Assembly (NCBI GenBank): GCA_965218875.1
Contig: CBDCMJ010000001.1
Location: 2,840-66,839, forward strand
Direction of reading: 5' to 3'
Length of the DNA: 64,000 nt
Source: Dehalococcoidia bacterium
GTDB taxonomy: Bacteria; Chloroflexota; Dehalococcoidia; Lucifugimonadales; UBA3495
Shown: positions 1 through 64,000 of the stretch, one piece after another
How the letters are laid out: each line of letters opens with the position of its first letter
How positions within the stretch are numbered: the stretch's first letter is position 1
Program-made: the position numbers and the translations under genes
The notes under the pieces: generated by a model
Seen by the model: the letters and a program-made list of their open reading frames with translations, nothing else
What the model was told of the DNA's origin: nothing
The model's database searches: none

Positions 1-23
1 TCCGAATCACCCGGCCCAACCAG

Positions 24-46
24 AGCCTGCCCCCGCGTAGGCGGGG
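24..46 (+). repeat. 23-nt hairpin micro-insertion AGCCTGCCCCCGCGTAGGCGGGG, located 3' of CCAG
   Basis: It interrupts ..RPNQ|VWAADITY.. of the IS3 ORF. Stem CCCCGC/GCGGGG, loop GTAG. It shares its AGCCTGCCCC arm with the copies at 236-258 and 487-511. Confidence 0.7.
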
Positions 47-235
47 GTATGGGCCGCCGACATCACCTACCTGCCCATGGCCCGCGGTTTCCTCTACTTG
101 GTGGCAGTCATGGACTGGCACAGCCGGTACGTGTTGTCCTGGCGGCTGTCCAATACTCTGGAGGCCGGCTTTTGCGCCGAGGCGCTGGAGGAGGCCCTGG
201 GCCAGGGCCAGCCGGAGGTGTTCAACACCGACCAG

Positions 236-258
236 AGCCTGCCCCTGCGAAAGCAGGG
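236..258 (+). repeat. 23-nt hairpin micro-insertion AGCCTGCCCCTGCGAAAGCAGGG, located 3' of CCAG
   Basis: It interrupts ..FNTDQ|GSQFTS.. Stem CCCCTGC/GCAGGGG with a GAAA loop. It causes a +2 frame change. Confidence 0.7.
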
Positions 259-486
259 GGCAGCCAGTTCACCAGCCTGGAGTTCACCCAGGTCCTGCAG
301 GAGCAAGGGGTGAAGATCAGTATGGACGGGAAGGGGCGGTACCAAGACAATATCTTCGTGGAGCGGCTGTGGCGGACAGTGAAGTACGAGGAGGTGTACC
401 TGAAAGCCTACGCCAGCGTCCTGGAGGCCCAGAGGGGGCTGGAAGACTACTTCCGGTTCTACAACGGGCTCAGGCCCCATCAGGCC

Positions 487-511
487 CCCCGGTCGTGGCC
501 GGGGGCAGGCT
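487..511 (-). repeat. 25-nt hairpin micro-insertion (minus strand AGCCTGCCCCCGGCCACGACCGGGG), located 3' of CCAG
   Basis: It interrupts ..RPHQA|LGYRTPAEVF.. It has the same conserved arm in the opposite orientation. Stem CCCCGG/CCGGGG. Confidence 0.7.
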
Positions 512-666
512 CTGGGCTACCGGACCCCGGCCGAGGTGTTCCATGGGGAGCAGGGGACTGTAGTAGGGGATTCTAATGAAAGGAGGGGTTCACCGGGAGA
601 GGGGATCGAATCACTGGCAGGAGAGCCGGGATTCTCACGTAACTCCGCCCTGATCCTGTCCAAATA

Positions 667-1675
667 ATGGGTTCCACCTCACCTGACCTGGAACTGGAGC
701 CAGTGACATCCGAAGATGAGGACTATGTCAGCGCTCCAGCTGACTATCAAATCTCGACCTACCCGGCAGACTTCACATTGGAAGTTTTGCACCAAAAGTG
801 GCTAACTAAGGAAATCATCATACCGGAGTTTCAACGCGACTTCGTTTGGAAACAAACGCAGGCAAGCAAACTGATTGAGTCCTTCTTGGTTGGGCTGCCA
901 GTGCCCCCCGTGTACGTTTACACTGAAAGGGAATCACAATACTTTCTTGTAATTGACGGCCAACAGCGCCTGAAGAGCATCTTTTACTTCTTTGAGGGCT
1001 ATTTTGGAGAGGAAGCACAAGGTCAAAGGCGGGTGTTCCACCTTACTGGGCTAAGTACGGACAGTCGTTTCAAAGAGAAGTCGTTCGCAGACCTTAATGA
1101 AGCGGACCAGAGGCGGCTCAAGAATGCCGTGCTTCGGTCCTTCGTTGTGCAACAACTTGATCCGGAAGACGACACGAGCATGTACCATATTTTTGAGCGT
1201 TTGAACACGGGGGGTACGCTACTTACCAACCAAGAGATTCGCAACTGCGTCTACGATGGCAAATTTACGAAGTCTCTTACAACGCTTAACCGAGTGCCAG
1301 AGTGGCGAAAAATTCTCGGGAAGAATGATCCGGACAGTCGACAGAAGGATATCGAACTACTAGTCCGTTTTCTCGCTATGCGGGACCTCTCCGCTTACCA
1401 GAAGCCGATGAAGGACTTCCTATCGACATTCATGCGGAAGAACAAGAATGCACCGGAAGAGGCACTGGAACGAAGTCGGATGGTCTTCCGAGACACTTGC
1501 AAGCAGCTCCTGAAATCACTGGGAGAGAAGCCCTTTCACATCCGCTCGGGTCTAAATGCCGCCGTCTATGACGCAGTCATGGTTGCTTTCTCAGAACACC
1601 TTGACGCGGTTCCATGCGACATCCAGCAACGGTACAAGCAACTTCTCGAGGATGATGACTTCATCGGCAATACTA
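667..1675 (+). CDS. DUF262 / ParB-like nuclease-domain protein (GmrSD N-terminal type); 3' end severed by IS630 insertion
   Basis: Motifs IPEFQRDFVW and VIDGQQRL (the DGQQR signature of DUF262). The annotated ATG at 667 overlaps the IS3 stop and end, so the true 5' end is uncertain. The reading frame continues exactly into 2912-2984 once the IS is removed. Confidence 0.8.
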
Positions 1676-2805
1676 AACCAAAGCCAAGGTGGGATGTGCA
1701 TTTGGCTGAGGTTGGCGATGGGTCTGGGAGTCTTGCAGTAGCCTTTCGGCCCTTGATTGCAGGACTGTACGGCAGCGGCGTCTGACCTCTTCTTTCCGGT
1801 TGGCCAGCGCGGCGAGGAAGTTCCCGACCCTTTCTTGCACCCGGGACTTGGTTCCCAGGCACAGGTTTCCGGTGGCTTCCTCTCTCGCCCAGCCCCAGAC
1901 CGCCTCATCGGCGTTGAAGTCCGGACTGTAACCCGGCAGGTTTATCAGCCTCAGGGCCAAGCCCGGCGTCCGCAGGTATTCCCGCACCGCCTCCCCGCGG
2001 TGTGCCGGGGCGTTGTCCCAGATCACGCCTAGCGGCCCGGAGTGCCTCTGCCGCAACCGGTCCAAGAAGGCAGCCGAGGTTCCGGAGTTGCTGTTTCCCT
2101 CCAGCTCCATCCACTCCACCTCCCCGGTCTCCAGACACACTGCCGAGTAGTAGCTGGCCTTCTCGCCATAGCGCGGGCTGCTGGAGTCCACCAAAGCCTG
2201 CCCTCCCCGCAGGACCCACTTGCCCCGCAGTTCGGCGTCCGCACGGAAGTGGGCCTCGTCGGCGAAGAATATCTTGGTCCCGGACCGTTGGGCCTCCTCC
2301 GACAGGGCGGCGTACTCCGCCACGAAAGCCTCCCGCTTGGCCTCATCCGCCTTGAGCAGGCGCTTCTTGGGATGCCTCAGGACGAATCCCAGCCGGTGCA
2401 GATAGTTCAAACAACTGCTGCGGCTCAACTCGATGCCGAACCGTTCCGAGACAAACTGCCGAACTCCCTTCCAATACCAGTTGGCCAGTTCGACGCCCAC
2501 CTGCTCCGGCAACTCCTGCACCGCTGCCCTCAAATCCGCCTGTTGCGTCTCGCCAAGGGCGGGGGGGAACCCCCGGTCTGCTCGAACATCAAGGCTGCAG
2601 GCCCTCCCTCGCCGAAGGCCGACGCCCATCGTCCGATGGTGTGTGGGTCCCGTTCCAGCGCCTCTGCCGTCGCTGCTGCCGTGCAGCCCTGTGCCAGCAG
2701 CAAGATGGCGTACCAGCGCTCCCGTTCCCTGGGCGTTGGCGCCAGAATCATCCGGCGGCGCAAGGCCTTGGCATCCATCTGCCATTGTTCCAGAAACTGG
2801 TCCAT
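1673..2805 (-). CDS. IS630-family transposase (HTH part and DDE part in two frames, joined at a C7 run)
   Basis: N-terminal frame MDQFLEQWQMDAKALRRRMILAPTPRERERWYAILLLAQG..FEQTGGSPP. The downstream frame continues ALGETQQADLRAAVQELPE..IFFADEAHF..VIWDNAPAHRG..PGYSPDFNADE. The switch lies at the homopolymer GGGGGGG, around 2566-2572 on the plus strand. It is either a -1 programmed frameshift or a 1-nt indel. Confidence 0.85.
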
Positions 2806-2911
2806 CTCTCTCACGCCCATCACCAACCTCACTCAACTCCCAAGACCAGCTAACCCAGTTCTCCCCACAAATTTACCCCATGACTCTGCGCATTTCACCT
2901 TGGCTTTGGTT
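1676..2911 (-). mobile_element. IS630-family insertion sequence, complete, flanked by a duplicated TA
   Basis: Terminal inverted repeats AACCAAAGCCAAGGTGGGATGTGCA (1676-) and TGCGCATTTCACCTTGGCTTTGGTT (-2911). TA is present at 1674-1675 and at 2912-2913. It encodes an IS630/Tc1-type DDE transposase. Confidence 0.9.
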
Positions 2912-2984
2912 TAGGTACGGAACTACGGACGTAGATACCGTGCAACAGCGTTTCGCGGTGGCCAAGTCGGTCCTGTTCAGCTAG
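2912..2984 (+). pseudogene. Displaced 3' terminal 23 codons of the DUF262 gene
   Basis: Removing 1676-2913 gives ..DDDFIGNT-RYGTTDVDTVQQRFAVAKSVLFS* in the same frame as 667-1675. Confidence 0.8.
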
Positions 2985-2991
2985 GAGTTCC

Positions 2992-3594
2992 ATGATGAAA
3001 CTGCCCCGTATCGACAGGGCCTTGGTAGATTGCGAAAACCACTTGCATTCCACCGCGTCTTTCAATACCGAGATCGAAAGCCTGCTTACCTATTCCTTGC
3101 TTGTGGTGATTTACGCAGAATTTGAACAAATGGTTAACGTCATAGTGCAAGAAAAGTGCAATTCTATAGAGGATGAGGCTCTGCGGGAACTTGCCAAGTC
3201 ATGCATAGGTAGTGTCAGCCGAATACAATCTAGCCAAATGGGAGATATGCTGGAACGGTTTGGGGCTGGCCGGAAGGCAGCTTTCAGGAATGAAATTACC
3301 GCTAACCAAGGTAGGCAGAGAGCCGAAACCTTCTACAACAACCTGATAACTAACCGCCATGATACTGCCCATTCCATCGGATCCAATCTTACCTTTGGGG
3401 AAGTCAAGCGGTACTACCAAGAAGGCCAGGACGATTGCAAAGTTGTTCGATTCGCGCCGTCGTCCTCGGAGATGGCAGGACTCCAAGGCTGGAACTGTGG
3501 ATTCCCGCTTTCGCGGGAAAGAGGGGTTGGGGCAGATTCCACTGGGTGGAAGGACTTTGCAGTCGTCCTGCCAAGAAGGCCATGTGGTGCTTGA
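2992..3594 (+). CDS. HEPN-superfamily protein (Rx4H motif), partner of the DUF262 gene
   Basis: NRHDTAH gives the R-x4-H HEPN signature near the C-terminal third. The protein is predicted helical and AT-richer, like the DUF262 gene. The tail after about 3440 switches to GC-rich sequence, so the true stop may lie earlier or the 3' end may be replaced. Confidence 0.6.
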   Translation: MMKLPRIDRALVDCENHLHSTASFNTEIESLLTYSLLVVIYAEFEQMVNVIVQEKCNSIEDEALRELAKSCIGSVSRIQSSQMGDMLERFGAGRKAAFRNEITANQGRQRAETFYNNLITNRHDTAHSIGSNLTFGEVKRYYQEGQDDCKVVRFAPSSSEMAGLQGWNCGFPLSRERGVGADSTGWKDFAVVLPRRPCGA

Positions 3595-3643
3595 CTTCTT
3601 CCGTCAAGCGCTGCTGGCTACCGGTACTGCCTGAGCCCTTGCC

Positions 3644-4996
3644 CTACCCCTCCAACCCATAGGCCTCATCCAGGATGTCCACAACGTGGCGGACTCGGGA
3701 TGGCCCCGTCGCATCTGCCATTTGTTGCAATCCGGTATCCAGTTGCGCCATGCAGCCGGGGTTGGCGGTTACAACCTCTTCGGCACCTGTAGCCCAGATG
3801 CTGCGAAGCTTCTTATCGAGTATCTTCCCGGACAGATCCGGCTGCACCATGGAGTAATATCCCGCGGAGCCGCAACACATGGCCGACTGCTCCATTTCCA
3901 CCAGTTCCACCCCGGGAATGGCCCGAAGCAGGGTCCGTGGGGCCGCCGTGATCCGCTGGGCATGGGCCAGGTGGCACGGGTCCTGGTAGGTCACCCTCCG
4001 CTCCAGCCGGGCCCGGGGCGGGTCCAGGGGTATCGAGGCCAGGAACTCCGTAATGTCCTGGGTCAACTCACCAAACCGCCGGGCCTTATCAGCGTATTCG
4101 GGATCGTGTTGCAACAGCTCGTCATACTCCTTCATGGTAGAACCGCATCCGGCAGAGGAGGTCACGATCCGGTCGACGCCAGCAGTGAGGAAAACATCAA
4201 TGTTCCGACGGGCCATCTGGCGGCTGTTCTCCAGGTCGCCACTGTGCAGGTTCAGCCCTCCGCAACAGCCTTGACCCAGCGGCACCACCACGTTGCAGCC
4301 GTTACGGGTGAGGACTCGCACCGTCGCATACATGGTACTGCCCTGCATCAACGGCATAACGCAGCCGGACAGCAGGCCGACGGTGTACGCCGGGCTTTCT
4401 CTCCCATCCTTCCTCGCCTGTGCCGGGAACCTTCTGGCACTGGGACCGAAGAACTTGCGGTCCATAACCGGCAGCTGGGACTCCATCTCAGCAAGGTGTG
4501 CCGGGAAGATGCGCAACAGGCCGGACTTACGGAGCAGCGATTGAATGCCGGACCGCTGGTAGGCCCGGAGGAGGCGACCGCCGAGGCGTAACCGCCCGGG
4601 GTGAGGCAGCGCAGACCGCAAGAACATGCGGCTGAGGCGCTTCAGGCTCTGACCCTGCTTGTCTTGCGACAAAACCTGGGCGCGGGTGTACTCCATTATA
4701 CGCCCGTAGGGGACTCCAGACGGGCATACTGCCTCGCAGGCCCGGCACTGGAGGCACATCTCCCAGTGGGATACCACCCGCTCGCTGATACCCAGCCTTC
4801 CTTCGTTGACCGCCTTCATCAGGGCGATGCGTCCCCGGGGCGACTCCATCTCGATGCCCAGCACCGAGTAGGTGGGACAGGCACTGAGGCAAAGGCCGCA
4901 ATGGACACAGCGGTAAAGGTCCGCCGCCGCCGGAGCGTCCACATCCCCAAAGCCAGGCTCCTGGTTGAACCTGATGGGGGCAGAGGGGTCGGGCAT
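3644..4996 (-). CDS. glcF: Glycolate oxidase iron-sulfur subunit
   Basis: Two 4Fe-4S motifs (CVHCGLCLSACP, CLQCRACEAVCP) followed by cysteine-rich CCG-type repeats. The start at MPDPS forms a TAATG overlap with the glcE stop. The longer ORF to 5131 was rejected. Confidence 0.85.
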   Translation of the reverse strand: MPDPSAPIRFNQEPGFGDVDAPAAADLYRCVHCGLCLSACPTYSVLGIEMESPRGRIALMKAVNEGRLGISERVVSHWEMCLQCRACEAVCPSGVPYGRIMEYTRAQVLSQDKQGQSLKRLSRMFLRSALPHPGRLRLGGRLLRAYQRSGIQSLLRKSGLLRIFPAHLAEMESQLPVMDRKFFGPSARRFPAQARKDGRESPAYTVGLLSGCVMPLMQGSTMYATVRVLTRNGCNVVVPLGQGCCGGLNLHSGDLENSRQMARRNIDVFLTAGVDRIVTSSAGCGSTMKEYDELLQHDPEYADKARRFGELTQDITEFLASIPLDPPRARLERRVTYQDPCHLAHAQRITAAPRTLLRAIPGVELVEMEQSAMCCGSAGYYSMVQPDLSGKILDKKLRSIWATGAEEVVTANPGCMAQLDTGLQQMADATGPSRVRHVVDILDEAYGLEG

Positions 4997-6393
4997 TACA
5001 ACCTCCCAACGAAACGCCCCGGGTTGAGGGTTCCCGATGGGTCGAATTTGTTCTTGATGCGGCGCATAATCTCCATTCCCTGGAAGGAATCGCCCCATAC
5101 GTCCAACTGTTGCTTGACTGGCAGAGGACACTGCTCCACTACGGCGGAACCTCCCAACCAGCCGGCCAATTCCCTGGCACGACGGACGGCATCCACCGCA
5201 GTTTCAGCTGCAAGGCCGGCTGCCACTCCCGACACCGGGAAATCATCGCCCCCACGCAACTTCCACAGCAAACGCATCTCCCCCCACCCGACATCGGCCA
5301 CAATACCCGGAGCCACCCCCAGCGAATCGTCCCCCCAGAAGGCCGTAGACGCCTGCGCCATCGCCGAGGGCGGCAGGTTGACTTTCAGAACCAGGTCGGG
5401 AGCGGTGTCAGGAGACCAACCCAGGTCAGTGAGGCTGCGGACCAGAGCGAGAGTCTCATCCTCACCCAATTGTTGTATTCGCCGGGCGGATGTGTCCTCC
5501 AGTTGTTGCCTGCCGCCTTCCATGCTCCTTCGTACTCCGAGTGACCGTCCAAAATAGAATGCCAAAACCTGGGCCCCGGCGCCGGGGCCAGAGGGCTCGG
5601 CAGCCTCCCCTACCCCAGTTTGGGCGTTGCCCAGTATCCGGGCAATCGGGCCATTGATCACCTGGATGGCCTGCGGAGCGTGTACCTGTCCTCTAAGGGC
5701 GTTGGCTCCGGCCAGGGCCTTGCCCACCCCTGAGTATTCCGCAGCCAAGCATCCCCAGGCGGTAGGACGGGGAGCCAACTTGAAGGACGCCTCAACAATC
5801 ACGCCCAAGGTACCCAGGGAGCCGGTGTACAGCTTGTTCAGGTCGTAGCCGGTGACATTCTTGACCACGCGACCCCCGGCCTTGGTCTCCACCCCCTGGC
5901 TGCTGATTACGCCGATGCCGATGAGCCAGTCGCGGGGCAACCCGTAACTGGACCGCAGCGGCCCGCAGGTGTTGGCCGCCAAGACGCCCCCCACGGTCGC
6001 CCGGTGCGACAACGGGGCTTCCAGGGGCACTATCTTGGCCTCGGCAGCCAGCAGCTGTTGTAGTTGGGCCAGGGTAACGCCGGACTCTACCGTCACCGTA
6101 AGGTCGGCAGGCTGGAAGTCCAGCACTTGGTCCAGCCGGGTCAGATCCAGCAGTAAATCTACCCGGCGGGGCGGATTTCCCAGGGACAACTGGGTGCCAC
6201 CACCACAGGGAATTACGGCCAGCCCCTTCGACGACGCCCAGCGCAACACTTCGGCCACCTCATCCCGGCTGGCTGGCTGGACCGCCACCCGGGGCGTTGC
6301 GCCATCAACAGAGTACTGTGGCAGTCGTTGACCGTCTACTGCGGCATCCCTGCCCAGCAGGTCGGCCAGCTGTTGCTCAAGGGAAGGCGACAA
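4996..6393 (-). CDS. glcE: Glycolate oxidase FAD-binding subunit
   Basis: FAD-binding PCMH-type domain (VIPCGGGTQL..). It lies between glcD and glcF. Confidence 0.8.
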   Translation of the reverse strand: MSPSLEQQLADLLGRDAAVDGQRLPQYSVDGATPRVAVQPASRDEVAEVLRWASSKGLAVIPCGGGTQLSLGNPPRRVDLLLDLTRLDQVLDFQPADLTVTVESGVTLAQLQQLLAAEAKIVPLEAPLSHRATVGGVLAANTCGPLRSSYGLPRDWLIGIGVISSQGVETKAGGRVVKNVTGYDLNKLYTGSLGTLGVIVEASFKLAPRPTAWGCLAAEYSGVGKALAGANALRGQVHAPQAIQVINGPIARILGNAQTGVGEAAEPSGPGAGAQVLAFYFGRSLGVRRSMEGGRQQLEDTSARRIQQLGEDETLALVRSLTDLGWSPDTAPDLVLKVNLPPSAMAQASTAFWGDDSLGVAPGIVADVGWGEMRLLWKLRGGDDFPVSGVAAGLAAETAVDAVRRARELAGWLGGSAVVEQCPLPVKQQLDVWGDSFQGMEIMRRIKNKFDPSGTLNPGRFVGRL

Positions 6394-6404
6394 GAAGTTA
6401 GTCC

Positions 6405-7829
6405 TCAGATGTACATGCCCGGCGCGGGACGGTGGGCCGCCGGTTGGTGGGCCTCCCCATCGGGGAAAATCTTACCGGGGTTGATGCGGTTGGCCGGTGC
6501 GAAGGCGTCGCGCACCTGCTGCATCGCCGCCATGTCCTCATCACTGTACACCAGAGGCATGAAGTGTTTCTTTTCCAGACCGATACCATGCTCGCCGCTT
6601 AGAGTTCCCCCCATCGCCACGCAATACTCCATCAACTCGGCAGCCCCGGCCATTGCCCTTTCCGAAACGCCGGGCTCCCGTTCATCAAAGAGCATACAGG
6701 GATGCAGGTTTCCGTCCCCGGCATGGAACACGTTGGCGATGATGATGCCGTACTTCTCACTGACTTCGCTGACCTTTCGCAGCACCTGGGTCAGCCGGGT
6801 ACGGGGCACCACTCCATCGACCAGGAAGTAGTTGGGGGCGATGGCTCCAAAAGCTCCGAAGGCGGTCTTACGTCCTACCCATAGCTTTTCTCGCTCCTGC
6901 TCGTCTTCCGCCACCCTTACGTCCGTAGCTCCCGTATCCCACAGGGCGCTCTCCACCTCGCGGCTCAGTTCTTCCACCTCGCCCCTGAGCCCTTCCAGTT
7001 CGATCAGAAGCACCGCGCCCGCGTCCTCCGGGTATCCGGCGTCCATGACACTCTGAACGGCGCGAATGGTCTGGGCGTCGATCATCTCCAGGGCCGCTGG
7101 CAGAATGCCGTGCCCAATGACCGCCGATACCGCGGTGCAGGCCGAATCAATATCCGGGAAGACGCCCAGAAAGGTCCTGACCGTTTCCGGCACCGGCAGC
7201 AGCCGTACCATAATCTTGGTGGCAAGCCCGAAGGTCCCTTCGGAACCGACGAAGACTCCCCGCAGGTCGTACCCCGGCACTTCCCTGACCATGCTGCCCA
7301 ATTGGACCATTGAACCGTCTTCCAAAACCACCTCCATACCCAGCACGTGGTTGGTGGTGGTGCCATAAGCCAGGCAGTGGGGCCCGCCCGCGTTCTCGGC
7401 AATGTTGCCCCCGAGGCTGCAAGCCCGCTGACTGGAAGGGTCGGGAGCGTAGCGCATACCCAGCTTTCGGACATGGGTATCCAGATCCAGATTTATGACG
7501 CCCGGCTCCACCGTGGCGATCCGGTTTTCGGTGTCGACTTCCAGAATGCGATTCATCCGGGTCATGGAAATCTGGATGCCCTCGGGCGGCGTGATGGCCC
7601 CTCCGCTGAGGCCGGTTCCCGAACCCCGGCCTACCACGGGAATGCCCTCGGCGTAGGCCAGGGCCATGACCTGCGCCACCTCCGCGCCGGATGCGGGCAA
7701 GACCACTGCTCGGGGCATGGAACGGTCGACCGACCCGTCGTACTCGTAGACCAACAAGTCCTCGGGGTGGAACACCACGTTACCCTCGCCGACGACGGCC
7801 TGTAGCTGTTGCAAAAGAGGCTGATCCAC
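6405..7829 (-). CDS. glcD: Glycolate oxidase subunit GlcD (FAD-linked oxidase)
   Basis: FAD-linked oxidase N- and C-terminal domains (VVGRGSGTGLSGGA.., HAGDGNLHP, GTLSGEHGIG). Confidence 0.85.
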   Translation of the reverse strand: MDQPLLQQLQAVVGEGNVVFHPEDLLVYEYDGSVDRSMPRAVVLPASGAEVAQVMALAYAEGIPVVGRGSGTGLSGGAITPPEGIQISMTRMNRILEVDTENRIATVEPGVINLDLDTHVRKLGMRYAPDPSSQRACSLGGNIAENAGGPHCLAYGTTTNHVLGMEVVLEDGSMVQLGSMVREVPGYDLRGVFVGSEGTFGLATKIMVRLLPVPETVRTFLGVFPDIDSACTAVSAVIGHGILPAALEMIDAQTIRAVQSVMDAGYPEDAGAVLLIELEGLRGEVEELSREVESALWDTGATDVRVAEDEQEREKLWVGRKTAFGAFGAIAPNYFLVDGVVPRTRLTQVLRKVSEVSEKYGIIIANVFHAGDGNLHPCMLFDEREPGVSERAMAGAAELMEYCVAMGGTLSGEHGIGLEKKHFMPLVYSDEDMAAMQQVRDAFAPANRINPGKIFPDGEAHQPAAHRPAPGMYI

Positions 7830-8028
7830 GCTTTCTCCCGGGCCACCTACTGGCTTCGATAATAGACCAAAGGCTGGGTCAAGGCAAGAAAGAACGGACT
7901 TAACTGCACTACTCAGTTATCGACCCCTGGCTGCTCCACGCCAACACCACCCACACCGGCGAGCGCGCTACAATAGAGGGGTACTCGGCACGAGGAAACG
8001 TCCGGGTCGGATTCCTGAGGAGGCCACA

Positions 8029-8295
8029 ATGAGACCCTACGATTGGTACGCCCGGGCCAAGGCCCGGCTGGAGCAATTTCTTCCCGGGCTCGACCCAGAC
8101 TTGGAGGTCGACATAGACACTACCAACGTCACTCCGGATGACGACAGCGGGGTATACAACACCTTTGTCCTGGTCTTTTATCACGCATCCAACGAAAACC
8201 TTCACTGGACCATGGAGATTCGTATGGACGAAGATTACATCGAGCGTGAACTGGAGGAAATTGTGACCCGGATTTACTTCGAGCGGGTGGAGTAG
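8029..8295 (+). CDS. Small hypothetical protein (88 aa)
   Basis: GAGGAGG lies 6 nt upstream of the ATG. The composition is balanced and acidic. It was preferred over the overlapping minus-strand ORF 7909-8205. Confidence 0.5.
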   Translation: MRPYDWYARAKARLEQFLPGLDPDLEVDIDTTNVTPDDDSGVYNTFVLVFYHASNENLHWTMEIRMDEDYIERELEEIVTRIYFERVE

Positions 8296-8359
8296 CTTGC
8301 GGTGCCCTGGACATGGAGACCGTCATGAGCGCCCGGACACAGGAATTAGGAGCGGATGG

Positions 8360-8968
8360 CTATGCCGCTGGAGTTACGAGGTCTTCGTTGGAACCGGCGA
8401 TGTAAGGACCCAGAAGGGGTTCCAAACGAATGCGGAGTTCCGCCAATTGATCTTCGATATCCCGGCCGTCTTCAGCTAGTACTTCGATCTCAAAGATTTG
8501 CCCGATGTCTTCCACCATATCCAGGTTGAAGACGATATTCTCCTTACGCCAGTGTTCACGTTGCTTGCGAACAATGGCCCGAATCCCGAGGGCGGTATCC
8601 AACATCTCTTTGACTTGAAGGTCGTTTACTTCCCAGATTTGGAAGTGACTTGTTCGGGTGCCCGTCTCCTGTCGGTCATAGTAGTAAATGATGCGCCTTT
8701 CCCCATTCTCGACACGCAACTTGAGTCGCCGGGGTTCCTCTTCGGCTCCCAAGGTCGGTAGGTGGTAGAAGAAGTCCACCTGTTCCTTTACTCCAATTAA
8801 GACTGCTCCGAGATCGCGTAGAAGCTGACGTACTGGGACGAAATCCGGGCAATAGGCCTTAATCTCCCGGCTCAGATGAATATTCACCTTAATGACTCCC
8901 GCAGTGGTCAGTTTCTCACTAAGAATGTCATTTCGGGCCGGGAGAATGCAAGCCGGGGTATTTGCCAA
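8360..8968 (-). CDS. CYTH-domain protein / class IV (CyaB-like) adenylate cyclase family
   Basis: CYTH-like beta-barrel pattern: ..NIHLSREIKAY.., LKLRVENG.., IYYYDRQ, IVRKQREHWR, FNLDMVEDIGQFEIEV. The start codon is uncertain. Confidence 0.6.
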   Translation of the reverse strand: MANTPACILPARNDILSEKLTTAGVIKVNIHLSREIKAYCPDFVPVRQLLRDLGAVLIGVKEQVDFFYHLPTLGAEEEPRRLKLRVENGERRIIYYYDRQETGTRTSHFQIWEVNDLQVKEMLDTALGIRAIVRKQREHWRKENIVFNLDMVEDIGQIFEIEVLAEDGRDIEDQLAELRIRLEPLLGPYIAGSNEDLVTPAA

Positions 8969-9278
8969 CCCAAGCCTGTTTCAGGGAATTCGCCGAATGA
9001 ACGGCTTGGTAACCCGTATTGAGGGCTCCTTACTCCCTGCAATAGTCTGACTTGCACTCCCCACGGGCGGATGTGTTCATCTAGCCCTGTTGGCCAAGGA
9101 CGCCGCAGAAGGGACCTACACACTTGGTTGGTGGCTGGAGAAAGACCGGCCTCCGAGGTTGTCCGGGAAGAAGGAAGATACTGTCGGCCGTTGTGCTGTT
9201 CTACGCTCGGCCCATTGGCCTGGAAACTTGGGGAGGAATTTTCACGGAAATCCACGCAGTCCTGCTACGTACCGTCTA

Positions 9279-9423
9279 AACCAATACCAAGGTGGGATGT
9301 GCATTTCGGGATCTTGAATACGACCGAAAGGACTCCACGGCTCCTCATATCACCTTCAGCCCCAACTGGGTCGCCACCGACAGTGTGGTCTAGCAATATG
9401 TACATTTCACCTTGGCTTTAGTT
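9279..9423 (+). mobile_element. Non-autonomous MITE derived from the IS630 element at 1676-2911, flanked by TA
   Basis: Ends AACCAATACCAAGGTGGGATGTGCATTT and ACATTTCACCTTGGCTTTAGTT match the IS630 inverted repeats. TA is present at 9277-9278 and 9424-9425. It is about 145 bp with no transposase. Confidence 0.8.
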
Positions 9424-9993
9424 TAGGTTTGAAGGTATCCGGCATCTCCGACGTGTCTCTTATCCGGGGTGTAAGGGCTCCAAGCAAGCGGACTCCTTGG
9501 CTCTCGCTGCTCCGGAAGCCGCCTTTCCATAATGCAGTCCCCGGCTAGGGAAGTTCGGCCACATCCGACCGGCTGCTGCCCACATCCCAGCTCAAAAACC
9601 GGGAGGGCATGGTTGACGTGGACGCCGCAGTTACCGGCTAGCCAGCCAACGCACACCTTATAGACCGCTTATAGACCGCCCCAGACGCCTATGGAAGACC
9701 CTAGCCGACCCAGGGGCTCGTAACGTCGGACAAGGGGAATCTCCTCCCTTTCGTGGGAGCTTCGTAGCCTGTGGTCGCCACCGTATACCTGCAATCCTGG
9801 TGCCCGGACAAATGGAACTGACACGCCCGACGCGTTGGACCCGCCAGGCACTGTCAGCAGATTTTCGCCAAACCTGGATGCCCGAGAGCATTATCACCTG
9901 GCAACGGTTTTTCCTATCTTCTTGAACCGCAACGGCCTAGGCAGAAGCCTTCCTCTAAGCTATGACTTTTCCCTATGCGCAAGGGAAATGCCC

Positions 9994-10022
9994 TTGCTAC
10001 ACCGCCGGAGCATTGATATAAT
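9994..10022 (+). promoter_or_regulatory. Sigma70-type promoter for tRNA-Ile
   Basis: TTGCTA (9994-9999), a 17-bp spacer, then TATAAT (10017-10022). It lies about 17 nt upstream of the tRNA 5' end. Confidence 0.6.
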
Positions 10023-10038
10023 CAACCGCGTCATGCTT

Positions 10039-10115
10039 GGGCCTGTAGCTCAGGTGGTTAGAGCGCGGTCCTGATAAGACCGAGGTCGTTGGTTCGAGTC
10101 CATCCAGGCCCACCA
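10039..10115 (+). tRNA. tRNA-Ile (anticodon GAT), CCA encoded
   Basis: Hand-folded cloverleaf. Acceptor GGGCCTG/CAGGCCC, D stem GCTC/GAGC, anticodon stem CGGTC/GACCG with loop CTGATAA, T arm GTTGG-TTCGAGT-CCATC. The T stem has one U.U mismatch. Confidence 0.9.
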
Positions 10116-11692
10116 TGCGTTACTGTAGACAGAACCGGGGCGCTCAGGGCGATTTCCTGAGCGTCCCTGCCTTTTATCGGGCTGTCCTTCGGTGTGGGAA
10201 TGGTGTAGCGGATGGTGGCTTTGCCGGGGACCACGCCGATCTCCTTGACGAATGACCGGATGAAGGCCCTGGTCTCGGTCAACTCGCTCTCCATCAGGAA
10301 GTTGCTCATCTCCTTCACGTAGGCGGCGATAGTCTCCTCGTCGCCCAATCCCTGCATCCGCACGGCCAGGATGGCCCTTGCTTCATCGGCGGCAATCTCC
10401 AGCCTCTCCTGCCGTTCCTTATGCTCCCGGATGCGGGGCAGGATGTCATTGATCTCCAGGTCGGTGGTCTCCACCGCCTGCCAAAGCCGGTCCAACCGCC
10501 GGCGTATCTCGTTCAGCTCCTCATCAACGGCCTCCGCCTTCTCCCGCTGCTCCTTGATCACGCTGTCCAGTTCTTCGTTGACCAGCTTGACCAGTTCCCG
10601 GATGTTGCTCTCGGTGAGGATGTTCTCCCGTATCGAGTCGATGATCATCCGCTCGAACCGCTTGGAGTTGAGCCTGGGAGTGTCGCAGGCACCCTGCCCC
10701 CGCTTCAGGAGGGAGTGGCAGACGTAGTAGGTGAACTGGCCGCTCTTGGCCTCGTGGGCGGTGAGGGCCTTGTCACAGGTCTCGCACCTGACTATTCCGC
10801 TGAGCAGGTAGGGGCTGGCGGCGCGGCGGGGATGTATCTTGGCCGGGGCTTTGGAGCCAAGGATGGCGGACACCCGCTCGAATTCGTCTCGTGAGACGAT
10901 GGCGGGGAAAGCGTTGTCCACCCGCACCGGCGGCACGTTATCCTTGGCGCGGCTGCCCCATATCAACGTTCCGGTGTAGGTCTCGTTGGTGAGAATCCGG
11001 TGGATGGTGGTCTTGGTCCAGCGGCTCCCCTGGGGGCTGGCGATGCCCTCCCTGTTCAGGGTCTTGGTGATGTCCAGGGTGCTGGTCCCGAGAAGGGCCA
11101 TCTGGAAGATGCGGCGCACCACGCCGTCGGCGGGCGGATCAAGCTCCAGCTTGGGGCGCTTCTTGGCTCCGTCCTGAACCGGCACCTTCCGGTAGCCGTA
11201 GGGGGAATAGGTGGAAATCCAGAAGCCACGGGAGGCGGCCTCCCGCATTCCCCGCAAAACCTCCTGGGCAAGATTTTCCGAGTAAAATTCGTCCAGGCTC
11301 TCGATGATGGCCTCCATCAGCTTGCCGGTGGGGGAGTCGTCGGCGTGCTCGGTGATGGAGGTTACCCTGATGCCCCGCTTGCGGAGCATGGACTTGAAGG
11401 CCACGGCGTGCTCCCGCTTGCGGGTGAAGCGCGAGAATTTCCAGACAAGGATTTCCTGGAAAGGGGAGTCGGACAGACTGGCCTCGTCCAGCATCCGGCG
11501 GAACTGGGGCCGGTCTGCGATGCGGCCGCTCTCGGCCTCGTCGATGTACTCGCGGGCGACTACATAGCCGTTCTTTTCGGCGTAGTCCCGGAGCGCCCGA
11601 AGCTGGGCGGCGACGGAGAGGTCCACGTCCTGGCGGTCGCTGGAAACCCGGGCGTACAGGGCAGCCGGGGTCAGGTCATATCGTTCATTCAT
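10058..11692 (-). CDS. Large serine recombinase (ICE integrase); 3' end overlaps tRNA-Ile
   Basis: N-terminal resolvase catalytic domain (ALYARVSSDRQD..), recombinase domain, zinc-ribbon cysteines (CETC..C..C) and a coiled-coil. The last 19 codons (..GGPGWTRTNDLGLIRTAL*) are the reverse complement of the tRNA 3' half. Confidence 0.9.
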   Translation of the reverse strand: MNERYDLTPAALYARVSSDRQDVDLSVAAQLRALRDYAEKNGYVVAREYIDEAESGRIADRPQFRRMLDEASLSDSPFQEILVWKFSRFTRKREHAVAFKSMLRKRGIRVTSITEHADDSPTGKLMEAIIESLDEFYSENLAQEVLRGMREAASRGFWISTYSPYGYRKVPVQDGAKKRPKLELDPPADGVVRRIFQMALLGTSTLDITKTLNREGIASPQGSRWTKTTIHRILTNETYTGTLIWGSRAKDNVPPVRVDNAFPAIVSRDEFERVSAILGSKAPAKIHPRRAASPYLLSGIVRCETCDKALTAHEAKSGQFTYYVCHSLLKRGQGACDTPRLNSKRFERMIIDSIRENILTESNIRELVKLVNEELDSVIKEQREKAEAVDEELNEIRRRLDRLWQAVETTDLEINDILPRIREHKERQERLEIAADEARAILAVRMQGLGDEETIAAYVKEMSNFLMESELTETRAFIRSFVKEIGVVPGKATIRYTIPTPKDSPIKGRDAQEIALSAPVLSTVTHGGPGWTRTNDLGLIRTAL

Positions 11693-11912
11693 TAGCTCCT
11701 CCTTCGGTCACTTCCTGGGTTGTATGGCGGGAGCGCAGCCGTTCCAGTCGTTCCCGCCGGCGCAACTCCCTTTCTTCCATGTACAGGCGGAGAGCCTCCC
11801 GCACCAGCTCGCTCATGTTGCGGCCCTCCTCGCGCATCACGGCCTGAACCTGCTCCGCCATTTCGGGCGGCAGGGAGAACGTGATGGTCCTGGAAATCCT
11901 GCGTGGGGGCAT
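11685..11912 (-). CDS. Ribbon-helix-helix (CopG-like) protein
   Basis: TITFSLPPEMAEQVQAVMREEGRNMSELVREALRLYM is a typical RHH fold signature. It overlaps the recombinase start. Confidence 0.7.
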   Translation of the reverse strand: MPPRRISRTITFSLPPEMAEQVQAVMREEGRNMSELVREALRLYMEERELRRRERLERLRSRHTTQEVTEGGANE

Positions 11913-11982
11913 CGTCTCTCTTTTTGCTTGAGTGTGTATTAGGTTGTCTTACTATCCATCATCGGACTTCCGGCCTTCTCTG

Positions 11983-12921
11983 TCAAGAAGCCGCCGTCGC
12001 CAGGCGCCTGCGGGCGTGAGGGTTCCGACAATGCCAATCAGCTCTGCCGAGCTGCGGGGCCAGCACTGCCCGGTCGCCGTAGGGCACGGCGACGACCCCC
12101 ACCTTGGCCACCCGCCCCTTCCACAATACGGGCTTGGCGGCTATGGCGATACCGTCCTCCTCGGCGTACTCCGGCCTTCCGCTCCGGACCGCCTGCTCGG
12201 CCAGGGAGCCGGAGGGCAAGTCCTTGCCGGGACGGGGAACGCCGCTCCGCCAACCGCAGAACAGGGGGGAACCCGGTGGACCAAAACCCGCCGTCCGTTT
12301 CACCACCGCGGCCCTGAATGACTCCGGATTGACCGGGTCGGGCCAGCCCGACGGGTCTCCCTTATCTTTGCACTCGTACAGCAGCGCAACCAGGGGCTGC
12401 CGGCGCATCACCTCGGCCAGACGCATCGCAACCGAGGCGTAGGAGCACTGGAACACCCCCTGGAGGACCACCACGTCCAGCCCACTGACCAGGGCGTAGG
12501 CGGTGAACGTGTCTCGCGGCATCAACACCGCCGCCGCGAAACGGTCGGCCTCCCGGCACACGCGGCGCTCCGGCGGGTCATCGGAGTACAGGGCGAACAG
12601 GGTCTCGTGAATGATCTCGTAAGCCTCATGGAGCACGGTGTGGGCCTTGGCCCCTTCCCACAGGTCCTCCCGGTAGTAGATGTCGTACTGGCCCCTGGGG
12701 GCCCCGAAGTGGACCCCCTTCAACCCGTCCAGGGGTCTGCCCGACACGGTGCCGAAACCGGCGTCCCGTAGCAGGACGGCCAGTTCCACGACGGTGGGGC
12801 GAGCGGAAAGGTGAAAGAATTCTGTGAAAGCGGCGGCCAGCCGCTCGGGCTCCAGTCTCTCCCGGAACAGTTCGTCGTCCAGCAACTTGTGGCAGAAGTC
12901 GTCCAGGGTCACAGTCATCAC
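11983..12921 (-). CDS. ImmA/IrrE-family (COG2856-like) domain protein with a non-canonical metal motif
   Basis: HTVLHEAYEIIHE..EREADRFAAAVLMP parallels the ImmA pattern HELGH..EANxFAxxLLMP, but the second His is replaced (HEAYE..H). It is translationally coupled to the upstream XRE gene. Confidence 0.6.
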   Translation of the reverse strand: MMTVTLDDFCHKLLDDELFRERLEPERLAAAFTEFFHLSARPTVVELAVLLRDAGFGTVSGRPLDGLKGVHFGAPRGQYDIYYREDLWEGAKAHTVLHEAYEIIHETLFALYSDDPPERRVCREADRFAAAVLMPRDTFTAYALVSGLDVVVLQGVFQCSYASVAMRLAEVMRRQPLVALLYECKDKGDPSGWPDPVNPESFRAAVVKRTAGFGPPGSPLFCGWRSGVPRPGKDLPSGSLAEQAVRSGRPEYAEEDGIAIAAKPVLWKGRVAKVGVVAVPYGDRAVLAPQLGRADWHCRNPHARRRLATAAS

Positions 12922-13325
12922 TCCAGCAGCGTTTTGTTGGTGAAACGCTCGTACATCTCCACGATGAACCGCTTGGCGTTGAGAGACAGGGGACCGTCGG
13001 GCCGGGTGCCCACCCGGAAGGCGGGGTCGGACAGCACGTACTGGTAGGCCCGTTCCACCTCCAGGGCCTCGTCGGAGTGGAGGCCCGACTGGCCCAGGTG
13101 CCCGGCCTGCCGGATCAAATCCTCGGCGTCCACGTTGTAGGCGAAGGCCAGTTTGCGCAGCAGGTTGGCGCCGGGCGGGCGCTCTCCCCTTTCGATCTTG
13201 GAGAGATAGGAACTGGACACCCCGGTAAGCCGGTTCACGTCCCGCAGGCTGAGGCCGCCCCTGAGACGCCGCAGCAACGGCCCCAGGTTCTCACCCCGTT
13301 GCTGTTGTTCGTCAAGCTCTTCCAT
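12918..13325 (-). CDS. XRE-family HTH repressor-like protein
   Basis: LRRLRGGLSLRDVNRLTGVSSSYLSKIERGERPP is an XRE HTH. The gene order XRE-ImmA-RHH-integrase is typical of ICE and prophage control modules. Confidence 0.8.
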   Translation of the reverse strand: MEELDEQQQRGENLGPLLRRLRGGLSLRDVNRLTGVSSSYLSKIERGERPPGANLLRKLAFAYNVDAEDLIRQAGHLGQSGLHSDEALEVERAYQYVLSDPAFRVGTRPDGPLSLNAKRFIVEMYERFTNKTLLE

Positions 13326-13601
13326 GACTCACCCCCATCCCCGCGAAAGCTGCCTTATCGCTCCGCGCCCCTGCCGGTAACATTCCTGCTCCATTATAGC
13401 TTCTTTGTTGCTACATTATGGCTACAAATGAGCAAGCACTTTGGTTACTGCTTGCTGTATAGACGCCTTTTCCATTGATGAGCACGACTGCTGATTGCTA
13501 CACTTCCTTCGTCAGAACAACTGTCCTACTGGCAGAGTATACAACCAGGCGCGGCGAAGCGCCACCGGCGGCAAACGCCGGGTTTTCGGAAGGTCCATCT
13601 T
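13326..13601. promoter_or_regulatory. Divergent control region (AT-rich) between the two XRE operons
   Basis: GCTACA recurs at 13410, 13421 and 13497. An inverted repeat AGCAAGCA/TGCTTGCT lies at 13431-13456. On the minus strand, TATAAT lies at 13393-13398. On the plus strand, TTGATG (13475) is followed by 18 nt and then TACACT (13499). Confidence 0.45.
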
Positions 13602-13802
13602 TTGAGCAAGAAGCAACGGCTCACCCCGGAACAGAACGAGATAAGGCTGCGGGGCTTGCGCATCCTGGCCCGCATGATCGCCCGCGCCCACCTGGACGCC
13701 GCGGCGGAGGCTGCGGCGGAGAGGCAGGGTGAGGAATCGGACGGCGCTGATGTTCCCGGCCAGGGGGACGGCCCGCACAAGGACGGCGAGTATGTCGGGT
13801 AA
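13602..13802 (+). CDS. Small hypothetical protein (TTG start), first gene of the rightward operon
   Basis: LTPEQNEIRLRGLRILARMIARAHL is a helical segment. The stop overlaps the ATG of the next gene. Confidence 0.35.
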   Translation: MSKKQRLTPEQNEIRLRGLRILARMIARAHLDAAAEAAAERQGEESDGADVPGQGDGPHKDGEYVG

Positions 13803-14034
13803 GAGACCCCTGGTGAGGGCGCGGTTGAACGCCGTGGCGTTCTGGGACCTGCTCCACCGGCTGAACATGACCAAGAACGAACTGGCCGACCTGACCGGGC
13901 TGGCCACCGGCTACCTGTCCCAGCTCCTCAACGGGAAACGCTATCCCTCCGCTGCCACGCGGCGGCGTTTGCAGGATGCGCTGGGCGTCGGTTTCGACGA
14001 TCTGTTCATCATGGAAGAATGCGATGGGGAATAG
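13792..14034 (+). CDS. XRE-family HTH protein
   Basis: MTKNELADLTGLATGYLSQLLNGKRYPSAATRRRLQDAL. It is homologous to 51906-52160 in ICE copy B. Confidence 0.75.
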   Translation: MSGKRPLVRARLNAVAFWDLLHRLNMTKNELADLTGLATGYLSQLLNGKRYPSAATRRRLQDALGVGFDDLFIMEECDGE

Positions 14035-14335
14035 AAGACCCGTGCCGCCCCAGCTGTTCTTCGGCGCTTCGCTTTTGCCCGAGGACTTCCCGGCGCGGCT
14101 GGACCGGCTGAAGGCGGCCAGCGGCCTCTCCTGGGACGGCATGGCGGCCTGCCTCGGGGTGGACCCACGGCAGTTGCAGCGCTGGCGGCACGACACCGCG
14201 CCCTGCGGGGACGCCTTGTTCGGCATCTTCCGCCTGGGGGCCAGGGTACCGGGCGGCTTGTACCTGCTGCTGCCCGACGACCTGTCCCCGCTTGGGAAGA
14301 GCGGCGGCGTCCAGGGGCGACTGGAAGATCTCTAA
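14024..14335 (+). CDS. HTH paralog 1 (PEDFPxRL..GLSW..WR family)
   Basis: LPEDFPARLDRLKAASGLSWDGMAACLGVDPRQLQRWRHDTAP..LGARVPGG. It shares its pattern with the next two ORFs. Confidence 0.6.
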   Translation: MGNRRPVPPQLFFGASLLPEDFPARLDRLKAASGLSWDGMAACLGVDPRQLQRWRHDTAPCGDALFGIFRLGARVPGGLYLLLPDDLSPLGKSGGVQGRLEDL

Positions 14336-14369
14336 ACCAAATCTCAAATACCAAGGAGGAAACGTGGTC

Positions 14370-14645
14370 ATGGAAGCATCAGTATCGAAGCGACGGAACA
14401 ACGGGGTGGACCTGCCGGAGGACTTCCCGGAGCGGTTGGAGAAATTCCGTGAGGTGTCCGGCCTGTCCTGGGGGGAGTTGGCGGGGTGCCTCAGGGTGGA
14501 CCACGAGCGGGTGAAGAGCTTGCGGAGGGGCGCACTGCCCGGGGACTCGATGATGCCGAACCTCATGCAGCTTGCCCAGCGGGTGCCTGGCGGAATGGAG
14601 GCCCTGTTCCCCAACGTGGTGAATACTCTCGGAACCGGGGAGTAG
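14370..14645 (+). CDS. HTH paralog 2
   Basis: An AAGGAGGAAA ribosome-binding site is present. LPEDFPERLEKFREVSGLSWGELAGCLRVDHERVKSLRRGALP..LAQRVPGG. Confidence 0.65.
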   Translation: MEASVSKRRNNGVDLPEDFPERLEKFREVSGLSWGELAGCLRVDHERVKSLRRGALPGDSMMPNLMQLAQRVPGGMEALFPNVVNTLGTGE

Positions 14646-14649
14646 GGCA

Positions 14650-14967
14650 TTGGGTCGCCAGCGGCGAATACACCAGCCGGTGTACTACGAATTTCCCGAG
14701 GACTTCCCCCAAAGGCTGGAGCGGTTCAGGGAAGAGACCGGGCTGACCTGGAATGCCCTGGCCCGCCGCCTCGGCGTCAACCCCCACCGGCTGAGGCAGT
14801 GGAGGAAAGGGACCGTCCCCGACTCCACCAACCTATTCATCCTCCTGACCCTGGCCGAAAGGCTGGGGCTCAGGGGGATTTTGATGTGGCCTGAAGTGGA
14901 TATGCCGGGAGGAGGGGTTGCACGGGACGCTCCTCCTCCTGGGCAGCAACCTCTGCCCCCGGTTTAG
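14650..14967 (+). CDS. HTH paralog 3 (TTG start)
   Basis: FPEDFPQRLERFREETGLTWNALARRLGVNPHRLRQWRKGTVP..LAERLG. Confidence 0.6.
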   Translation: MGRQRRIHQPVYYEFPEDFPQRLERFREETGLTWNALARRLGVNPHRLRQWRKGTVPDSTNLFILLTLAERLGLRGILMWPEVDMPGGGVARDAPPPGQQPLPPV

Positions 14968-15018
14968 GAGCGGGACTCCCGCCCAGCTGCCTGTCCAGTT
15001 TCCCGGTCCCGCCTCGCA

Positions 15019-16659
15019 TCAGGGAGTTTTTGCTTCCTGCCCTGCGGAAGTGGTCCAGACCTTTCCCAACGGCCCCAGCCTCTCAAGCGACGCCCTGCTG
15101 GACACCAGCAGCGGAACGTCAACTCTGGTCCGCTCCATCTCCTCCCGTGCCAACCGCTGAAAGTGGCTCGCGGCCAGGTCGTCGTCGAATACCAGCAGGA
15201 CAACGGGCTGCGAACCATGGTCGTCGGTGGGCCGGTGGGTTGAATAGTAGCGCAGGTAGGGAGCCAGGCGCGCCGCCATCGTGGTCGGCCGCACCGCCCG
15301 GCGCTCCCATTCCAGGAAGAAGCTCCAGGCGGCGCCGCCCCGCCGCAACACGCCGAAGGCGTCGGGGTGAATCGCCCGCAGCCGGTCGCCGTGCCGGAAG
15401 TGCCTTGATGCCCTATGGGGAGGGTCCAGTTGGAGGATCCCCCAGCCCAAGGAGCGGGCCTGCTCGGCCAGGGCGGCCATGAAACCGTGGACGGCGGCGG
15501 TGTGCTCGATGTTCCGTAGGAGCTGGCGGCTGCGCCTGCCCGAGACGTTGCGCCAGTCCAACGGTTTCCGGAGATCGTTGAGTGCGGCGCTCCAACGTTT
15601 CCTGGCCACGCCTACGGAGGCCCGGTCCCGGCGGGCCAGCAACGCCAGCCCCCGGTCAGTCAAAACCAACCTTTGGCCTTTGCAGGAGACCCGCTCAACC
15701 AGCCCGGCGTCAGCTACGGGCAACAGGACCTGGGACAGCCGCCCCTGGGAGACGCCCATCAACAACCGGAGGTGCCGCGGGGCAATCCAGGGCCAGTCGG
15801 AAACCAGGTCCAACGCCAGTTTCCCGGCGGGTCTCAGCAGGGCGGGCAACAGCCATTCCGGGGCGTTCTTATCGGTAAAGTCCGTACCGATGTCGCGGGG
15901 AAGAATCACCCGTAACGTCGGCTGCTCCGCTGGCAGCCCGCCACCCCCTTCCACGTGGCCCAAGGCCGCCTTCAGGTCCAAGTCGGCGTTGATTGAGGGA
16001 AGCCGCCAGATTGGACTGTCGGGGCTGCTCCAGGCCGCGTCCCGCTCCAGGGCCAGCAGAACCGGAAAGGGCACAACGGCCGCCAGGCGGCGGGCGTGCC
16101 GCAACCTGGTCTCGTCGGGCAACAGCAGTAGCACACCGCCGGGCGGCGGCCCCTCCCTGAGCCGCCAGATGCGCTTGGCGAAGCCGGTGCGGTCGGCGGT
16201 GAGTCCCTGCCTGATCAAGCCTATGGTGCGGCCGTCATTGAGCACGATACCGGCGTCCAGGGGCAGGCCCCGGTACCACCGGAACGAAGCGATTCCCTCC
16301 AGGGCGGCAATGGAAGACGTGAGTCGGTAGATCACGGCCACGGCGTCCAGCCGCTCCAAAAGGATGCGCCGCCACCGGGCGGATACCGGGTGGCGGCGCA
16401 AAATCTGTTCCAGGGTAATGCCCTCGACCTCGGCCAGGCGGCGCAACCCGGGGCCGGTGGGGAAGTAGCGGCGCGTCTGCCGCAGCAGGGCGGTGGCGTG
16501 GGGGAGGGACGCGACGAGGCCCTCGCGCTCCAGGGCGGCGACGGCGTTGTAGACCGAGCGGTCGGGTACGCCGGAGACGGCGGCCAGCTCCAGCCGGTCC
16601 AGGAAGGGCATGTCCGCCAGCCGCCGCAGGGTCTCCAGGTGAATCTCTCCGTTGCTCAT
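15019..16659 (-). CDS. Replication-relaxation family protein (wHTH repeats plus Replic_Relax-type C-terminus)
   Basis: C-terminal IHPDAFGVL..FFLEWERRAVRPTTMAARLAPYLRYY..VVLLVF matches the PDa..fvEvDrgT..Kl..Y pattern of replication-relaxation proteins. The N-terminus has MarR-like wHTH segments. Confidence 0.65.
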   Translation of the reverse strand: MSNGEIHLETLRRLADMPFLDRLELAAVSGVPDRSVYNAVAALEREGLVASLPHATALLRQTRRYFPTGPGLRRLAEVEGITLEQILRRHPVSARWRRILLERLDAVAVIYRLTSSIAALEGIASFRWYRGLPLDAGIVLNDGRTIGLIRQGLTADRTGFAKRIWRLREGPPPGGVLLLLPDETRLRHARRLAAVVPFPVLLALERDAAWSSPDSPIWRLPSINADLDLKAALGHVEGGGGLPAEQPTLRVILPRDIGTDFTDKNAPEWLLPALLRPAGKLALDLVSDWPWIAPRHLRLLMGVSQGRLSQVLLPVADAGLVERVSCKGQRLVLTDRGLALLARRDRASVGVARKRWSAALNDLRKPLDWRNVSGRRSRQLLRNIEHTAAVHGFMAALAEQARSLGWGILQLDPPHRASRHFRHGDRLRAIHPDAFGVLRRGGAAWSFFLEWERRAVRPTTMAARLAPYLRYYSTHRPTDDHGSQPVVLLVFDDDLAASHFQRLAREEMERTRVDVPLLVSSRASLERLGPLGKVWTTSAGQEAKTP

Positions 16660-19238
16660 CAGGCGTCACCTCCGGAACCACTCCCCGGCGGGTTGGGGTT
16701 GCGGGTTCGCGTCCGGTGCTGCCCGCCGGTCTGGTCCGTGGCCGGAGGCTGCGCCGGTGGGGAACCATTGGCGTTCTGCCGCTCCGCCAGGAGCCTGCGG
16801 TACTCGCTCACCCTCTGCTCCCCCTCGGCGTTGCCGGCCGCGATCTGGCCGGCGCTGGTGGTGTAGCCACGGGAGGCGTTGCGAACGGCCTCGGCCACCT
16901 CGGGGTCGCCCGGCTCCGGCTTGCGGACCATCATCGAGTAGGCGGGCAGACGCTCCGTCCCCACGGTGGCCCGCACGTAGCACTGATGGACCGGCAATGA
17001 CGTGATGTCGTCCTCGGTCACCCGGTCCTTGCCCAGCTCCCACACCAGCCGGCGGGCGTCGTTACCGGCCACCTGGAACACCGCCAGGCAGCCCAGGTTG
17101 GCCAGGATGGTGTCCTGCATGGTGCGGGAGAGGTCGTCCAGCTTGGCCAGGCTCTGCGTCGCCAGGATGAAACTGGCGCCGTACTTGCCCAGCTCGCTGA
17201 GCATGGACTCGTAATCGACGCCGGGCATGGACTGCATCTCGTCCACGACCACCAGGGCGCCCCGCCGCCGGTGCAGGGGCAGGCTCTCCTGCTCCCGGAT
17301 CACCGAGTCCACCAGGTTGAGCAGGGACGCTCCCACCAGGGCGGCCACGTCCCTGCCCGCCGTCCCCTGGGCGGTGGACACCAGCAGCACGCCGCCCTCC
17401 AGGATGGTCTCCCGCAGGTCGATGGTGGAGCGGGACTGGCCCAGAATGGAGCGGGCGCGCTTGGAGGAGGCGTAGTAGGCCAGGCGGGTCTGCACCGGGG
17501 CCAATGCCTCGGCCCGGTACTGGCGGTGCCAGCCGCCGAAGTCCCGCTCCCACCACTCCATGATGTAGGGGTCGGAGACCTTCGCCAGCACCTCGCCCCG
17601 GAACTTGCCGTCGGAGAGGAGCTTCAGCCCGTCCAGGATGGTGTGCTGGTCGCCGGCGTCGGTGGAAGGGTGGGCGTTGGCCTCGTGCAGGGTCTTGACG
17701 GTGTGCTCCAGGATGGACTGCATCCGTGGACCCCACTGTTCCCACAGGCCCCGCGCCACCCGCACCACCGAGTCGGCGGTGCGGTCCCTATCGGCGAAGA
17801 TGCGGGTGTCCAGCAGGTTGATGCCCGGCGCGCCCTGTTCGTCGGCCAGGTCGATGAGCCTCACTTTGTCGACGATGGACCCGGGGACGTGCTCCAGCAG
17901 CCCGGCCACCAGGTCGGCATGGGGGTCGACGACGATGATGGCGTCGCCGTCCCGGCCCGCCGCCTTCTCCCTGAGCTTGTGGACGACGATGTGGTGCATC
18001 AGGGTGGACTTGCCCATGCGGGTGCGGGCCACGTAGAGATGGTGACGGCGCAGCAGGTCCTCGGGGAAGCGAATCTCCCGGGTCTGCCCGCCGGTGGTGT
18101 CGCCCACCAGCGCGCCCTCGGCAGTGCCCCGGACCGGGGGCAGCAGGGACCTGGAGCCGGAGCGTTCCACCAACGGAGTCTCGTCACGCTCGCCGGGCGG
18201 GTGCCACAGCGTGGCCGCCTCTCGCACCCCCAGGATGCTGCGCTTGCCGAACAGACCCGGCCCGGCGGGGTGCAGGTTGTCCGTGGGAACCAGGGGTTGT
18301 ACGTCGCCGACCTTGAACCTGGCCCCGGCGGGATGATCGAAATGGCGGTAGGCGGCGGCCACCCCTTCCAGCAGTTCCTCGGCCCGCTGGATGCGGCCCC
18401 GTTCCGGCAGGACTGCCACCACCTGCAACTCGGCGTCGAAGGCGATGCGGGAGACCTTCTCCCGTATCAGGATGGGGTCGTAGACCCGGCTGCGGGCCTG
18501 CTTCCAGCGCCACCAGCCCCAGCCCGCCACGGTCAGGCCCAGGACGGAGCCCGCGCCCAGGAGCGACGCCTTGAGGAACTCGCCGTCCTGTACCCACAGG
18601 TAGCCCTTCAGGGCGGCCAGCGCCCCCGCGCCCAGCACGGCCATGGTGACGCCGTCCAGCTGCAGGGGCTTGGTCTGGTAGGTGTAGGAGGGATCGGGCC
18701 GCTGCTGGCCCGGGTTCTTGAAGGCCTTCTGCTGGTGAGCCTGGGACCAGTCGGGACCCAGGGAGCGCAGCAGCAGGCGGGAGACCAGCCGCTCGCCGGG
18801 CCGCAGGTCGCCGAGCGCGCCCAGGAGGGCAATGAGCGGATCGGAGCCGGCGTCCAGCAGGTCGTCGTCCCGGAAGGTGCGCAGGGGGACGAACTCCGGC
18901 CCGCCGGAGCGCAGAGTCAGGCCCCAGGCCTGCTCCCCCGGGTCCAGCCGCAACGGGTCGTCCCCGGGCGGTACCTCGCGGATGCGGGCCTGGGGGTAGT
19001 GGGCGGCCAGCTGTCCCTGGACCACCTGCCGGTCCAGGCAGCGGGCCATCAGGGTGACGCCGCTGGCGTCACCGGCCAGCTCCAGGGAGAAGGGTTCGGG
19101 GACGGCGATGGACTGGAGCAGGTTCTCCACGCCCAGCAGGGTCCGCTCGCCGGTGCGCGGCGGCGTCACCGCCAAAAGGGCCGGAGGACGACGGTTCCGG
19201 GCGTCGCCGAAGATGATTTTCTTCACGTTGATATTCAT
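16659..19238 (-). CDS. Type IV coupling protein (VirD4/TraD/TcpA-like ATPase)
   Basis: N-terminal TM region, Walker A ARTRMGKSTLM, Walker B ALVVVDEMQS. It sits next to VirB4. Confidence 0.75.
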   Translation of the reverse strand: MNINVKKIIFGDARNRRPPALLAVTPPRTGERTLLGVENLLQSIAVPEPFSLELAGDASGVTLMARCLDRQVVQGQLAAHYPQARIREVPPGDDPLRLDPGEQAWGLTLRSGGPEFVPLRTFRDDDLLDAGSDPLIALLGALGDLRPGERLVSRLLLRSLGPDWSQAHQQKAFKNPGQQRPDPSYTYQTKPLQLDGVTMAVLGAGALAALKGYLWVQDGEFLKASLLGAGSVLGLTVAGWGWWRWKQARSRVYDPILIREKVSRIAFDAELQVVAVLPERGRIQRAEELLEGVAAAYRHFDHPAGARFKVGDVQPLVPTDNLHPAGPGLFGKRSILGVREAATLWHPPGERDETPLVERSGSRSLLPPVRGTAEGALVGDTTGGQTREIRFPEDLLRRHHLYVARTRMGKSTLMHHIVVHKLREKAAGRDGDAIIVVDPHADLVAGLLEHVPGSIVDKVRLIDLADEQGAPGINLLDTRIFADRDRTADSVVRVARGLWEQWGPRMQSILEHTVKTLHEANAHPSTDAGDQHTILDGLKLLSDGKFRGEVLAKVSDPYIMEWWERDFGGWHRQYRAEALAPVQTRLAYYASSKRARSILGQSRSTIDLRETILEGGVLLVSTAQGTAGRDVAALVGASLLNLVDSVIREQESLPLHRRRGALVVVDEMQSMPGVDYESMLSELGKYGASFILATQSLAKLDDLSRTMQDTILANLGCLAVFQVAGNDARRLVWELGKDRVTEDDITSLPVHQCYVRATVGTERLPAYSMMVRKPEPGDPEVAEAVRNASRGYTTSAGQIAAGNAEGEQRVSEYRRLLAERQNANGSPPAQPPATDQTGGQHRTRTRNPNPPGSGSGGDA

Positions 19239-19273
19239 ACTGGATGCCTCTCTTTACGGGATTTGTTTGCGGA

Positions 19274-21526
19274 CTAATGACGCGGCCCCGGCCGCCACTC
19301 GATTACCTCGGTCTCTTCGGGGGTGGCCTCGATGCGGATGGGGAAGCGGTTGCCCCTTGCCAGCAGCAGCCCGTCTCCCCGAGGACAGGACAGGAGCCAG
19401 CGTTGCAGCTCCACCGGCAGGTCGAAGGCTTCGCCCACGGTGCTGATGGCGGCGGCGTCCTGCTGCAACAGCAGCTTGAAGGCGGCGTTCTGGAGCAGCG
19501 CCCTGCCGGAGTGGCCGGTGATGGCGCGCGACGAGTCCTCGGAGAGCAGGTCCTGCACGTCCTGGGTGATGAACTGCAACCCCAGCCGGTGCTTGCGGGC
19601 GCGCTTGGCCATGCTGACCATGAATGCCGCCCCTTCGGGGTGCTGCATGATGCTCCACACCTCGTCCACCACCAGCAGGCGGGGCCGGGGGTCTTGGGCG
19701 GCGGCGGCCCATACCGTCTCGGTGCAGACCATCGCGGCGGCGGGACGCAGTTCCGGTTCCAGCAGGTGCAGGTCGAAGACGGTGACCAGGGCCTCGTGGG
19801 TCAGCAGGTCGTCGCCCTCGTCGGAGAGCAGGTGGCGCAGGCTACCGGTGGCGAAGGGCCGCAGCAGGTGGGCGATGTCGCCGCCCTCGGCTTCCAGGTA
19901 GGCGTAGAAGTCGCGGAATCCGGTGCGCTCCCTATGCTCGGCGTAGTAGCCCGCCAGGGCGTGATCCAAAGACGAGCGCCGCTCGGCGCTGAGCCGCTCC
20001 CCCACCATCACCTCGATGAGACGCCGCAGGCTGCCGATGCGCTGGAGCAGTTCCTCGCTGTCGCCCCGATCGATGACGAAGGGGTTCATGCCCTGCCCCG
20101 CGATTCCAGGGGACAGCACCCTCCCGCCGGCGGCGCGGGCCATGTCGGCGTACTCGCCCTCCGGGTCGATCACGTAGGCGCGCACGCCACGGCAGACGCC
20201 GCGCAGCACCCCCAGCTTGGTGGCGAAACTCTTGCCGCTGCCGGAACGGGCTAGGACGGCGGTGTTGGCATTCAGGTGGGTGCCGTCGAAGGGGTCGTAG
20301 ACGATGGGGGCGCAGGCCCGCAGGTCGATGCCGTAGAGAGTGCCGCTCCTGGTGTCCAGGTCCGGCGGCGAGAAGGGGAAGAGCCGCGCCAGCGACGACG
20401 TGTCCAGGGTCCGCCACACCGCCACGGCGTTGAGGCCCAGGGGCAGGGTGGACAGCAGGCCCTCGCGCTGCCGGAAGGCCAGGTTGTCCAGCTTGCCCAG
20501 GGTGGCGGCGAAGTGGGCGCGGGCCTTCTGGGTCAACTCCTTCAGCCCGTCGGCGTTGTCGGCGTGCAACGTCACCGACAGGGAGGCATGGAACAGCCGC
20601 TCCCGTCCCCGCTGTACTTCATCGCGCAAACGGCTCACGTCCTCCAGGGCGATCTCCGCCTCCGGCGACAGGCTGCGGCCCCGGTTCAGAGACAGGGATT
20701 GCGCCGACTCGAAGCGGACCTTCTGCCACTCCAGGGTGCGGGCGGCCTGCTCCGACGGAATGGCGCCCAGGTGGACCGACAGATCCATGGGCGCTCCGGC
20801 GGCCATCAGCCCCTGTAGGAAGCCCGGGGCCAGCAAGCGGGGCCACTTGCCCAGGTGCAGGGAGCGGGTCAGGTGGGCTCCGACGCGGATGTCGCGGCGG
20901 TTGATCTCCACCGCCAACTCTGTGTCTTCATCACGGTCAATGGGTGAACCCCCAAGGGCCGAGGCCAGCAGCAGGAGGCGCAGCGGTTCTCCTTTCAGGG
21001 GGAACACTCCCAGCCCGGCCCGGGCCAGCAGCCCACGCATCTCGTCGGCGCGGTTGTGTTCGCAGATGGCGTAGAAGCGCCGGTCCAGGATTCCCTCCCG
21101 GGATTCCAAGCCGGTCAGGAGCCGTCCCAGGGAGTCGGCGGCATCTCGGGTCTGCTGGGGCAGGTCCTCGGGCTGGGCTTGTTCAAGATTGGCCCGCAGG
21201 CTTTGAAACACCGGCGGGTGCTGGCGGACCAGCAGTTGCACCGGGAAGTCCAGGGCGTTCAACGAACCGGCGAAGGCCCCCAGCTTGGGCTCGTCCAGCT
21301 CCAACCCCATCACCTCCAGCACCCCCAGCTTCACCCCGTCCAGCCGCACCGGCCCGTCCTCTTCCAGGTGGGACAGCATGAAGAACAGGGACAGCGGGGG
21401 TGGCGGCTTGGGTTCCGCCGTCTCGGTGAGCTCGATGTCATTGGGTTGAATTTCCTCGGACGCTGCGGGATTTTCCTTCCTGCCGCGTCCGGCCAGCTTC
21501 TTCAGGTTGGGTAGTGTCGCTTTCAT
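19274..21526 (-). CDS. VirB4/TrbE-like conjugative ATPase (ICE copy A)
   Basis: Walker A ARSGSGKSF, Walker B RLLVVDEVWSIM, about 750 aa. It is the homolog of the partial ORF at 61942 onward. Confidence 0.85.
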   Translation of the reverse strand: MKATLPNLKKLAGRGRKENPAASEEIQPNDIELTETAEPKPPPPLSLFFMLSHLEEDGPVRLDGVKLGVLEVMGLELDEPKLGAFAGSLNALDFPVQLLVRQHPPVFQSLRANLEQAQPEDLPQQTRDAADSLGRLLTGLESREGILDRRFYAICEHNRADEMRGLLARAGLGVFPLKGEPLRLLLLASALGGSPIDRDEDTELAVEINRRDIRVGAHLTRSLHLGKWPRLLAPGFLQGLMAAGAPMDLSVHLGAIPSEQAARTLEWQKVRFESAQSLSLNRGRSLSPEAEIALEDVSRLRDEVQRGRERLFHASLSVTLHADNADGLKELTQKARAHFAATLGKLDNLAFRQREGLLSTLPLGLNAVAVWRTLDTSSLARLFPFSPPDLDTRSGTLYGIDLRACAPIVYDPFDGTHLNANTAVLARSGSGKSFATKLGVLRGVCRGVRAYVIDPEGEYADMARAAGGRVLSPGIAGQGMNPFVIDRGDSEELLQRIGSLRRLIEVMVGERLSAERRSSLDHALAGYYAEHRERTGFRDFYAYLEAEGGDIAHLLRPFATGSLRHLLSDEGDDLLTHEALVTVFDLHLLEPELRPAAAMVCTETVWAAAAQDPRPRLLVVDEVWSIMQHPEGAAFMVSMAKRARKHRLGLQFITQDVQDLLSEDSSRAITGHSGRALLQNAAFKLLLQQDAAAISTVGEAFDLPVELQRWLLSCPRGDGLLLARGNRFPIRIEATPEETEVIEWRPGPRH

Positions 21527-21547
21527 CGGTGAATCTCCTTTTTTCTT

Positions 21548-21895
21548 CTATGGGCCGGGCAGGACTTCGATGATCCGGCTGTTGAGCGCGGCGGCGATGC
21601 CCTTGGCCAGCAGCACCACCACCAGCCCGACCACGGCCATGATTACGGCGTTCCTGGCTTTTCCCCGCCCAGAACCTTCTCCCTCGGCGCCCTCGGCCAT
21701 CAGGACGAACCCCGCCCAGACGATGGCGAAGAAGCACAGGCCCACCCCGGCGTAGGCCATGCCGGTCAGCACCACGTCGAAGGCGGCCAGCATCCTTGCC
21801 TTCTCGTCCGGCGCGGCGGCGGCCACGGAGGCCAGCGCCGCACCGGAGGCGAGCAGGGTCTTTGCCACGCGCCCTACCACGGCCACCAGTCCCAC
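21548..21895 (-). CDS. Small integral membrane protein, T4SS-associated (GTG start)
   Basis: It aligns with 61576-61920 (..MLAAFD.VLTGMA.AGVGLC.FAIVWAGFVLMAEGAEGEG.GRGKARNAVIMAVVGLVVVLLAK). It overlaps the stop of the upstream ORF, as in copy B. Confidence 0.6.
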   Translation of the reverse strand: MGLVAVVGRVAKTLLASGAALASVAAAAPDEKARMLAAFDVVLTGMAYAGVGLCFFAIVWAGFVLMAEGAEGEGSGRGKARNAVIMAVVGLVVVLLAKGIAAALNSRIIEVLPGP

Positions 21896-23493
21896 CAGTT
21901 GGAATCGCCCACCGGCGTCTGCTCCGCCCTGGGCGGCGGGGGTGTGGGCGGTGGAACGTGCAGGGCCTCGTATGGGTCGTCGGCCCCCACGCCCAGAGCC
22001 TGCCCCGCACTTGATGCGGGGGCCGGGGCCAGGGGCGCCGTCTCCGGCCTGGTCCGGGTGACCGGAGCGCGCTGGGTCTCGACGGCCCGCACGTGCTCCG
22101 GGTGGTGGACGTAGATACGGACGGTCCTGGTCACCGAGGAACCCTCGCCGCAGGACAGGCTCACCCGCCGGGTATACACGTCGGTTCGGGCCGGGTGGTG
22201 GGTGGTCTGCAACATCGGAGGCAGCGGCACGTTCAGCGTCGCCGTAAGGTCCGCCGTGATTTCCAGGTTGTGGACCGCCTTCCTGTTGGCGACGGGCAGC
22301 CGGAACCGGGTCTCGCCGCCCGCGACGAAGGACACGCTGGCCCGGTGGCTTCCGGCGGCGACGTCGACCCTGCCAGCGATTCGGGTGACGCTGGCGTCCA
22401 GCAGGGCGGGGACGTTCTGGCTGAAGTGGCCGCCGTACACCGGCAGGTCCACCTCCTGGCGGGTCTCGGCGATACACTCCGAGGCGATGACGCCGGAGAT
22501 GCTGCCCGGCGTCCACTCCAGGGAGGTCAGCTCCAGGTCGCACAGCCCGCCGTCGGCCTGGGGCAGGGGGTAGGGTATCTGGCCGCTCTTCAGGGTCACC
22601 GCTCCGGACCGGCCCAGGGCGTCCAACCAGGAGAAGGTGAAGGACGGCGACGGGCCGTTCAGGGTCAGGTTGTAGCTCTTGCTCTGGCCCGCCGTCAGGC
22701 TGGTGTTGGCCCCCATCTTCAGGGTCCGGCCCGACCTGCCGCCGAAGACCCGCACCTTCAGGTCCAGGTCGTGGGCCGCCCGCAGGGTGACGGCGGCGGT
22801 GTCGCCGGAGACGGCGAGACGTTCGATGAAGATGCGCCGTCCCGGCACCGGCTCCGGCGGGACGAAGTAGATCTCGTCCAGCCGCCAGCCCGGGTCCTCG
22901 TCGGGGTCGTCGGCCAGGACGGCGCTGGGCAGCAGGACCACCGCCAGCAGGCCCAGCGCCGCCACCGCCAGGAAGCGGTTCCAGGGTTTCTTGCCCTTGG
23001 ATTCATGCTGGCTGGGGTTGGGGCCGTTGCCGCCGTCCCGGTTGCGGCGTTTGCCGAACCAGCTGTGGGGACGGAACGGTGCTCTCCCCTTCTTGCGGGC
23101 AGCCCTGACCCCCCGGCTCAAGCCGGAGGCGGCTTTCTTGGCCAGCAGCCGCAGCGGGTCGGGCCTGGCCTCCGGCGGGGCGGGCGGCTCGCTCTTGGTC
23201 ATTTCCAGCGGGGACCCGGCGTAGCGCCTGGCCCCCAGGTTGAACTTCAGCAGGTCGGCGGCCACCAGGGGCAGCCCCCGGCCTCCCACCTTGCCCACGG
23301 TCAGGGCAATTCCCACGACGCCGATCAGCACGCCAACCGCCAGGCGCACCGCCATCGGGCCGAAGGGCAGGTAGTGGAAGGCTCCGTAGGACACGGCGCA
23401 CACCGCCACCACCGCCACTATCTGGGGAAAGGTGAACCACAGCAGCACTTTATCCTCGGCCTGCACGTGGGTTGGGACTTCATGCTCTCTCAT
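21874..23493 (-). CDS. PrgI/VirB3-like N-terminal membrane domain protein with a large extracellular region
   Basis: MREHEVPTHVQAEDKVLLWFTFPQIVAVV is the PrgI-family start pattern. It has two to three TM segments followed by about 350 aa of beta-rich region. It is paired with 59975-61594. Confidence 0.65.
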   Translation of the reverse strand: MREHEVPTHVQAEDKVLLWFTFPQIVAVVAVCAVSYGAFHYLPFGPMAVRLAVGVLIGVVGIALTVGKVGGRGLPLVAADLLKFNLGARRYAGSPLEMTKSEPPAPPEARPDPLRLLAKKAASGLSRGVRAARKKGRAPFRPHSWFGKRRNRDGGNGPNPSQHESKGKKPWNRFLAVAALGLLAVVLLPSAVLADDPDEDPGWRLDEIYFVPPEPVPGRRIFIERLAVSGDTAAVTLRAAHDLDLKVRVFGGRSGRTLKMGANTSLTAGQSKSYNLTLNGPSPSFTFSWLDALGRSGAVTLKSGQIPYPLPQADGGLCDLELTSLEWTPGSISGVIASECIAETRQEVDLPVYGGHFSQNVPALLDASVTRIAGRVDVAAGSHRASVSFVAGGETRFRLPVANRKAVHNLEITADLTATLNVPLPPMLQTTHHPARTDVYTRRVSLSCGEGSSVTRTVRIYVHHPEHVRAVETQRAPVTRTRPETAPLAPAPASSAGQALGVGADDPYEALHVPPPTPPPPRAEQTPVGDSNWWDWWPW

Positions 23494-23506
23494 TCCATCC
23501 CTCCTT

Positions 23507-23779
23507 CTAGCTGTCGGTCGGGTCGGGCACGGTGGGGTCCACCGGGTTGCCCACCACGGCGTTCATCACCAGCTCAACGACGCCATAAGCGACGAGGGCC
23601 AGCACGATGCCGGCCAGGGCGGTCATCATGGCCGCCTTGCCCCGCTCCATCTGGTTGGGCGCTCCGGAGGCGGTGAGGTACATGTAGGCGCCGTAGATGA
23701 AATAGCCCACGCCGACGACGCCCACCAAACCCAGCAGGATGCCCACCAGGTTCGATATGGTCTGTGTCAGGTCGTCCAT
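23507..23779 (-). CDS. TrbC/VirB2-like pilin-type small membrane protein
   Basis: 90 aa with two hydrophobic helices flanking YMYLTASGAPNQMERGKAAM. It is nearly identical to 59668-59964. Confidence 0.6.
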   Translation of the reverse strand: MDDLTQTISNLVGILLGLVGVVGVGYFIYGAYMYLTASGAPNQMERGKAAMMTALAGIVLALVAYGVVELVMNAVVGNPVDPTVPDPTDS

Positions 23780-23931
23780 ACGGTTTTTCTCCTTTCAAAT
23801 TGGATTGCCCGATATGTGAATTGCGTTGCTGTGGTCGGCCCCAATCTGCTACTGGCACATGTCTCCACCTCCCGGGCGGTTCCGGCGCGAAACCTGTCCG
23901 CGCCGGTGGTTGTCGTCGTTCCGGTTGCTGG

Positions 23932-24912
23932 CTACGGCCCCTGGCTGCGGGGCGTCGGGCCGCTTTGGGCCGGGGAAGTGGAGTTCTGGGCCGCCGAGTT
24001 CACCGCTCCGGCGGCCGTGGTGGCGGCGGCGCTGGCTGCGCCGGTCGCCGCTGACGCGGCGGCAACTCCCGCCGGTCCTCCGGCAGCTCCACCGGCCAAC
24101 ATCCCCAGGGCGCGGCCAGAACGCACCACCGAGCCGGGCAGGGACATCCCGAAGTAGAGGGTGTGCAGCCAGGCGTCGAAGGTCCCGTGATGCCCCAGCA
24201 TCGAGGGCACCCGGCCCGCCAGGTACATGAAGGCGATGGCCATCAGCAGCTTCCACACCAGGTCCTCCGACGGCTCGAAAGCGGCGATGGCGGCGAAGTC
24301 CTCCAGAAAGGCGAAGGCCAGGGCCACGGCGATGAGCTGGATTGCCTGCTGGAACACCGTGGTCATGAACAGCCGGAGCCAGTGCTTTCCCCAACCGGCG
24401 GTGTGGGGCAGAATCCACAGCCCCAGGGCGATGGGCGCCAGGCAGAGCAGGATGTCAATCAGGGCCAGGCGCAGGATCATCTGCACCAGCAGGTAGAGGA
24501 CGAAGAAGCCGAAGACCAGGTAGAGCAGGGCGATGAACACCGCCAGGCCGGTGTTGGCGGTCTCGACGGCGGTCAGCAGCGGCTCCAGGGGAGCCCGCAG
24601 CAGGGCGCCGGGGGTCACGTCCAGGGAGACGGCGATGAACTGGGAGACGGCGTGGGCCACGTCGATGACCAGGGCGCACCACCAGAGGGACGACGCGGCG
24701 GCGGTGAGTCCCAGGACCAGCCGGGGCACCATCTCCCGCCAGCCCGACTGGTGGTGGCCCAGGTGCTCCTGGACGATGAAGCTCAGCCCCATCCAGCCCA
24801 GGATCACCGCCAAAGCGCCGGAGGTGATGGCCCAGACCACCATCCACGCCTGCTGGATGAAGGGATGCAGGTAGGTGAGTTCAGGAGGAGTTCCGGTGAG
24901 GATGTCCGTCAT
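23932..24912 (-). CDS. VirB6/TrbL-like polytopic membrane protein
   Basis: It has six or more hydrophobic segments and an Ala/Gly-rich tail. By eye it is about 97 percent identical to 58542-59522. Confidence 0.65.
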   Translation of the reverse strand: MTDILTGTPPELTYLHPFIQQAWMVVWAITSGALAVILGWMGLSFIVQEHLGHHQSGWREMVPRLVLGLTAAASSLWWCALVIDVAHAVSQFIAVSLDVTPGALLRAPLEPLLTAVETANTGLAVFIALLYLVFGFFVLYLLVQMILRLALIDILLCLAPIALGLWILPHTAGWGKHWLRLFMTTVFQQAIQLIAVALAFAFLEDFAAIAAFEPSEDLVWKLLMAIAFMYLAGRVPSMLGHHGTFDAWLHTLYFGMSLPGSVVRSGRALGMLAGGAAGGPAGVAAASAATGAASAAATTAAGAVNSAAQNSTSPAQSGPTPRSQGP

Positions 24913-24918
24913 ACGTCC

Positions 24919-25542
24919 CTACCCTCCCCGGCACTCGTCGAGGTCGCTGGCCGACACCTTCTGCACCACGCCGCACAGGGTCCCGTGGACTCCCTGGATG
25001 ACCCACTTGGCGGCGGCCCGGGCCCAGCGGTCGGGGTCGAGAGCGCCCAGCACCCGGTCCCACAACCCGTTGGGCTGGTGGACGGGAATCAGGGCGTGGA
25101 AGACGTGGTGGTCGCCGCCCCCGGTGCGCGGAACGGCCAGCACCAGGAGATATGCCTGCTCGGGGTGAAGCTCGGGCTGCTCGTCCAGGGCCGGGTACTC
25201 GAAGGTGTACTCCCAGCCTTCGGAGAGGTGCTTTTCGCCGCCCTGGACCCGGTAGGTATTGGTGAGCCAGTCGCCGGTGTCGGGGTGGCGGATGGAGTAG
25301 AACAGGACATCGGTCTTCCGGCTGAGGATGGGGCGGGCCACGAAGTCGCCCTCCTTCTTCCGCTCCACCATCTGCCGGTCCCGGTTGACCAGGGTGACGG
25401 AGTCGGTGTCGGGGGGCGGCGGGGACTGGGCCAGTGCCAGCCCAGAAGCAGGGATGGCAACGAGGGCCGTAAAGAGCAAAGCCCCTGCCAGGAGAATCAG
25501 GCGGCGGGCTTTGCCGGACCTGGGGATGAATCGGCGGAACAT
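24919..25542 (-). CDS. Secreted protein of the T4SS operon (signal peptide)
   Basis: MFRRFIPRSGKARRLILLAGALLFTALVAIPASGLALA is a signal peptide. It is the homolog of 57915-58535. Confidence 0.6.
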   Translation of the reverse strand: MFRRFIPRSGKARRLILLAGALLFTALVAIPASGLALAQSPPPPDTDSVTLVNRDRQMVERKKEGDFVARPILSRKTDVLFYSIRHPDTGDWLTNTYRVQGGEKHLSEGWEYTFEYPALDEQPELHPEQAYLLVLAVPRTGGGDHHVFHALIPVHQPNGLWDRVLGALDPDRWARAAAKWVIQGVHGTLCGVVQKVSASDLDECRGG

Positions 25543-25948
25543 GGTGGCCTCCTCGTCGGTGATGGGGACGTTTTGTCCCGCCGTCGAGTCTGACCACGCG
25601 GGGTGGGCTTACCAATGGCTTGTGAGGGGGGACTGTACGGAGGCCCCCCTCACGGGGCATCAACTTTCCGGGGCGCGGTGTGATGTTATGGGGGTGTACA
25701 GGGATTGGCAGGCAGCGACGCGAGTCCACGGTGGCCGGTTCATTCGGGAAACCGGCGGATTAGCTGCATTTCCGTTGCATTACAGCAAGCACTTGGGTAT
25801 TAGGGCTGGTTGCCAGGTTTCCGGCATCGCCCCCCTACAGGAATTGCAACCCTGTGGCCTGCTGGAGCGTTGTTGTCGTGCAAGCGCCCTGTGTCGAAAC
25901 CGCAACTTTGCGCCGGTGGTCATACCGCTGGCGCCGGGAGGTACGGAC

Positions 25949-26803
25949 ATGGAACGGAGCCGGAACGTGGAGGACCTGCACCACCTGCGTCTGATGGCGT
26001 TGCTGCACGAGCTGGTGCGGGAGCGGGACTTGAAGGGCGCGGCGGAGGCCCTGGGCCTGGACCCCAGGACGCTCAGCGCCAGCATGGACCGGGGGGCGTT
26101 GTCGGGGCTGGCCCAGGTGGCCCTGGAGCGGTGGCTGTTGGCCGAGGGGGACCGGGAGGCTGCCCAGGCCCGCGACGAGGTGCGGGAGCTGGCGGGGCGC
26201 GTGGACGGCGTTGAGCAGCGGGTTGACGGGCTGGCGGACGAGGTGGGCAAGGCAGTGGGGGAAGTCCAGCGGGTTGCCGAGGAAGCTGGCGGGAATGGCG
26301 CCGGGGATCGGGCGAGAGAATTGCAGCGGTTGGAGCGGCGGATGGACCGGCTGGAGTCAGCAGGCGGGGTTGGCGCCGGACGGGCCGGTGGGCCGCAGGC
26401 GACCGGAGCGGGGCGACGCCCGGCTCTGACAGGGATTGCGGCGTCCGCGCGGCGTTACCCCGACCTGGTTACCCGCGATGCCGACGCTGACGACGAGGAG
26501 GTCTTCGGCGACGCCTGGCCCTTGGTTGACGAATGGCGCGGCTTGTGGAAAGGCCACCCCGACCGGGTCAGGGGCCTGCGCTGGCTTGACACCGAGGCGC
26601 GCATCTTGGAGCTGGAGTTGGCGATGCTGGAGGAGCACGGCCTGACCCTGCCGCCGGAGACGGAGCCGCTGCGGGGGCTGGAGCGGAACGCCCAGCTGGG
26701 CTGGCGGCAGAAAGCACTGGCCGACACTCGCCGGAAGTTAGCCCGGCGGAGGGCGCTGCGCCGGCTTAGGCGGTTGCTCACCCTTGGGCTGTGGCGGCGG
26801 TAG
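25949..26803 (+). CDS. ICE-conserved regulator-like protein (N-terminal HTH-like segment, coiled-coil, conserved C-terminal domain)
   Basis: ..LKGAAEALGLDPRTLSASM.. and the C-terminal RRYPDLV..WPLVDEWRGLW..ILELELAMLEEHGLTLPPETEPLRGLERN are shared with 56667-57518. Confidence 0.55.
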   Translation: MERSRNVEDLHHLRLMALLHELVRERDLKGAAEALGLDPRTLSASMDRGALSGLAQVALERWLLAEGDREAAQARDEVRELAGRVDGVEQRVDGLADEVGKAVGEVQRVAEEAGGNGAGDRARELQRLERRMDRLESAGGVGAGRAGGPQATGAGRRPALTGIAASARRYPDLVTRDADADDEEVFGDAWPLVDEWRGLWKGHPDRVRGLRWLDTEARILELELAMLEEHGLTLPPETEPLRGLERNAQLGWRQKALADTRRKLARRRALRRLRRLLTLGLWRR

Positions 26804-27871
26804 CCGGCGCCGGCGCCGGGGTGAATCTCGGTGGTGCTTCATTGCCGCACCATTGCGGCTTCTTTGTTGCTTCATCTGGGCTGCTCACCGGCAAGTGATT
26901 GGGTTGACGATGCCAGATTTCGCCGAAAACCCCTTGCCGGAGGCTTTGCCGGGACCGGATACTAATTGGCGTTGTCAGGCTTTTTCCAGCGTTTCCCGCC
27001 CTAGAAACCTGGAGGGTCCCGTCCCTGGACCCGGGATCGGACGCATAGGATCGAGCATAGCTCTCCGAACGTCCGCCCATGTTGGACTGGCCGCATAGAG
27101 TTGAGCCTAGCTCCTCGAACGGTCGCCCACGAGGGAATTGCTGATGGGCTGGCGTGATTGAACGTCTCTCCCGAAGCAGGTAGACCCAACTCATCGAAGT
27201 GCAGGTGCGCTTCACCCGGAACACCAACCCAACGGCGTAACCCCTGACCCACGGACTGAACATCAAGGAGGTGGCAACCGGACAACAACGGCGTCCCGGA
27301 ATCCCTTTCCACGGTGGTACTCCAACCCCAAGGCCCATTCTAGTTTGCAAGGAGGTGGCAACCGGAGTAACAACGGCGTCCCGGAATCCCATTCCACGGC
27401 GGACCCCGAACCCACGGCAATCCCACTGACAGGAGGTGTCAGCTAGACCCAGCACGGTTTCTCCGGCGTCCCTTACCCCTTCGGCATCACCGGCGGAGCG
27501 GCTGACCTGCTTCGTCATCCCCACAATGCGGTTGGAGCGTGGATAACGCACCGGCCGCTTCAACACGACTGCGGCGTAGCTACTGAACAAGGGTAGCGGC
27601 ACCGCAGATTCAGCGCGCTCCGGTCGGCCAGCGGCGACAGACCGGACGCTTATCGTTCCAGTTCCAGCGCAGACTCCGTTGACCGGACTGCGTTCCTCTT
27701 GATTTCCCCTCACTTAGCAGCATCCCAGGCATAAGACCCTGGCCGGGCTGCGTCCTTCTCCAACCCCCAACCTGCGTTCTCCGTTGCGGTGTCTGACCCA
27801 GGGCGGAGTGCGTCCGGCGCCGGGCGTTGACCCTGTTTCCCAACGACGTTCGCAAACATAAGGAGGTGCTT
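26804..27871 (+). other. Conserved non-coding, repeat- and hairpin-rich region (candidate oriT, ssDNA promoter or structured RNA), ICE copy A
   Basis: It is homologous to 54224-55495 in inverse orientation, with indels that break every reading frame. It contains a 65-nt block identical in both copies (26972-27036) and 51/52-nt direct repeats (27264-27314, 27348-27399). The hairpin at 27569-27607 carries a compensatory change. Confidence 0.6.
27264..27399 (+). repeat. Two 51/52-nt direct repeats, 84 nt apart, each starting CAAGGAGGTGGCAACCGGA
   Basis: CAAGGAGGTGGCAACCGGA(C/GT)AACAACGGCGTCCCGGAATCCC(T/A)TTCCACGG occurs at 27264-27314 and 27348-27399. Neither has a plausible start codon or ORF after the SD-like AAGGAGGTG. 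Confidence 0.7.
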
Positions 27872-28177
27872 ATGCGCATCAGGGACAGACTCGTTCAAAT
27901 CAAAGCCGTCGCGGTGGCGGTTGGCAGCTTCATCAGCCGGCACAAGCGGGCGTCGATTGCGGTTGGCGTAGCGTTGCTCATCGCCGGGCCGCTGCTCACG
28001 GGGACCGGCGGCGAGACCTTTTTCCTCAACCTGGTGGGCCTCGGCATCGTCGCCCTCGTCGTCCGGCGGATTGTGCGGGCCAACGAGAGGCGGCAGGCGG
28101 CGCAGGCCCGGCAGGCCAATTGCCGGTGCCGGTGTCATAGGCAGCAGCAAACTCAGCAACAAGGAGGCACTCCATGA
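27872..28177 (+). CDS. Small membrane protein (ICE-conserved)
   Basis: An AAGGAGGTG ribosome-binding site is present. MRIRDRLVQIKAVAVAVGSFISRHKRASIAVGVALLIAGPLL parallels MRITERLNQLKTTAVAVGGFIGGHRRLFIAVAAVLLIGGPL at 54044-54223. Confidence 0.6.
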   Translation: MRIRDRLVQIKAVAVAVGSFISRHKRASIAVGVALLIAGPLLTGTGGETFFLNLVGLGIVALVVRRIVRANERRQAAQARQANCRCRCHRQQQTQQQGGTP

Positions 28178-28644
28178 CCACGATTACCCTGGATTTCCCT
28201 GCTTCTACAGGCAGTCTCGAAGAACTGGTGGACCGGCTCCTGGCGGCCCTGTTCTCTCCCGATTCAGAGCAACTGGACCCGGCGCCCACTCGCAACCTGG
28301 TCAAGACGGTCCACGAGGCCCGGCGGTTGCGGCAGTCCGGCGACCTGGACGGCGCTCTGGCGGCGATGGCCGATGTTGACGACTCCAGCGCCACAGACAG
28401 CCAACTCCGGTGGCTCTACGCCGAGTGGCTGGACGTGGCCCGTCGCCGGTTCGCTGGGGACAACGCGGCGCTCTACAGCCCCGGCACCGGCAGGGCGGCA
28501 GTGCTGGTGCCACAGGACGAGGACGGCGCCACACTGGAAGTCGCGGCGGTCCTGGGGATGCGCTGGCCGGTGGGCAAGACGGTCTCCAGGCGCAGCCTGC
28601 GGGGTCTGAATCCGCTGGCGAAAGGGGGCGCGTCATGGTCGTAG
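28174..28644 (+). CDS. Hypothetical protein
   Basis: An ATGA overlap with the upstream gene indicates translational coupling. The composition looks coding. I recognise no motif. Confidence 0.45.
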   Translation: MTTITLDFPASTGSLEELVDRLLAALFSPDSEQLDPAPTRNLVKTVHEARRLRQSGDLDGALAAMADVDDSSATDSQLRWLYAEWLDVARRRFAGDNAALYSPGTGRAAVLVPQDEDGATLEVAAVLGMRWPVGKTVSRRSLRGLNPLAKGGASWS

Positions 28645-29688
28645 CCAACGCCACGGTGGACATCGCGGAACTCAAGGCCCGCCACCCCCTGGGCGACGCG
28701 GTGGAGGCCGCCGGTGTCGTTCTGCGGGGCAAGGGCCGGGTCAGGCAGGGCGTCTGCCCCTTTCACGAGGAAGCCGAGGGCAGCTTCACGGTGTACGCCG
28801 ACACGGAAAAGTTCTACTGCTTCGGTTGCGGGTCCCGGCGGCGACGTGCTGGACTTCGTGCAACGGATGGAGGGCCTGAGCCTGCCCGAGGCGATACGGC
28901 GGCTGGACGGCGGTTCCCCGCCGGTTACGGCCGCTGCGGTTCGTCCGGCGGCAGCTCGTCAACCCGCTGCGCCTGCGATTCCTCCCCGCGATCCGGCGCT
29001 GCTGACGGCGGCGGTACGTTTCTACACCGGCCAATTGCGGCGCAACATCAGGGCCAGAGAGTACCTGGCCTCGCGGGGCATTGGCCTGGAAGCTGCCGCA
29101 AGGCTGGGCCTGGGCTACGCACCGGGGCGCGGCCTGCGGGCTTATCTGGAATCTGCCGGATACGGCGAAGACCGGATACGCGCCTCGGGGCTGTTCCTGG
29201 AACGGGGCGCAGAGCGGTTCGCTGGAATGATTGCCGTCCCCGACATCGCCTCGGGCCGGGTGGGCTGGCTCACCGGGCGGGCGGTTGATGCGGGCGCAAC
29301 GCCCCGCTTCCAGGCGGTGCCCGGCCCCAAACCGGTGCTGGGGTTGGCCCGTATCGGCCCGGCGCCCCCCTTCGCAATCCTGGCCGAAGGGGTCTTCGAC
29401 TACCTGACGCTGGCGGCCTGGGGCTACCCCGCCTGCGCCGCCCTGGGCACCCAGGGGCTGGACAAGGTGGCGGCGGCGCTCCGGGGCTGCCCAAGAGTCT
29501 TCCTGGCCTTCGACAACGACGGCGCCGGTGTGGCTGCCGCCGAGGGTCTCTGGGGACTGCTGGGCCGCCGCGCCGCCGTGGTCAACATGCCCCAGGGCAT
29601 CGCCGACGTGGGCGAACTGGCGACGCTGCGCCACGGTCAACTCATCTTCCGCCGACTGCTGGCAAGGGCGGCGCACAACGCCCGCTAG
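28635..29688 (+). pseudogene. DnaG-like primase (CHC2 zinc finger plus Toprim) with a +1 frameshift near 28832
   Basis: CPFHEEAEGSFTVYADTEKFYCFGCG lies in one frame and GGDVLDFVQRMEGLSLPEAIRRL.. plus the Toprim-like ..AILAEGVFDYL..FLAFDNDGAG in the next. An extra C in TCCCGGCGGC accounts for the shift. Confidence 0.75.
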
Positions 29689-29895
29689 TCCACTCCCTCT
29701 CCCCCAACCCTCTCCTCTACCGGCCCGCCTTCCCCGGCGGGCCTTCGCGTTTTCAACCACTCTCCTACTGATCCCCTTGGGCTACACCTGCCCATCTCCC
29801 GACGGGGCCTCCCGCCCCGCCGACGGCTTCCAGTGCCGGAAGCCGCACGAACGCCCATCACCCACGGAATTACAACTTCTGCAAGGAGATACGTC

Positions 29896-30777
29896 ATGTC
29901 CAACGAGAACGGCAACGGCAACCACCGCAACGGCGCGAACAACAACGGGCACCAGCGCAACGGCCAGGTCAACGGCAGCGCGAACAGCCACCAGAACGGC
30001 AACGCCAACCACGACATCCCCGCCAACGGCGTGTCCAAGAACGGCAGCAACAACGGCAACGGGCACCAGCCCGCCGACTCCATTCCCGCCCACGACCTCC
30101 TCTGGGACTCCCTGCCCGCCAGCGTCACCGAGAAGCTGGCCCGGCCCCTGGACGCCAGCCTGGTCTCCCAGCGCAGGGGCCGGGGCAACCGGAGTTTCAG
30201 CTACGTCGAGGGCCGCACCGCCATCGACCAGGCCAACCGCATCTTCGGGTTCGGCGGCTGGGGCCACGAGGTGGTGGGCGACGTGCTGCTCAGGGAGCTG
30301 GACCAGGTGAACACCCAGACCGGCGAGGTCAAGCGCATCCGGGCCTACTCCGCCACGGTGAAGGTCACCGTCCCCGGCGCGCCGCCCCGCACCGACGTGG
30401 GTTTCCAGCCGGTCTCCGACGAGACCGCCGAGGGGCATGAGACTGCGTTCAAGGGCGCGGTCACGGACGCTCTCAAGCGGGCGCTCAGGACCTTCGGCGC
30501 CCAGTTCGGCAACGCGCTCTACGGCGACGTGGCAGGCCAGCCCGCCGGCGGCGCCGGCGACACGCTGGCCCCGGCCCTGCGCAAGACCCTGCTGGACCTG
30601 GGGGTCAGCCAGGGCTTCGACGAGGAGAGGGTGCGCCAAGCGGTGCGGGGGCAGACGGGCAAAGACCTGGACGAGCTGCCCGCCTCGGAGCTCACGCCCC
30701 TGGTGGAGCGGGCCGCCCGTAAGGTGCAGCAGCGGCAGGATGCGGAGGCGGGTCAGAACAGCGGCGCCGAACAGTAG
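29896..30777 (+). CDS. Rad52/Rad22-type single-strand annealing protein
   Basis: RSFSYVEGRTAIDQANRIFGFGGWGHEV..KRIRAYSATVKV..GHETAFKGAVTDALKRALRTFG is the Rad52/22 core. The N-terminus is a low-complexity NG-rich segment. An AAGGAG ribosome-binding site is present. Confidence 0.75.
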   Translation: MSNENGNGNHRNGANNNGHQRNGQVNGSANSHQNGNANHDIPANGVSKNGSNNGNGHQPADSIPAHDLLWDSLPASVTEKLARPLDASLVSQRRGRGNRSFSYVEGRTAIDQANRIFGFGGWGHEVVGDVLLRELDQVNTQTGEVKRIRAYSATVKVTVPGAPPRTDVGFQPVSDETAEGHETAFKGAVTDALKRALRTFGAQFGNALYGDVAGQPAGGAGDTLAPALRKTLLDLGVSQGFDEERVRQAVRGQTGKDLDELPASELTPLVERAARKVQQRQDAEAGQNSGAEQ

Positions 30778-30883
30778 ACCTTCCGGCTAACTGGCAACCA
30801 ACCAGGCAATGGGGCCGTTCCCTGACAACAGGGGCGGCCCCGCTTCTCATCTACCGGACCAAACAACACAAGGAGGAAACGAC

Positions 30884-31204
30884 ATGACCGGAACCAGGAT
30901 GCACACCCCCTGGGGCTACCCCCAGGACATCGAGGAACTGGCCGAAGGGGTCTGGCGGGTCTCCACCGCCGGCCACGGCGGGTTGAAGCTGAGCCGGGAG
31001 CGGTGGAAGGAACTGCCCGACTTGGTCAGGGACTCCTTCCTCAACCCGACCTACGCGGAAGAGGACTGCGAGGAACCCATCGCCAGGACGCTGCTGGGCA
31101 TCGGCGACGAAAGGGAGCGGGAGTTCGCCATCAGGGTGGCGAACTGCTTCCAGCGGTACGCACCGGCGCTGCCCTACCTGCAAGAACAGAGAGGTGCGAA
31201 ATGA
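30884..31204 (+). CDS. Small conserved ICE/plasmid protein (HTPWG..STAGHGG motif, DUF7007-like)
   Basis: MHTPWGYPQDIEELAEGVWRVSTAGHGGLKLSRERW. An AAGGAGGAAA ribosome-binding site is present. Confidence 0.5.
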   Translation: MTGTRMHTPWGYPQDIEELAEGVWRVSTAGHGGLKLSRERWKELPDLVRDSFLNPTYAEEDCEEPIARTLLGIGDEREREFAIRVANCFQRYAPALPYLQEQRGAK

Positions 31205-31602
31205 CCAACGTTACGACCCGCCCCAGGCCCCGCAGCCTGCCCAGCGTTACGACCAAGCTGGCAACGGAACTGGGCAACCTCTACGTAACCGTCTGCCTGG
31301 ACGAGGACGGAAACCCCTTCGAGGTCTTCGGCTCTCTCGGCAAGGCCGGAAGCCTCCAGCACGGGGTCACGGAGCTCGCCTGCCGCCTGGTCTCCCTGCA
31401 CCTGCGGCGGGGCACTCCCATCGACGAAATCGTGGACCAGTGCCAGGGCATCAGCGAAATGCAGCCCTGGCCCAACGTGATGGAGGACGGCAGCACGGTG
31501 TACGTGCGCGGCCTCGGCGACGGCATCGCCCTCATCCTGCGGGGCCACCTGGAAGCACGGGACGAGGTGGAAATGGCAGACCTCAAGCTGGCCGCCGACT
31601 GA
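31201..31602 (+). CDS. TSCPD-like domain protein (resembles the class II ribonucleotide reductase C-terminal domain)
   Basis: LGNLYVTVCLDEDGNPFEVFGSLGKAGSLQHGVTELACRLVSLHLRRGTPIDEIVDQCQGI. It shares an ATGA overlap with the upstream gene. Confidence 0.45.
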   Translation: MTNVTTRPRPRSLPSVTTKLATELGNLYVTVCLDEDGNPFEVFGSLGKAGSLQHGVTELACRLVSLHLRRGTPIDEIVDQCQGISEMQPWPNVMEDGSTVYVRGLGDGIALILRGHLEARDEVEMADLKLAAD

Positions 31603-31701
31603 CCGCCGAACCCGACCTGCCAAGGCGCACGGGGCCGTCTCCCACGGGGAGCGGCCCCGCTCTCATTTACCCAACACAGACATGACGGAGGAAGGACAAC
31701 C

Positions 31702-32760
31702 ATGACGACGACCATTGACAGCAAGACGGACGTCTACTCGCGGCCCAACGCCCGCTTCGGCGAGGACGGGACCCTGGAGATCCGGGCCTCGGCGGTGGGC
31801 AACTGCCGCCGCGCCCTCTGGTACGAGGCCAACCAGTACCCGGTCACCAACGCGCGCACCGAGGAGTCCCTGACCGTCCTGGAGGCGGGCAACGCCCTGG
31901 AGCCGGTGGTGCTCCGGGCCATGCGGCGGGCCGGTTGGGAGATTGACGCCACTGACCGGGACAACCCTGAAATGATGTCCCTGCGCCTCGGCCCGACGCT
32001 GGTGGTCACGGGCCACGTGGACGCCACCGGCGTCGTCCCCATCTTCGGCGATGAACCCAGCGTCATCGAGATCAAGACCCGGGGGCCGGAAGCCTACAAG
32101 CGGTGGTGGAAGTTGGGCGCGGAGCGCAGCCACCCGGAGTCGGTGGCCCAGGCCGCCTTCTACTCCTACGGGACCTTCGGCGAGGCGCGGGACGTGGTGA
32201 TTGCCACCATGGACACCGGCTCCAGGCAGTGGGATTTCGAGGTGATTCCGGCGGAGCGGGTCGCCACCGCCTTCCACCGGGCCTGCGAGCGGCTGGGGAC
32301 CATCGGCGCCCACCGCCTGCTGCACGGGCGGGACTCGCAGGCCCTGCCGGAGCGGGACTTCACCGCCGACGACTGGCAGTGCCAACGCTGCCCCTTCCTG
32401 AACACCTGCCTGCCGGGGTCGGCGGCGGTCGAGGAGCCGGAGGACGAACCCGCCGCGGATACGGAGCCGGTGACCGACGACGAGGCGCAGGCGGCGCTGC
32501 GGGAGTACGAGAACGCCCAGGAGATGCTGAAGGCCATCGAAGAGGACAAGCAGTGGGCCTTGGGTATGCTGCGGGGCTGGCTCAAGCAGCAGGGCAAGGA
32601 CAAGGCCAAGCTGGAGGGCCGGGAGAAGACCCGCACCGTGGGGATGGTCAAGTCCACCCGCTACAACGTCGATCACAAGAGGCTGAACGCGCTGCTGGAG
32701 CCGGAAAACAGGGCGACCATCGTCACCGAGAACGTCTCCGAGTACCTGCGGGTCAGCTAG
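31702..32760 (+). CDS. PD-(D/E)XK nuclease (YqaJ/Cas4-like exonuclease)
   Basis: ..GHVDATGV..SVIEIKTRG gives the D..ExK motif. The CQRCPFLNTC cysteine cluster follows, then an acidic linker. It is adjacent to the annealase and SSB genes. Confidence 0.6.
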   Translation: MTTTIDSKTDVYSRPNARFGEDGTLEIRASAVGNCRRALWYEANQYPVTNARTEESLTVLEAGNALEPVVLRAMRRAGWEIDATDRDNPEMMSLRLGPTLVVTGHVDATGVVPIFGDEPSVIEIKTRGPEAYKRWWKLGAERSHPESVAQAAFYSYGTFGEARDVVIATMDTGSRQWDFEVIPAERVATAFHRACERLGTIGAHRLLHGRDSQALPERDFTADDWQCQRCPFLNTCLPGSAAVEEPEDEPAADTEPVTDDEAQAALREYENAQEMLKAIEEDKQWALGMLRGWLKQQGKDKAKLEGREKTRTVGMVKSTRYNVDHKRLNALLEPENRATIVTENVSEYLRVS

Positions 32761-32874
32761 GACAACCCTGACGCTCCCCTGCGGAGCGCAAACGGGGCCG
32801 CTCTCCAATACCGGAAGGCGGCCCCGCTATTCATTCGGGAAACTATCAATCACACCTGACACGGAGGAACGATC

Positions 32875-33342
32875 ATGGCGAAGAGCATCAACAAGGTGGA
32901 ACTGCTGGGCCGTGTGGGCGCGGACCCTGAGATGAAGTACACGGCGTCCGGCATCGCCGTCACCCAGCTGCGCCTGGCCACCGACCGGGTGCGCAAGGGC
33001 GGCGAGTCCGAGACCGACTGGCACAGCATCGTGGTGTGGGACAAGCTCGCCGAAGCCTGCGCCAACTACGTGGAGAAGGGCCAGCGGCTCTACGTCGCGG
33101 GCCGCCTGGCGCAGAACTCCTGGACCGGCGACGACGGGCAGCGGCGCTACCGCACCGAGATCCACGCCCAGGAGGTGGTGTTCCTGGACTCCGCCCGCAA
33201 CGGCGGCGGCGGCAACCACTCCGGCAACGGCTCTGCCAACGGGGTCAACGCCGGCGCCAACCACCAGGCCAACGCCGGAAACGCCAACGGAATCGACACT
33301 GGCGGTGGTTACCAGCCCGGCGACGAGGACTCTCCCTTCTGA
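32875..33342 (+). CDS. ssb: Single-stranded DNA-binding protein
   Basis: INKVELLGRVGADPEMKYTASGIAVTQLRLATDR..WHSIVVWDKLAE..YVAGRLAQNSW, a Gly/Asn-rich linker, and an acidic tip DEDSPF. Confidence 0.9.
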   Translation: MAKSINKVELLGRVGADPEMKYTASGIAVTQLRLATDRVRKGGESETDWHSIVVWDKLAEACANYVEKGQRLYVAGRLAQNSWTGDDGQRRYRTEIHAQEVVFLDSARNGGGGNHSGNGSANGVNAGANHQANAGNANGIDTGGGYQPGDEDSPF

Positions 33343-33448
33343 CCGGACATCCGAACACCGACGCCCTCCCAAAGGCGCACGACGGGGCCACTCCCAATCA
33401 CGGGAGCGGCCCCGCTTCCGTTTCCAGACGAATCCGAAGGAGTCAACC

Positions 33449-34009
33449 ATGCCCCGCAAGAAGCAAGCCAAGCAAGAGGAAATGCCCCTGTCCATCCCCG
33501 GACCCGCCGCTCCCGCCACCCCTGAGGGCCAGGCCGTGCTGGAAGCCCTGCGCTCCAACTTGGCCCTGCTGGGGGAGCTGGCGGCCCGCTACGACGTGGC
33601 CTTCCAGACGGAGCGCCCCGCCGACAGGCCGCAGATCAACTGTCCCCAGGATGTCCACACCCTGCTGGCCCCGGAGATGGGCGCCCTGGCCCAGGAGCAG
33701 CTCAGGGTGCTGCTGCTCAACACCCGCAACCAGGTGATGGGCCAGCGGGTCGTCTACCAGGGCAACGTCAACAGCTCTATCGTCCGGCCCGCCGAGGTGC
33801 TGCGCGCCGCCGTCATCGAGTCGGCGCCCAGCATCATCATCGCCCACAACCATCCCAGCGGCGATCCGACGCCCAGTCCCGAGGACGTGTCCATCACCCG
33901 CGACCTGGTCCAGGGCGGAAAGCTGCTGGGCATCGACCTGCTGGACCACGTCGTCATCGGCGGCGACCGGTGGGTCAGCCTCAAGGAACGGAAGCTGATG
34001 GACGACTAG
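33449..34009 (+). CDS. radC: RadC-like JAB/MPN domain protein
   Basis: HNHPSGDPTPSPEDVSITRDLVQGGKLLGIDLLDHVVIG is the JAMM signature. Confidence 0.85.
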   Translation: MPRKKQAKQEEMPLSIPGPAAPATPEGQAVLEALRSNLALLGELAARYDVAFQTERPADRPQINCPQDVHTLLAPEMGALAQEQLRVLLLNTRNQVMGQRVVYQGNVNSSIVRPAEVLRAAVIESAPSIIIAHNHPSGDPTPSPEDVSITRDLVQGGKLLGIDLLDHVVIGGDRWVSLKERKLMDD

Positions 34010-34105
34010 CCGTCGCTTCCACAGAGACCGGCGGAGCGGCGCCGGTCCTCACGGGGGAAAGCACTCCCCCGCTCCCTGCCCATTCACACCTACAGGAGGC
34101 AACCC

Positions 34106-34780
34106 ATGATTCCCACGCAACCCGTCCAGAGCGGCGAGGGCCTCTACACCATCAGCGCCGGAGGCTACTCGGCAACCGCCGACGCCTTCGCCCGCGACCC
34201 GGACACCGGCGGCCTCTGGTTCCTCTCCATGGTGGGGCCGCAGACCGCCCTCAAGGCCATCTGGGCCTCCCTGCTCAAGCAGCCCCCGGACACCGCCTAC
34301 ATCATCAAGGGCGTGGAGGGCATGGCCCTCTCCGGCGGCTACCAGCGGTGCCAGGTCCCCCATCACACCGTCGGCACCTGGACCACACGCATCGCGCGGC
34401 TGCCCGCCAGCCGGGGCTGGCACGCATTGGTCTACACGCGCCTGGCCGAGTTTTCTTTCGAGCGGGACGACTTCTTGCTGCTGGCCCAGGAACAGGCCGA
34501 CGCCCCAACGCTGCACCACCGCTTCCTGGACCGGCGCAGCCCCCTGCCCCTGCACCGCTCCTGGCGGGACTGGCTCTGGCGGCGGGGACTGGACACCGGC
34601 GAGACCGTCCCCCTGGAGTCCGCCGGGCTGCTGGCCTACACCTGCAATCCCAAGGGGGAGGAACTCAAGGCCGACCTGTCGGCGGCGGTTGCGGCGGGGA
34701 CGCTGACCCTCAACCCCGACGGCGGCGATCACAACGATGACACCAATGACACCAATAAGGAGGAAGACAGCGATGGATAG
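34106..34780 (+). CDS. Hypothetical protein (224 aa)
   Basis: The ORF has coding-like composition and an acidic, low-complexity tail. I recognise no motif. Confidence 0.45.
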   Translation: MIPTQPVQSGEGLYTISAGGYSATADAFARDPDTGGLWFLSMVGPQTALKAIWASLLKQPPDTAYIIKGVEGMALSGGYQRCQVPHHTVGTWTTRIARLPASRGWHALVYTRLAEFSFERDDFLLLAQEQADAPTLHHRFLDRRSPLPLHRSWRDWLWRRGLDTGETVPLESAGLLAYTCNPKGEELKADLSAAVAAGTLTLNPDGGDHNDDTNDTNKEEDSDG

Positions 34781-35183
34781 GACGCTGAACCCGGTGAAGC
34801 GGGGCAACAAGCGCCGCCGCGCCCGCAACTGGAAGGCCTGGCAGCTCTTCTCCCCGGACGGCGACAGGTGCCGCTTCTGCGAGCATGACCACACGACCCA
34901 CCTGACAAGCTCAGGGCAGCCCCATTTCTACCAGCCCGCCGCCGAGGAGGACTGGCGGAACTCCAACGAGAAGCTCTACCGCCACGAGCTGGAGGACGGT
35001 TCCGAGGTGCTGGTCAAGCGCGTCACCGTCGCCAGCCGCGCCGAGCTGCTCACCGCCTTCTGCACCGCCTGCGCCGCCGACAAGGACACCTCGCAAGTGC
35101 TCTGCTTCCAGCGGAATCTGGCCAAGGGCGAGGTGGTGGGCCTGAAACACCACGTCAACGGCAACCACAACGACGGGAGGTAG
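34773..35183 (+). CDS. Hypothetical Cys/His-containing protein
   Basis: An AGGAGGAAG ribosome-binding site is present. It has a basic N-terminus and the pairs CRFCEHDH and C..C. Confidence 0.4.
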   Translation: MDRTLNPVKRGNKRRRARNWKAWQLFSPDGDRCRFCEHDHTTHLTSSGQPHFYQPAAEEDWRNSNEKLYRHELEDGSEVLVKRVTVASRAELLTAFCTACAADKDTSQVLCFQRNLAKGEVVGLKHHVNGNHNDGR

Positions 35184-35187
35184 CATC

Positions 35188-35457
35188 ATGGCCGGCAAGC
35201 AGACCCTGTACTTTCCCTGCCCCGGCTGCGGGGCGCGGTTCGCCCAGGTGGAGGAGACCGACGAGGACATCCACGCCGGGGAGACCTACCACTGCACCGA
35301 GTGCGGCGCGGCGGTGGTCTTCGTGGCCCTGAACATGGAGATGCTGGCCGACCCCGCCGTCATCCGGTGGGGCTGCCACTTCTGCAAGCCTGGTCCCTGC
35401 CGGTTGGCTCCGTCCAGCAGCGGGGCCGATGATTCACCCGACGCCGATACCAATTAG
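35188..35457 (+). CDS. Small zinc-ribbon protein
   Basis: CPGCGARF..YHCTECGAAV gives two CxxC pairs. Confidence 0.45.
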   Translation: MAGKQTLYFPCPGCGARFAQVEETDEDIHAGETYHCTECGAAVVFVALNMEMLADPAVIRWGCHFCKPGPCRLAPSSSGADDSPDADTN

Positions 35458-35471
35458 AAAGGAGGACCGAC

Positions 35472-36506
35472 ATGAGACTGGCTGCACAGGCAAAAGGCGG
35501 GTTTTACCCCACGCCTCCCCGGGTGGTTGACCTGGTTGCCCAACTGCTCTACGGGGCCAGGGGCCGCGCCCGCAGCGTGGACACCCTGCGCATCCTGGAC
35601 CCCTGCTGCGGAGCCGGGGACGCCCTGGCCCAGTTCGCCGACCTGCTGCGCGACCGCGGCACCGTCCCCGTGGAGGCCTGCGGGGTGGAACTGCATAGGG
35701 AGAGGGCGGAGCAGGCCGCCCACGTCCTGGACCGCGCCCTGGCCTGCGACCTCTTCGCCACTTCGATTGCCAACAACGCCTTCGGCGTGCTGCTCTTGAA
35801 CCCTCCCTATGATTGGGACAAAGAAGACAAGCGGGTGGAGCACGCCTTCCTCACGCACACCACGCGCTACCTGACCGACGGCGGGCTGCTGCTGTTCATC
35901 GTGCCGAAGCAGCGCCTCGCCGTCTCCGCCCGCTACCTCTCGTCCCACTACCGGGACCTGCGCTGCTGGGCCTTCCCCAACCCGGAGCGGGAGGTGTTCG
36001 ACCAAGTAATCCTGGTGGGCCGGCGCAAGGGCGAACCCAGCCCCGACCCCTACGCCGAGGAGCAGGTGCGGGAATGGGCCTTCGGAGAGCCGGAGGAGTT
36101 CTCGTACCGTCCCTATCCGGTCTACGACCCGCCGGTGGTTCCCGCCGGCGACATCCTCTTTGCCACCCGCACCGTGGACCCGCTGGCGGCAGTGGCCGAA
36201 GCCAGGAAGGCCGGGCTGTGGGCCAGCCAGGAGGTCAGGGACGCCCTCTGGCCCGCCCAGGACCAGCGCACCCGCCCGTTGATGCCGCTCCGCCGGGGCC
36301 ACATGGCCATGCTGGTGGCGGCGGGTTTCCTCGACAACCTGGTGCTGGAGGCCGACGGCCGGCGCATCCTGGTCAAGGGCCGGACGACGAAGGAGATGGT
36401 GCTGGCCGAGGAGACCGAGAACACCGAGGTCTACCGGGAGCGGCTCCGGACCACCGTGGTCGCCCTGGACCTGGACGGCGGGGAGATCACCGACATCGCC
36501 GCCTAG
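35472..36506 (+). CDS. N6-adenine DNA methyltransferase (orphan, DUF6094-like N-terminus)
   Basis: MRLAAQAKGGFYPTP.., SAM motif LDPCCGAGDAL, catalytic LLLNPPYD. Confidence 0.75.
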   Translation: MRLAAQAKGGFYPTPPRVVDLVAQLLYGARGRARSVDTLRILDPCCGAGDALAQFADLLRDRGTVPVEACGVELHRERAEQAAHVLDRALACDLFATSIANNAFGVLLLNPPYDWDKEDKRVEHAFLTHTTRYLTDGGLLLFIVPKQRLAVSARYLSSHYRDLRCWAFPNPEREVFDQVILVGRRKGEPSPDPYAEEQVREWAFGEPEEFSYRPYPVYDPPVVPAGDILFATRTVDPLAAVAEARKAGLWASQEVRDALWPAQDQRTRPLMPLRRGHMAMLVAAGFLDNLVLEADGRRILVKGRTTKEMVLAEETENTEVYRERLRTTVVALDLDGGEITDIAA

Positions 36507-36640
36507 CTCTCCGCAACGACAACTACCCCGACGGCTGCAACGCCAGCCGCATCACGAAGGCCCCGCCGGTCTCATTCACCGGCGGGGCCTCGCTTTTTCT
36601 CCCTACACCCCACGCAACTTTCCCAACCAGGAGAATACCA

Positions 36641-38524
36641 ATGAACCTATCAGGATTCATCGACCAGTTCAAGGAAGCCATCGCCAAGAGGGTGGTGGAG
36701 TCCTACCCGCCCCTGTACCGGCCCTCGGAAACCCCGGTCAAGCTGCCCAAGCTGCTGCGCACCCCGATGGGCGGCCAGGAGGACGCCATCAAGGGCACGG
36801 CCCTCTCCCTCCAGGCCCATAGGGGCACCACCGTGGTGGGCGAAATGGGAACGGGCAAGACCTTCATCGGCGCCGCCGCCGCCCACGCCGCCGGTTTCTC
36901 GCGGGTCTTGATTCTCTGCCCGCCGCATTTGACCCGAAAGTGGAAGCGGGAGGTGGAGGATACGGTGCCCGGCGCTCGCGCCGCCATCGTCGCCTCCATC
37001 ACCGACCTGGAACGGCTCAGGCTGTCCGTGGGTCCCGCTCCCCTCTTCGCCATCATGTCCCGGGAAAGGGCCAAGCTGTCCTACCGCTGGCAGCCCGCCG
37101 TGGTCCAGCGCTGGGCCGCCGCCGGGGGCCGGCTGGTGCGGGACGAGCAGACCGGGGAACCCTTCCAGGTGCCCTGCTGCCCCCGCTGCTACGCCCAGGT
37201 GGTGGACAAGGACGGCGTGCCCCTGACCAACGAGGAGTTGTCCCGCAAGCGTCGCAACTGCGACCTGTGCAGGTCCGCCCTCTGGCAGGCCGACGGCTCA
37301 GGCCCCAGGCGCTACCCACTGGCCGACTACGTGAAGCACCGGATGAAGGGCTTCTTCGACCTGCTGATTGGCGACGAGGTCCATGAGTACAAGGGCCGTG
37401 GCTCCGCCCAGGGCATCGCCGCCGGGGTGCTGGCCGACTCCTGCGGCAAGTCCCTCACCCTTACCGGAACGCTGACCGGCGGCTACTCCTCGACGCTCTT
37501 CCACCTGCTGTACCGCTTCTCGCCGGACATACGGGCCGAGTTCGAGCGGTCCGAGGAAGGGCGCTGGATTCAGCGCTACGGTTTCCTGGAGCAGACGGTG
37601 CGCCACGAAGGCGACGGCAACTCCTTCGAGGACGGGCGCAACAGCCGCCGCAAGGGATACCGCAAGACGGTGCGGGAAAGGCCCGGCCTGGCGCCCTCGG
37701 CCCTCTTCCACCTGATAGGCAACAGCGTGTTCCTGCGCCTCTCCGACGTGGCCTCGGGGCTGCCGTCCTACGAGGAGCAGGTGCTGCTGTCGGGCATGGA
37801 CCGGGAGACGGACTTCACCGGCTTCTCCCAGCGCAAGGCCTACGACCTGGTGTTCGACACCCTGCGGCAGGCCCTGGCCGAAGCGTTGGCCAAGGGTTCC
37901 AAGCGGCTGCTGGCGACCTACCTGCAAACCCTGCTGGCCTACCCCGACGGCTGCACCCGGGGCGAGACGGTCTTCGATCCCCAGACCGGCAACGTGTTGG
38001 TGCAGATGCCGCCTTTGTCCGAGGACAAACTCTATCCGAAGGAGCAGGCGCTGGTGGACCTGGTGGCGGCGGAGAGGCTGGCGGGACGCAAAGTGCTGGT
38101 CTACGCCACCCACACCGGAACGCGGGACATCACCGAACGGATGGAGCAATTCCTGACCCGGCACGGCTTCCGGGTGGCGGTGCTCAAGGCGGACTCGGTG
38201 GCCCCGGACCGGCGGGAGTCCTGGGTGGAGGAACGGGTCAAGCAGGGGGTGGACGTGGTCATCTGCCATCCCCGCCTGGTGCAGACCGGCCTGGACCTGA
38301 TCGACTTCCCGACCCTCTGTTGGTTCGAGACCGAGTTCTTCGTCTTCCAATCGACACAACAAAGTACGGTTCTCGTGGGTAGTCGACTTGGATGCAACTG
38401 GGGTTCAATAGGTGCAGCAAGCTGTGGAAGCTACGAACCTCCCATCCTCGGTGGACCGAAGAACATTTCTGCCGACCGCCCCTACGGGTCCAAGCCTTCT
38501 CAGGTGGGCCTATTTCGACGGTAG
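36641..38524 (+). pseudogene. SNF2/DEAD-like helicase, C-terminally truncated near 38340
   Basis: Motif I GEMGTGKTF, motif II DEVHEYKG, C-terminal lobe KVLVYATHTG..QTGLDL. The homology-like sequence and high GC stop after ..LCWFETEF. The remaining ORF (FVFQSTQQ..) is AT-rich and has no motif VI. Confidence 0.7.
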
Positions 38525-38686
38525 AGAGGACCGTCTTCAAGATGTGGCTGTGGTCTCTGTAGACCCATAGTGTAATTCATAGCCGGTCGGCCTGTCCGCA
38601 CCTGTGTGAGGCCATTTCTCATTGTCTCGCACTTCCGCAAAATGGTAGAATTGCAGTGTAGGAAGACGCCTATGAAAGGGGGACGT

Positions 38687-38986
38687 ATGAGAGACGCAGA
38701 CATCCCCGCATCCAGGCCGATCGCGCCAACCCTGCCGTTAGAAGAGACCGCCCGCCTGGGCGACGAGATATACGAGCGAGACATCCGGCCCCAGGTCGAG
38801 GCCGACCACCACGGGGAGGTCGTCGCTATAGACCTGGACAGTGGGGACTATGCCATCGCCGACACCGCCCTTGCCGCAGCGGATGCCCTGCGAGAACGGT
38901 GTCCCGCCCCTGATGTTTGGGTAGTGAGGGTTGGGTATCCGACGCTGCGCACCTTCGGGGGCAGCTCCCTGCGGAGGACTGGATGA
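38687..38986 (+). CDS. Small protein partnered with the retropepsin-like protease
   Basis: It shares an ATGA overlap with the downstream gene. The choice of start among the ATGs at 38672 and 38687 is uncertain. Confidence 0.45.
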   Translation: MRDADIPASRPIAPTLPLEETARLGDEIYERDIRPQVEADHHGEVVAIDLDSGDYAIADTALAAADALRERCPAPDVWVVRVGYPTLRTFGGSSLRRTG

Positions 38987-39354
38987 TAGAGGGCTTCGTG
39001 AACGCCAATCGCGAAGCCATCGTTCCCCTGTCACTCCGCGGCCCGGACGGACAGACGCGGGAAGTGAACGCCGTGATAGACACCGGCTACAGCGGCGCTT
39101 TGACCCTGCCGCCTGCGTTGGTCGCGGAGTTGGAGTTGCCCTACGTGTTCAGCAGCAAGGCTACGTTGGCTGACGATACAGAAGTGGGCTTCCGCGTACA
39201 CCGCGTCACCACGCTCTGGGACAGTGGGCCGCGACACATCGAGGCCGATGCCGTAGGCAGCACCCCGCTGGTGGGTATGCTGCTTCTGGACAGCCACAAC
39301 CTGGACATCGAAGTCGTGGATGGCGGCAGCGTCGTCATACAGGCCAGAGAGTAG
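38983..39354 (+). CDS. Retropepsin-like (clan AA) aspartyl protease, about 123 aa
   Basis: VIDTGYSGALTLP carries the DTG active-site motif. The size and the ..PLVGMLLL.. flap-like region fit bacterial and archaeal mini retropepsins. Confidence 0.65.
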   Translation: MIEGFVNANREAIVPLSLRGPDGQTREVNAVIDTGYSGALTLPPALVAELELPYVFSSKATLADDTEVGFRVHRVTTLWDSGPRHIEADAVGSTPLVGMLLLDSHNLDIEVVDGGSVVIQARE

Positions 39355-39384
39355 CGACAGCGCTCCCGAATCGACGCGTCCGCT

Positions 39385-41823
39385 TCAAGGCTTCTCCGCC
39401 CCCGCTCCCTCCTCCTCTCGCGTCTCCCCCTTCGCCATCCGGTAGCCCACGCGAAGCTCGGTGAAGATGTAGGTAGGGTTGGCGGCGGCGTCGCCCAGCT
39501 GGCGGCGGATGACGTTGATTGAGGTTCGCAAGGGCCGCACGTCGGCGTCGCCGTCCGTGCCCCAGACCCGCCTCAGCAGGTGCTCGTAGGTCACCACCCG
39601 GCCGGCGTTCACCGAGAGTTCGACGAGCAGACGGTACTGGATTGCAGCCAGGTTTATCGGCTTGCCTGCAAGCGTCACGAGGCGCTCGGCGTAGTTGATT
39701 GTCAGGTCCCCCAGGACATAGGGCACTTGCGGCTCGGACATAGTGCGTCTGCGAAGCGACGCCCCGATGCGGGCCACAAGCTCGGTCGGCGAGAAGGGTT
39801 TGACGACGTAGTCGTCCGCTCCCATCTGGAAGGCCCTGGCGATGAGCCGGTCCTGGCCGTAAGCGGACACGAATATTACCGGCACGTCTCTCGCGGCCAC
39901 GATGTCCTTCATCAGGTCGATCCCGTCGACTCCCGGCAGCATCAGGTCGAGGAGGACCAGATGGGGCCTTTCCTCTTCCATGAGGCGCAGCCCATCTTCC
40001 GGGTCACTGGTTGCGATCACCGTGTAGCCCGCCTCGATCAGGGCGTCCCGGATGTACCTGAGCGCCTGCAGGTCGTCGTCCACCACCAGAATGCGAACCT
40101 GTTCCCGCACCGACCTGCGTGAAGGTCTCGTGGAGAGCTGAGGGGATGGGGCCGGGGAGACGTATCCTGAGGCTTCCACCGTCGGAAGGGTGAAAGTAAA
40201 GGTGGCGCCCAGTCCCGGACCTTCGCTCTCGACCCATATCCGTCCCCCGTGCGCCTCGACTATCCCCTTGCAGACCGCGAGGCCGAGCCCGGTGTCTCCT
40301 CCCTGCTCCTCGCTCTCCAACCGGGAGAACTTCCGAAACAGGTGCGGCAGGCTCTCGGCGGGAATGCCCCTGCCGTCGTCGGAGACCGACACCGAGACAT
40401 GGAGGTCGCCGGGGCCGGCGCTCACCCTTATGGTGGACGACTCCGGTGAGTGCCTGGCCGCGTTGGTCAGCAGGTTGTCCAGCACCTGGACGATGCGCGA
40501 TCTGTCGGCCATAACCCAGGGCAGGTCGGACGGGATCTCGACGCGGAGGTTGTGACTGTTCCCGCCGATGCGGAAGTTTCTACCGGCCTCGCCTGTCAGG
40601 GCCGCGAGGTCCGTGGGCTCCGGAGCGACCGGAAGGTTTCCCGTATCTATGCGAGCAACGTCGAGGAGATCTGCGATCAGCGCGCTCATCCGGTCACTCT
40701 GCTCGAAGATGATCCTATGAAACTGGTGCACTTCGGCCGGGTTCATTTTCGAGGACCTGTCCAGCAGCGTGGAGACCGAACCCCTGACCGTGGCCAGGGG
40801 GGTGCGCAGCTCGTGGCTCACCATGGCCAGGAACTCGGCCCGCATCCGCTCGACCTCCTCTATCTCAGTCATGTCCTGGAGGGTCACGATCAAGTTCTCG
40901 ACTCCGTCGGCATCCGAGGGGGTGGGCGTGGCGTTCATCACCGCGCTGATGCTCCGCCCGTCAGGAGCCTTTAGGACAACCTCCTCGGCGCGGACAGTCT
41001 TTCCGGCGCTGAAGTCCTGGGCCATTGGCAACTCCCCAAGGAAGACCTCCTGTCCTTCGCCACGTTGGACTTTCACCGTCTTGAGGAATTGGTCTGGTTG
41101 GATGTCGGATTCCCTCAGGCTATCGAGCATTCGCACCGCCTCCCGGTTGAACGACAACGGGTCGCCAGTCCTCCCATCAAGTACGGCGACACCCACAGGA
41201 CATATGCCCATAAGCGATTCCAGATCGATTTTGACCCGCCGCACAAGCCGGCGCTTAAGTGCGTCGGACACTAGCGGCGCAGCCTGGGATGCCGCCGACT
41301 CGATGATGGCCTCGTCCTCTTGAGAGAACTTGCCGCCACGCTCCTTTGTGGCTAGGAAAAAGCTTCCGACCTGCGATCCGCCATGGCGGATCGGCGTCAC
41401 CATGAGGGTTTCATACGGCGGAGGGTCTCCCGTATGTCCGAGCGACCTGCTGTAGCTCGCCAGGTCGTCAAGCCTCAGCGTTTCTTGCACGCGGCTGAGC
41501 TGCAGGAGCAAGTCCTCCGCCTGGACCATGTCCCCACCACCGTACCTTTGCTCAGGGGTGAGGCCGTGAGAGAAAAACTCCACCGGCTGGCCGGATTCGT
41601 CGATGGTCGCAATTCCCCCATATCTGGCCTCCACCAGCGCGCAGGCTCTGGCAAGCTCCCCCTCCAACATTGAGTCTTGTCCGATGCCTCCGGTTCTCCC
41701 AACGCCGGCCTCGCTCAGCTGGGACAGCCGTTCCCGCAGGGCCTGGATCTCTCGCAGCAGTTCGTCTTCTCGGTCCACTCTCAAACCTCCATCGGGCAGG
41801 AGATGGCCAGCACTCCCGTCCAT
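39385..41823 (-). CDS. Fused sensor histidine kinase and OmpR-type response regulator (GAF/PAS-HisKA-HATPase-REC-winged helix)
   Basis: H-box FLAMVSHELRTPL. HATPase motifs NLLTNAARHSP, DDGRGIP, GLGLAVCKG. REC segment ILVVDDD..LLDLMLPGVDG..KPF. C-terminal OmpR-type wHTH ..LLRRVWG..LRVGYRM. Confidence 0.85.
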   Translation of the reverse strand: MDGSAGHLLPDGGLRVDREDELLREIQALRERLSQLSEAGVGRTGGIGQDSMLEGELARACALVEARYGGIATIDESGQPVEFFSHGLTPEQRYGGGDMVQAEDLLLQLSRVQETLRLDDLASYSRSLGHTGDPPPYETLMVTPIRHGGSQVGSFFLATKERGGKFSQEDEAIIESAASQAAPLVSDALKRRLVRRVKIDLESLMGICPVGVAVLDGRTGDPLSFNREAVRMLDSLRESDIQPDQFLKTVKVQRGEGQEVFLGELPMAQDFSAGKTVRAEEVVLKAPDGRSISAVMNATPTPSDADGVENLIVTLQDMTEIEEVERMRAEFLAMVSHELRTPLATVRGSVSTLLDRSSKMNPAEVHQFHRIIFEQSDRMSALIADLLDVARIDTGNLPVAPEPTDLAALTGEAGRNFRIGGNSHNLRVEIPSDLPWVMADRSRIVQVLDNLLTNAARHSPESSTIRVSAGPGDLHVSVSVSDDGRGIPAESLPHLFRKFSRLESEEQGGDTGLGLAVCKGIVEAHGGRIWVESEGPGLGATFTFTLPTVEASGYVSPAPSPQLSTRPSRRSVREQVRILVVDDDLQALRYIRDALIEAGYTVIATSDPEDGLRLMEEERPHLVLLDLMLPGVDGIDLMKDIVAARDVPVIFVSAYGQDRLIARAFQMGADDYVVKPFSPTELVARIGASLRRRTMSEPQVPYVLGDLTINYAERLVTLAGKPINLAAIQYRLLVELSVNAGRVVTYEHLLRRVWGTDGDADVRPLRTSINVIRRQLGDAAANPTYIFTELRVGYRMAKGETREEEGAGAEKP

Positions 41824-41866
41824 CTCGCCCTGCAGAATGGGACCCGGATTGCGGGCAAACCGGAGT

Positions 41867-41938
41867 GATTATACTCAGATTATATAAACATTACAAGAAT
41901 CAGTCGAAATTCCCACAATTCCTTACGGCCAGATTACA
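41867..41938 (+). promoter_or_regulatory. GATTATA direct repeats in the divergent intergenic region
   Basis: GATTATA occurs at 41867 and 41878 (11-nt phasing), and GATTACA at 41932. The surrounding stretch is AT-rich and lies between the kinase/regulator gene and the giant ORF. Confidence 0.35.
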
Positions 41939-42063
41939 CCGGCCTTGTACAATGCAGTGACGATAGAAGACCTGTACTGGGAGAGGACAACATCAACTGG
42001 CAGGCCATGGCCATTCGGCTCGGTCGAGAATGCCTGGTTCGCCTTATAGGAGACCCATCTGAA

Positions 42064-45000
42064 ATGAAGGTCATCAACATGGCGCGAAAATACCTGCCCC
42101 TGCCCCCCCCCCCCCGACTTTTGCCCTTCGGAATCGCCGGTTGGCTGGCGTGGGGCATCGCCCGTTCGGCATTGCGAGGTTCGCGGGTGAGCGCGCCCAT
42201 ACGTCAGGTGCCGGCGTTGGTCCTCACGGCGGCGCTGCTTCTGGCCGCCATCGCCGCACTGCCGGCGCTGCCCCTGCAGGCGCAGACGCCAGCGGCTGAA
42301 CTCAGCGGGCTGAGCCTGAGTTCCGGCACACTGCGTCCCACGTTCGCCGCCGCTACTACGGAGTACCGGGCTGCGGTCAACTACAGCGTCAACCGGATCA
42401 CCGTGACCGCCACGGCAGCGATCGGCGTCACGGTGGAATACCTGGACGCTACGGACATCGCTCTGGACGACGCTGACATCAATGCCACCGGGTTCCAGGT
42501 GGACCTCGCAGTTGGCGAGACAGCGTTCAAGGCCAAGGTCACCAGCGGCACTGATACCGAGACTTACACGGTGACCGTCGAGCGGGACTCGGCGCACATC
42601 TTCGGCTGGACCCCGAGCAGGGACATCAATGCACTGGAGGCTGCGGGCAACGCAAGCCCCCAGGGCATATGGTCCGAGGGGACCACTATGTGGGTGGCCG
42701 ACGATGACGACGACAAGCTCTACGCCTACACGCTAGCGACCGACGCCCGCGATGCAACCAGGGACATCAGCCTGCACAGCGACAACGGCGACCCGCAGGG
42801 CATCTGGTCCGACGAGACAACCATATGGGTGGCCGATGATGACGACGACAAACTCTACGCCTACGCGTTGAGCGGCGGAGCACGCGACGCGAGCAAGGAA
42901 TTCAGCCTGCACGCCGACAACGGCGATCCGGCCGGCATCTGGTCCGACGGGATGACCATCTGGGTTGCCGAAAGCAGCGGCTCTCCCCGTAAGGTCTTCG
43001 CCTACACATTGAGTGGCGGCGCGAACGACACTGACAAGGAGTTCGTATCCAACTGGATCCCGGTTGGCATCTGGTCCCACGGGACGACCATGTGGGTGGT
43101 CAACGACGTCGGCGTCAATGTGGGGCTTCGTGTCGAAGCCTACACGATCGATCTGAATACCGACGGAACAGCGGGCCCCAACCACGGCCATCGGGACACC
43201 GACAAGCTCTTCGGGCTGCGCTCCACGCGCGGGACCACCCCGATGGGCATCTGGTCGGATGGCAAGGGCGCCGTGTGGATAACGGCCCCGGACGGCCCCA
43301 AGGTCGAGTCCTACCACATGTTGCCGTTCTCCGCTGGCAGCACCACACTGAGCACTCTGACCATCACCGATGGGACGAGCGACTCAGCGCTACGCCCAGC
43401 GTTCGCCTCGACCACGCTGAGCTACCGCACGTCGGTCACTGACGACGTCAACCGGGTGACTGTCAGCGCGACTCCCAGCGACAGCACGGCCACATTGGCC
43501 TACCTGGATGCGAACGGCGAAGCGCTGGAGGATGCCGACTCCAACACTACCGGGTTCCAGGTGGATGTGGGCGTGGGGACGACGGGGATTCAGGTCCTGG
43601 TTACGACGCACGATGGATTTGCGTTTATCCACAGGGTCGTTGTGGAGCGTGACTCAGGCCGGCCGGGCGGCTGGACGCCAACCAATGACCTGTACGACCT
43701 GGATCCCATAGCCGTCAACTATCCCGCAGGCATCTGGTCTGACGGGACCACGATGTGGCTGACGAACCATAGCAAATCGACAGTCTTTGCCTACACGCTG
43801 GCAACCAGCTTGCGCGACACATCGAAGGAATTCTCTCTGCATACCGACAACGACGATCCATGGGGATTGTGGTCCGATGGAACAACGATCTGGGTTGTCG
43901 ACAAAACGGACAAGAAAGTCTACGCCTATACACTGGACACAGGCGCACGGGATGCAACACAGGACATCGACCTGGACTCCACCATCGATGAAGCCCGGGG
44001 CATCTGGTCCGATGAGACGACAGTGTGGATTGCCGACCGTTTTGGCACCCAGCTCTACGCTTACACGCTATCCACTGGCGCACGGGACACCACCAAGGAG
44101 TTCGCTCTGGCAGCGAACTCCGAAATAACGGGTATTTGGTCGGATGGAACCATCCTGTGGGTGGCGGACCGTCTCGCCGACACACTATATGCCTACCAGT
44201 TGGCCGATGGCGCCCGCGACCTGGCCAGAGACATCGAATTGGTCCTACCTTCTCCAGAGGGCGTTTGGGGACGGGGGAGCACGATATGGGTAGCTGATGC
44301 CGGCTTTGCCTTTTATGGACTTTCAACAGCGTTGCACCGGGTCACCTCTTACCGGTTGCCCCCCTCGTCCCCGAACGATATCACACTCAGCAGCCTGAGC
44401 CTGTCGCCCTCTCCACTGGTGCCTTCCTTCACTGCGAACCTTCGCCCGGCATTCTCTTTCGCTCGCGTTGCCTACCGGGTCGCTGTTCCGAACCGGGCCG
44501 GCCGGGTGACCGTCAACGCTGCAGCAAGCAACAGCGCAACGACGGTGGCCTACCAGGATGCAAACGGAGACGTGCTGGAGGACGCCGACTCCAACGCTTC
44601 GGGTTTCCAGGTGGATGTGGCCATGGGGGAGACGTCGATCAGTATCAGGCTTGCCTCCGGTGGTACGGCGCTCACCTACACCGTGGTTGTGGAGCGTGAT
44701 TCGGCCGCGCTCTACGGCTGGACCCCGACCAGTGACCTCAACGACCTTCTACAGGACAACCCAGCCCTCGCTGGCGATAGGATCAGAGGTGTATGGGCTG
44801 ACGAAACGACAATCTATGTGATTGGTCATTTCGAGCCGATGGTTTTCGCCTACACACGGGCCGACGGTTCACGCGATGAGAGCAAGGACATCACGACCAA
44901 TCAGGGTTCGCTCGCAGGCGGTTTGGACGACGGCGGCAAAGCGGGCATCTGGTCGGATGGGATGACGATGTGGGTGCTGAACTACGTCTATGGCGAGGAC

Positions 45001-48000
45001 ATGAACGGGGTGGACGATCCTAATGGCTCCGGCAAGTTGTTCGCCTACACACTGAGCGACGGCGCGCGCGACACTACTAAGGAGATCCCCCTCAATTTGA
45101 CTAGTTATGATGGTGCGAGGGGCATCTGGTCGAACGGGACCACCATTTGGGTATCGGACTGGATAGACGCCAAGTTGTTCGCCTACACCCTGGCCACAGG
45201 CGCGCGCGTGCCAGCCAGCGACATTACCCTGCACCACTTGAACGACAGCGCCCAGGGCATCTGGTCCGACGGGACCACCATCTGGGTTGCCCAATGGAAT
45301 TCCCACAGGGTTTACGCCTACACACTGGCCACTGGCGCATACGACCCCGACAGGGGATTCGACCTAGCGCCAGGCAACCGTTACCCACGTGACATGTGGT
45401 CTGACAGGGCGACGCTATTCGTGCCAGACCATTTTCAGAAGGTTTTCTCCTACAACATGCCGCCCTCCAGCAACGCCCGGCTGCGCGAGCTGGAGTTGAC
45501 CGGGATCGTGCTGGATCCAATGTTCGACGGCGGCATATTCAGCTACGGCACCACCTCCGTCGCCACCAGCCAGACGGAGGTAACGGCGGTTCCCAGCGAT
45601 CCCGACGCTACCTATGTGGTCAAGTTGAACGGGGTCGAGGACGACGACGGCACGGTGGACTTCGAGGGGTGCGGTGACGTCGTCTCGGTGGAGGTTACGG
45701 CGGCGGACGGGATGACGACGCAGACCTACACGGTGACCATCCCGGCGCATGCCACCGACGTCCCTGACCTGTCGGCCGACGCCCAGACGCTGGGAGAGGT
45801 GGACATCGGAGGGAAAGCGTGCAGCCAGATTGACCACACTCACGATGTTGACTGGTTCGCGGTGGATCTGGTTGCGGGGAGCACTTACGTCATCGACCTC
45901 GAGGGAAAGGCCACTAACGCCGGCACCCTGTTCGATCCGATACTGAGCGGCGTGTATGTCACGCCGAAGGGGGGCACAGAGCAGATCATCGGCAGTCCTC
46001 GCGGCATCCGGGATGACAACGACGGTGAGGGCAACAACAGCCGCCTGATGTTCTACGTCGTGGAATCGGGCAGGTACTATATCGCCGTACGGGGTTTCAG
46101 CCTCCATACCGGCACCTACGTGTTGAGTGTGAATCAAAGAACCCTCGACGACCTGAGGCCCATCGTTTACCCCAACGACCCGAGCTATGACCGCCCCAAC
46201 GTCCCAGCAGTCGGCGAACCCCAAGACCAATCGGGCCACCCGTTGATCCTGCTGCGTGCGGCGCCGGCCCCGGACCCGGGACCCCTGGGTTCGGATATGC
46301 CCGAGGACACGACCACCACCGCGACGGTGATCGTGAACGGAGTGAACAACGACGACCCCGGTGATGACGGACGCTACCACGGGCAGATCGACCACCACTA
46401 CGACCGGGACTGGGTCCGGGTGTGGCTGAGGTCCGGGAGGGCCTACGTGATCCACATGCTGGGCGCTGGGAACGCTTGGAGCGAGGATGAGAACAGTTGG
46501 CGCCTGACCTTGGAGGGGCCGCAGATTGGAGGGGTTTTCCTCGTTGACCGGGTCGCCGGAGACCCCTATCCCTACGGTCTGCCTGGAACCGACGGGGAAC
46601 CCACCAACGACGAGTGGGGGGCCGGACCGCAGTCGGCGGCCTACTTCACGGCCACTGAGACCGGCTGGCACTACATCCAGGCTCAGGGCCAGTCCGTCGT
46701 ACAAACCGGCACCTATGCGGTGCACGTGTTCAACCTCGCGAACCCATGGGGCGGCCCATCCCCCGCGCCAACGTCGGCCCAGAGCACCGGGGAGACCCCC
46801 GGGCGGCCCAAGGGTCTGACTGGTACCGTGGCACACGACGCCGTGGCCCTGACCTGGGATGATCCCGAGGACGCCAGCATCACTGGTTATCAGATACTGA
46901 GGTTGGACCGGGATGTGCATGGTGTGGGGAACTTCCAGGTCCACGTGGAGGACACGGGGAGCGCGACGGCGGCGTATGTTGACCGGGAGGTTGAGCCGGA
47001 GACTCGCTACATCTACCGGATCAAGGCGCGCAACGCGGTGGGGCTGAGCGCGCGCAGCAAATACTTCAATGCCAACACGCCGCCGGCGCCGGATGCGGAG
47101 CCCAACACCCCGGCCACGGGAGCGCCGTCCATTACGGGCACCGCCGTGGTGGGTGGGACGCTGACGGCCGATGTCTCGGGGATAGAGGACGCCGACGGGC
47201 TGAGCGGCGCGGTGTACAGCTACCAATGGATGATCAGCTTGGAAACGGCGAGCGCCGACATACCGGGGGCGACGGGAGCCACCTACAGCCCGGTGGCCTC
47301 CGACGAGGGATTGGCCATCAGTGTGCGAGTCAGCTTCACGGACGACGCGGGCAACGCGGAGAGTCTGACCAGCGCGGAGACGGAGCCGGTGGGCTATGCG
47401 GTGCAGGCGCAAGTGGCGAACACCCCGGCCACGGGAGCGCCGACGATCGGCGGCAACCCGCGGGTGGGCGAAGCGCTGAGGGCGTCTACATCCGGCATCG
47501 CCGACCAAGACGGATTGAGCAACGCAGTTTACCAATACCAGTGGCTGGCTGACGACACCGAAATCGCCGGAGCCACCGCCGCGGCCTACACCCTGGTAGA
47601 TGACGACGCGGGCAAGGCCATCAAGGTGCAGGTGTCCTTCACGGACGACGCGGGCAACGAGGAGAGTCTGACCAGCGCGGCCACGGTAGCGGTGGAGGCC
47701 CGGCCCAACACTCCGGCCACCGGCGCGCCCACCATCAGCGGGATCGCCCAAGTGGGCGAGACGCTGACGGCGAACACATCAGGGGTCGCCGACGCGGACG
47801 GGCTTAGCAACGTCCAGTACGAGTACCAGTGGCTTGCGGACGACTCCGACATCTCGGGAGCGACCAACGCCACCTACACCCTGACCGATAGCGAAGAAAG
47901 CAAGGCCATTACGGTGCAGGTGAGCTTCACCGACGACGCCGATAACGAGGAGACGCTGACCAGCGCGGCAACGGACGCGGTGGCCGGTGCGCAACCCACG

Positions 48001-50640
48001 GAGCCGCCCGCCAAGCCCAGGAATCTCTCCGCCACGGCGTCGCACGACTCGGTGACCCTCACCTGGGACGACCCCGGCGACGACTCCATCACCGGCTACG
48101 TCATCCTGCGGCGCAACCGCGCGACCACCGACCCGGGCGAGTTCACCGAACTGGTGGCCGATACGGGCAGCGCCGCGACCACCTACACCGACCACAGCGT
48201 GTCGGCCGAAACTCTCTACACCTACCGGATCAAGGCCATCAACGGGCACGGGGTGAGCGAGCTCTCCCGCTGGGTGCGGGCCGACACCCCGGCGCCTCCC
48301 GTCCCCGCGCCGCCCACGGGCCTGACCGCCACGGCGTCCCACCACCAGGTGGTCCTCAGCTGGGACGACCCCCAGGACGACACCATCACCGGCTACGTCA
48401 TCCTGCGGCGCAACCGGTCGACCACCGCCCCGGGCGAGTTCACCGAATTGGTGGCTGATACGGGCAGCGCCGCGAACGCCTACACCGACGACAGCGTGTC
48501 GGCCGACACTTCCTACACCTACAAGATCAGGGCCATCAACGGGCACGGGGTGAGCGAGCTCTCCCGCTGGGCGCGGGCCGACACACCGGCTCCTTCCCCG
48601 GCGAACAGCCCGGCCACGGGAGCGCCGACCATCGCAGGAACGGTCCAGGTGGGCTCGACGCTGACGGCGGACACCTCCGGCATCGTCGACCAGGACGGGT
48701 TGACCAACGTTGCCTACAGCTACCAGTGGCTGGCCGACGATGCCGACATCGCCGGAGCGACGGACTCCAGCTACACCCCGACCGATGGCGACGAGGGCGC
48801 AATCATCAAGCTGCGGGTGAGCTTCACCGACGACGCCGGCAACGAGGAGACGCTGACCAGCGTGGCGACGGATACGGTGGAGGTCCGACCCAACAGCCCG
48901 GCCACGGGAGCGCCGACCATCGCAGGAACGGCGCAGGTGGGCGAGACCCTGACGGCGGACACGTCGGGCATCGTCGACCAGGACGGGTTGACCAACGTTG
49001 CCTACAGCTACCAGTGGCTGGCCGACGATGCCGACATCGCCGGAGCGACGGACTCCAGCTACACCCCGACCGATGGCGACGAGGGCGCAATCATCAAGCT
49101 GCGGGTGTCCTTCACCGACGACGCGGGCAACGAGGAGACGATGACCAGCGCGGCGACGGAGCCGGTCGGCTTCGCGGTCCAGCAACAGATCGTGAACACG
49201 CCCGCCACTGGCCAACCCACCATCTCTGGCATGGCGCAGGTGGGCGAGACGCTGACGGCGGACACGTCGGGCATCTCCGACGTCGACGGGCTGAGCAGCG
49301 CTTCCTACAGCTATCAGTGGCTGGCCGACGACGCTGCAATTACCGGCGCCACCGCGACGACCTACACCCTGACCGACAGCGAACAAGGCAAGACCGTCAA
49401 GGTGCGGGTGTCCTTCACGGACGACGCCGGCAACGAGGAGACGCTGACCAGCGTGGCGACGGATACGGTGGAGGCCCGACCCAACAGCCCGGCCACGGGA
49501 GCGCCGACCATCGCAGGAACGGCGCAGGTGGGCGAGACCCTGACGGCGGACACGTCGGGCATCGTCGACCAGGACGGGTTGACCAACGTTGCCTACAGCT
49601 ACCAGTGGCTGGCCGACGATGCCGACATCGCCGGAGCGACGGACTCCAGCTACACCCCGACCGATGGCGACGAGGGCGCAATCATCAAGGTGCGGGTGTC
49701 CTTCACGGACGACGCCGGCAACGAGGAGACGCTGACCAGCGTGGCGACGGATACGGTGGAGGCCCGACCCAACAGCCCGGCCACGGGAGCGCCGACCATC
49801 GCAGGAACGGCGCAGGTGGGCGAGACCCTGACGGCGGACACGTCGGGCATCGCCGACGGTGACGGGTTGACCAACGCTGCCTACAGCTACCAGTGGCTGG
49901 CCGACGATGCCGACATCGCCGGAGCGACGGACTCCAGCTACACCCCGACCGATGGCGACGAGGGCGCAATCATCAAGCTGCGGGTGTCCTTCACCGACGA
50001 CGCCGGCAACGAGGAGACGCTGACCAGCGCGGCAACGGATACGGTGGAGGCCCGACCCAACAGCCCGGCCACCGGCCAGCCGACCATTGTAGGAACGGAG
50101 CAGGTGGGCGAGACGCTGACGGCGGACACCTCCGGCATCGCCGACCAGGACAGGCTGAGCAGCGTTTCCTACAGCTATCAGTGGCTGGCCGACGACGCTG
50201 CAATTACCGGCGCCACCGCGACGACCTACACCCTGACCGACAGCGAACAAGGCAAGACCGTCAAGGTGCGGGTGTCCTTCACGGACGATGCCGGCAATGA
50301 TGAGAGTCTGACCAGCGCAGCCACCGGTACGGTGGAGGCGCGACCCAACAGTCCGGCCACCGGCGCGCCCGTCATTGTGGGCACGGCCCGGGTGGGCGAG
50401 ACGCTGACGGCGGACACCTCGGGCATCGCCGACGCTGACGGGTTGAGCAGCGCGGTCTACCACTACCAGTGGATCGTTAGCGACGGCGGCGCTGACCTCG
50501 TGGTCCCGGGCGCGAAGGCGTCGACCTACACTGTGCTCGCGATCGACCGGATGCTCGTCATCAAGGTGAGGGTCCACGTCACTGATGACCGCGGGCACGT
50601 GGAGACGCTAACCAGCGCGCCGACCGCGGTGGTCCGCTGA
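42064..50640 (+). CDS. Giant secreted/surface repeat protein (about 2,860 aa)
   Basis: It has a signal-like segment VPALVLTAALLLAAIAALPALPLQAQT and 4 cadherin-like beta-sandwich-type modules. Three blocks of five GIWSDGTT(I/M)WVAD..KLYAYTL repeats follow, then two PPC-like modules (DVDWFAV.., DRDWVRV..). It also has 3 Fn3 modules and ten 96-aa PNSPATGAPTI.G..VGETLTADTSGI.D.DGL repeats. The start is uncertain: ATG 42064, ATG 42079 or GTG around 42187. Confidence 0.85.
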   Translation: MKVINMARKYLPLPPPPRLLPFGIAGWLAWGIARSALRGSRVSAPIRQVPALVLTAALLLAAIAALPALPLQAQTPAAELSGLSLSSGTLRPTFAAATTEYRAAVNYSVNRITVTATAAIGVTVEYLDATDIALDDADINATGFQVDLAVGETAFKAKVTSGTDTETYTVTVERDSAHIFGWTPSRDINALEAAGNASPQGIWSEGTTMWVADDDDDKLYAYTLATDARDATRDISLHSDNGDPQGIWSDETTIWVADDDDDKLYAYALSGGARDASKEFSLHADNGDPAGIWSDGMTIWVAESSGSPRKVFAYTLSGGANDTDKEFVSNWIPVGIWSHGTTMWVVNDVGVNVGLRVEAYTIDLNTDGTAGPNHGHRDTDKLFGLRSTRGTTPMGIWSDGKGAVWITAPDGPKVESYHMLPFSAGSTTLSTLTITDGTSDSALRPAFASTTLSYRTSVTDDVNRVTVSATPSDSTATLAYLDANGEALEDADSNTTGFQVDVGVGTTGIQVLVTTHDGFAFIHRVVVERDSGRPGGWTPTNDLYDLDPIAVNYPAGIWSDGTTMWLTNHSKSTVFAYTLATSLRDTSKEFSLHTDNDDPWGLWSDGTTIWVVDKTDKKVYAYTLDTGARDATQDIDLDSTIDEARGIWSDETTVWIADRFGTQLYAYTLSTGARDTTKEFALAANSEITGIWSDGTILWVADRLADTLYAYQLADGARDLARDIELVLPSPEGVWGRGSTIWVADAGFAFYGLSTALHRVTSYRLPPSSPNDITLSSLSLSPSPLVPSFTANLRPAFSFARVAYRVAVPNRAGRVTVNAAASNSATTVAYQDANGDVLEDADSNASGFQVDVAMGETSISIRLASGGTALTYTVVVERDSAALYGWTPTSDLNDLLQDNPALAGDRIRGVWADETTIYVIGHFEPMVFAYTRADGSRDESKDITTNQGSLAGGLDDGGKAGIWSDGMTMWVLNYVYGEDMNGVDDPNGSGKLFAYTLSDGARDTTKEIPLNLTSYDGARGIWSNGTTIWVSDWIDAKLFAYTLATGARVPASDITLHHLNDSAQGIWSDGTTIWVAQWNSHRVYAYTLATGAYDPDRGFDLAPGNRYPRDMWSDRATLFVPDHFQKVFSYNMPPSSNARLRELELTGIVLDPMFDGGIFSYGTTSVATSQTEVTAVPSDPDATYVVKLNGVEDDDGTVDFEGCGDVVSVEVTAADGMTTQTYTVTIPAHATDVPDLSADAQTLGEVDIGGKACSQIDHTHDVDWFAVDLVAGSTYVIDLEGKATNAGTLFDPILSGVYVTPKGGTEQIIGSPRGIRDDNDGEGNNSRLMFYVVESGRYYIAVRGFSLHTGTYVLSVNQRTLDDLRPIVYPNDPSYDRPNVPAVGEPQDQSGHPLILLRAAPAPDPGPLGSDMPEDTTTTATVIVNGVNNDDPGDDGRYHGQIDHHYDRDWVRVWLRSGRAYVIHMLGAGNAWSEDENSWRLTLEGPQIGGVFLVDRVAGDPYPYGLPGTDGEPTNDEWGAGPQSAAYFTATETGWHYIQAQGQSVVQTGTYAVHVFNLANPWGGPSPAPTSAQSTGETPGRPKGLTGTVAHDAVALTWDDPEDASITGYQILRLDRDVHGVGNFQVHVEDTGSATAAYVDREVEPETRYIYRIKARNAVGLSARSKYFNANTPPAPDAEPNTPATGAPSITGTAVVGGTLTADVSGIEDADGLSGAVYSYQWMISLETASADIPGATGATYSPVASDEGLAISVRVSFTDDAGNAESLTSAETEPVGYAVQAQVANTPATGAPTIGGNPRVGEALRASTSGIADQDGLSNAVYQYQWLADDTEIAGATAAAYTLVDDDAGKAIKVQVSFTDDAGNEESLTSAATVAVEARPNTPATGAPTISGIAQVGETLTANTSGVADADGLSNVQYEYQWLADDSDISGATNATYTLTDSEESKAITVQVSFTDDADNEETLTSAATDAVAGAQPTEPPAKPRNLSATASHDSVTLTWDDPGDDSITGYVILRRNRATTDPGEFTELVADTGSAATTYTDHSVSAETLYTYRIKAINGHGVSELSRWVRADTPAPPVPAPPTGLTATASHHQVVLSWDDPQDDTITGYVILRRNRSTTAPGEFTELVADTGSAANAYTDDSVSADTSYTYKIRAINGHGVSELSRWARADTPAPSPANSPATGAPTIAGTVQVGSTLTADTSGIVDQDGLTNVAYSYQWLADDADIAGATDSSYTPTDGDEGAIIKLRVSFTDDAGNEETLTSVATDTVEVRPNSPATGAPTIAGTAQVGETLTADTSGIVDQDGLTNVAYSYQWLADDADIAGATDSSYTPTDGDEGAIIKLRVSFTDDAGNEETMTSAATEPVGFAVQQQIVNTPATGQPTISGMAQVGETLTADTSGISDVDGLSSASYSYQWLADDAAITGATATTYTLTDSEQGKTVKVRVSFTDDAGNEETLTSVATDTVEARPNSPATGAPTIAGTAQVGETLTADTSGIVDQDGLTNVAYSYQWLADDADIAGATDSSYTPTDGDEGAIIKVRVSFTDDAGNEETLTSVATDTVEARPNSPATGAPTIAGTAQVGETLTADTSGIADGDGLTNAAYSYQWLADDADIAGATDSSYTPTDGDEGAIIKLRVSFTDDAGNEETLTSAATDTVEARPNSPATGQPTIVGTEQVGETLTADTSGIADQDRLSSVSYSYQWLADDAAITGATATTYTLTDSEQGKTVKVRVSFTDDAGNDESLTSAATGTVEARPNSPATGAPVIVGTARVGETLTADTSGIADADGLSSAVYHYQWIVSDGGADLVVPGAKASTYTVLAIDRMLVIKVRVHVTDDRGHVETLTSAPTAVVR
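42103..42115 (+). repeat. C13 homopolymer tract
   Basis: There are 13 consecutive C. They encode PPPP in the 42007/42064 frame, upstream of the signal-peptide-like segment. Confidence 0.95.
48597..50637 (+). repeat. Tandem 288-bp (96-codon) coding repeats, seven units, several nearly identical
   Basis: The unit ..PNSPATGAPTIAGTAQVGETLTADTSGIVDQDGLTNVAYSYQWLADDADIAGATDSSYTPTDGDEGAIIK.RVSFTDDAGNEETLTSVATDTVEAR recurs almost verbatim. Three more diverged units lie at about 47098-47990. Confidence 0.9.
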
Positions 50641-50653
50641 GCGCAGCCGACAG

Positions 50654-50682
50654 GGAGGCCGCTGTCCTAGGCAGCGGCCTCC
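50654..50682 (+). terminator. Strong hairpin downstream of the giant ORF
   Basis: GGAGGCCGCTG-TCCTAGG-CAGCGGCCTCC forms an 11-bp stem. No U tract follows. Confidence 0.4.
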
Positions 50683-50762
50683 GCCCGCGGCGACGCTGAG
50701 GGGGCCTTCCCAACACGCCGGCGACCCAGCCGCCGGTTCAGTCGCGCGAGAGGAGATGACGC

Positions 50763-51661
50763 ATGACGAAAGCGGGCCAAGCGACGCCCGCCCGGCCCGT
50801 CCTGGCCGACAATGCCGACATCTCAGGGGCCACCGCAACGGCCTACACCCTGGCGGACGCCGACGAGGGCGCTGCAGTCAAGGTGCCGTTGTCCTTCACC
50901 GACGACGCCGGCAACGAGGAGGAGTTGACCAGCGCGGCCACCATCGCAGTGGAGGCCCGGCCCAACAGCCCGGCCACCGGTCAGCCCACCATCTCCGGCA
51001 CGGCCCGGGTTGGCGAGACGCTGACGGCGGATGCCTCCGGCATCGCCGACGATGACGGGTTGAACCAAGCGTCCTACAGCTACCAGTGGCTGGCCGACGA
51101 TGCCGACATCGCCGGGGCCACCGCCACGGCCTACACGCTGGTGGACGCCGACGAGGGCGCTACCATCAAGGTACGGGTATCCTTCACCGACGACGCGGAC
51201 CACGAGGAGTCGCTGACCAGCGCGGCCACCGTGTCGGTGGCGGCGGCGGAATCCGCCGAACCGCCCGCGCCGCCCACGGGCCTGACCGCTGCGGCGTCCC
51301 ACGACCAAGTGGTCCTCAGCTGGTACGACCCCCAGGACGACGGCATCACCGGCTACGTGATCCTGCGGCGCAACCGGGCGACCACCGACCCGGGCGAGTT
51401 CACAGAACTGGTGGCGGACACGGGCAGCGCCGCCACCACCTACACCGACCACGGCGTGGCGGCCGACGCTTCCTACACCTACCGGATCAAGGCCATCAAC
51501 GAGCATGGGACGAGCGAGCGGTCCCGCTGGGTGCACATCGACACTCCGGCGGCCCCGTAGCCGGTGGCCACGACTGCGCCGCCGAGGGAGCCATCTGCAC
51601 CAGAGACGGCAGGATTCTGTCCAACCGGCTGGAGGAGTTCACCGCCGCTGGGCCGGGTTAA
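50763..51661 (+). pseudogene. Fragmentary paralog of the giant protein (starts mid-repeat; C-terminal tail is in another frame)
   Basis: An AGGAG ribosome-binding site and ATG are followed by ..LADNADISGATATAYTL.., which is the middle of a 96-aa unit. One full unit and an Fn3 module follow. The stop is at 51558-51560, but ..AGGHDCAAEGAICTRDGRILSNRLEEFTAAGPG* continues in a shifted frame to 51661. Confidence 0.6.
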
Positions 51662-51905
51662 TAGACCTGCCATCGCCCGTAGCTCAGCTCCCAGGGTCCC
51701 AGGGCAACGGAAGAGCCCGCCCGCATGGCAGAGGGGCTCGGGTGAAACGAAAAGGGGTCCGCATACTCAGACTGGCAGGGCCGCCGTCCAATTCCCGCTA
51801 TGAAGGTCCGACGTTGTAGCGGTCGAGGGATCCGCGCCGATGCCGAATCACCCGTGCTCCCGGCGGCAGAAAGAGCGGAACCTGACAGGAGAGGAAGCAG
51901 GCGAA

Positions 51906-52160
51906 ATGAGACGGAAGCGTCCCTCGCGGTCCAGAGTGAAGCTCAACCCCGTCGCCGTGTGGGAACTGCTGGACCAACTGGGCATAACCCAAAAGGAGTT
52001 GGCCCGGCGCAGCGGGATTTCCGCGGGATACCTCTCCCAACTGATTCGCGGGGAGCGCAGTCCCTCGGTGCGCACCCAGCGACGCTTGCAGCAGGCCCTG
52101 GGCGTGAGCGACTGGGACCGGCTGTTCTTCATGGAACCCATTGAACCCGCCGGTGAGTAA
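51906..52160 (+). CDS. XRE-family HTH protein (ICE copy B)
   Basis: ITQKELARRSGISAGYLSQLIRGERSPSVRTQRRLQQAL. It is homologous to 13792-14034. Confidence 0.75.
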   Translation: MRRKRPSRSRVKLNPVAVWELLDQLGITQKELARRSGISAGYLSQLIRGERSPSVRTQRRLQQALGVSDWDRLFFMEPIEPAGE

Positions 52161-52294
52161 CGGCCGGTCCACCGGGACGCGGCGGCCCTGCCGGCCAACT
52201 CTTGCGGTGCACCCGCGCCGGTCAATCCCCTCCGCAAGGCCCGGATACGGGCCTTGACCTGCTGAAATGTGAAAAGGCCGCAAACATGGAACGG

Positions 52295-52329
52295 AGAGAG
52301 GGGACACCGCATCGTGCGGCGTCCCCTCT
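52295..52329. terminator. Extended hairpin between convergent genes
   Basis: GAGAGGGGAC-ACCGCATCGTGCGGC-GTCCCCTCTC forms a 10-bp outer stem with an inner 5-bp stem CCGCA/TGCGG. Confidence 0.45.
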
Positions 52330-52566
52330 CGAATTGTCGCACCGGTCCACCAGCCCTCGCCCACCAACTCCGCCTCCCGTTCCTGTTCCGAGTTTAGCGC
52401 CCACTCGACGATGGACCGGTACGGAGAATTGGGCCTGGCGTTCCGTGTGGAGCCGCGCCGGTTCCCCGGCCAGAACTATCCAGACCGTCGGCGCGGTGTC
52501 TCATATCCGGTAGAGAGAAAGGCTGTAGGCGTTTCACCCTTGCCCGCTGTCCCTTCCTGGCCTCGC

Positions 52567-53859
52567 TCAGACGCCGGTCCGGTCCTCCCTGGGACCGTTG
52601 CCGTCCGGCTCCGGCTTGGTCAGCATGGCGCCGTAGCCCCGCTCGTCCACCAGGTGGGTCACGGACACCCGGCCCCGGCTGTCGTACCCCGCGCGGTAGG
52701 CGTACTCAACCTCGGCGCCCCAGGGCACCCGGCCGCCGATGCGCACGGTGCCGCCGCCAGGGTTGTTACCACCGGCCCCCGGCCCACCGGCGCCGCGCAC
52801 CACCACGCCGTTGCGCCCGCCCTTCTTCCAGGCCATCACCTTGACCTCGGCGGGCACCACCAGCTCCGCCGCCGAGGGCCGGAACAACACCCCGTGCAGC
52901 TTCCTCAGAACCTCCCCCGACGGGTTTCGCTGGCCGTTCATGATCTGGGAGAGATGACCGGAGCTGATGCCGGCCAGCCGGGCCGTCTCGTTCTGGCTCA
53001 GCTCGTGAGCATCCATCCGGTCCCACAGGGCGCGCGGATCGACGGTGGGAGGCTGGGCGGGTTCAATCCTGGCGGGCGCGTCCAGCGCCTCCTCCACCCG
53101 CGCCTGGACCGCCGGGCTCATGCTCCTTTCGCCCCGGGACACCTGGGTCATGTAGCCGCGAGACACCCCCACGTGTTCCGCCAGACCCTTGAGGCTCATG
53201 CCCTGCTCGCGGGCCCGCTCCCGGATGTAGCTGCTCTGACCCCTCCCTTTCACCCTGCCGTCCTGCCGGTTGGCGCACTGGGCAGGCCCGACTTTCACCG
53301 GACCGCCCAGCACCGATTCGACCCGCGTCTGGACGGCCGGGCTCATGTTCTTCCGGCCCCGCGCCACCTCCGACATGTAGCCGACCGACACCCCCACCCG
53401 CTGGGCCAGTTCCTTCTGGCTCAGGCCCAACTCCCGGGCCCGCTCCCGGATGCAGGTGCTCTCTCCCTGGATCAGGCCGCCCCGGCGGTAGACGATCCCC
53501 TGGCCGGGCACCTCGCCCAGGACCGCCGTGGCCCTCTCCCGCAGCAGGGGAGTCCAGGGCCGGCGCCCGCTGGCCACCGAGGACAGGTAGCCGTAGTTCA
53601 CGCCCATCTTCACCGCCAGTTCCTTCAGGTTGAGGCCGTGCCGCCGGGCGGCAGCCCGAAGCTCGCTCTCGGGCTTGCCCCTGGTCCGTCCCTGTCCCGC
53701 CGCCCCGGCCTGCGTTCCCTGGATGTTCCCCGCACCGGCTGCGGCGTTCTCGTTGCCGTCGAACCTGGTTATGGAATGGGTGATTACCTCGGTGGTGTGG
53801 ATGTTGGTAGTCGTCTTCATGTCGTTTCCTCCAAAACGCAGAAAGCGGGGCCGGCCCAA
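52567..53859 (-). CDS. Protein with four tandem XRE-type HTH domains plus a C-terminal domain
   Basis: There are four repeats of ..L(S/N)(Q/L)KELA..(M/V)GVS.GY(L/M)S.V(A/S)RG.R..SP.. The C-terminal roughly 120 aa is beta-rich and unassigned. Confidence 0.7.
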   Translation of the reverse strand: MGRPRFLRFGGNDMKTTTNIHTTEVITHSITRFDGNENAAAGAGNIQGTQAGAAGQGRTRGKPESELRAAARRHGLNLKELAVKMGVNYGYLSSVASGRRPWTPLLRERATAVLGEVPGQGIVYRRGGLIQGESTCIRERARELGLSQKELAQRVGVSVGYMSEVARGRKNMSPAVQTRVESVLGGPVKVGPAQCANRQDGRVKGRGQSSYIRERAREQGMSLKGLAEHVGVSRGYMTQVSRGERSMSPAVQARVEEALDAPARIEPAQPPTVDPRALWDRMDAHELSQNETARLAGISSGHLSQIMNGQRNPSGEVLRKLHGVLFRPSAAELVVPAEVKVMAWKKGGRNGVVVRGAGGPGAGGNNPGGGTVRIGGRVPWGAEVEYAYRAGYDSRGRVSVTHLVDERGYGAMLTKPEPDGNGPREDRTGV

Positions 53860-54043
53860 AGGGACCGACCCCGCTCGTCTGTAAGCACTAGATTTTCAGT
53901 TGCCGGTGGCGGCTCAACCGACCGCCTTGATTTCCGCCGCGCCACCCCAGGGGGCGACGGGCTTGTGATTCCTGCTACTTATTCAGTTGTTGTTCCAACC
54001 TCCTGTAAGGGGATGGGAATTCAGGGTTCATCGTGTTGGTGGA

Positions 54044-54223
54044 TTACCTCCTTTCGGTTATGGATTGGCTGCTGGTTCGTGCCTTTCCCGTTGCTGGTGG
54101 CAGCGGCCCACCGATGAGCAGTACCGCCGCCACGGCGATAAACAGGCGCCTGTGCCCGCCGATGAAACCGCCGACAGCGACCGCTGTAGTCTTGAGTTGG
54201 TTGAGCCGTTCCGTGATGCGCAT
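54044..54223 (-). CDS. Small membrane protein (short homolog of 27872-28177)
   Basis: MRITERLNQLKTTAVAVGGFIGGHRRLFIAVAAVLLIGGPL. Confidence 0.5.
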   Translation of the reverse strand: MRITERLNQLKTTAVAVGGFIGGHRRLFIAVAAVLLIGGPLPPATGKARTSSQSITERR

Positions 54224-55495
54224 ACGCAGGTCTCCGGTCTTGCTTATGACGTTGGGGAACGGGTTGCCGCCCGGCGCCGGACGCACTCCGCCCACGGTGA
54301 GACGCGCAACGGAGAGCGCAGGAAGGCAGGGTGAGGGTTGGAGCAAGACGCAGCTCGGGAACGCGAACCCTGGAGACTGCTATGAGGGAGAGTTGGAGAG
54401 GGACGAAGCTGGAGATATGGCTTTACCCCCGGCGGCGGACGCACTACGCCCTGATCTGGCATTGGCATGGAAGCCGATGGGGGCTGGAGAATGGCGCAGT
54501 TCGCACAGGGTCGGTTCGCGAGGACGCGAAACCCGGGAAGCTGCTACGAGGGGGAATAGGAGGGGGAATTGGAGAGGAACGCAGTCCGGCCAGTGGCTAC
54601 GTCGTCAGCCACCGCACCGGGGAAACTGCGCTGCAACGGTAAGCGTCCGGTCTGCTATTGCGGTGCGACCGGAGCAAGAGGAAGCTGCGGTGCCGCTGCC
54701 TGGGTCCAGCAGCTACGCCGCAGTCGCGGGGAAGCAGCCGGAGCTTGATGTCCGTTGCAACCGCAGAGTGCAGAGAGTGCGAAGCAGGTTCAGCCGCTCC
54801 GCAGTGAAACCGAAGAGTAAGGGTCGAGGGTCCTGGGTCGCCAGTCAGAGTCTGGGGTCACCTCCTGTCAGTGGGACTGCCGTGAGTTCAGGGTCTGCCG
54901 TCAAAAGGGATTCCCGGGTTGCCGTCTTGTGTCTGTCTGCCACCTCCGTGATTCTGGTCCTTGTTGTGGGGATGCCGCGCCGTGGGTAGGGACCTGGTGA
55001 AGCGCACCGTGCACTTCCGTAGTAAGGGATGCTGTGCCGTGGTTAGGGATACCTGGTGATGCGCCGCCGTGCGCCTCGATGGGATAAGGATACCGTGCCT
55101 TGGTTAGGGATGCCGGGTGAAGCGCACCGTGCGCCTCGGAAATATCCCTCGCGGACGCCCATCGGGAGAGCAAGGCTCAATCCTTCTGAGTCAATCCGGC
55201 TGGGGCGGGCCGTTCGGAGAGCAGGGCTCAATCCTATGCGGCCAGTCCCGGGTCCAGGGACGGGACCCTCCAGGTTTCTAGGGCGGGAAACGCTGGAAAA
55301 AGCCTGACAACGCAATCTAGTATCCGGCACCTGTCGGGGATGCGGCAAGGGTTTTACCGTCCCGGCGCCGAAAGTGTTCACAGAAATCTAAGTGCCAGAT
55401 CCAGGCGCCGGCGCCGACACATCGCCCGGTGCTAGAATGACCGGGCTGCGCCAGGCAAAGCGCAGCGACCACAACCATTAACCAGAGAACGAGGA
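54224..55495 (-). other. Conserved non-coding, repeat- and hairpin-rich region, ICE copy B
   Basis: It is the inverse homolog of 26804-27871. It contains the identical 65-nt block (55246-55310), the hairpin 54685-54723, and three 57-61-nt tandem units (54980-55139) that carry GCGCAC-N-GTGCGC-type palindromes. Confidence 0.6.
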
Positions 55496-56626
55496 ATGCC
55501 AAGGCCAACACCACACCAACAAGCAATCTCCATCATCGAAAGACTGGCCGCTGACAACCTGGGCGGGTCTCTCGAAGCCACGGCGAACTGCAACCAGTGC
55601 TCCGAGGAGCTGACCATCAACCTGGTGAAAAGCGTCGCCGGAATCCACCGGGACAAGCGGGTCGGAACCGTGCAGCCTGACCTCGCCTTGCTCGACGCCG
55701 AGGAAGAACCTGTCAGATTCATCGAGGTCGTGGACAGCCACGCGCCCGAGAGCAACGTCCACGAGTACGCCCTGGCCCACGGCATCGAGATAGTTGAGAT
55801 ACATCTCCGGGCGGGGAGGGAGTTCACCGGCAGGAGAAGGAACAAGGCCCTGGACGCCTCCCTGACGGTCAAGGCGAGACTGCGGGAACTAGCCGAGGGA
55901 CGGATTCGGATCGACGCCCACAACCTGCTGTGCCGGAAGCCGCCCTGCCAGGAGTGCGGAACGCCCCTGCCGCTGCGGACGGTCGCCATCAGGACCACCG
56001 ACTGCTGGCATTGCGGGCAGAACGTGAACGTGGCCGTGGGATACAAGGATGGTGACAGTCTCTGGCAGGACCTGTTCACAACCGAGGAGATGGAGTTCGC
56101 CCGGGAGAACGGCGTGACCCTGGAGCGAAGGTTCAGCGCCACCGCCGGGGAGAAATACCTGGCGAACATCTGCACCGGCTGCGACCAGATGCAAGGGAAC
56201 TGGTTTCTGTACGTGGACCCCTTCCACGACAGGTTCAATCTCTTCAGAACCGAGCGGCAGGAATACGGACCCTGCGACAAGTGCGCCACCCGCTACTGCA
56301 TGACCCACGGTGAATATCTCGACTACAGAGACACCGGCCAGTGCCCCGCCTGCCTGGAGGAAGCCGAGAGGGTCATGTGCGCCAACAACCCGGACCGGGA
56401 GTGCTTCTACCCAGACCGCTGCCAGCAGGACCGGTGCTACTTCGTCAACCGGGAACAGCAGCGGCTCCAAGCCCAGCAGGAGTGGGAGCGGCAGCACCAA
56501 GAGTGGGAACGGGAACAGCAGGGGCTTCGGAAGCAACAGCAGGAAAAGAACCGGCTGGAACACGAGCAACGACAACAGGAATGGGCGGAACTCAACGAGT
56601 GGTTCCGCAGACAGAGGGGTCAGTAA
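55496..56626 (+). CDS. CoiA-like/PD-(D/E)XK-like nuclease-fold N-terminus, multiple zinc ribbons and a Q/E/R-rich coiled-coil tail (present only in ICE copy B)
   Basis: VQPDLALLDAEEEPVRFIEVVDSH..HGIEIVEIHL resembles the CoiA/restriction-endonuclease-like core. There are at least five CxxC pairs (CNQC, CQEC, CWHC, CTGC, CDKC, CPAC). The tail is QQRLQAQQEWERQHQEWEREQQ... Confidence 0.5.
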   Translation: MPRPTPHQQAISIIERLAADNLGGSLEATANCNQCSEELTINLVKSVAGIHRDKRVGTVQPDLALLDAEEEPVRFIEVVDSHAPESNVHEYALAHGIEIVEIHLRAGREFTGRRRNKALDASLTVKARLRELAEGRIRIDAHNLLCRKPPCQECGTPLPLRTVAIRTTDCWHCGQNVNVAVGYKDGDSLWQDLFTTEEMEFARENGVTLERRFSATAGEKYLANICTGCDQMQGNWFLYVDPFHDRFNLFRTERQEYGPCDKCATRYCMTHGEYLDYRDTGQCPACLEEAERVMCANNPDRECFYPDRCQQDRCYFVNREQQRLQAQQEWERQHQEWEREQQGLRKQQQEKNRLEHEQRQQEWAELNEWFRRQRGQ

Positions 56627-56666
56627 GCCAAGCCAGCGCCGCCCTCCACGCCGGCACCGCCGCCGC

Positions 56667-57518
56667 CTAATTCCGCCACAGCCCCAGGGTCAGCACCCGC
56701 CGCGCCCAGCGCACCCGCACCAGCCCGGCCCGCTGGCACCTGACCTTCGCCAGCTCCCGCACCCGCCAGTTCAGTTGCTCGTTGCGGTCCAGGCCCCGCA
56801 GCGGCGCCGTCTCCGGCGGCAGCGTCAGCCCGTGCTCCTCCAGCATCGCCACCTCCAGCTCCAGAATCCGCGCCCGCCGCGACGCCCACGCCAACCCCCT
56901 GCCCCGGGGCGAGTGTCCCACCCACAGCTTGCGCCACTCGTCGATCAACTCCCAGGCCTCGCCGTAGACATCCTCGTCGTCGTCGGCAGGCTCCCTCATA
57001 ACCAGGTCGGGGTAACGCCTGGCAGCCCCGGCCCGCACCGTCCCGGCGCCGCCTGACCCCGCCTCCGGCGCCGCGCCGCGCCGTCCTCCCAGCCGCCGCT
57101 CCAACCGCTGCATCTCCTGGGCGAACTCCCGCCGCAGCGAATCCGCCACTGGACCGGCAAAATCCCCGCCGTTGCCGTTGTTGCTGCCCGCCGCCGACAC
57201 CAGCGCCCACTCTCCCGCCAGCTCGGCCACCCGTTCCTCCAACGCCCTGACCGTCTCCCGGTCCTCCTCCATCGCGGCGACGGCCCGCTGCAACAGCATC
57301 CGCTCCAACGCCTCCGCCAGGCGCTCCGACATCCGACCGGCCCCCTCGCTGCGCCACATGGTCTTGCGGTCTATGCCCAGCTCCTCCGCCGCCTTCGCCT
57401 GCCCCAGGTCTTTCACCAGGTCGTTCAACAACGCCCGCAGCCGCAGCTCCCGCAGGCTCTCGATGCTGGGGGTGCCATCCCCCGGCCATCCCGGTCGCAT
57501 CATCCTTGCCACCTCCAT
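56667..57518 (-). CDS. ICE-conserved regulator-like protein (copy B)
   Basis: It is the homolog of 25949-26803, and the start was chosen by alignment (MEVARMM..). It shares the C-terminal RRYPDLV..ILELEVAMLEEHGLTLPPETAPLRGLDRN. Confidence 0.55.
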   Translation of the reverse strand: MEVARMMRPGWPGDGTPSIESLRELRLRALLNDLVKDLGQAKAAEELGIDRKTMWRSEGAGRMSERLAEALERMLLQRAVAAMEEDRETVRALEERVAELAGEWALVSAAGSNNGNGGDFAGPVADSLRREFAQEMQRLERRLGGRRGAAPEAGSGGAGTVRAGAARRYPDLVMREPADDDEDVYGEAWELIDEWRKLWVGHSPRGRGLAWASRRARILELEVAMLEEHGLTLPPETAPLRGLDRNEQLNWRVRELAKVRCQRAGLVRVRWARRVLTLGLWRN

Positions 57519-57784
57519 GCTCGTGTTCCACAAGGAACATTTCCTGTAGGGGCGTGGAACATCGCCGCCGCCAGCGCCATGTTCCACCTGGAACAATCCG
57601 TAGCTGGCCCTGCCCCATGGCCCTGGAACCGGCCCTTCCCGCCAAGTGTTCACAACTTCCGCCCCGAACCCCCCGAAATACCCCCATTTCAGCTACGAAA
57701 CCGCCTTCATGCCCCATCCTGCCCAAAGTCCAAATCCCTGTACACGTCTATAACACCACGGTTGGGGCGTCGGGCGTCAGGTCT

Positions 57785-57835
57785 TATAGGGTGGTTCACG
57801 CGTGAACCAGGGGTTCATGGATGAACCACCCTATA
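57785..57835. promoter_or_regulatory. 51-nt nested palindrome upstream of the copy-B T4SS operon
   Basis: TATAGGGTGGTTCA-CGCG-TGAACC-AGG-GGTTCA-TGGA-TGAACCACCCTATA. It lies about 80 nt upstream of the ATG at 57915. Confidence 0.6.
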
Positions 57836-57914
57836 GGGGGTTGGAGTCGGGGCGGGCGGTCTCCACACTGGCTTGGCGAACATCGGTTCGCAATCCAAAC
57901 CGGAGGAGGCCGCC

Positions 57915-58535
57915 ATGTTCCGCAGATTCATCCCCAGGTCCGGCAAGGCCCGCCGCCTGATTCTCCTGGCGGGGGCCTTGCTGCTCACGGGCCTTTGCGC
58001 CGTCCCCATGAGCGGCGTCGCCCTGGCCCAGTCCCCGCCCCCCGACAGCGACACCGTCACCCTGGTCAACCGCGACCGGCAGATGGTGGAGCGGAAGAAG
58101 GAGGGCGATTTCGTGGCCCGCCCCGTCTTCAGCCGCCAGACCGATGTCCTCTTCTACGCCGTCCGCCATCCCGACACCGGCGACTGGCTCACCAGCACCT
58201 ACCGGGTCAGGGGCGGCGAGAAACACCTCTCCGAGGGCTGGGAGTACACCTTCGAGTACCCCGCCCTGGACGAGCAGCCCGAGCTCCACCCGGAACAGGC
58301 ATATCTCCTGGTGCTGGCCGTGCCCCGCACCGGCGGCGGCGACCACCACGTCTTCCACGCCCTGATTCCCGTCCACCAGCCCAACGGGTTGTGGGACAAG
58401 GTGCTGGGGGCCCTCGACCCCGACCGCTGGGCCCGGGCCGCCGCCAAGTGGGTCATCCAGGGTGTACACGGAACCCTGTGCGGCGTGGTGCAGAAGATTT
58501 CGGCCAGCGACCTCGACGAGTGCCGGGGAGGGTAG
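57915..58535 (+). CDS. Secreted T4SS-operon protein (copy B)
   Basis: It starts MFRRFIPRSGKARRLILLAGALLL.. and is the homolog of 24919-25542. Confidence 0.6.
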   Translation: MFRRFIPRSGKARRLILLAGALLLTGLCAVPMSGVALAQSPPPDSDTVTLVNRDRQMVERKKEGDFVARPVFSRQTDVLFYAVRHPDTGDWLTSTYRVRGGEKHLSEGWEYTFEYPALDEQPELHPEQAYLLVLAVPRTGGGDHHVFHALIPVHQPNGLWDKVLGALDPDRWARAAAKWVIQGVHGTLCGVVQKISASDLDECRGG

Positions 58536-58541
58536 GGATTT

Positions 58542-59522
58542 ATGAGCGACATCCTCACCGGAACTCCCCCGGACCTGACCTACCTGCATCCCTTCATCCA
58601 GCAGGCCTGGATGGTGGTGTGGGCCGTCACCTCCGGCGCCCTGGCGGTGATCCTGGGCTGGATGGGGCTGAGCTTCATCGTCCAGGAGCACCTGGGCCAT
58701 CACCAGTCGGGCTGGCGGGAGATGGTGCCCCGGCTCGTCCTGGGCCTCACCGCCGCCGCCTCGTCCCTCTGGTGGTGCGCCCTGGTCATCGACGTGGCCC
58801 ACGCCGTCTCCCAGTTCATCGCCGTCTCCCTGGACGTAACCCCCGGCGCCCTGCTGCGCGCTCCCCTGGAGCCGCTGCTGACCGCCGTCGAGACCGCCAA
58901 CACCGGGCTGGCGGTGTTCATCGCCCTGCTCTACCTGGTCTTCGGCTTCTTCGTCCTCTACCTGCTGGTGCAGATGATCCTACGCCTGGCCCTCATCGAC
59001 ATCCTGCTCTGCCTGGCCCCCATCGCCCTGGGGCTGTGGATTCTGCCCCACACCGCCGGTTGGGGAAAGCACTGGCTGCGGCTGTTCATGACCACGGTGT
59101 TCCAGCAGGCGGTGCAGCTCATCGCCGTGGCCCTGGCCTTCGCCTTTCTCGAAGACTTCGCCGCCATCGCCGCCTTTGAGCCCTCGGAGGACCTGGTGTG
59201 GAAGCTGCTGATGGCCATCGCCTTCATGTACCTGGCGGGGCGTGTCCCCTCGATGCTGGGGCACCACGGGACCTTCGACGCCTGGCTGCACACCCTCTAC
59301 TTCGGGATGTCCCTGCCCGGTTCGATGGTGCGCTCCGGCCGCGCCCTGGGGATGTTGGCCGGTGGGGCCGCCGGAGGACCGGCAGGCGCGGCAGCCGCGT
59401 CAGCGGCGACCGGCGCGGCCAGCGCCGCGGCCACCACGGCCGCCGGAGCGGTGAACTCGGCGGCCCAGGGCTCCACCGCTCCCGCCCAGAGCGGCCCGAC
59501 GCCAAGGAGCCAGGGGCCGTAG
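58542..59522 (+). CDS. VirB6/TrbL-like polytopic membrane protein (copy B)
   Basis: It is near-identical to 23932-24912. Confidence 0.65.
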   Translation: MSDILTGTPPDLTYLHPFIQQAWMVVWAVTSGALAVILGWMGLSFIVQEHLGHHQSGWREMVPRLVLGLTAAASSLWWCALVIDVAHAVSQFIAVSLDVTPGALLRAPLEPLLTAVETANTGLAVFIALLYLVFGFFVLYLLVQMILRLALIDILLCLAPIALGLWILPHTAGWGKHWLRLFMTTVFQQAVQLIAVALAFAFLEDFAAIAAFEPSEDLVWKLLMAIAFMYLAGRVPSMLGHHGTFDAWLHTLYFGMSLPGSMVRSGRALGMLAGGAAGGPAGAAAASAATGAASAAATTAAGAVNSAAQGSTAPAQSGPTPRSQGP

Positions 59523-59667
59523 CCAACAACCAGACCGACGACAGCCACCGGCGCGGACAGGTTTCGCGCCGGAACCGCCCAGGAGGTGGAGCCATGTGCC
59601 AGTAGATGTAGACACGGACCGGGCAAAGAAATACAGCCAACCAACCCGATCTCAAGGAGATAGAGAA

Positions 59668-59964
59668 ATGTCAGACCTGACACAGACCATATCGAACCTG
59701 GTGGGCATCCTGCTGGGCTTGGTGGGCGTCGTAGGCGTGGGTTACTTCATATACGGCGCCTACATGTACCTGACCGCCAGCGGCGCGCCCAACCAGATGG
59801 AGCGCGGCAAGGCCGCCATGATGACCGCCCTGGCCGGCATCGTGCTGGCCCTCGTCGCTTATGGCGTCGTTGAGCTGGTGATGAACGCCGTCGTCGGCAA
59901 CCCGGTGGACCCCACCGTGCCCGACCCCACGACCCGCATCGACCCCGGTACCGGCCACGTTTAG
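59668..59964 (+). CDS. TrbC/VirB2-like pilin-type protein (copy B)
   Basis: An AAGGAG ribosome-binding site is present. MSDLTQTISNLVGILLGLVGVVGVGYFIYGAYMYLTASGAPNQMERGKAAM. Confidence 0.6.
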   Translation: MSDLTQTISNLVGILLGLVGVVGVGYFIYGAYMYLTASGAPNQMERGKAAMMTALAGIVLALVAYGVVELVMNAVVGNPVDPTVPDPTTRIDPGTGHV

Positions 59965-59974
59965 GAGGGATGGA

Positions 59975-61594
59975 ATGAGAGAGCATGAAGTCCCCACCCA
60001 CGTGCAGGCCGAGGACAAGGTGCTGCTGTGGTTCACCTTTCCCCAGATCGTGGCGGTGGTGGCGGTGTGCGCCGTGGCCTACGGCGCTTACCACTACCTC
60101 CCCTTCGGCCCTATGGCGGTCCGCCTCGCCGTTGGCGTGCTGATCGGCGTGGTGGGCATCGCCCTGACCGTGGGCAAGGTGGGAGGCCGGGGGCTGCCCC
60201 TGGTGGCCGCCGACCTCCTCAAGTTCAACCTGGGGGCCAGGCGCTACGCCGGGTCCCCGCTGGAAATGACCAGGAGCGAGCCCCCCGTCCCGGTGGAGGC
60301 CAAGCCCGACCCCCTGCGGCTGCTGGCCAAGAAAGCGGCGAGCGGTGTAGGACGGGCGGTGAACGCTGCCCGCAAGATGGGGCGTGCCCCCTTCCGTCCC
60401 CACAGCTGGTTCGGCAAACGCCGCCGTCCGAAGGATGGAAATAACCAGCAGTTCAAGCCGGAGGAGACCAAACACAAGAAGCCCTGGAACCGCTTCCTGG
60501 CGGTGGCGGCCCTGGGACTGCTGGCCGTTGTCCTGCTGCCATCAACAGCCCTGGCCGACGACCCCGACGACGAGGACCCGGGCTGGCGGCTGGAGGAAAT
60601 CTACTTCGTGCCGCCCGACCCGGTGCCGGGACGCCGCATTTTCATCGAGCGGCTGGCCGTCTCCGGCGACACCGCCGCCGTCACACTGCGGGCGGCCCAC
60701 GACCTGGACCTGAAGGTCAGGGTCTTCGGCGGCAGGCAGGGCCGGACCCTGAAGATGGGGGCCAACACCAGCCTGACGGCGGGCCAGGCCAAAAGCTACA
60801 ACCTGACCCTGAACGGCCCGTCGCCGTCCTTCACCTTCTCCTGGGTGGACACCCTGGGGAGGTCCGGGGCGGTGACCCTGAAGAGCGACCAGATTCCCTA
60901 CCCCCTGCCGTCAGCGGACGGCGGGCTGTGCGACCTGAAGCTGACCTCCCTGGAATGGACGCCGGGCAGCATCTCCGGCGTCATCGCCTCGGAGTGCATC
61001 AGTGAGACCCGGTACGAGGAACCCCTGCCGGTGTACGGCGGCCACTTCAGCCAGACGGTCCCCTCCCTGCTGGACGCCTCGGTCACCCGCATCGTGGGGA
61101 CGGTCAACATAGCTGCCGGAAGCCACCGGGCCAGCACGCCCTTCGTCGCCGGCGGCCAGACCCGTTTCACCCTTCCGGTCGCCAACCGCAAGGCCACCCA
61201 CGGGGTGGAAATCACGGCGGAGTTGACGGCGACGCTGAACCTGCCGCTGCCGCCCATGTTGCAGACCACACATCACCCGGCCCGGACCGACGTGTATACC
61301 CGGCGGGTGAGCCTGTCCTGCGGCGAGGGTTCCTCGGTGACCAGGACCGTCCGTATCTACGTCTACCACCCGGAGCACGTGCGGGCCGTGGAGGTCCAGC
61401 GCGCTCCGGTCAGCCGAACCCGCCCGGAGACGGTTCCCCTGGCCCCGGCCACCGTATCGAGTACGGGGCAGGCTCTGGGCATGGGGGCCGACGATCCCTA
61501 CCAGGCACTGCACGTTCCCCCGCCCACACCCCCGCCGCCGAAGGCGGAGCAGGCTCCCGTTGGCGATTCCAGCTGGTGGAGTTGGCCGTGGTAG
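59975..61594 (+). CDS. PrgI/VirB3-like membrane protein with a large extracellular region (copy B)
   Basis: It has the same 539-aa length and the same N-terminus as 21874-23493. Confidence 0.65.
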   Translation: MREHEVPTHVQAEDKVLLWFTFPQIVAVVAVCAVAYGAYHYLPFGPMAVRLAVGVLIGVVGIALTVGKVGGRGLPLVAADLLKFNLGARRYAGSPLEMTRSEPPVPVEAKPDPLRLLAKKAASGVGRAVNAARKMGRAPFRPHSWFGKRRRPKDGNNQQFKPEETKHKKPWNRFLAVAALGLLAVVLLPSTALADDPDDEDPGWRLEEIYFVPPDPVPGRRIFIERLAVSGDTAAVTLRAAHDLDLKVRVFGGRQGRTLKMGANTSLTAGQAKSYNLTLNGPSPSFTFSWVDTLGRSGAVTLKSDQIPYPLPSADGGLCDLKLTSLEWTPGSISGVIASECISETRYEEPLPVYGGHFSQTVPSLLDASVTRIVGTVNIAAGSHRASTPFVAGGQTRFTLPVANRKATHGVEITAELTATLNLPLPPMLQTTHHPARTDVYTRRVSLSCGEGSSVTRTVRIYVYHPEHVRAVEVQRAPVSRTRPETVPLAPATVSSTGQALGMGADDPYQALHVPPPTPPPPKAEQAPVGDSSWWSWPW

Positions 61595-61920
61595 GGCGCA
61601 TCGCAACCATCCTCCTCGCCTCCGGCGCGGCGCTGGCCTCCGTGGCCGCCGCCGCGCCGGACGAGAGGGACAAAATGCTGGCGGCCTTCGACGCGGTGCT
61701 GACGGGCATGGCCTTCGCCGGGGTGGGCCTCTGCCTCTTCGCCATCGTCTGGGCCGGGTTCGTGCTGATGGCCGAGGGCGCCGAAGGCGAAGGGCCTGGG
61801 CGGGGAAAAGCCAGGAACGCCGTGATCATGGCCGTCGTCGGCCTGGTGGTGGTACTCCTGGCCAAGGCCATCGCCCTCGCATTGAACAGCAGGCTCGGCC
61901 CGATCCTGCCCATCCCATAG
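61576..61920 (+). CDS. Small integral membrane protein (copy B, GTG start)
   Basis: It is the homolog of 21548-21895. Confidence 0.6.
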   Translation: MELAVVGRIATILLASGAALASVAAAAPDERDKMLAAFDAVLTGMAFAGVGLCLFAIVWAGFVLMAEGAEGEGPGRGKARNAVIMAVVGLVVVLLAKAIALALNSRLGPILPIP

Positions 61921-61941
61921 AACCGGAAAGGAGATTCAACG

Positions 61942-64000
61942 ATGAAAGCGACGCTACCCAACATCAGGAAACTCGCCGGGCGCGGCAGGACCGAAACGAT
62001 TGCCGACTCGGAAGCCACCAAACACACCCAAGAACCTGCGGAACCCAAGCCGCCGCCGCCCCTGTCCCTGTTCTTCATGCTGTCCCACCTGGAAGACGAC
62101 GGGCCGGTGCGGCTGGACGGGGTGAAGCTGGCGGTGTGCGAGGTGATGGGGCTGGAGCTGGACGAACCCAAGCTGGGAGCCTTCGCCGGTTCCCTCAACG
62201 CCCTGGACTTCCCGGTGCAACTGCTGGTGCGCCAGCACCCGCCGGTCCTGGCAACCCTGAGGAGCACCCTGGCCGACGCCCAGCCCGACGATTTGCCCCG
62301 GCAGACCCGCGACGCCGCCGACTCCCTGGGCAGGTTGCTGAGCGGCCTGGAGACCCGCGAGGGCATCCTGGACCGGCGCTTCTATGCCGTCTGCGAGCAC
62401 AACCGAATGGACGAGTTGCGCGGCCTGCTGGCCAGGGCCGGCCTGGGCGTGTTCCCCCTGAACGGCCAAGCCCTGCGGCTGTTGCTGCTGGCCTCGGCCC
62501 TGGGCGGCTCCCCCAACGACCGTGACGAGGAGGAAGAGCTTTCCGTCGAGGTCAACCGGCGGGACATCCGAATCGGAAACCACCTGACCCGCTCCCTGCA
62601 CCTGGGCAAGTGGCCCCGCAGCCTGGCCCCCGGATTCCTCCAGGGCCTGATGGCCGCCGGAGCGCCAATGGACTTGGCCGTCCACCTGGACGCCATCCCC
62701 TCGGACCAGGCGGCCCGCACCCTGGAGTGGCAGAAGGTCAGGTTCGAGTCGGCGCAGAGCTTGTCCCTGAACCGGGGCCGCAGCCTGTCACCCGAGGCGG
62801 AGATCGCCCTGGAGGACGTGAGCCGCCTCCGGGACGAGGTGCAAAGGGGCCGGGAGCGGCTGTTCCACGCCTCCCTGTCGGTGACGCTGCACGCCAGTGA
62901 CACCGACACCCTCAAGGACCTGACCCAGAAGGCCCGGGCCCACTTCGCCGCCACCCTGGGCAAGCTGGACAACCTGGCCTTCCGCCAGCGCGAGGGACTG
63001 CTGTCCACCCTGCCCCTGGCCCTGAACGCCGTGGCGGTCTGGCGGACGCTGGACACCTCCAGCCTGGCAAGGCTGTTTCCCTTCTCCCCGCCGGACCTGG
63101 ACACCAGGAGCGGCACCCTCTACGGCATCGACCTGCGGGCCTGCGCCCCCATAGTCTACGACCCCTTCGACGGGACCCACCTGAACGCCAACACCGCCGT
63201 CCTGGCCCGTTCCGGCAGCGGCAAGTCCTTCGCCACCAAGCTGGGATTGCTGCGCGGGGTGTGTAGGGGCGTGCGGGCCTACGTCATCGACCCCGAGGGC
63301 GAGTACGCAGACATGGCCCGCGCCGCCGGTGGCAGGGTCTTGTCGCCTGGAATCGCGGGCCAGGGCATGAACCCCTTCGTCATCGACCGGGGCGACAGCG
63401 AGGAACTGCTCCAGCGCATTGGCAGCCTGCGCCGGCTCATCGAGGTGATGGTGGGGGAGCGGCTCAGCGCCGAGCGACGGTCGTCTTTGGACCACGCCCT
63501 GGCGGGCTACTACGCCGAGCGCCGGGAGCGCACCGGATTCCGCGATTTCTACGCCTACCTGGAGGCCGAAGGCGGCGGCGATATCGCCCACCTGCTGCGG
63601 CCCTTCGCCACCGGCAGCCTGCGCCATCTCCTCTCCGACGAGGGCGACGACCTGCTGACCCACGAGGCCCTGGTCACCGTCTTTGACCTGCACCTGCTGG
63701 AGCCGGAGCTCAGACCGGCGGCGGCGATGGTCTGCACCGAGACGGTATGGGCGGCGGCAGCCCAGGACCCCCGCCCAAGGCTGCTGGTGGTGGACGAGGT
63801 GTGGAGCATCATGCAGCACCCGGAGGGCGCGGCCTTCATGGTCTCGATGGCGAAACGCGCCCGCAAGCACCGGCTGGGGTTGCAGTTCATCACCCAGGAC
63901 GTGCAGGACCTGCTCAGCGAGGACTCCTCCCGCACCATCACCGGACACTCGGGGAGGGCGCTATTGCAGAACGCCGCCTTCAAGTTGCTGCTCCAGCAGG
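61942..64000 (+). CDS. VirB4/TrbE-like ATPase (copy B), 3' end outside window
   Basis: A GGAAAGGAG ribosome-binding site is present. MKATLPNIRKLAGRGR.. is colinear with 19274-21526. Walker A ARSGSGKSF lies near 63200 and Walker B RLLVVDEVWSIM near 63790. The ORF is open to the window edge. Confidence 0.85.
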   Translation, partial: MKATLPNIRKLAGRGRTETIADSEATKHTQEPAEPKPPPPLSLFFMLSHLEDDGPVRLDGVKLAVCEVMGLELDEPKLGAFAGSLNALDFPVQLLVRQHPPVLATLRSTLADAQPDDLPRQTRDAADSLGRLLSGLETREGILDRRFYAVCEHNRMDELRGLLARAGLGVFPLNGQALRLLLLASALGGSPNDRDEEEELSVEVNRRDIRIGNHLTRSLHLGKWPRSLAPGFLQGLMAAGAPMDLAVHLDAIPSDQAARTLEWQKVRFESAQSLSLNRGRSLSPEAEIALEDVSRLRDEVQRGRERLFHASLSVTLHASDTDTLKDLTQKARAHFAATLGKLDNLAFRQREGLLSTLPLALNAVAVWRTLDTSSLARLFPFSPPDLDTRSGTLYGIDLRACAPIVYDPFDGTHLNANTAVLARSGSGKSFATKLGLLRGVCRGVRAYVIDPEGEYADMARAAGGRVLSPGIAGQGMNPFVIDRGDSEELLQRIGSLRRLIEVMVGERLSAERRSSLDHALAGYYAERRERTGFRDFYAYLEAEGGGDIAHLLRPFATGSLRHLLSDEGDDLLTHEALVTVFDLHLLEPELRPAAAMVCTETVWAAAAQDPRPRLLVVDEVWSIMQHPEGAAFMVSMAKRARKHRLGLQFITQDVQDLLSEDSSRTITGHSGRALLQNAAFKLLLQQ

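Follow-up and report, generated by a model that had tools for sequence, protein, structure and literature searches.

Single hairpin units of 23 to 25 nt have inserted, with exact boundaries and a defined target preference, into many bacterial loci; they form a family that extends over several phyla and is concentrated in transposase genes. Three of the units interrupt one IS3 transposase gene at the start of the window, the 64,000-nt stretch of Dehalococcoidia DNA that was analysed. The family consists of widespread, very small repeat elements and is apparently undescribed; a literature search yielded no relevant paper on the sequence itself. We are confident that the insertion is real, target-specific and REP-like. 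The whole explanation, that of a non-autonomous, REP-like single-unit element moved in trans by an HUH/Y1-type enzyme, appears on balance probable, and the HUH/Y1 mechanism taken separately is given slightly less than an even chance.

Three clean insertions in one IS3 transposase gene

The IS3 element is cut on its left side by the start of the window and has its right end near position 681 (Table 1). The first-pass annotation had proposed that removal of three segments restores a continuous OrfB, and this is indeed the case. Deletion of the segments in silico creates a single open frame (RITRPNQVWAADITY...TDQGSQFTS...RPHQALGYRTPAEVF), and the restored translation matches Pfam rve with an E value of 7e-22, and also rve_3. 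Full-length OrfB homologues (314-315 aa, 92-95% identity) are uninterrupted across all three insertion points. At the DNA level, alignment with three intact IS3 copies leaves clean gaps of 23, 23 and 25 nt, and all three segments are absent from the intact copies.

Table 1. Coordinates of the elements and their host genes in the window
Feature	Position	Strand	Remark
IS3-family 3' two-thirds, OrfB integrase core, pseudogene	1..681	+	restored translation matches rve/rve_3
Target CCAG 5' of insert 1, IS3 codons AAC CAG	20..23	+	present at the unfilled sites in intact copies
Insert 1, IS3 site A, between PNQ and VW	24..46	+	23-nt gap vs intact copies
Insert 2, IS3 site C, between TDQ and GSQ	236..258	+	23-nt gap vs intact copies
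Insert 3, IS3 site D, between HQA and LGY	487..511	-	25-nt presence/absence difference vs L004
Family member, 24-nt in-frame insertion	21997..22020	+	inside 539-aa ORF 21874-23493(-)
Paralogous copy of the 21997 insertion	61451..61474	-	inside ORF 59975-61594(+)

The common arm and the short stem-loop with complementary inner bases, which had also been noted at first pass, take the form of AGCCTG followed by a 7-bp stem in all three inserts. Insert 1 (AGCCTG + CCCCCGC-GTAG-GCGGGG, 23 nt) folds at -9.8 kcal/mol, with the target G at position 47 supplying the seventh base pair. Insert 2 (AGCCTG + CCCCTGC-GAAA-GCAGGG, 23 nt) stands 3' of gaCCAG and folds at -8.7 kcal/mol. Insert 3 (AGCCTG + CCCCCGG-CCACGA-CCGGGG, 25 nt, -8.7 kcal/mol) is inverted and stands 3' of gcCCAG on the minus strand. 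As single-stranded DNA, the three thus span -8.7 to -9.8 kcal/mol, with z scores of -2.1 to -3.5. The annotation was also correct in its description of two inserts in one orientation and one in the other, each 3' of CCAG and free of target duplication. The insert boundary is ambiguous by 1 nt (CCAG^G or CCA^GG).

A close comparison is with a relative (locus L004) whose flanking genome is 96.1% identical to the window. Positions 1-681 and the second IS3 copy of L004 are 100% identical save for one 25-nt gap. Insert 1 is also found at site A in both L004 copies and in loci L176, L157 and L186, and site A of L193 carries a different hairpin. Insert 2 is common to both L004 copies and is missing from the other IS3 copies that were compared. 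Insert 3 is missing from both otherwise identical L004 copies and from all others, and is therefore the youngest of the three. Three genuine and clean insertions into a single transposase gene are thereby confirmed, one of them of recent date. All three alter the reading frame, which would inactivate the transposase. Insert-bearing IS3 copies decay after the frame-shifting insertion: additional frameshifts or stops are present in 4/6 independent insert-bearing copies, compared to 0/2 intact copies.

A family of single hairpin units and its target

Two further copies in the window represent one 24-nt in-frame insertion within a duplicated ORF. The copy in the 539-aa ORF (AGCCTG + CCCCGCA-CTTGA-TGCGGG) stands 3' of gcCCAG and is translated as APASSAGQ. 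Its paralogue, on the opposite arm of a large inverted duplication, has a compensatory GTA/TAC in place of GCA/TGC in the stem, plus one later mismatch. Among the 122 sequences of this ORF family (120 homologues and the two window paralogues), the 8-aa segment AP.SS.GQ is present in 42 and the empty form x-[AG]LGVG in 30. The empty site, as deduced from the protein sequences, would be GCCCAG|GGCCTG, the same 12-mer as IS3 site D. All five window copies lie inside ORFs, at a density of five copies in 64 kb. The over-representation of the motif, which the first-pass annotation had called for checking, is borne out by the 10-mer AGCCTGCCCC: it occurs 6 times in the window versus 0.59 expected, and 0/100 shuffles attain 6. 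The match at 17276-17285(-) lacks both a CAR flank and a clean hairpin, and was judged to be due to chance.

In each unit, a head of 6 nt, AGCCTG, stays unpaired and directly adjoins the foot of a hairpin with a 7-bp stem. Four outer stem pairs are always CCCC/GGGG, and the inner three vary yet remain complementary. Two kinds of loop occur, GNAR (4 nt) and CYNGA / CCNNGA (5-6 nt). The unit measures 23 nt in 96 copies, 24 nt in 57 and 25 nt in 22. In a set of 166 copies, drawn from the window and the related or scanned loci L001-L004 and L125-L244, there are 62 hairpin variants, and one identical 24-mer is found 37 times. AGCCTG precedes 139 of 148 family-type hairpins, offset by one base in 3 of these. 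Two-sided changes of the inner stem pairs fill 22 cells, a count that is partly circular because the sequences were chosen for at most one stem mismatch. An excess of G·T wobble pairs, which might have indicated an RNA or strand-specific fold, is unconvincing (7 T·G vs 5 A·C/C·A). In four element-rich loci, an Rfam search at permissive threshold returned only tRNAs and one sub-threshold chance match, with no family that matches the units. The units are overwhelmingly solitary: an inverted partner within 130 nt exists for only 4 of 182 copies.

The first-pass annotation had described the target as a fixed CCAG. A short preferred target and the lack of duplication are upheld, but the general target is wider, namely Y-C-A-R and then G, according to the logo of 31 unbiased sites. 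Among these, A occupies position -2 in 28, and position -1 is taken by G (16), A (11) or T (4). The presence/absence cases at IS3 sites A-D all read CCAG|G, followed by G or T. An IS630-like family contributes four more sites (TTCAR|G, AACAG|G, GCCAR|G and GCCAG|G), and at all aligned sites of both families the unit is 3' of Y-C-A-R and there is no duplication. The flank preference of copies other than the IS3 inserts, another matter raised at first pass, is borne out, in that independent copies share the Y-C-A-R 5' flank. One unit is placed, in either orientation, between Y-C-A-R and the next G, and the G of the target becomes the last base pair of the inserted stem. All IS3 targets are CCAGG, which suggested a Dcm/Vsr connection; this reading was dropped because the general target extends to TTCAA|G, GCGCAG|G and similar sequences.

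Some copies are nested, within the GCAG loop of ATTCCCGC-GCAG-GCGGGAAT hairpins, a CGTC-type REP. Overall, 41/156 targets (26%) lie in a single-stranded DNA hairpin loop, versus 19% (p = 0.03), which is marginal and clear only for the REP-loop cases. Orientation is weakly correlated with the sign of the local GC skew (Fisher p = 0.02-0.004, in 8-kb loci with non-independent copies).

A scan of public genomes identified at least 120 loci. Among the matches listed, 46 are from Dehalococcoidia MAGs; the others come from Alpha-, Beta- and Gammaproteobacteria, Planctomycetota, Binatia, Verrucomicrobia, Rhodothermales, Nitrospinota, Zixibacteria and cultured sphingomonads. The identical 24-mer is present, across phyla, in some of the non-Dehalococcoidia loci. 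The sources comprise Illumina and long-read MAGs as well as cultured isolates from many phyla. Of the plasmids in PLSDB, only two from Sphingomonas have matches, with no annotation beneath the match. Bystander copies (those in a scanned locus that do not match the scan pattern) have a density of ~83 per Mb in the Dehalococcoidia loci (363 kb) and of ~13 per Mb in those of other phyla (522 kb), all of these loci having been selected for containing a copy.

Host genes were called by Pfam scans of restored ORFs, which replaced a test for ORF lengthening on removal of the unit that had been too noisy in DNA of 65% GC. In 59 restored Dehalococcoidia ORFs, the Pfam matches are, with one exception, to transposase domains, and ~25 of the 59 sites are in transposase ORFs, with no host gene assigned to the others. 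Recognisable hosts are almost always transposases, of the IS3, IS630, IS5, IS66, IS1380, IS256 and IS91 families among others; in other phyla they include IS256, IS1, IS91 and IS4-like transposases. In-frame copies in other phyla are also found in genes for PolA, a DEAD helicase and hydantoinase B.

Possible modes of spread

Each of the three IS3 segments is most likely one copy of a mobile, REP-like DNA element that is non-autonomous, and the anatomy of the unit fits single-strand HUH/Y1 transposition. The units may move as folded single strands, with the help of an HUH/Y1-type enzyme (RAYT or IS200-like) acting in trans. Such an enzyme would cut on the left 3' of the flanking CAR, and on the right before the last G of the stem. 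The CTG of the head can pair by Watson-Crick rules with the flanking CAG, and may serve as a guide that chooses the target, much like the guide tetranucleotides of IS200/IS605 and as has been proposed for REP/RAYT (for architecture and guide model, see PMC8266576 and PMC6006769). The concentration in IS genes is most likely explained by tolerance of frameshifting hits in these genes, together with hitch-hiking on ISs between genomes.

The first-pass annotation had suggested a search for a RAYT or IS200/IS605 tnpA gene; phmmer seeds and a RayT HMM revealed no such ORF (PF01797 type) either in the window or in element-bearing loci totalling ~2 Mb. With IS608, IS200 and E. coli RAYT seeds (approximate sequences), phmmer gave nothing below E = 1. 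The HMM, built from 120 database RayT homologues, had no match at E <= 10, with 120/120 recovered in the positive control. Conversely, AGCCTG hairpins are absent from the two RayT loci that were examined (L245 and L250), and an all-against-all clustering of neighbouring ORFs shows that only IS transposases recur. These findings count against an HUH/Y1-based explanation. The same applies to a tag that is neither GTAG nor CGTC, to the weak strand bias with GC skew and the marginal targeting of hairpin loops, and to the prevalence of singlets, which are immobile remnants in the REPIN model (PMC3116915).

The occurrence of one identical hairpin variant at the same site of diverged IS copies counts against simple random transposition. 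It could reflect gene conversion or repair from a filled paralogue, which would then be the main mode of spread among IS copies, with true transposition being rare. One variant does recur at a given site of distinct IS copies and genomes, and the IS3 with inserts 1 and 2 is 100% identical in two strains whose backbones differ by 4%. However, the bases right next to the identical insert in L186 are not the ones present in the other copies, so that any conversion tract would have to be under about 40 nt. Moreover, the same family is present at many unrelated, non-homologous sites, and two copies that share a rare T·G variant have unrelated flanks. We regard conversion as the principal route as unlikely.

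The same recurrence could be attributed to repeated targeting. One version holds that the single 23-25-nt hairpins are the mobile unit of a cross-phylum family that acts as an IS hyperparasite or antagonist, makes 'homing-like' repeated hits with the same variant at the same codon-aligned transposase sites, knocks out at least 10 IS families, and depends on an enzyme other than a neighbouring RAYT; this appears improbable. A dedicated anti-transposon system, in which hairpins are aimed at transposase genes in a site- and variant-specific, 'homing-like' manner, either for host defence or as an IS parasite, is quite improbable. In favour of such a system, nearly all recognisable genic hosts are transposases, from at least 10 IS families and several phyla. 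The identical 23-mer occupies IS3 site A in copies separated by a dS of 0.33-0.65 (dN/dS 0.17-0.37), which argues for repeated recent hits rather than inheritance. Site A also bears a second variant (in L193), and the IS630 presence/absence matrix fails the four-gamete test. Yet the core target Y-C-A-R|G is generic, with 34 sites in the 1.34-kb IS3, and copies are also found in REP loops, intergenic DNA and housekeeping genes. Selection by itself would gather frameshifting inserts in dispensable ISs, and there is no associated gene among the neighbouring ORFs of the sampled loci. Finally, the concentration in IS genes is expressed as raw counts of hosts.

Removal or bypass of the units at the level of RNA or translation (as a mini-intron, by ribosome hopping, or by +1/-1 recoding on the C5/G5 runs) would leave the IS3 functional. 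It would agree with the low dN/dS among insert-bearing copies, with the perfect conservation of the inserts, and with a stem that covaries like a selected structure. Against it, those inserts in non-IS genes whose length could be established are in frame and translated (8 aa, with the protein itself showing V-T / A-A covariation); lengths that shift the frame (23 and 25 nt) occur in IS genes; further frameshifts or stops mark the majority of insert-bearing IS3 copies, and no Rfam family matches the units in the element-rich loci. This possibility is therefore very unlikely. A non-mobile origin, by local mutation (quasi-palindrome templated synthesis or slippage) or as an assembly or adapter artefact, can practically be dismissed: the 3' half of the site A hairpin, GTAGGCGG, resembles the flank GTGGGCGG by inspection only, this similarity fails at other sites, and the family survey, with the same head and hairpins at unrelated sites in MAGs and isolates alike and the 24-mer in its 37 occurrences, already contradicts it.

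The locus bears on the spread of REP-type repeats, which is still an open question: the window and its relatives offer natural before and after sites at single-base resolution. The base-level details of these sites (a unit 3' of Y-C-A-R, no duplication, a target G that completes the stem, and CAG/CTG complementarity) are directly testable predictions for cleavage and guide pairing. That the units are concentrated in transposase genes points to a level at which two classes of mobile DNA interact, and a 24-mer identical in several phyla suggests that the units either hitch-hike on ISs or depend on an enzyme that is widely shared. In practical terms, annotation pipelines will miscall the frameshifted 'pseudogene' transposases to which the inserts give rise.

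Comparison with known repeat elements

The closest known kinds are REP elements and the cyanobacterial SDRs, from which the family is set apart by its tag, its single-unit mobility and its genic location. REP elements are GTAG- or CGTC-tagged short palindromic repeats (Di Nocera 2013, PMC3733652; Corneloup 2021, PMC8266576; Quentin 2018, PMC6006769). The units had been called far smaller than described REPs at first pass, which is incorrect, since 23-25 nt falls within the REP range of 20-50 nt (PMC8266576). The resemblance extends to the unpaired conserved tag directly 5' of the short GC-rich hairpin, the loop of 4-5 nt, stem covariation between subfamilies, dispersal in multiple copies and several phyla, and occasional in-frame copies within genes such as polA and helicases. 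In contrast to REPs, the tag is (AG)CCTG and not GTAG, GTGG or CGTC, nor is there the CnGA foot of class 3. REPs are predominantly extragenic, and the five window copies are not. Single-unit insertion is documented here at base resolution, with target and boundaries defined, there is no RAYT nearby in the loci sampled, and the element itself enters the loops of CGTC-type REPs. The Neisseria REP 20-mer ATTCCCGCGCAGGCGGGAAT is the exact sequence whose loop often receives it.

Like REPINs, which are believed to be moved by a domesticated Y1 transposase (RAYT), the units are non-autonomous hairpin DNA. It is the inverted doublet that replicates in the REPIN model, and singlets are regarded there as dead remnants (PMC3116915, Bertels and Rainey 2011); here, 178/182 copies lack an inverted partner within 130 nt, and singlets are what inserts. 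REPINs are reported to be mostly vertically inherited and to differ between species (bioRxiv 10.1101/2021.07.10.451892; PMC3116915), unlike the identical 24-mer that spans phyla. With IS200/IS605 elements, the family shares insertion 3' of a short specific sequence, absence of target duplication, and a hairpin whose 5' foot carries a short guide-like sequence; the family's presence/absence patterns would also be compatible with precise loss. The differences are a single hairpin instead of separate left and right ends, the lack of cargo and of a transposase gene, and, in place of the lagging-strand bias of IS200/IS605, the weak skew correlation alone.

The palindromic elements of Rickettsia are comparable in that palindromic repeats are tolerated in frame in protein-coding genes. 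RPE-1 type elements are much longer than the present units. Rickettsial elements are also AT-rich and lineage-restricted, with no reported concentration in transposases. RPE-4 and RPE-6 have been classed as CGTC REPs (PMC3733652).

By description, the SDRs (SDR4-6; Elhai et al. 2008, Genome Res 18:1484) are similar in being very small dispersed modules that are precisely inserted at a specific short sequence. These modules measure about 21-27 nt. SDR5 is located between the third and fourth bases of HIP1 (PMC4390886), and SDRs have been reported only from Nostocaceae (PMC5861425). Judged by such descriptions in citing papers, the sequences and the target probably differ, and the present family is distinguished by being GC-rich, present in many phyla and concentrated in transposase genes.

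Three inserts in an IS3 transposase gene

In the IS3 OrfB gene at the left end of the window, the open frame is disrupted as sequenced. The first-pass annotation had attributed this to three short hairpin inserts, and deletion of exactly positions 24-46, 236-258 and 487-511 indeed restores a continuous frame, with the conserved IS3-family motifs PNQVW, TDQGSQF and RPHQALGYRTP present and Pfam matches to rve and rve_3. The protein database contains many unbroken homologues of 314-315 aa (90-95% identity) that are continuous across all three insert points. In a DNA alignment, three intact IS3 copies without inserts leave clean gaps of 23, 23 and 25 nt, with about 92% identity outside. The 10-mer AGCCTGCCCC (head and clamp) is also over-represented, with 6 occurrences in the window against 0.59 expected. 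The best-scoring database "homologue", P0001 (328 aa), has the rve core twice in tandem, and probably is an IS3 fragment that was mis-called or rearranged.

Each unit consists of an unpaired AGCCTG head and a 7-bp hairpin (-8.7 to -9.8 kcal/mol, folded as single-stranded DNA). The outer four pairs are CCCC/GGGG, and the inner three vary with both sides changing, in sequences that had been selected for pairing. There are two loop classes, GNAR tetraloops and CYNGA or CCNNGA loops, and the loop sets the unit length to 23, 24 or 25 nt. The last G of the stem is supplied by the target rather than the insert, and the boundaries are therefore ambiguous by 1 nt only. The units are singlets: of 182 copies, only 4 lie within 130 nt of an inverted partner.

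Features of the window (L004, the near-identical close relative, is the source of Pfam labels where stated)
Feature	Position	Strand	Remark
IS3-family element, 3' part	1-681		OrfB interrupted
GmrSD_N (DUF262) gene	667-1785		between broken IS3 and IS630-type gene; label from L004
IS630-type (DDE_3) transposase	1673-2836		minus strand; apparently intact; label from L004
HEPN RiboL-PSP gene	2992-3594		after IS630-type gene; label from L004
tRNA-Ile(GAT)	10039-10115		adjoins/overlaps 544-aa ORF
544-aa ORF	10058-11692	-	near-identical L004 counterpart annotated as large serine recombinase
Inverted duplication, arms	19459-27833 and 54261-64000		85-95% identical, blocks up to 1.57 kb
Further element copy	21997-22020	+	inside intact 539-aa ORF
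Further element copy	61474	-	inside intact 539-aa ORF, paralogous position in the duplication
2877-aa ORF	42007-50640	+	tandem repeats
Repeat region	50763-51560		tandem repeats

The large inverted duplication carries the pair of 539-aa ORFs, which have no Pfam match, together with adjoining genes, and may be an integrated conjugative-type element that is present twice. Related MAGs have several members of the 539-aa ORF family, for example two on a 1,901,046-bp contig. Past the tRNA-Ile(GAT) and 544-aa ORF, GC content rises from about 58-63% to 66-70%, and this point is probably an integrated-element boundary. Tandem repeats of two unit lengths, about 288 nt (9-11 copies, 64-89% identical) and about 135 nt, make up the giant ORF, which together with the repeat region looks like a repetitive surface protein.

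Distribution and target sites

The pattern CAGAGCCTGCCCCCG-N4-10-CGGGGG was scanned for in one genome per species of a public collection, and at least 120 loci were obtained; they were selected for containing a copy, copies within multi-copy ISs are non-independent, and MAG taxonomy is as deposited. Among the matches listed, 46 loci are from Dehalococcoidia MAGs, and the others from Alpha-, Beta- and Gammaproteobacteria, Planctomycetota, Binatia, Verrucomicrobia, Rhodothermales, Nitrospinota and Zixibacteria, including cultured sphingomonads and Rubrivirga. Viral contigs also carry copies. The hairpin CCCCCGCGAAGGCGGGGG with the AGCCTG head was found 37 times in identical form. In Dehalococcoidia OZ244861.1 (L175, 5106 and 5858), the hairpins CCCCCGCGCAGGCGGGGG and CCCCCGCGAAGGCGGGGG stand behind another head, AAGTCG, which hints at further tag subfamilies. 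Stem pair 4 is a T·G mismatch in a recurrent variant (CCCTCG...CGGGGG) that occurs with differing inner stems and unrelated flanks in several genomes, among them an Acetobacteraceae MAG (L132:739 and 817, L190:7728, L001:4839, L167:3452, L216:1274, and L229 on the minus strand), and seems to be a mutated unit that was copied onward.

Where the host gene of a copy is recognisable, it is mostly a transposase gene. When the element was deleted at 59 Dehalococcoidia sites and the restored ORFs were scanned against Pfam, the matches were nearly all to transposases (DDE_3, rve, DDE_Tnp_1, IS66, DDE_Tnp_1_4, DDE_5) and their HTH domains, with a single non-IS match. Hosts in other phyla include IS256, IS1, IS91 with its integrase and an IS4-like gene, and PolA, a DEAD helicase and hydantoinase B carry in-frame copies. 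Many further copies sit in the GCAG loop of ATTCCCGC-GCAG-GCGGGAAT hairpins with CGTC in front, a sequence known as the CGTC-1 REP, alias the Neisseria dRS3/REPIN sequence (PMC3733652; bioRxiv 10.1101/2021.07.10.451892). In Dehalococcoidia CBDANJ01 (L129:1060-1360, L212, L222, L233), two CGTC-type REP hairpins (ATTCCCGC... and ATTCCGGG...), each with an AGCCTG element in its loop, form part of a composite repeat about 230 bp long; here, nested small repeats are copied together as a larger unit.

Insertion had been proposed to occur 3' of CCAG without target duplication. Duplications are absent at every site. The tetranucleotide holds for the four IS3 sites, which in different genomes are all CCAG/G followed by G or T (the slash marks the insertion point), but the general flank is broader, Y-C-A-R. 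This is seen at 31 unique sites, an unbiased set since these scanned-locus copies do not match the scan pattern: position -4 is Y in 24, -3 is C in 18, -2 is A in 28, and -1 is G in 16, A in 11, T in 4 and C in none. The 1.34-kb IS3 has 26 CCAGG sites. In an IS630-like family, at least four sites are polymorphic, located 3' of TTCAR, AACAG, GCCAR and GCCAG. CAG in the flank consensus is Watson-Crick complementary to CTG, the last three bases of the head, and this match may indicate a guide-like relation. In three proteobacterial loci (L131, L228, L243), the element lies 3' of GACA(G/A)GCTCAG within another widespread repeat, ...GACAGGCTCAG/GGCGAACG...; directly upstream of the insertion point, this repeat has CAGGCT, which is the head in reverse complement.

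Among the 539-aa ORF proteins (120 homologues and the two window paralogues), an 8-aa segment AP.SS.GQ is present in 42/122 and empty in 30/122. The residue pair that reports one stem pair covaries in the AP.SS.GQ proteins (V-T 21, A-A 17, mismatched 4). The polymorphism represents a canonical 24-nt in-frame insertion, and the protein sequences suggest that the empty site would be GCCCAG/GGCCTG, the same 12-mer as the IS3 site of insert 3 (487-511). Two unrelated genes thus apparently share one target, the opposite strand of which codes for Q-A-L-G in both, and which is similar to the left junction of the element itself, CAG/AGCCTG.

Gain, loss and recurrence

A window protein led to the closely related L004 (ENA ERZ25072010 contig_9, 1.9 Mb), whose flanking genome shares 96.1% identity with the window. 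It has the orthologous IS3 and a second copy, both with inserts 1 and 2 and neither with insert 3. The second copy is 100% identical to the window IS3 except for one 25-nt gap, insert 3, which is therefore either a very recent gain or was precisely lost in L004. The two-insert broken IS3 has itself been recently duplicated or exchanged.

Insert-bearing IS3 copies differ pairwise by dS 0.33-0.65 (dN/dS 0.17-0.37), and yet the 23-nt insert at the site of insert 1 is identical in all of them, while locus L193 has a different hairpin there. The inserts are thus young compared with host divergence, and this site was struck repeatedly. The presence/absence matrix of the IS630 family fails the four-gamete test; to explain this takes recurrent insertion, precise loss or recombination. 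One possible route by which the same variant reaches the same site is repair with a filled paralogue as the template ("homing"); against long conversion tracts, the bases adjoining the identical insert in locus L186 differ from those of other copies. The inserts appear to inactivate the gene, since four of six independent insert-bearing IS3 copies have extra frameshifts or stops, compared with 0/2 intact copies. In view of this decay, and of the fact that inserts that could be sized in functional genes are in-frame and translated, removal at the RNA level or bypass in translation is unlikely.

Proposed mechanism and relation to known repeats

In its anatomy the element matches REP elements and IS200/IS605 ends. 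A short tag stands at the 5' foot of its hairpin; it inserts 3' of a specific short sequence, without duplication and in both orientations; and its presence/absence patterns are compatible with precise loss. The HUH/Y1 enzymes of those systems cut folded single strands where the tag pairs (PMC8266576, PMC6006769). By this analogy, we favour a reading in which an HUH-type enzyme acting in trans would cut- or copy-and-paste single hairpin units as single strands, with its left cut 3' of Y-C-A-R and its right cut just ahead of the final G of the stem. Neither the window nor the element-bearing loci, about 2 Mb in all, yielded anything Y1-like in the search for a RAYT or IS200/IS605-type gene, in which the positive control recovered 120 of 120 RayT homologues; such an enzyme may be encoded elsewhere in the host genomes. 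IS transposases are the only recurrent gene families beside copies in the element-bearing loci, AGCCTG hairpins are absent from both RayT loci examined, and no Rfam family matches the element.

A literature search by element sequence found no description of the family. It works in a REP-like manner, but differs from described REP families in its tag, its non-extragenic location, the single rather than doublet unit, and in that no neighbouring RAYT was found. In behaviour, the nearest analogues are the cyanobacterial SDR modules, which are reported from Nostocaceae only (PMC5861425) and have precise insertion points inside HIP1 (PMC4390886).

Follow-up and report, generated by a model that had tools for sequence, protein, structure and literature searches.

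One ICE probably nested in the helicase gene of a related ICE in a Dehalococcoidia bacterium

Large serine integrases of the phiC31, Bxb1, A118, TnpX and SCCmec Ccr type combine Resolvase, Recombinase and Zn-ribbon domains, use a short central crossover dinucleotide, integrate directionally and are encoded at one end of their element. Streptococcal composites in which one ICE lies inside another include Tn5253 (Tn5251 inside Tn5252) and ICESp2905 (ICESp2907 inside ICESp2906); to our knowledge, their hosts and guests come from unrelated ICE families and lack long inverted repeats of the conjugation module. In Streptococcus suis, serine-recombinase IMEs occupy an SNF2 helicase/methylase gene of Tn5252-family ICEs, and the host ICE sits at rplL (Libante et al. 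2019, PMC7168690). “Matryoshka” composite ICE/IME structures are known in Firmicutes and are misread as one element by tools that merge adjacent conjugation genes (ICEscreen, Lao et al. 2022, PMC9585547).

The window analyzed here, a 64,000-nt stretch of contig C2 from a Dehalococcoidia bacterium, holds, at a probability that we put at about 0.87, two separate but related ICEs, of which the guest (B) is nested in the helicase gene of the host (A) at a GA dinucleotide by directional site-specific integration. As in Tn5253 and ICESp2905, two independently conjugative elements would thus lie one within the other, whereas here host and guest have a 10.6-kb homologous module in common. The integrases resemble the phiC31 type in their domains, crossover dinucleotide, directionality and position at the element end; unlike in the members listed above, the attB site here is part of a gene carried by a second mobile element, and the final codons of the integrase ORF cross the att junction. 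As with the S. suis IMEs (PMC7168690), a serine-recombinase guest targets a conserved helicase-type gene of its host ICE, recurring truncated target genes mark integration, and the host occupies a conserved chromosomal site (a tRNA gene here, rplL there). Unlike those IMEs, the guest is a full ICE, with relaxase, T4CP and VirB4 T4SS, of the same family as its host; the system belongs to Chloroflexota, not Bacillota, and is known from sequence alone. Its target is a separate SF2 helicase gene beside a methyltransferase gene, and the likeness to IME_SNF2 is one of working alike, not of membership. Unlike the Firmicutes Matryoshka structures (PMC9585547), the nesting described here uses one fixed dinucleotide in several families of a Dehalococcoidia order.

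Two related conjugative elements

A left-end alignment of C2, C3 and C4 places the start of A-type homology within or at the 3' end of tRNA-Ile, which the 3' end of the ICE A recombinase ORF overlaps; all three domains of this 544-aa protein score above the Pfam cut-offs. The features of ICE A are as follows.

10039..10115, plus: tRNA-Ile(GAT), left flank, attachment region of ICE A (ARAGORN)
10058..11692, minus: large serine recombinase, 544 aa (Pfam Resolvase + Recombinase + Zn_ribbon_recom)
11983-12921, minus: ImmA-like metalloprotease (Pfam Peptidase_M78)
12918-13325, minus: HTH repressor-like gene (HTH_3/HTH_31)
15019..16659, minus: relaxase A, Replic_Relax family (Pfam)
16659..19238, minus: T4CP A (Pfam TrwB_AAD_bind/TraG-D_C)
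19274..21526, minus: VirB4 ATPase A (Pfam)
21548-21892, minus: small TrbC/pilin-like gene A, 114 aa
21874-23493, minus: PrgI-like gene A, 539 aa
23507-23779, minus: T4SS pilin A
23932-24912, minus: VirB6/TrbL-like gene A
24919-25542, minus: secreted-protein gene A, 207 aa
26006..26803, plus: regulator A, conserved part, divergently transcribed, matching the 328-aa protein of B
26972..27036, unstranded: 65-nt block, copy A
27827..28177, plus: small membrane protein A
28714..36506, plus: leading-region-type genes, ICE A only (Pfam)

The leading region encodes a primase, a Rad52-type annealase, a TSCPD protein, SSB, RadC, small ORFs and a methyltransferase (35472-36506). The right end of ICE A lies past the guest, off C2. 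Within the window, ICE B comprises the following.

39385..41823, minus: hybrid histidine kinase/response regulator, cargo (Pfam)
42007-50640, plus: giant cadherin-like/Fn3 surface protein, cargo
50763-51560, plus: Fn3 protein, 265 aa, cargo
51840-52160, plus: HTH gene
52567-53859, minus: triple-HTH regulator, 430 aa, conserved in every guest-type element
54044-54346, minus: small membrane protein B
55246-55310: 65-nt block in the non-coding stretch, copy B
55496-56626, plus: B-specific 376-aa gene
56667-57653, minus: regulator B
57873..64000, plus: T4SS genes of copy B, secreted protein first
58542-59522, plus: VirB6 B
59596-59964, plus: pilin B
59975-61594, plus: PrgI-like gene B
61576-61920, plus: small 114-aa gene B
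61942 to 64185, past the window end, plus: VirB4 B

Beyond the window, C2 continues with the T4CP, relaxase, cargo and ImmA/HTH genes of ICE B. Relaxase B scores 24.2 bits against a Pfam cut-off of 25.3 and aligns end to end with relaxase A at 58% amino acid identity (dS 0.83, the highest divergence in the repeat). Pfam identifies P-loop_TraG, AAA_10 and TraC_F_IV in VirB4, T4SS_pilin in the pilin and TrbL in VirB6, while the 539-aa protein is weakly PrgI-like.

An earlier note on this DNA had described two inverted copies of a conjugative module, and these are real: whole-contig blastn returns a single inverted alignment of 10,659 nt at 82.7% identity, pairing window positions 15065-25554 with 57903-68462. 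A repeat search gave 14 inverted pairs between 19459-27833 and 54261-64000, the top one joining 23849-25419 to 58035-59605 (1571 nt, 94%). Copy A had been taken to start at 19274, but the repeat begins 4.2 kb further left and includes the relaxase and T4CP genes; copy B does extend beyond 64000, as proposed, with homology ending 4.5 kb past the window edge. The colinear gene string also holds through the 207-aa secreted protein, regulator, non-coding stretch and small membrane protein (53% over 58 aa), and the regulator matches in about half its residues, as described (47% over 264 aligned aa). The 65-nt block of copy A matches the reverse complement of its copy B counterpart at every position and is kept in ~66 related loci, making it a candidate cis site, putatively oriT or an operator. 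Both copies encode a relaxase, a T4CP and an ImmA/HTH pair of their own, consistent with the earlier reading of two related ICEs and not with one duplicated module. The concern that copy B might be a fragment was justified insofar as C2, which ends ~11.4 kb past the B relaxase, shortly after the ImmA/HTH genes, contains neither the ICE B integrase nor attR; all eight shared conjugation genes nevertheless have intact ORFs in B, as they do in A.

The helicase junction and its recurrence

The boundary between the two elements is defined by three features.

36641..38334, plus: SF2 helicase of ICE A, 5' part, ~565 codons
38333..38334, unstranded: GA crossover dinucleotide, attL, helicase A/ICE B boundary (att alignment)
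38335..38559, unstranded: conserved end of ICE B, P' arm

Homology of helicase A stops at 38334, whereas the genes on C3 and C5 continue uninterrupted for ~240 further codons and represent the empty site. The break falls before motif VI, after ...LCWFET, where intact copies read on DYSVYTMRQASRRSWRIGQ. The target helicase has ResIII and Helicase_C domains and is preceded by a DUF6094/N6_Mtase methyltransferase gene; Helicase_C is found by Pfam in the intact protein and is absent from the shortened one. The kinase/regulator and giant surface-protein genes, which had been regarded as bracketed by the two modules, are instead cargo of ICE B, inserted in helicase A at 38334.

Six elements were aligned with two empty sites, and the alignment put GA at the crossover point of two attB, six attL and four attR sequences. 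The sites read ..GAGAC(G/C)GA followed by TTACAGCG (attB), ..GAGACCGA followed by GTTCTYYGTCTTCCAATCAACA...AGTACGGTTCTCATGGG (attL) and ..TCGATTGCAGGACCGGAGCCGA followed by TTACAGCG (attR). The core is deduced from diverged copies, with GG-A in attB of C3 and C5 versus CG-A at attL and attR. C2 shows only one ICE B junction, attL, and its P' arm is common to the guests of C7, C4, G009, G018 and G026.

We found nesting at the same GA, with conserved element ends, on the sister contig C7 and in three other genomes (G009, G018 and G026), and in all four a 607-aa-type serine integrase is encoded at the far end of the guest, beside the helicase 3' part. On C7 the helicase is split into a 5' half ending at 57027 and a 3' half beginning at 17822; both are on one strand, with 39.2 kb between them. 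Within the insert are a T4SS, T4CP, relaxase and a 607-aa Resolvase/Recombinase/Zn-ribbon integrase (three domains above Pfam cut-offs) abutting the helicase 3' half, and beyond the guest the remainder of the helicase gene and of the A-type element is kept. From the helicase 5' part onward, guests run HK-RR ... HTH430, regulator, VirB6, VirB4, T4CP, relaxase ... integrase, up to the helicase 3' part; this order is seen in G009 and G018, both single-contig chromosomes, and is mirrored in G026, where the inverted host T4SS is also visible. The kinase/regulator position is filled likewise in the C7 and G009 guests, and ICE B is most closely related to the G009 guest (T4CP 94% at the nucleotide level; relaxase 82.5% and the 376-aa protein 85% at the amino acid level). 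Helicase truncation at residues 573-582 occurs in at least eight further genomes of the order.

Guest VirB4 follows the direction of the host helicase in five of five cases, host and guest T4SSs are inverted in all three cases in which the host T4SS is visible, and the helicase halves share a strand in each of the four relatives that keep both. Between C2 and C7, the A-type parts are 96.5% identical while the guests are only 68 to 86% identical, which suggests that one site was entered independently on each contig, not that a single composite was duplicated.

Mosaic divergence and alternative readings

The per-gene identity profile bears out the mosaic divergence described earlier, with dS values from 0.20 to 0.83. 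T4CP is 77% identical between A and B at the amino acid level, and sliding identity steps from ~65% to 92% near window position 16924, within the 3' end of the gene; VirB4 is 93% (dS 0.44), the PrgI-like protein 87.5%, the pilin 97.6% and VirB6 97.5% identical. The VirB6 and secreted-protein stretch (23932..25542) is the most conserved part of the repeat, at 94% nucleotide identity. VirB6 and pilin had been called nearly identical, which applies to the proteins but not to VirB6 DNA (94%, dS 0.20). A role for recombination in the mosaic is upheld, because the VirB6 data reject (AU p = 0.0017) the clade that the T4CP and VirB4 trees recover for A and its nearest relatives. Exchange specifically between A and B is not, since the two are sisters in none of the trees: for either VirB6, copies from other genomes are no less similar (95 to 96%), identity to L001 from another genome being 96.1% for A and 95.3% for B, versus 94.0% between A and B. 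The mosaic appears to reflect recombination across the whole ICE family and not A-B exchange, and would have arisen as modules were swapped among many co-resident and inter-genomic family members.

It is very improbable that gene conversion between A and B homogenized the VirB6/pilin segments and that these then recombine homologously, inverting the ~32 kb between them, as the earlier note had envisaged. Inversion could draw on the 10.6-kb inverted repeat with its 1571 nt at 94%, on 15 perfect A-B runs of at least 50 nt and on the Rad52-type annealase and SSB encoded by ICE A, and conversion on the dS minimum in VirB6. A dS of 0.20 is, however, far from that of a recent conversion tract, and the VirB6 genes of A and B, nearer to L001 than to each other, are non-sisters in the VirB6 tree. 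Perfect A-B matches reach at most 78 nt, inversion would misorient the B attL relative to attR and yield chimeric T4SS operons, and the inverted isomer occurs in none of the four relatives with both junctions (C7, G009, G018 and G026), whose helicase halves lie on one strand. Just as improbable is a contig that joins two ICE variants never adjacent in a real genome through an assembly or binning artefact. The source genome is a MAG with 5.2% estimated contamination, all eight T4SS modules are on small contigs, and several contigs end within ICE sequence. Given the small contigs and the contamination estimate, C2 could derive from a co-binned close relative; its configuration is taken from the assembly and from recurrence elsewhere. 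A chimera would nevertheless be expected to break within a repeat and not at a conserved integrase site, whereas the nearest A-B repeat is 13 kb away from the junction, which falls in unique sequence. The identical attL structure is seen in five other elements: two come from other species whose chromosomes are single contigs, and one is on the diverged C7.

The chances are slimmer again that 38334 marks the distal end of ICE A (attR or a pseudo-att) or a deletion scar, with chromosome or an unrelated neighbour to its right. The att alignment does reveal a tRNA T-arm-like 14-mer, GTTGGTTCGAGACC, at 38319-38332, and a paralogue of window positions 38594-41292, 76% identical, lies on the main contig C1. 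This 14-mer, though, is ordinary coding sequence (L-C-W-F-E-T) in the intact C3 and C5 helicases, which read on past it, and is unconserved in the host genes of G009, G018 and G026, yet these are cut at the same GA; on C7, moreover, the remainders of helicase and A-type element reappear beyond the guest. Least probable of all is one large element whose duplicated T4SS serves two functions, such as DNA transfer on the one hand and adhesion or secretion of proteins on the other. The pair does recur as a unit on C2, C7 and G026, and the guest has adhesin-like cargo and no leading-region genes. Against this stand the separate relaxase, T4CP and ImmA/HTH pair of each copy, joined in complete examples by an integrase and att sites of its own, the empty sites in C3, C5 and many intact genes, and C2 and C7 guests that differ far more than their hosts.

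Directional integration and its consequences

Under the favored reading of B nested in A, ICE A adjoins tRNA-Ile, with its T4SS operon on the minus strand and its leading region, including the SF2 helicase gene, on the plus strand. The large serine recombinase of B itself would have integrated B at GA (38333-38334) in helicase A, an insertion that removes motif VI, and this enzyme, encoded off the contig, probably made the insertion seen on C2. B runs rightwards from there through the kinase/regulator, surface protein, HTH regulators, T4SS, T4CP and relaxase, exceeding both window and contig. Directional integration would always leave the guest T4SS operon co-directional with the host helicase gene; since that gene is antiparallel to the host T4SS operon, the two T4SSs would end up inverted. 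The directionality of serine-integrase integration thus very probably explains the inverted layout of A and B.

Excision of ICE B would restore the helicase gene, and both ICEs may still be transfer-proficient. Russian-doll nesting of this sort is of a known kind, found here in an unusual bacterial group, the Dehalococcoidia (Chloroflexota).

Extent of the inverted modules

The two conjugative modules of the window, copy A (T4SS genes on the minus strand) and copy B (plus strand), form an inverted repeat that is real and far beyond chance. A repeat search of the window returned 14 inverted pairs linking 19459-27833 to 54261-64000, the best of which joins 23849-25419 to 58035-59605 (1,571 nt, 94%), and blastn of the whole contig (C2) gave a single inverted alignment of 10,659 nt at 82.7% identity (15065-25554 versus 68462-57903). 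The inverted colinear copies described in the earlier note are thus borne out and are larger than it had claimed: the left part takes in the relaxase and the coupling protein, and the right part extends 4.5 kb beyond the window's end. The gene names that it proposed (VirB4, T4SS pilin, TrbL/VirB6, and PrgI-like) are upheld by Pfam, with the 539-aa protein being weakly PrgI-like. Colinearity beyond the T4SS genes also holds, since the regulator (47% identity over 264 aa), the non-coding stretch, and the small membrane protein (53% identity over 58 aa) are all matched between the copies. The approximately 26 kb between them, taken earlier for one bracketed block, belong instead to two elements.

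Features of the window (positions; copy A T4SS on the minus strand, copy B T4SS on the plus strand)
10039-10115: tRNA-Ile(GAT), left edge of A-type homology
15019-16659: relaxase of A (Replic_Relax)
16659-19238: coupling protein (T4CP) of A
26972-27036 and 55246-55310: 65-nt block, perfectly identical between the ICEs, with diverged flanks
28-38.3 kb: leading region of A
38333-38334: junction dinucleotide GA
38.3-54 kb: cargo end of B (kinase/regulator, giant adhesin-like protein, HTH regulators)
55496-56626: 376-aa gene of B, between the non-coding region and the regulator

About 66 related loci also contain the 65-nt block, 78-91% conserved and lying upstream of VirB4 at a constant spacing; it is a candidate oriT or operator.

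A probable ICE within the helicase gene of a related ICE

Elements of the A type are also present in the source genome on contigs C7 (96.5% identical over 28 kb), C3, and C4 (both about 92%), and their homology spans the window from 10039-10251 up to 38334-38559. The ORF of A's serine recombinase (10058-11692) terminates inside tRNA-Ile, which is encoded on the other strand. On C4, the near-identical element adjoins tRNA-Lys instead (C4:4139-4215), and the C3 copy is preceded by only the 3' 46 nt of tRNA-Ile (C3:3358-3404), so that the target of the A integrase is not a single tRNA. Left of tRNA-Ile, C2 carries housekeeping-type genes (FAD-linked oxidase, Fe-S CCG protein, CYTH) and IS copies and is therefore chromosomal DNA.

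At the right edge, the SF2 helicase gene of A reads ...LCWFET and then runs into 66 unrelated codons and a stop. In the intact genes on C3 and C5, DYSVYTMRQASRRSWRIGQ (SF2 motif VI) comes next, followed by some 240 codons, and Pfam Helicase_C is present in the intact protein only. Both halves are found on C7, on one strand: the 5' half extends to 57027 and the 3' half begins at 17822, with a two-base overlap in the C3 reference. The 39.2-kb insert of C7 contains, in order, a kinase/regulator, a large surface protein, HTH430 (a triple-HTH 430-aa regulator), T4SS, T4CP, relaxase, and a 607-aa large serine recombinase beside the 3' half.

We searched 31 genomes with the intact helicase and retrieved the regions of split copies for comparison. 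Genomes G009, G018, and G026 have the helicase split at residues 556-575, with the gene order of C7, a VirB4 gene inside the split, and, beside the 3' part, a serine integrase 77-90% identical to that of the C7 guest. Of these, G009 and G018 are each assembled as a single-contig chromosome. Within the guest of G009 lies the nearest relative of copy B (locus L004); this guest shares the B relaxase type (82.5% aa) and has a counterpart (85% aa) of the B 376-aa gene, for which neither a Pfam match nor a paralogue in the source genome was found. G026 is a mirror image in which the host primase, Rad52, SSB, and RadC genes and the host's own T4SS are visible, the latter inverted with respect to the guest T4SS. 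The G026 host ICE (G026:C1:677881-679608) carries a guest-type serine integrase, 60% identical to that of the C7 guest; integrase type and host/guest architecture are hence not strictly linked.

Large serine integrases leave a shared junction dinucleotide, here GA, and conserved element arms. The att junctions align base for base across the elements.

Attachment sites of the guests (left of the crossover; right of the crossover)
attB: ..GAGAC(G/C)GA; TTACAGCG
attL (C2, C7, C4, G009, G018, G026): ..GAGACCGA; GTTCTYYGTCTTCCAATCAACA....AGTACGGTTCTCATGGG
attR (four elements): ..TCGATTGCAGGACCGGAGCCGA; TTACAGCG
attP, expected in an excised guest: ...GGACCGGAGCCGA; GTTCTTCGTCTTCC...
attB, expected on an A-type background if repaired by guest excision: ...TTCGAGACCGA; TTACAGCG...

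Copy B is very probably a second ICE, nested in the ICE of copy A. The suggestion of two related ICEs is in this way supported, with B lying in the helicase gene of A at GA and the same split layout in C7, G009, G018, and G026. The VirB4 gene of the guest runs along the host helicase in 5 of 5 cases, and the host T4SS is antiparallel to the helicase; the two modules are consequently inverted in all three cases with a visible host module. Directional integration accounts for the inverted layout of the A and B modules. Between C2 and C7, the A-type arms are 96.5% identical and the guests only 68-86%, which argues for independent insertions at one site. Mimicry of a tRNA T-arm was considered as the guest's target and rejected, because the other host genes that are split at this GA lack the motif. 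Nor does the T-arm-like 14-mer mark 38334 as the distal end of A, since in the intact helicase genes it is plain coding sequence.

The earlier note had proposed that homologous recombination between the modules inverts the segment between them. This is possible in principle, but the best A/B stretch is 6% diverged, inverted isomers were found in none of four relatives, and inversion would wreck the att geometry of both elements, which leaves invertibility unsupported. It is very unlikely that assembly chimerism joined two ICE variants, as the A/B junction falls in unique sequence and is built as a canonical attL, a structure that recurs in independent assemblies of other species. A plasmid was likewise rejected: megablast of the 11-kb module against PLSDB returned nothing, C2 has a tRNA and genes of housekeeping type on its left flank, and in relatives the elements reside in chromosomes of several megabases.

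Past the window, the T4CP and relaxase genes of the nested ICE B are followed by an IS21-like transposase, an 850-aa Eco57I-like N6 methylase, a UvrD-like helicase and its DUF2290 partner, and an ImmA/HTH pair resembling that of A, after which C2 ends. The block from the transposase to the DUF2290 partner (C2:72842-80435) has lower GC3 and is probably defence cargo. A second integrase and att site, for which the earlier note suggested looking beyond 64 kb, exist in the guests of relatives and are absent from C2; comparison with C7 and G009 puts the predicted B integrase and attR 1-2 kb past the contig end. Copy B is a fragment only in the sense that C2 ends before them. None of the contig ends compared overlaps another at high identity, so that C2 has no possible extension within the present assembly.

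Of 201 genomes of the order surveyed, 81 have the host helicase, for the most part as intact copies; at least eight genomes show additional truncations at residues 573-582. On the 3.10-Mb contig of the source genome, an isolated 3' fragment of a diverged helicase (C1:2920465-2920963; 54% aa) begins at the split point (residue 560), and the attR-like junction before it has an element arm of another kind; the fragment is probably the scar of another nesting event.

Mosaic divergence within the ICE family

All eight conjugation genes compared have intact ORFs in both copies.

Divergence between copies A and B (amino acid identity; dS)
Relaxase: 58%; 0.83
T4CP: 77%; 0.35
VirB4: 93%; 0.44
Small 114-aa gene: 82.5%; 0.28
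PrgI-like 539-aa gene: 87.5%; 0.27
Pilin: 97.6%; 0.23
VirB6: 97.5%; 0.20 (dN/dS 0.08)
Secreted 207-aa gene: 92%; 0.28

The mosaic divergence is real and recombinational, with dS ranging from 0.20 to 0.83 and incongruent gene trees. In a sliding window, identity rises abruptly from ~65% to 92% near 16924, which lies within the 3' end of T4CP, so that the T4CP tail and the relaxase form, in effect, a single exchanged module. VirB6 and pilin had been called nearly identical, which is true of the proteins and not of the DNA (longest perfect A-B run, 78 nt; 15 runs of at least 50 nt). The VirB6 of A is 96.1% identical and that of B 95.3% identical to L001, a locus of another genome, while A and B share only 94.0%; the T4CP of B is 94.2% identical to L004 and at most 83.6% identical to the copies of its own genome. 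A clade of A with C7, C3, C4, and L001 has 99-100% support in the T4CP and VirB4 trees and is rejected by the VirB6 data (AU p = 0.0017). B groups with different partners depending on the gene, and in no tree is it the sister of A. A and B are thus not special partners, and the mosaic is a recombinational property of the whole family rather than a sign of gene conversion between them, for which we find no support.

Stronger constraint on VirB6 is only a partial explanation (see dN/dS): mean between-genome nucleotide identity is equal for VirB6 (84.2%) and VirB4 (84.0%) and the trees are incongruent, so constraint alone is insufficient. Within-genome concerted evolution was rejected, own-genome copies being no closer to one another than to copies in two related genomes.

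Many family members have a 2.4-kb insert at exactly the point between the pilin and VirB6 genes (23694 in A, 59750 in B) where A and B have none; carriers are C9:11858-13843 and the loci L004, L006, L045, L015, and L054. It encodes a 661-aa protein whose YADD motif and C-terminal HNH-like end suggest a group II intron reverse transcriptase. Elsewhere, on C4 (33244-35531), there is a copy 86% identical to the insert.

ICEs in Dehalococcoidia and known nested elements

The source genome (64% G+C) consists of nine contigs, one of 3.10 Mb and eight of 19-85 kb, and the window occupies positions 2840-66839 of C2. All of its eight T4SS modules (two on C2, two on C7, and one each on C3, C4, C8, and C9, with C6 holding a fragment) lie on small contigs ending in ICE sequence and none on the largest contig. 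The closest relatives are Dehalococcoidia (Chloroflexota) MAGs, many of them long-read assemblies with multi-megabase contigs and some bearing sponge-metagenome bin names. One to nine VirB4 copies were found in 14 of 31 relatives, mostly single-contig chromosomes, and none in the fragmented short-read MAGs (100-290 contigs) among them; at least 573 related stretches were found across contigs of related genomes. ICE content has probably been lost from short-read MAGs. Because nested inverted modules break assemblies, the mobile DNA of these symbiont-type genomes is probably undercounted systematically. A limited search of the literature on ICEs of sponge Chloroflexota gave no description of this family.

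Firmicutes provide documented cases of elements nested in ICEs, called "Matryoshkas" (PMC9585547). In Streptococcus suis, serine-recombinase IMEs target conserved genes of Tn5252-family ICEs, including an SNF2 helicase/methylase gene (61 cases), and leave truncated target genes as scars; even with such an IME on board, an ICE retained transfer at about 2 x 10^-3 per donor (PMC7168690). The nesting of B in A works in the same way, a likeness claimed for the mechanism rather than for family membership. Unlike the S. suis IMEs, guest B is a complete ICE and is of one family with its host, which gives rise to the long inverted repeats; the hosts here are Dehalococcoidia. The guests are equipped with a full T4SS, a relaxase, and an integrase but are without leading-region genes of the host type, with recognisable primase, Rad52, SSB, RadC, and helicase genes absent from 5 of 5 guests examined. 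What is new is family-internal ICE-in-ICE nesting at a fixed integrase site, nesting itself being known already.

An apparently odd 45-kb inverted duplication thereby becomes a clear structure, a conjugative element within its relative at a fixed integrase site, with the kinase/regulator and the giant adhesin-like gene re-assigned to the guest as cargo. The conserved attB, attP arms, and integrases provide a naturally occurring collection of orthogonal large serine integrase/site pairs. A very common, large ICE family in this order of Dehalococcoidia lands in the family's own helicase gene, a habit hitherto documented mainly for small mobilisable elements in streptococci. It is tempting, if rather unlikely, that an ICE lineage in sponge-type Dehalococcoidia has specialised to live inside ICEs of its own family as a hyperparasitic or hitch-hiking "ICE of ICEs." With an integrase aimed at a conserved codon of the host helicase and no leading-region genes, the guests could ride along, using the host's establishment genes. 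If so, such a guest would disable one leading-region function of its host, and the 10-kb inverted homologous modules, together with the host Rad52 system, would fuel family-wide module shuffling.

Follow-up and report, generated by a model that had tools for sequence, protein, structure and literature searches.

A candidate structured leader RNA ahead of an ssb-containing operon in integrative and conjugative elements of Dehalococcoidia

Results

We analysed a 64,000-nt stretch of a Dehalococcoidia genome (GenBank assembly GCA_965218875.1, contig CBDCMJ010000001.1; hereafter the window) that carries two inverted copies, A and B, of an integrative and conjugative element (ICE). Self-BLAST of the window aligns A 19459-25554 with B 64000-57903 at 88% identity, and weaker collinear matches run across an adjoining gene-free region (A 26955-27078 with B 55327-55203 at 91%, A 27373-27661 with B 54925-54631 at 75% and A 27771-27999 with B 54322-54097 at 74%). 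The region lies between a divergent type IV secretion system (T4SS) operon and an ssb-containing operon. In copy A the latter runs rightward for 11 kb and encodes a small membrane protein, a Rad52-type annealase, a Cas4/RecE-like exonuclease, SSB, RadC, a DNA methylase and a helicase; the gene set downstream of copy B differs. A relaxase-like gene (Replic_Relax, 15019-16659) is found 10 kb from the region, and both it and the T4SS genes occupy the opposite strand. Upstream lies a gene for an HTH-like protein which, searched together with its neighbours against Pfam, NCBIfam and PHROGs, gave weak HTH matches at most and no clue to a partner protein. The region is made up of the following features.

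Copy A
26804-27871 (+): gene-free region homologous to that of copy B (self-BLAST and pairwise A/B alignment)
26844-26859 (+): terminator-like hairpin after the upstream HTH-like gene, GCCGCACCATTGCGGC then TTCTTTGTTG; a consensus match only, outside the folded element
26934-26963 (+): putative sigma70-type promoter, -35 TTGCCG at 26934-26939, 18-nt spacer, -10 GATACT at 26958-26963
26986-27012 (+): P1, a nearly invariant bulged hairpin or inverted repeat, CCAG(C)GTTTC, 8-nt loop, GAAACCTGG
27014-27032 (+): P2, hairpin GGGTCC..GGACCC (covariance-model alignment)
27034-27133 (+): two tandem 50-nt alpha units (direct repeat D1)
27264-27448 (+): 84-nt AGGAGGTG repeats, two full and one partial (direct repeats D2-D4), absent from copy B
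27472-27666 (+): p3 domain (RNAalifold, pair counts, covariance model R1, 151.9 bits)
27695-27859 (+): p4 domain (module search, pair counts)
27717-27721 / 27747-27751 (+): p4 stem GCAGC/GCTGC, enclosing CCAGG 27725-27729 / CCTGG 27738-27742
27753-27761 (+): CU-rich tract of p4
27779-27783 / 27804-27808 (+): p4 arms CTCCG / CGGAG, a manual alternative pairing for A-type copies, unscored by tools
27860-27874 (+): Shine-Dalgarno AAGGAGG (27860-27866) and ATG (27872-27874) of the first gene, 27872-28177, a 101-aa membrane protein

Copy B
~54224-55400 (-): homologous gene-free region (self-BLAST and pairwise A/B alignment)
55319-55348 (-): promoter, -35 TTGCCG at 55348-55343, -10 GATACT at 55324-55319
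55211-55314 (-): core, with P1 at 55270-55296 and P2 at 55250-55268 (model R2, 93.8 bits)
54969-55137 (copy B): 61-nt unit, 2.8 copies (repeat search)
54626-54822 (-): p3 domain, including the counterpart hairpin 54685-54723 (model R1, 114.3 bits)
54224-54566 (-): two tandem p4 modules (alignment and module search)

The region is non-coding. An initial annotation of the window had noted approximately 1.1 kb without a credible gene in both ICE copies and long open reading frames that lose register against each other at indels, and both observations hold. In the frames at 26778-27713 (-) and 54033-54989 (+) the GC content at codon positions 1/2/3 is flat (0.61/0.60/0.62 and 0.62/0.61/0.66), compared with ~0.70/0.47/0.90 in adjacent genes, and the indels between A and B are mostly not multiples of three. 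Across homologous leaders the longest open frames switch strand and frame between relatives that are 88-93% identical, and no conserved coding frame emerges in any frame or on either strand. A decayed or unrecognised coding region, either in these two frames or as small ORFs behind internal AGGAGG motifs, could point to open frames of 250-318 codons and to three internal Shine-Dalgarno-like motifs. However, no start codon stands at a usable distance behind those motifs (copy A, manual reading), and given the flat codon-position GC, the shifting frames and the indels we consider coding next to impossible.

To place the region in a wider context we collected relatives of the flanking gene (n = 249) and fetched 80 loci, all from Dehalococcoidia/Chloroflexota. 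Homologues of the region come from ~80 MAG loci of Dehalococcoidia and from 16 metagenome contigs, and an assembly documented as sponge-derived supplied six of these contigs. All share one layout: a sigma70-like promoter, P1, P2, three-tier alpha hairpins, p3, p4, a CA-rich tract, AAGGAGG and ATG. The modules core, p1, p3 and p4 are each present in 65-81 leaders, and in nearly all loci at least 500 nt precede the first gene supported by GC at the third codon position. The leader measures ~900 nt in copy A and about 500-900 nt in the family, occasionally longer (measured 526-1605 nt), and some loci contain the core twice, a few kb apart. The first downstream gene varies by locus and is a mere 4-6 codon mini-ORF in several, and module duplication is independent of it. 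We found no match to the region by BLAST against 72,556 plasmids, no exact core pattern in viral contigs and, in the literature searched, no relevant report of such an RNA or ICE from Dehalococcoidia or from sponge Chloroflexi.

At the 5' boundary, aligned upstream regions from all loci show TTGCCA/TTCACA/TTGACA and (A/G)ATAAT or (G/A)ATACT separated by 17-18 nt, at a fixed distance to the core. The promoter score is at least 8 out of 12 in 59 of 74 distinct upstream regions; a stricter consensus promoter scan did not call the promoter of copies A and B. In copy B and in loci L001, L004, L034, L075 and L076 the promoter stays with the leader despite DNA inserted after the upstream gene. Since the promoter is a consensus match, we infer rather than observe that the region is transcribed, with a predicted start near 26970 in copy A. 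The folded element occupies most of the interval first annotated (26804-27871), but the left 130-160 nt, from 26804 to ~26965, lie outside the fold and hold the terminator-like hairpin and the promoter.

P1 starts ~17 nt past the predicted transcription start and is present in all loci. Across its nine pairs 93% of cells are paired and the sequence hardly varies; no other non-coding sequence of the locus is as invariant. The bulge position differs between subfamilies, and one lineage has CCAC/GTGG. Such invariance would also fit a DNA site. The idea that P1 mimics a CRISPR repeat was considered and dropped, the sequence being too short and no array being seen. P2, immediately downstream, shows compensatory change at all five of its pairs (for example GC 71 / UA 12, and CG 37 / UA 25 / UG 18). 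For this core, MAFFT with RNAalifold gave partial helices with misaligned bulges, and covariance-model re-alignment was used instead. Each alpha unit forms a three-tier hairpin, GGAC..GGA..GAGC-loop-GCTC..TCC..GTCC, followed by CCCA(C/U)G.GGG; the outer and middle tiers covary, and HMM matches are repeated within many loci. The 84-nt repeats are subfamily-specific (14 leaders only), and each unit opens with a Shine-Dalgarno-like CAAGGAGGTG without a usable start codon. The tandem units of differing copy number that had been noted at first sight are thus accounted for by the 50-nt, 84-nt and 61-nt units and the p4 module, which occurs once in copy A and twice in copy B.

The p3 domain carries the strongest covariation. 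It spans ~193 nt with 39 base pairs, arranged as a closing stem around four hairpin arms, and its helices 7 and 8 make up the hairpin 27569-27607. This hairpin reads CTGCGGCGTAGCTAC..GTAGCGGCACCGCAG in copy A and CTGCGGCGTAGCTGC..GCAGCGGCACCGCAG in copy B (54685-54723, minus strand), a compensatory A-T to G-C change, exactly as the initial annotation had reported for this pair. In a MAFFT alignment 94.0% of p3 cells are paired compared with 23-50% when the structure is slid, with 135 double-change cells versus 37 ± 6 in shuffled alignments. In the model-based alignment of 85 distinct sequences (related MAG fragments, with an effective sequence number of the model of only ~4.4, and a fitted alignment that leans towards the structure), pairing is 93.8% of cells versus 29-41% in slid controls, compensatory change occurs at 24 of 39 pairs, and double-change cells number 262 versus 70 ± 9. 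For these 85 distinct homologues, 500 shuffles never attained the value observed, whichever of the five measures was taken. Hence, the structure-preserving substitutions first suspected from two copies stand out above background in p3.

In p4, pairing is 86.3% compared with 34-46% in slid controls, and covariation is moderate. MAFFT with RNAalifold recovered the helices in part, with misaligned arms, and a manual structure was counted directly. As counted, which follows the commoner subfamily, it pairs ACCTG 27770-27774 of copy A with CGGAG, and three of these five pairs hold (manual alignment reading). The domain has a CA-rich tail and contains a recurrent motif, (G/C)TGCGTC, that has a strand bias of 132 to 5; TGCGTC occurs ~2.5 times per leader in one orientation and with irregular spacing (27685, 27750, 27775 and 27808). 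Iterons or an oriV were considered and dropped, given the irregular motif spacing and covariation that points to structure. The leader ends in every case with AAGGAGG(T), 5-8 nt and ATG; in copy B, what follows p4 is a ribosome-binding site weakened to GGAGAC and a small, truncated ORF of 59 codons (54223 to ~54044). The sequence around the ribosome-binding site of the leader is CA-rich and unstructured, an argument against its simple sequestration from translation.

Larger-scale folding was less informative. A global MAFFT (E-INS-i) alignment of 52 distinct leaders ran to 2670 columns, mostly gaps, and gave no usable consensus structure; the analysis then proceeded by modules and subfamilies. 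RNAalifold on subfamilies returned 190-250 pairs each with only 3-20 covarying, over-predictions that we used just for recurring helices, and a helix finder on nhmmer columns added little beyond a possible CUUCUU:AGGAGG pairing without covariation, which was not relied on. Single-sequence folding energy was no better than that of shuffled sequences (z = +1.59 sense, +1.06 antisense), and consensus scans found no intrinsic terminator (stem plus U-tract) inside the leader of A or B.

The pairs themselves indicate which strand folds. In p3, G:U pairs outnumber A:C pairs by 417 to 39, so it is the sense strand that folds. RNAalifold energies agree (sense versus antisense, -115.6 versus -95.7 kcal/mol for p3 and -404.5 versus -340.2 for 21 full leaders), and all p3 matches (89/89) and core matches (102/102) lie in the sense orientation; in small subfamily alignments the strand preference is absent. 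At some p3 positions G:U is the dominant state, for example in 63 of 84 sequences, and a conserved dominant G:U pair is typical of RNA. Across more than 80 related elements, the substitutions seen on the mRNA-sense strand are compensatory or preserve G:U and in this way maintain the helices. Covariation with a G:T bias would also be expected of a single-stranded DNA element that is strand-specific.

In such a DNA element the plus strand would be nicked and transferred, and the hairpins would be a single-strand origin (sso/ssi) recruiting RNA polymerase or primase. P1 might then be the oriT hairpin just upstream, by analogy with the ICEBs1 order oriT-nicK-sso1. Structure that is strand-specific and kept by covariation is expected of an sso: in pBAA1 the primary sequence was replaced and, with secondary structure kept, the origin was still functional, and the activity of ICEBs1 sso1, which adjoins oriT on its downstream side, is orientation-specific (PMC4595007). 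The folded region here likewise lies directly 3' of an invariant inverted repeat, and every conjugative element of this type needs such an origin, of which none is identified here. However, the cloned sso1 fragment is 418 bp including gene flanks and has three stem-loops (PMC4595007), and the element here is 0.5-0.9 kb, with ~20 short helices and a closed multi-branch domain. Of the paired cells, ~19% are G:T wobbles, and several positions conserve the wobble, which is unfavourable for DNA stems of 3-5 bp; a DNA-only element needs neither the promoter that is always fused to the 5' end nor the ribosome-binding site that is always at the 3' end. Plus-strand transfer would also deliver ssb and the anti-restriction-type genes as the non-template strand, against the orientation rule reported for leading regions (PMC11541004), and the relaxase-like and T4SS genes are on the other strand. 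We find a single-strand origin rather unlikely; if true, it would be the largest and best-supported candidate outside Firmicutes.

Two further DNA-level readings had been offered alongside a large structured RNA. In the first, the repeats are double-stranded binding sites of relaxosome accessory proteins around an oriT, with the nick at or near P1. The invariance of P1, its place with the divergent T4SS operon on one side and the operon containing ssb on the other, and the single orientation of TGCGTC fit this reading. In contrast, binding-site symmetry predicts neither the tenfold excess of G:T over A:C nor nested long-range stems over 190 nt, and the irregular motif spacing, the distant Replic_Relax gene and the loci with two cores a few kb apart do not fit either. 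An oriT cannot explain 0.6-0.9 kb of ~20 covarying helices, P1 alone being compatible with one, and we regard it as decidedly improbable for the region. In the second, hairpins in the transferred template strand would rebuild double-stranded -35 and -10 elements with an UP element (Frpo-type promoters) and allow leading genes to be transcribed before complementary-strand synthesis. The position upstream of ssb, methylase and recombination genes is typical of leading-region cargo, and the leading regions of plasmids commonly have Frpo promoters ahead of ssb (PMC11541004). However, an Frpo must fold in the template (antisense) strand, and the selection on pairing here is on the sense strand; in consensus scans a -35/-10 pair occurs on neither strand inside the region, and the ~20 helices are 3-9 bp and G+C-rich, compared with one long imperfect stem of 50-350 nt. 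Frpo-like promoters are thus disfavoured, to the point of being highly improbable, and of the three original candidates the structured RNA is the one that the data support.

The initial annotation recognised no named RNA family, and Rfam gives the same answer. At gathering threshold, tRNA is the only Rfam 15 match in the whole window, and the leader falls below the threshold of every family, including OLE, GOLLD, ROOL, HEARO, raiA, riboswitches and ribozymes. Permissive scans of the A, B and L058 leaders returned chance-level matches only (E at least 0.015), and 11 further loci gave only group II intron matches, elsewhere in those loci. A ribozyme was dropped as a candidate, with no Rfam match.

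Discussion

Here, we favour a structured RNA on the basis of covariation, a sense-specific fold, a conserved promoter directly upstream and the lack of an Rfam match. The region probably consists of a promoter and, behind it, a long structured 5' leader RNA of several domains that would act in cis on the ssb/rad52/radC/methylase operon, and judged by sequence and covariance-model searches its best reading as a family is a new one, matching no described RNA. With transcription starting near 26970, the RNA would fold P1, P2 and the tandem three-tier hairpins in turn, then, in this subfamily only, repeats with decoy Shine-Dalgarno sequences, then the closed multi-helix p3, and finally p4, which gives way to a CA-rich tract without structure and then to the first gene's ribosome-binding site. 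Acting in cis, the leader may control whether polymerase gets as far as the 11-kb operon, be it through attenuation, antitermination or evasion of Rho, or alternatively set the survival time of the mRNA. As scans of the leader in A and B found no intrinsic terminator, a classical attenuator is not demonstrated. The regulator would probably be a protein recognising P1 and the repeated GGAGUGCGUC / GCUGCGUC motifs, and the genes for establishment and recombination could thereby be expressed when the element is activated or when it enters a new host.

A bolder version, which we put forward tentatively, is that the leader represents a new class of large (0.5-0.9 kb) modular ornate RNA whose role would go beyond attenuating its own operon. 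It would bind a specific protein through P1 and the repeated GGAGUGCGUC motifs and, while the element establishes itself in a new cell, would serve either in processive antitermination or in capturing or assembling host or defence factors, as a decoy or a scaffold. It would then be the first and most abundant transcript of the establishment promoter. Few bacterial RNAs longer than 500 nt have extensive conserved structure, and several classes lack an established function. A free-standing large non-coding RNA made from the same promoter could also act in trans, for example as a decoy or scaffold for host or defence proteins that is expressed first after entry. The structural evidence for it is identical to that for the leader, the highly conserved junctions and repeated GGAGUGCGUC motifs suggest protein binding, and both the independent duplication of modules and the changeable first gene, down to mini-ORFs, count in its favour. 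However, the scans of A and B show no terminator or processing signal between leader and operon, and in every case the module stops exactly where a strong ribosome-binding site stands. A trans-acting RNA is improbable, and we return to the cis-acting leader.

The value of the cis-acting leader as a candidate lies in its defined setting, the promoter-proximal leader of an ssb/rad52/exonuclease/radC/methylase/helicase operon, in more than 80 loci that serve as natural variants with variable module copy number, and in a clear experimental handle. To our knowledge, nothing is known of how gene transfer is controlled in these Dehalococcoidia. The homologues suggest that ICEs carrying a conserved regulatory RNA occur widely among uncultivated Dehalococcoidia, sponge metagenomes being the source of some.

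Comparison with known systems

With OLE, GOLLD, ROOL, HEARO and raiA the leader shares a size above 500 nt, many conserved helices and a narrow phylogenetic range, and with GOLLD, ROOL and HEARO also an association with mobile DNA. It differs from them in being modular, with varying module copy number, and in being a 5' leader that ends in a ribosome-binding site. Phage nut/boxB and HK022 put are promoter-proximal antitermination RNA sites that open long operons. P1, an invariant small bulged hairpin close to the promoter at the start of a mobile-element operon, may be analogous, although no N-like or Q-like protein or RNA-polymerase binding is known here and P1 could equally be a DNA operator.

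Like the single-strand origins, among them ICEBs1 sso1, the leader is non-coding, orientation-specific, structure-dependent and located just 3' of a candidate oriT-like inverted repeat (PMC4595007). In contrast to them it is at least twice as long, has multi-branch domains and conserved G:U-type wobbles in short stems, and has a promoter joined to its 5' end and a ribosome-binding site to its 3' end. The Frpo/ssi promoters resemble it in lying upstream of ssb, methylase and anti-restriction-type cargo (PMC11541004), but the leader folds on the sense strand, is without -35/-10 elements in its stems and is not a single long hairpin.

The conjugation operon of pLS20 opens with a structured leader of 456 nt, the zipper-type attenuator cATT, behind which comes an antitermination system, conAn (PMC13401043, PMC8191782). 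In this type of attenuator, extension of a long central stem keeps an intrinsic terminator just ahead of the first gene from forming. No sequence or model similarity to any described family was found here, and the correspondence with pLS20 would be one of working alike and not of homology. Many short covarying helices and closed domains replace the one long imperfect stem of pLS20, the 3' end is CA-rich and unstructured with no intrinsic terminator found in A or B, no ConAn-like genes are recognised downstream, and the operon that follows is the one for establishment and recombination, not the T4SS operon. The two have in common a structured untranslated leader of great length (500-900 nt here against 456 nt in pLS20), its place behind a regulated promoter and ahead of a very long conjugative-element operon in a monoderm-type host, and a proposed role in controlling transcription elongation into that operon. 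Hence, the leader described here would extend long-leader control of Gram-positive conjugation operons to Chloroflexota, to an establishment operon and to a far more elaborate architecture.

Gene content of the two element copies

Two inverted conjugative-element copies, A and B, lie in the window, with 88% identity between 19459-25554 (A) and 64000-57903 (B) in a self-comparison; the DNA is GC-rich, at about 0.62-0.72 within the elements. Copy A, an integrative element, adjoins tRNA-Ile. The serine recombinase ORF call overlaps this tRNA (GAT; window 10039-11692), and element A probably has its left end and attachment site at this tRNA-Ile/recombinase junction.

Genes of copy A around the gene-free region
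10039-10115: tRNA-Ile (GAT), adjoining copy A
10058-11692, minus: large serine recombinase (Resolvase, Recombinase and Zn ribbon)
11983-13325, minus: ImmA/IrrE-like peptidase and HTH repressor pair
15019-16659, minus: Replic_Relax protein
16659-19238, minus: VirD4-like coupling protein
19274-21526, minus: VirB4/TraC
up to 25542, minus: T4SS pilin and VirB6/TrbL
ending at 26803, plus: uncharacterised HTH-like gene, directly 5' of the gene-free region
27872-28177, plus: 101-aa membrane protein, first operon gene 3' of the leader
rest of operon: 156-aa protein, Rad52/22, DUF7007, Cas4/RecE-like exonuclease, SSB, RadC
last operon genes: DUF6094 methyltransferase, then a helicase ending near 38.5 kb

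The HTH-like protein adjoining the leader (the gene-free folded region between the promoter and the ribosome-binding site of the first operon gene) received no family assignment in domain-family searches. Clustered at 29833-32760, upstream of SSB and RadC, the Rad52/22-type annealase, DUF7007 and Cas4/RecE-like exonuclease genes are a phage-like recombination module within the conjugative element. In copy B an extra gene (55496-56626, plus; 376 aa), whose product had no Pfam, NCBIfam or PHROG match, separates the HTH-like gene from the promoter-leader unit, and the downstream gene of B, for a multi-HTH protein (52567-53859), is unlike that of A. The small membrane-protein gene of B is preceded by a degraded ribosome-binding site, GGAGAC rather than AAGGAGG (54224-54240, minus); the ORF itself (54044-54223, minus) ends after 59 codons, and the genes downstream differ from those of A. 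This copy may be in decay or may have been rearranged. Between the copies, 42007-51560 holds a giant ORF (42007-50640, 2877 aa) and then a 265-aa ORF, both made of about 290-nt tandem repeats (75-90% identical) with strong AT skew; the product resembles a very large, repeat-rich protein of the surface or adhesin type.

A non-coding region joined to a putative promoter

The gene-free regions of A and B are homologous along their whole length in pairwise alignment, with a 91% identity island (26955-27078 with 55327-55203) and other stretches near 75%. The initial annotation saw no credible gene here, and this stands: GC in the long ORFs is flat over codon positions whereas the real neighbours all carry this genome's strong GC3 bias, and among relatives of 88-93% identity the longest open frame switches strand and frame. 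Repeat units do differ in copy number between A and B, as it had noted, and its hairpin at 27569-27607, with an A-T pair replaced by G-C in the other copy as a compensatory change, is exactly as described. Its interval, 26804-27871, does contain the folded element, but the first 130-160 nt hold a terminator-like hairpin (26844-26859, consensus scan) and the promoter, outside the fold.

A search of one-genome-per-species contigs with the aligned HTH-like proteins of A and B gave 249 relatives, and the loci of the best 80 (handles L001 and so on), all from Dehalococcoidia/Chloroflexota MAGs, were fetched. The sequences are phylogenetically related, with an effective number of about 4.4, and all come from uncultivated organisms. 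Iterative nhmmer was used to map the parts of the A region common to these relatives; it found the core in essentially all fetched loci, p1 and p3 in 81 leaders each, p4 in 65 and the AGGAGGTG repeat module in only 14. The exact core pattern also occurs in 16 further metagenome contigs, six of them in MKWU, an Aplysina aerophoba sponge assembly (PMC5649159). In nearly every locus the core is followed by 500 nt or more that contain no GC3-supported ORF before the next gene begins. In seven loci (L044 4732-5180, L047 4727-5176, L049, L053, L055, L057 and L075) the downstream unit is joined by a second promoter-core-p3 unit, placed some 1.2 kb 5' of the HTH-like gene; the leader cassette is thus able to stand in front of different genes. 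Related elements contain group II intron domain V/VI matches (RF00029, 63-67 bits) a few kb from the leader (L030 11669-11767, L033 12171-12269, L007 3443-3543).

When the 70-nt stretches preceding the core were aligned across loci, a -35-like hexamer (TTGCCA/TTCACA/TTGACA) and a -10-like hexamer ((A/G)ATAAT or (G/A)ATACT), 17-18 nt apart, appeared at a fixed position, and 59 of 74 distinct upstream regions reached a promoter score of at least 8/12. A stricter consensus scan (at least 9/12) called a promoter site in neither A nor B.

Putative promoters
26934-26939 and 26958-26963, copy A: -35 TTGCCG and -10 GATACT
55348-55343 and 55324-55319, copy B: -35 and -10

The promoter stays joined to the core despite DNA inserted after the upstream gene in copy B, L001, L004, L034, L075 and L076; in these five loci the insert between the HTH-like gene and the core is an unrelated gene, as in B. 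Another conserved box, GTGAACACTTTGGGCGG, recurs in many loci some 25-35 nt 5' of the -35 hexamer (for example 55378-55394, minus, and L007 about 6858-6874; weakly preserved in copy A); it could serve as an UP-like site or bind an activator or repressor.

Conserved structure and the folding strand

From 5' to 3' the leader comprises the core (with P1 and P2), alpha units, subfamily repeats in A, p3 and p4. The p3 part (A 27472-27666) is predicted to fold into 39 pairs in nine helices (RNAalifold, 60 distinct sequences), with four arms within a closing stem; helices 7 and 8 are the hairpin at 27569-27607. In the MAFFT alignment, 94.0% of cells are paired, versus 23-50% with the partner slid by 1-3 columns, with 135 double-change cells versus 37 ± 6 in shuffles and a covariation score of 0.328 versus 0.221. 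A covariance model gave 89 matches, all in sense orientation and only two of them in the window. The resulting alignment of 85 distinct sequences, which is fitted to the model and hence leans to structure, a bias of which the MAFFT result is free, has compensatory changes at 24 of 39 pairs and 262 double-change cells versus 70 ± 9 (0 of 500 shuffles reached the observed value by any measure).

A second covariance model, of the core, gave 102 matches. All five pairs of P2 covary, as do the outer and middle tiers of the 50-nt alpha units, which form a three-tier hairpin. P1 is a 9-bp bulged hairpin of almost invariant sequence; it may function as an oriT. For p4, covariation is moderate: 86% of cells are paired versus 34-46% when slid, with 25 double-change cells versus 16.5 ± 3.2 (1 of 500 shuffles), counted on the very sequences from which this manual structure was drawn and with a poorer fit in A-type copies. 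Beyond P2, the alpha units and p3, the fold is worked out only in part, with possible alternative pairings also noted. The P2-loop sequence UCCCUG (27023-27028) is complementary to GAGGGA after the alpha units (27122-27127), also in homologues, and could form a long-range pairing or pseudoknot, one beyond a covariation test because neither partner ever varies. Single-sequence folding energy is unexceptional (z = +1.6 and +1.1); the case for structure hence rests on evolution rather than thermodynamics.

The pairing is strand-specific. In p3, G:U (G:T) cells number 417 versus 39 A:C cells, and only 77.8% of cells would pair in the opposite-strand fold. Folding each strand independently gave -115.6 (sense) versus -95.7 kcal/mol (antisense) for p3, with G:U/A:C counts of 492/82 versus 250/200, and -404.5 versus -340.2 for 21 full leaders; three small, low-diversity subfamilies were uninformative. 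With this bias, the covariation cannot stem from symmetric double-stranded protein sites. Nor can the template strand be the one that folds, as Frpo-type promoters require (PMC11541004), and the Frpo-like single-strand promoters proposed in the initial annotation are disfavoured.

Strand-biased covariation alone fits plus-strand ssDNA as well as RNA, and the region may be a single-strand origin like ICEBs1 sso1, which is orientation-specific; in the related pBAA1 sso, structure rather than sequence can be what counts (PMC4595007). We nevertheless favour RNA as the folding molecule, because the 5' end of the leader is always fused to the promoter, the module always ends in AAGGAGG-N5-8-ATG, stems of no more than 3-5 bp hold many wobble pairs and conserve them at several positions, the domains form a closed, multi-branched architecture, and the element is at least twice as large as the ICEBs1 sso1 fragment (418 bp with flanks, three stem-loops; PMC4595007). 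Purely by analogy, the leading-region gene orientation rule (PMC11541004) and the strand that carries the relaxase and T4SS genes would suggest minus as the transferred strand.

Function and comparison with known systems

At the level of sequence, these comparisons show a promoter-linked, non-coding, sense-strand-structured element directly 5' of a long operon. The large structured RNA among the earlier candidates is supported by covariation in p3, P2 and the alpha units, the sense-strand fold and the linked promoter. Such a leader would affect transcription elongation or the fate of the mRNA in cis. Simple translational sequestration is unlikely, as the tail that holds the ribosome-binding site is CA-rich and apparently unpaired. 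Each UGCGUC motif is followed by CU-rich sequence that could pair with AGGAGG, a pairing that shows no covariation. The TGCGTC motif is strongly one-stranded (132 sense versus 5 antisense in 52 leaders), which together with the invariance of P1 points to a putative sequence-specific protein partner.

At the leader end of several loci, AAGGAGG-ATG opens a mini-ORF of merely 4-6 codons (at about 600-730 nt from the core start in L049, L053, L055 and L019, and at about 855 nt in L041), such as ATGCACGTTGAGTAA, encoding MHVE*, and ATGCACATTGATTAA, encoding MHID*. In other loci the ATG starts the small membrane-protein gene, which shows nucleotide-level conservation of its first codons (M-H/R-I-K-E-R).

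The initial annotation recognised no named RNA family here, and Rfam 15 scans of 13 diverse members gave no match to the leader. No similar DNA was found in PLSDB plasmids, and neither such an RNA nor these elements turned up in full-text literature searches, which makes the leader a new RNA family candidate. By analogy, the closest functional precedent would be the conjugation-operon leader of pLS20, where a 456-nt zipper-type attenuator is followed by conAn antitermination genes (PMC13401043, PMC8191782), but defining features of that attenuator are absent here, and a consensus scan found no intrinsic terminator within the leader of A or B. Structured leaders of conjugation operons thus occupy a similar position, whereas the present one differs from them in size, modularity and operon type.
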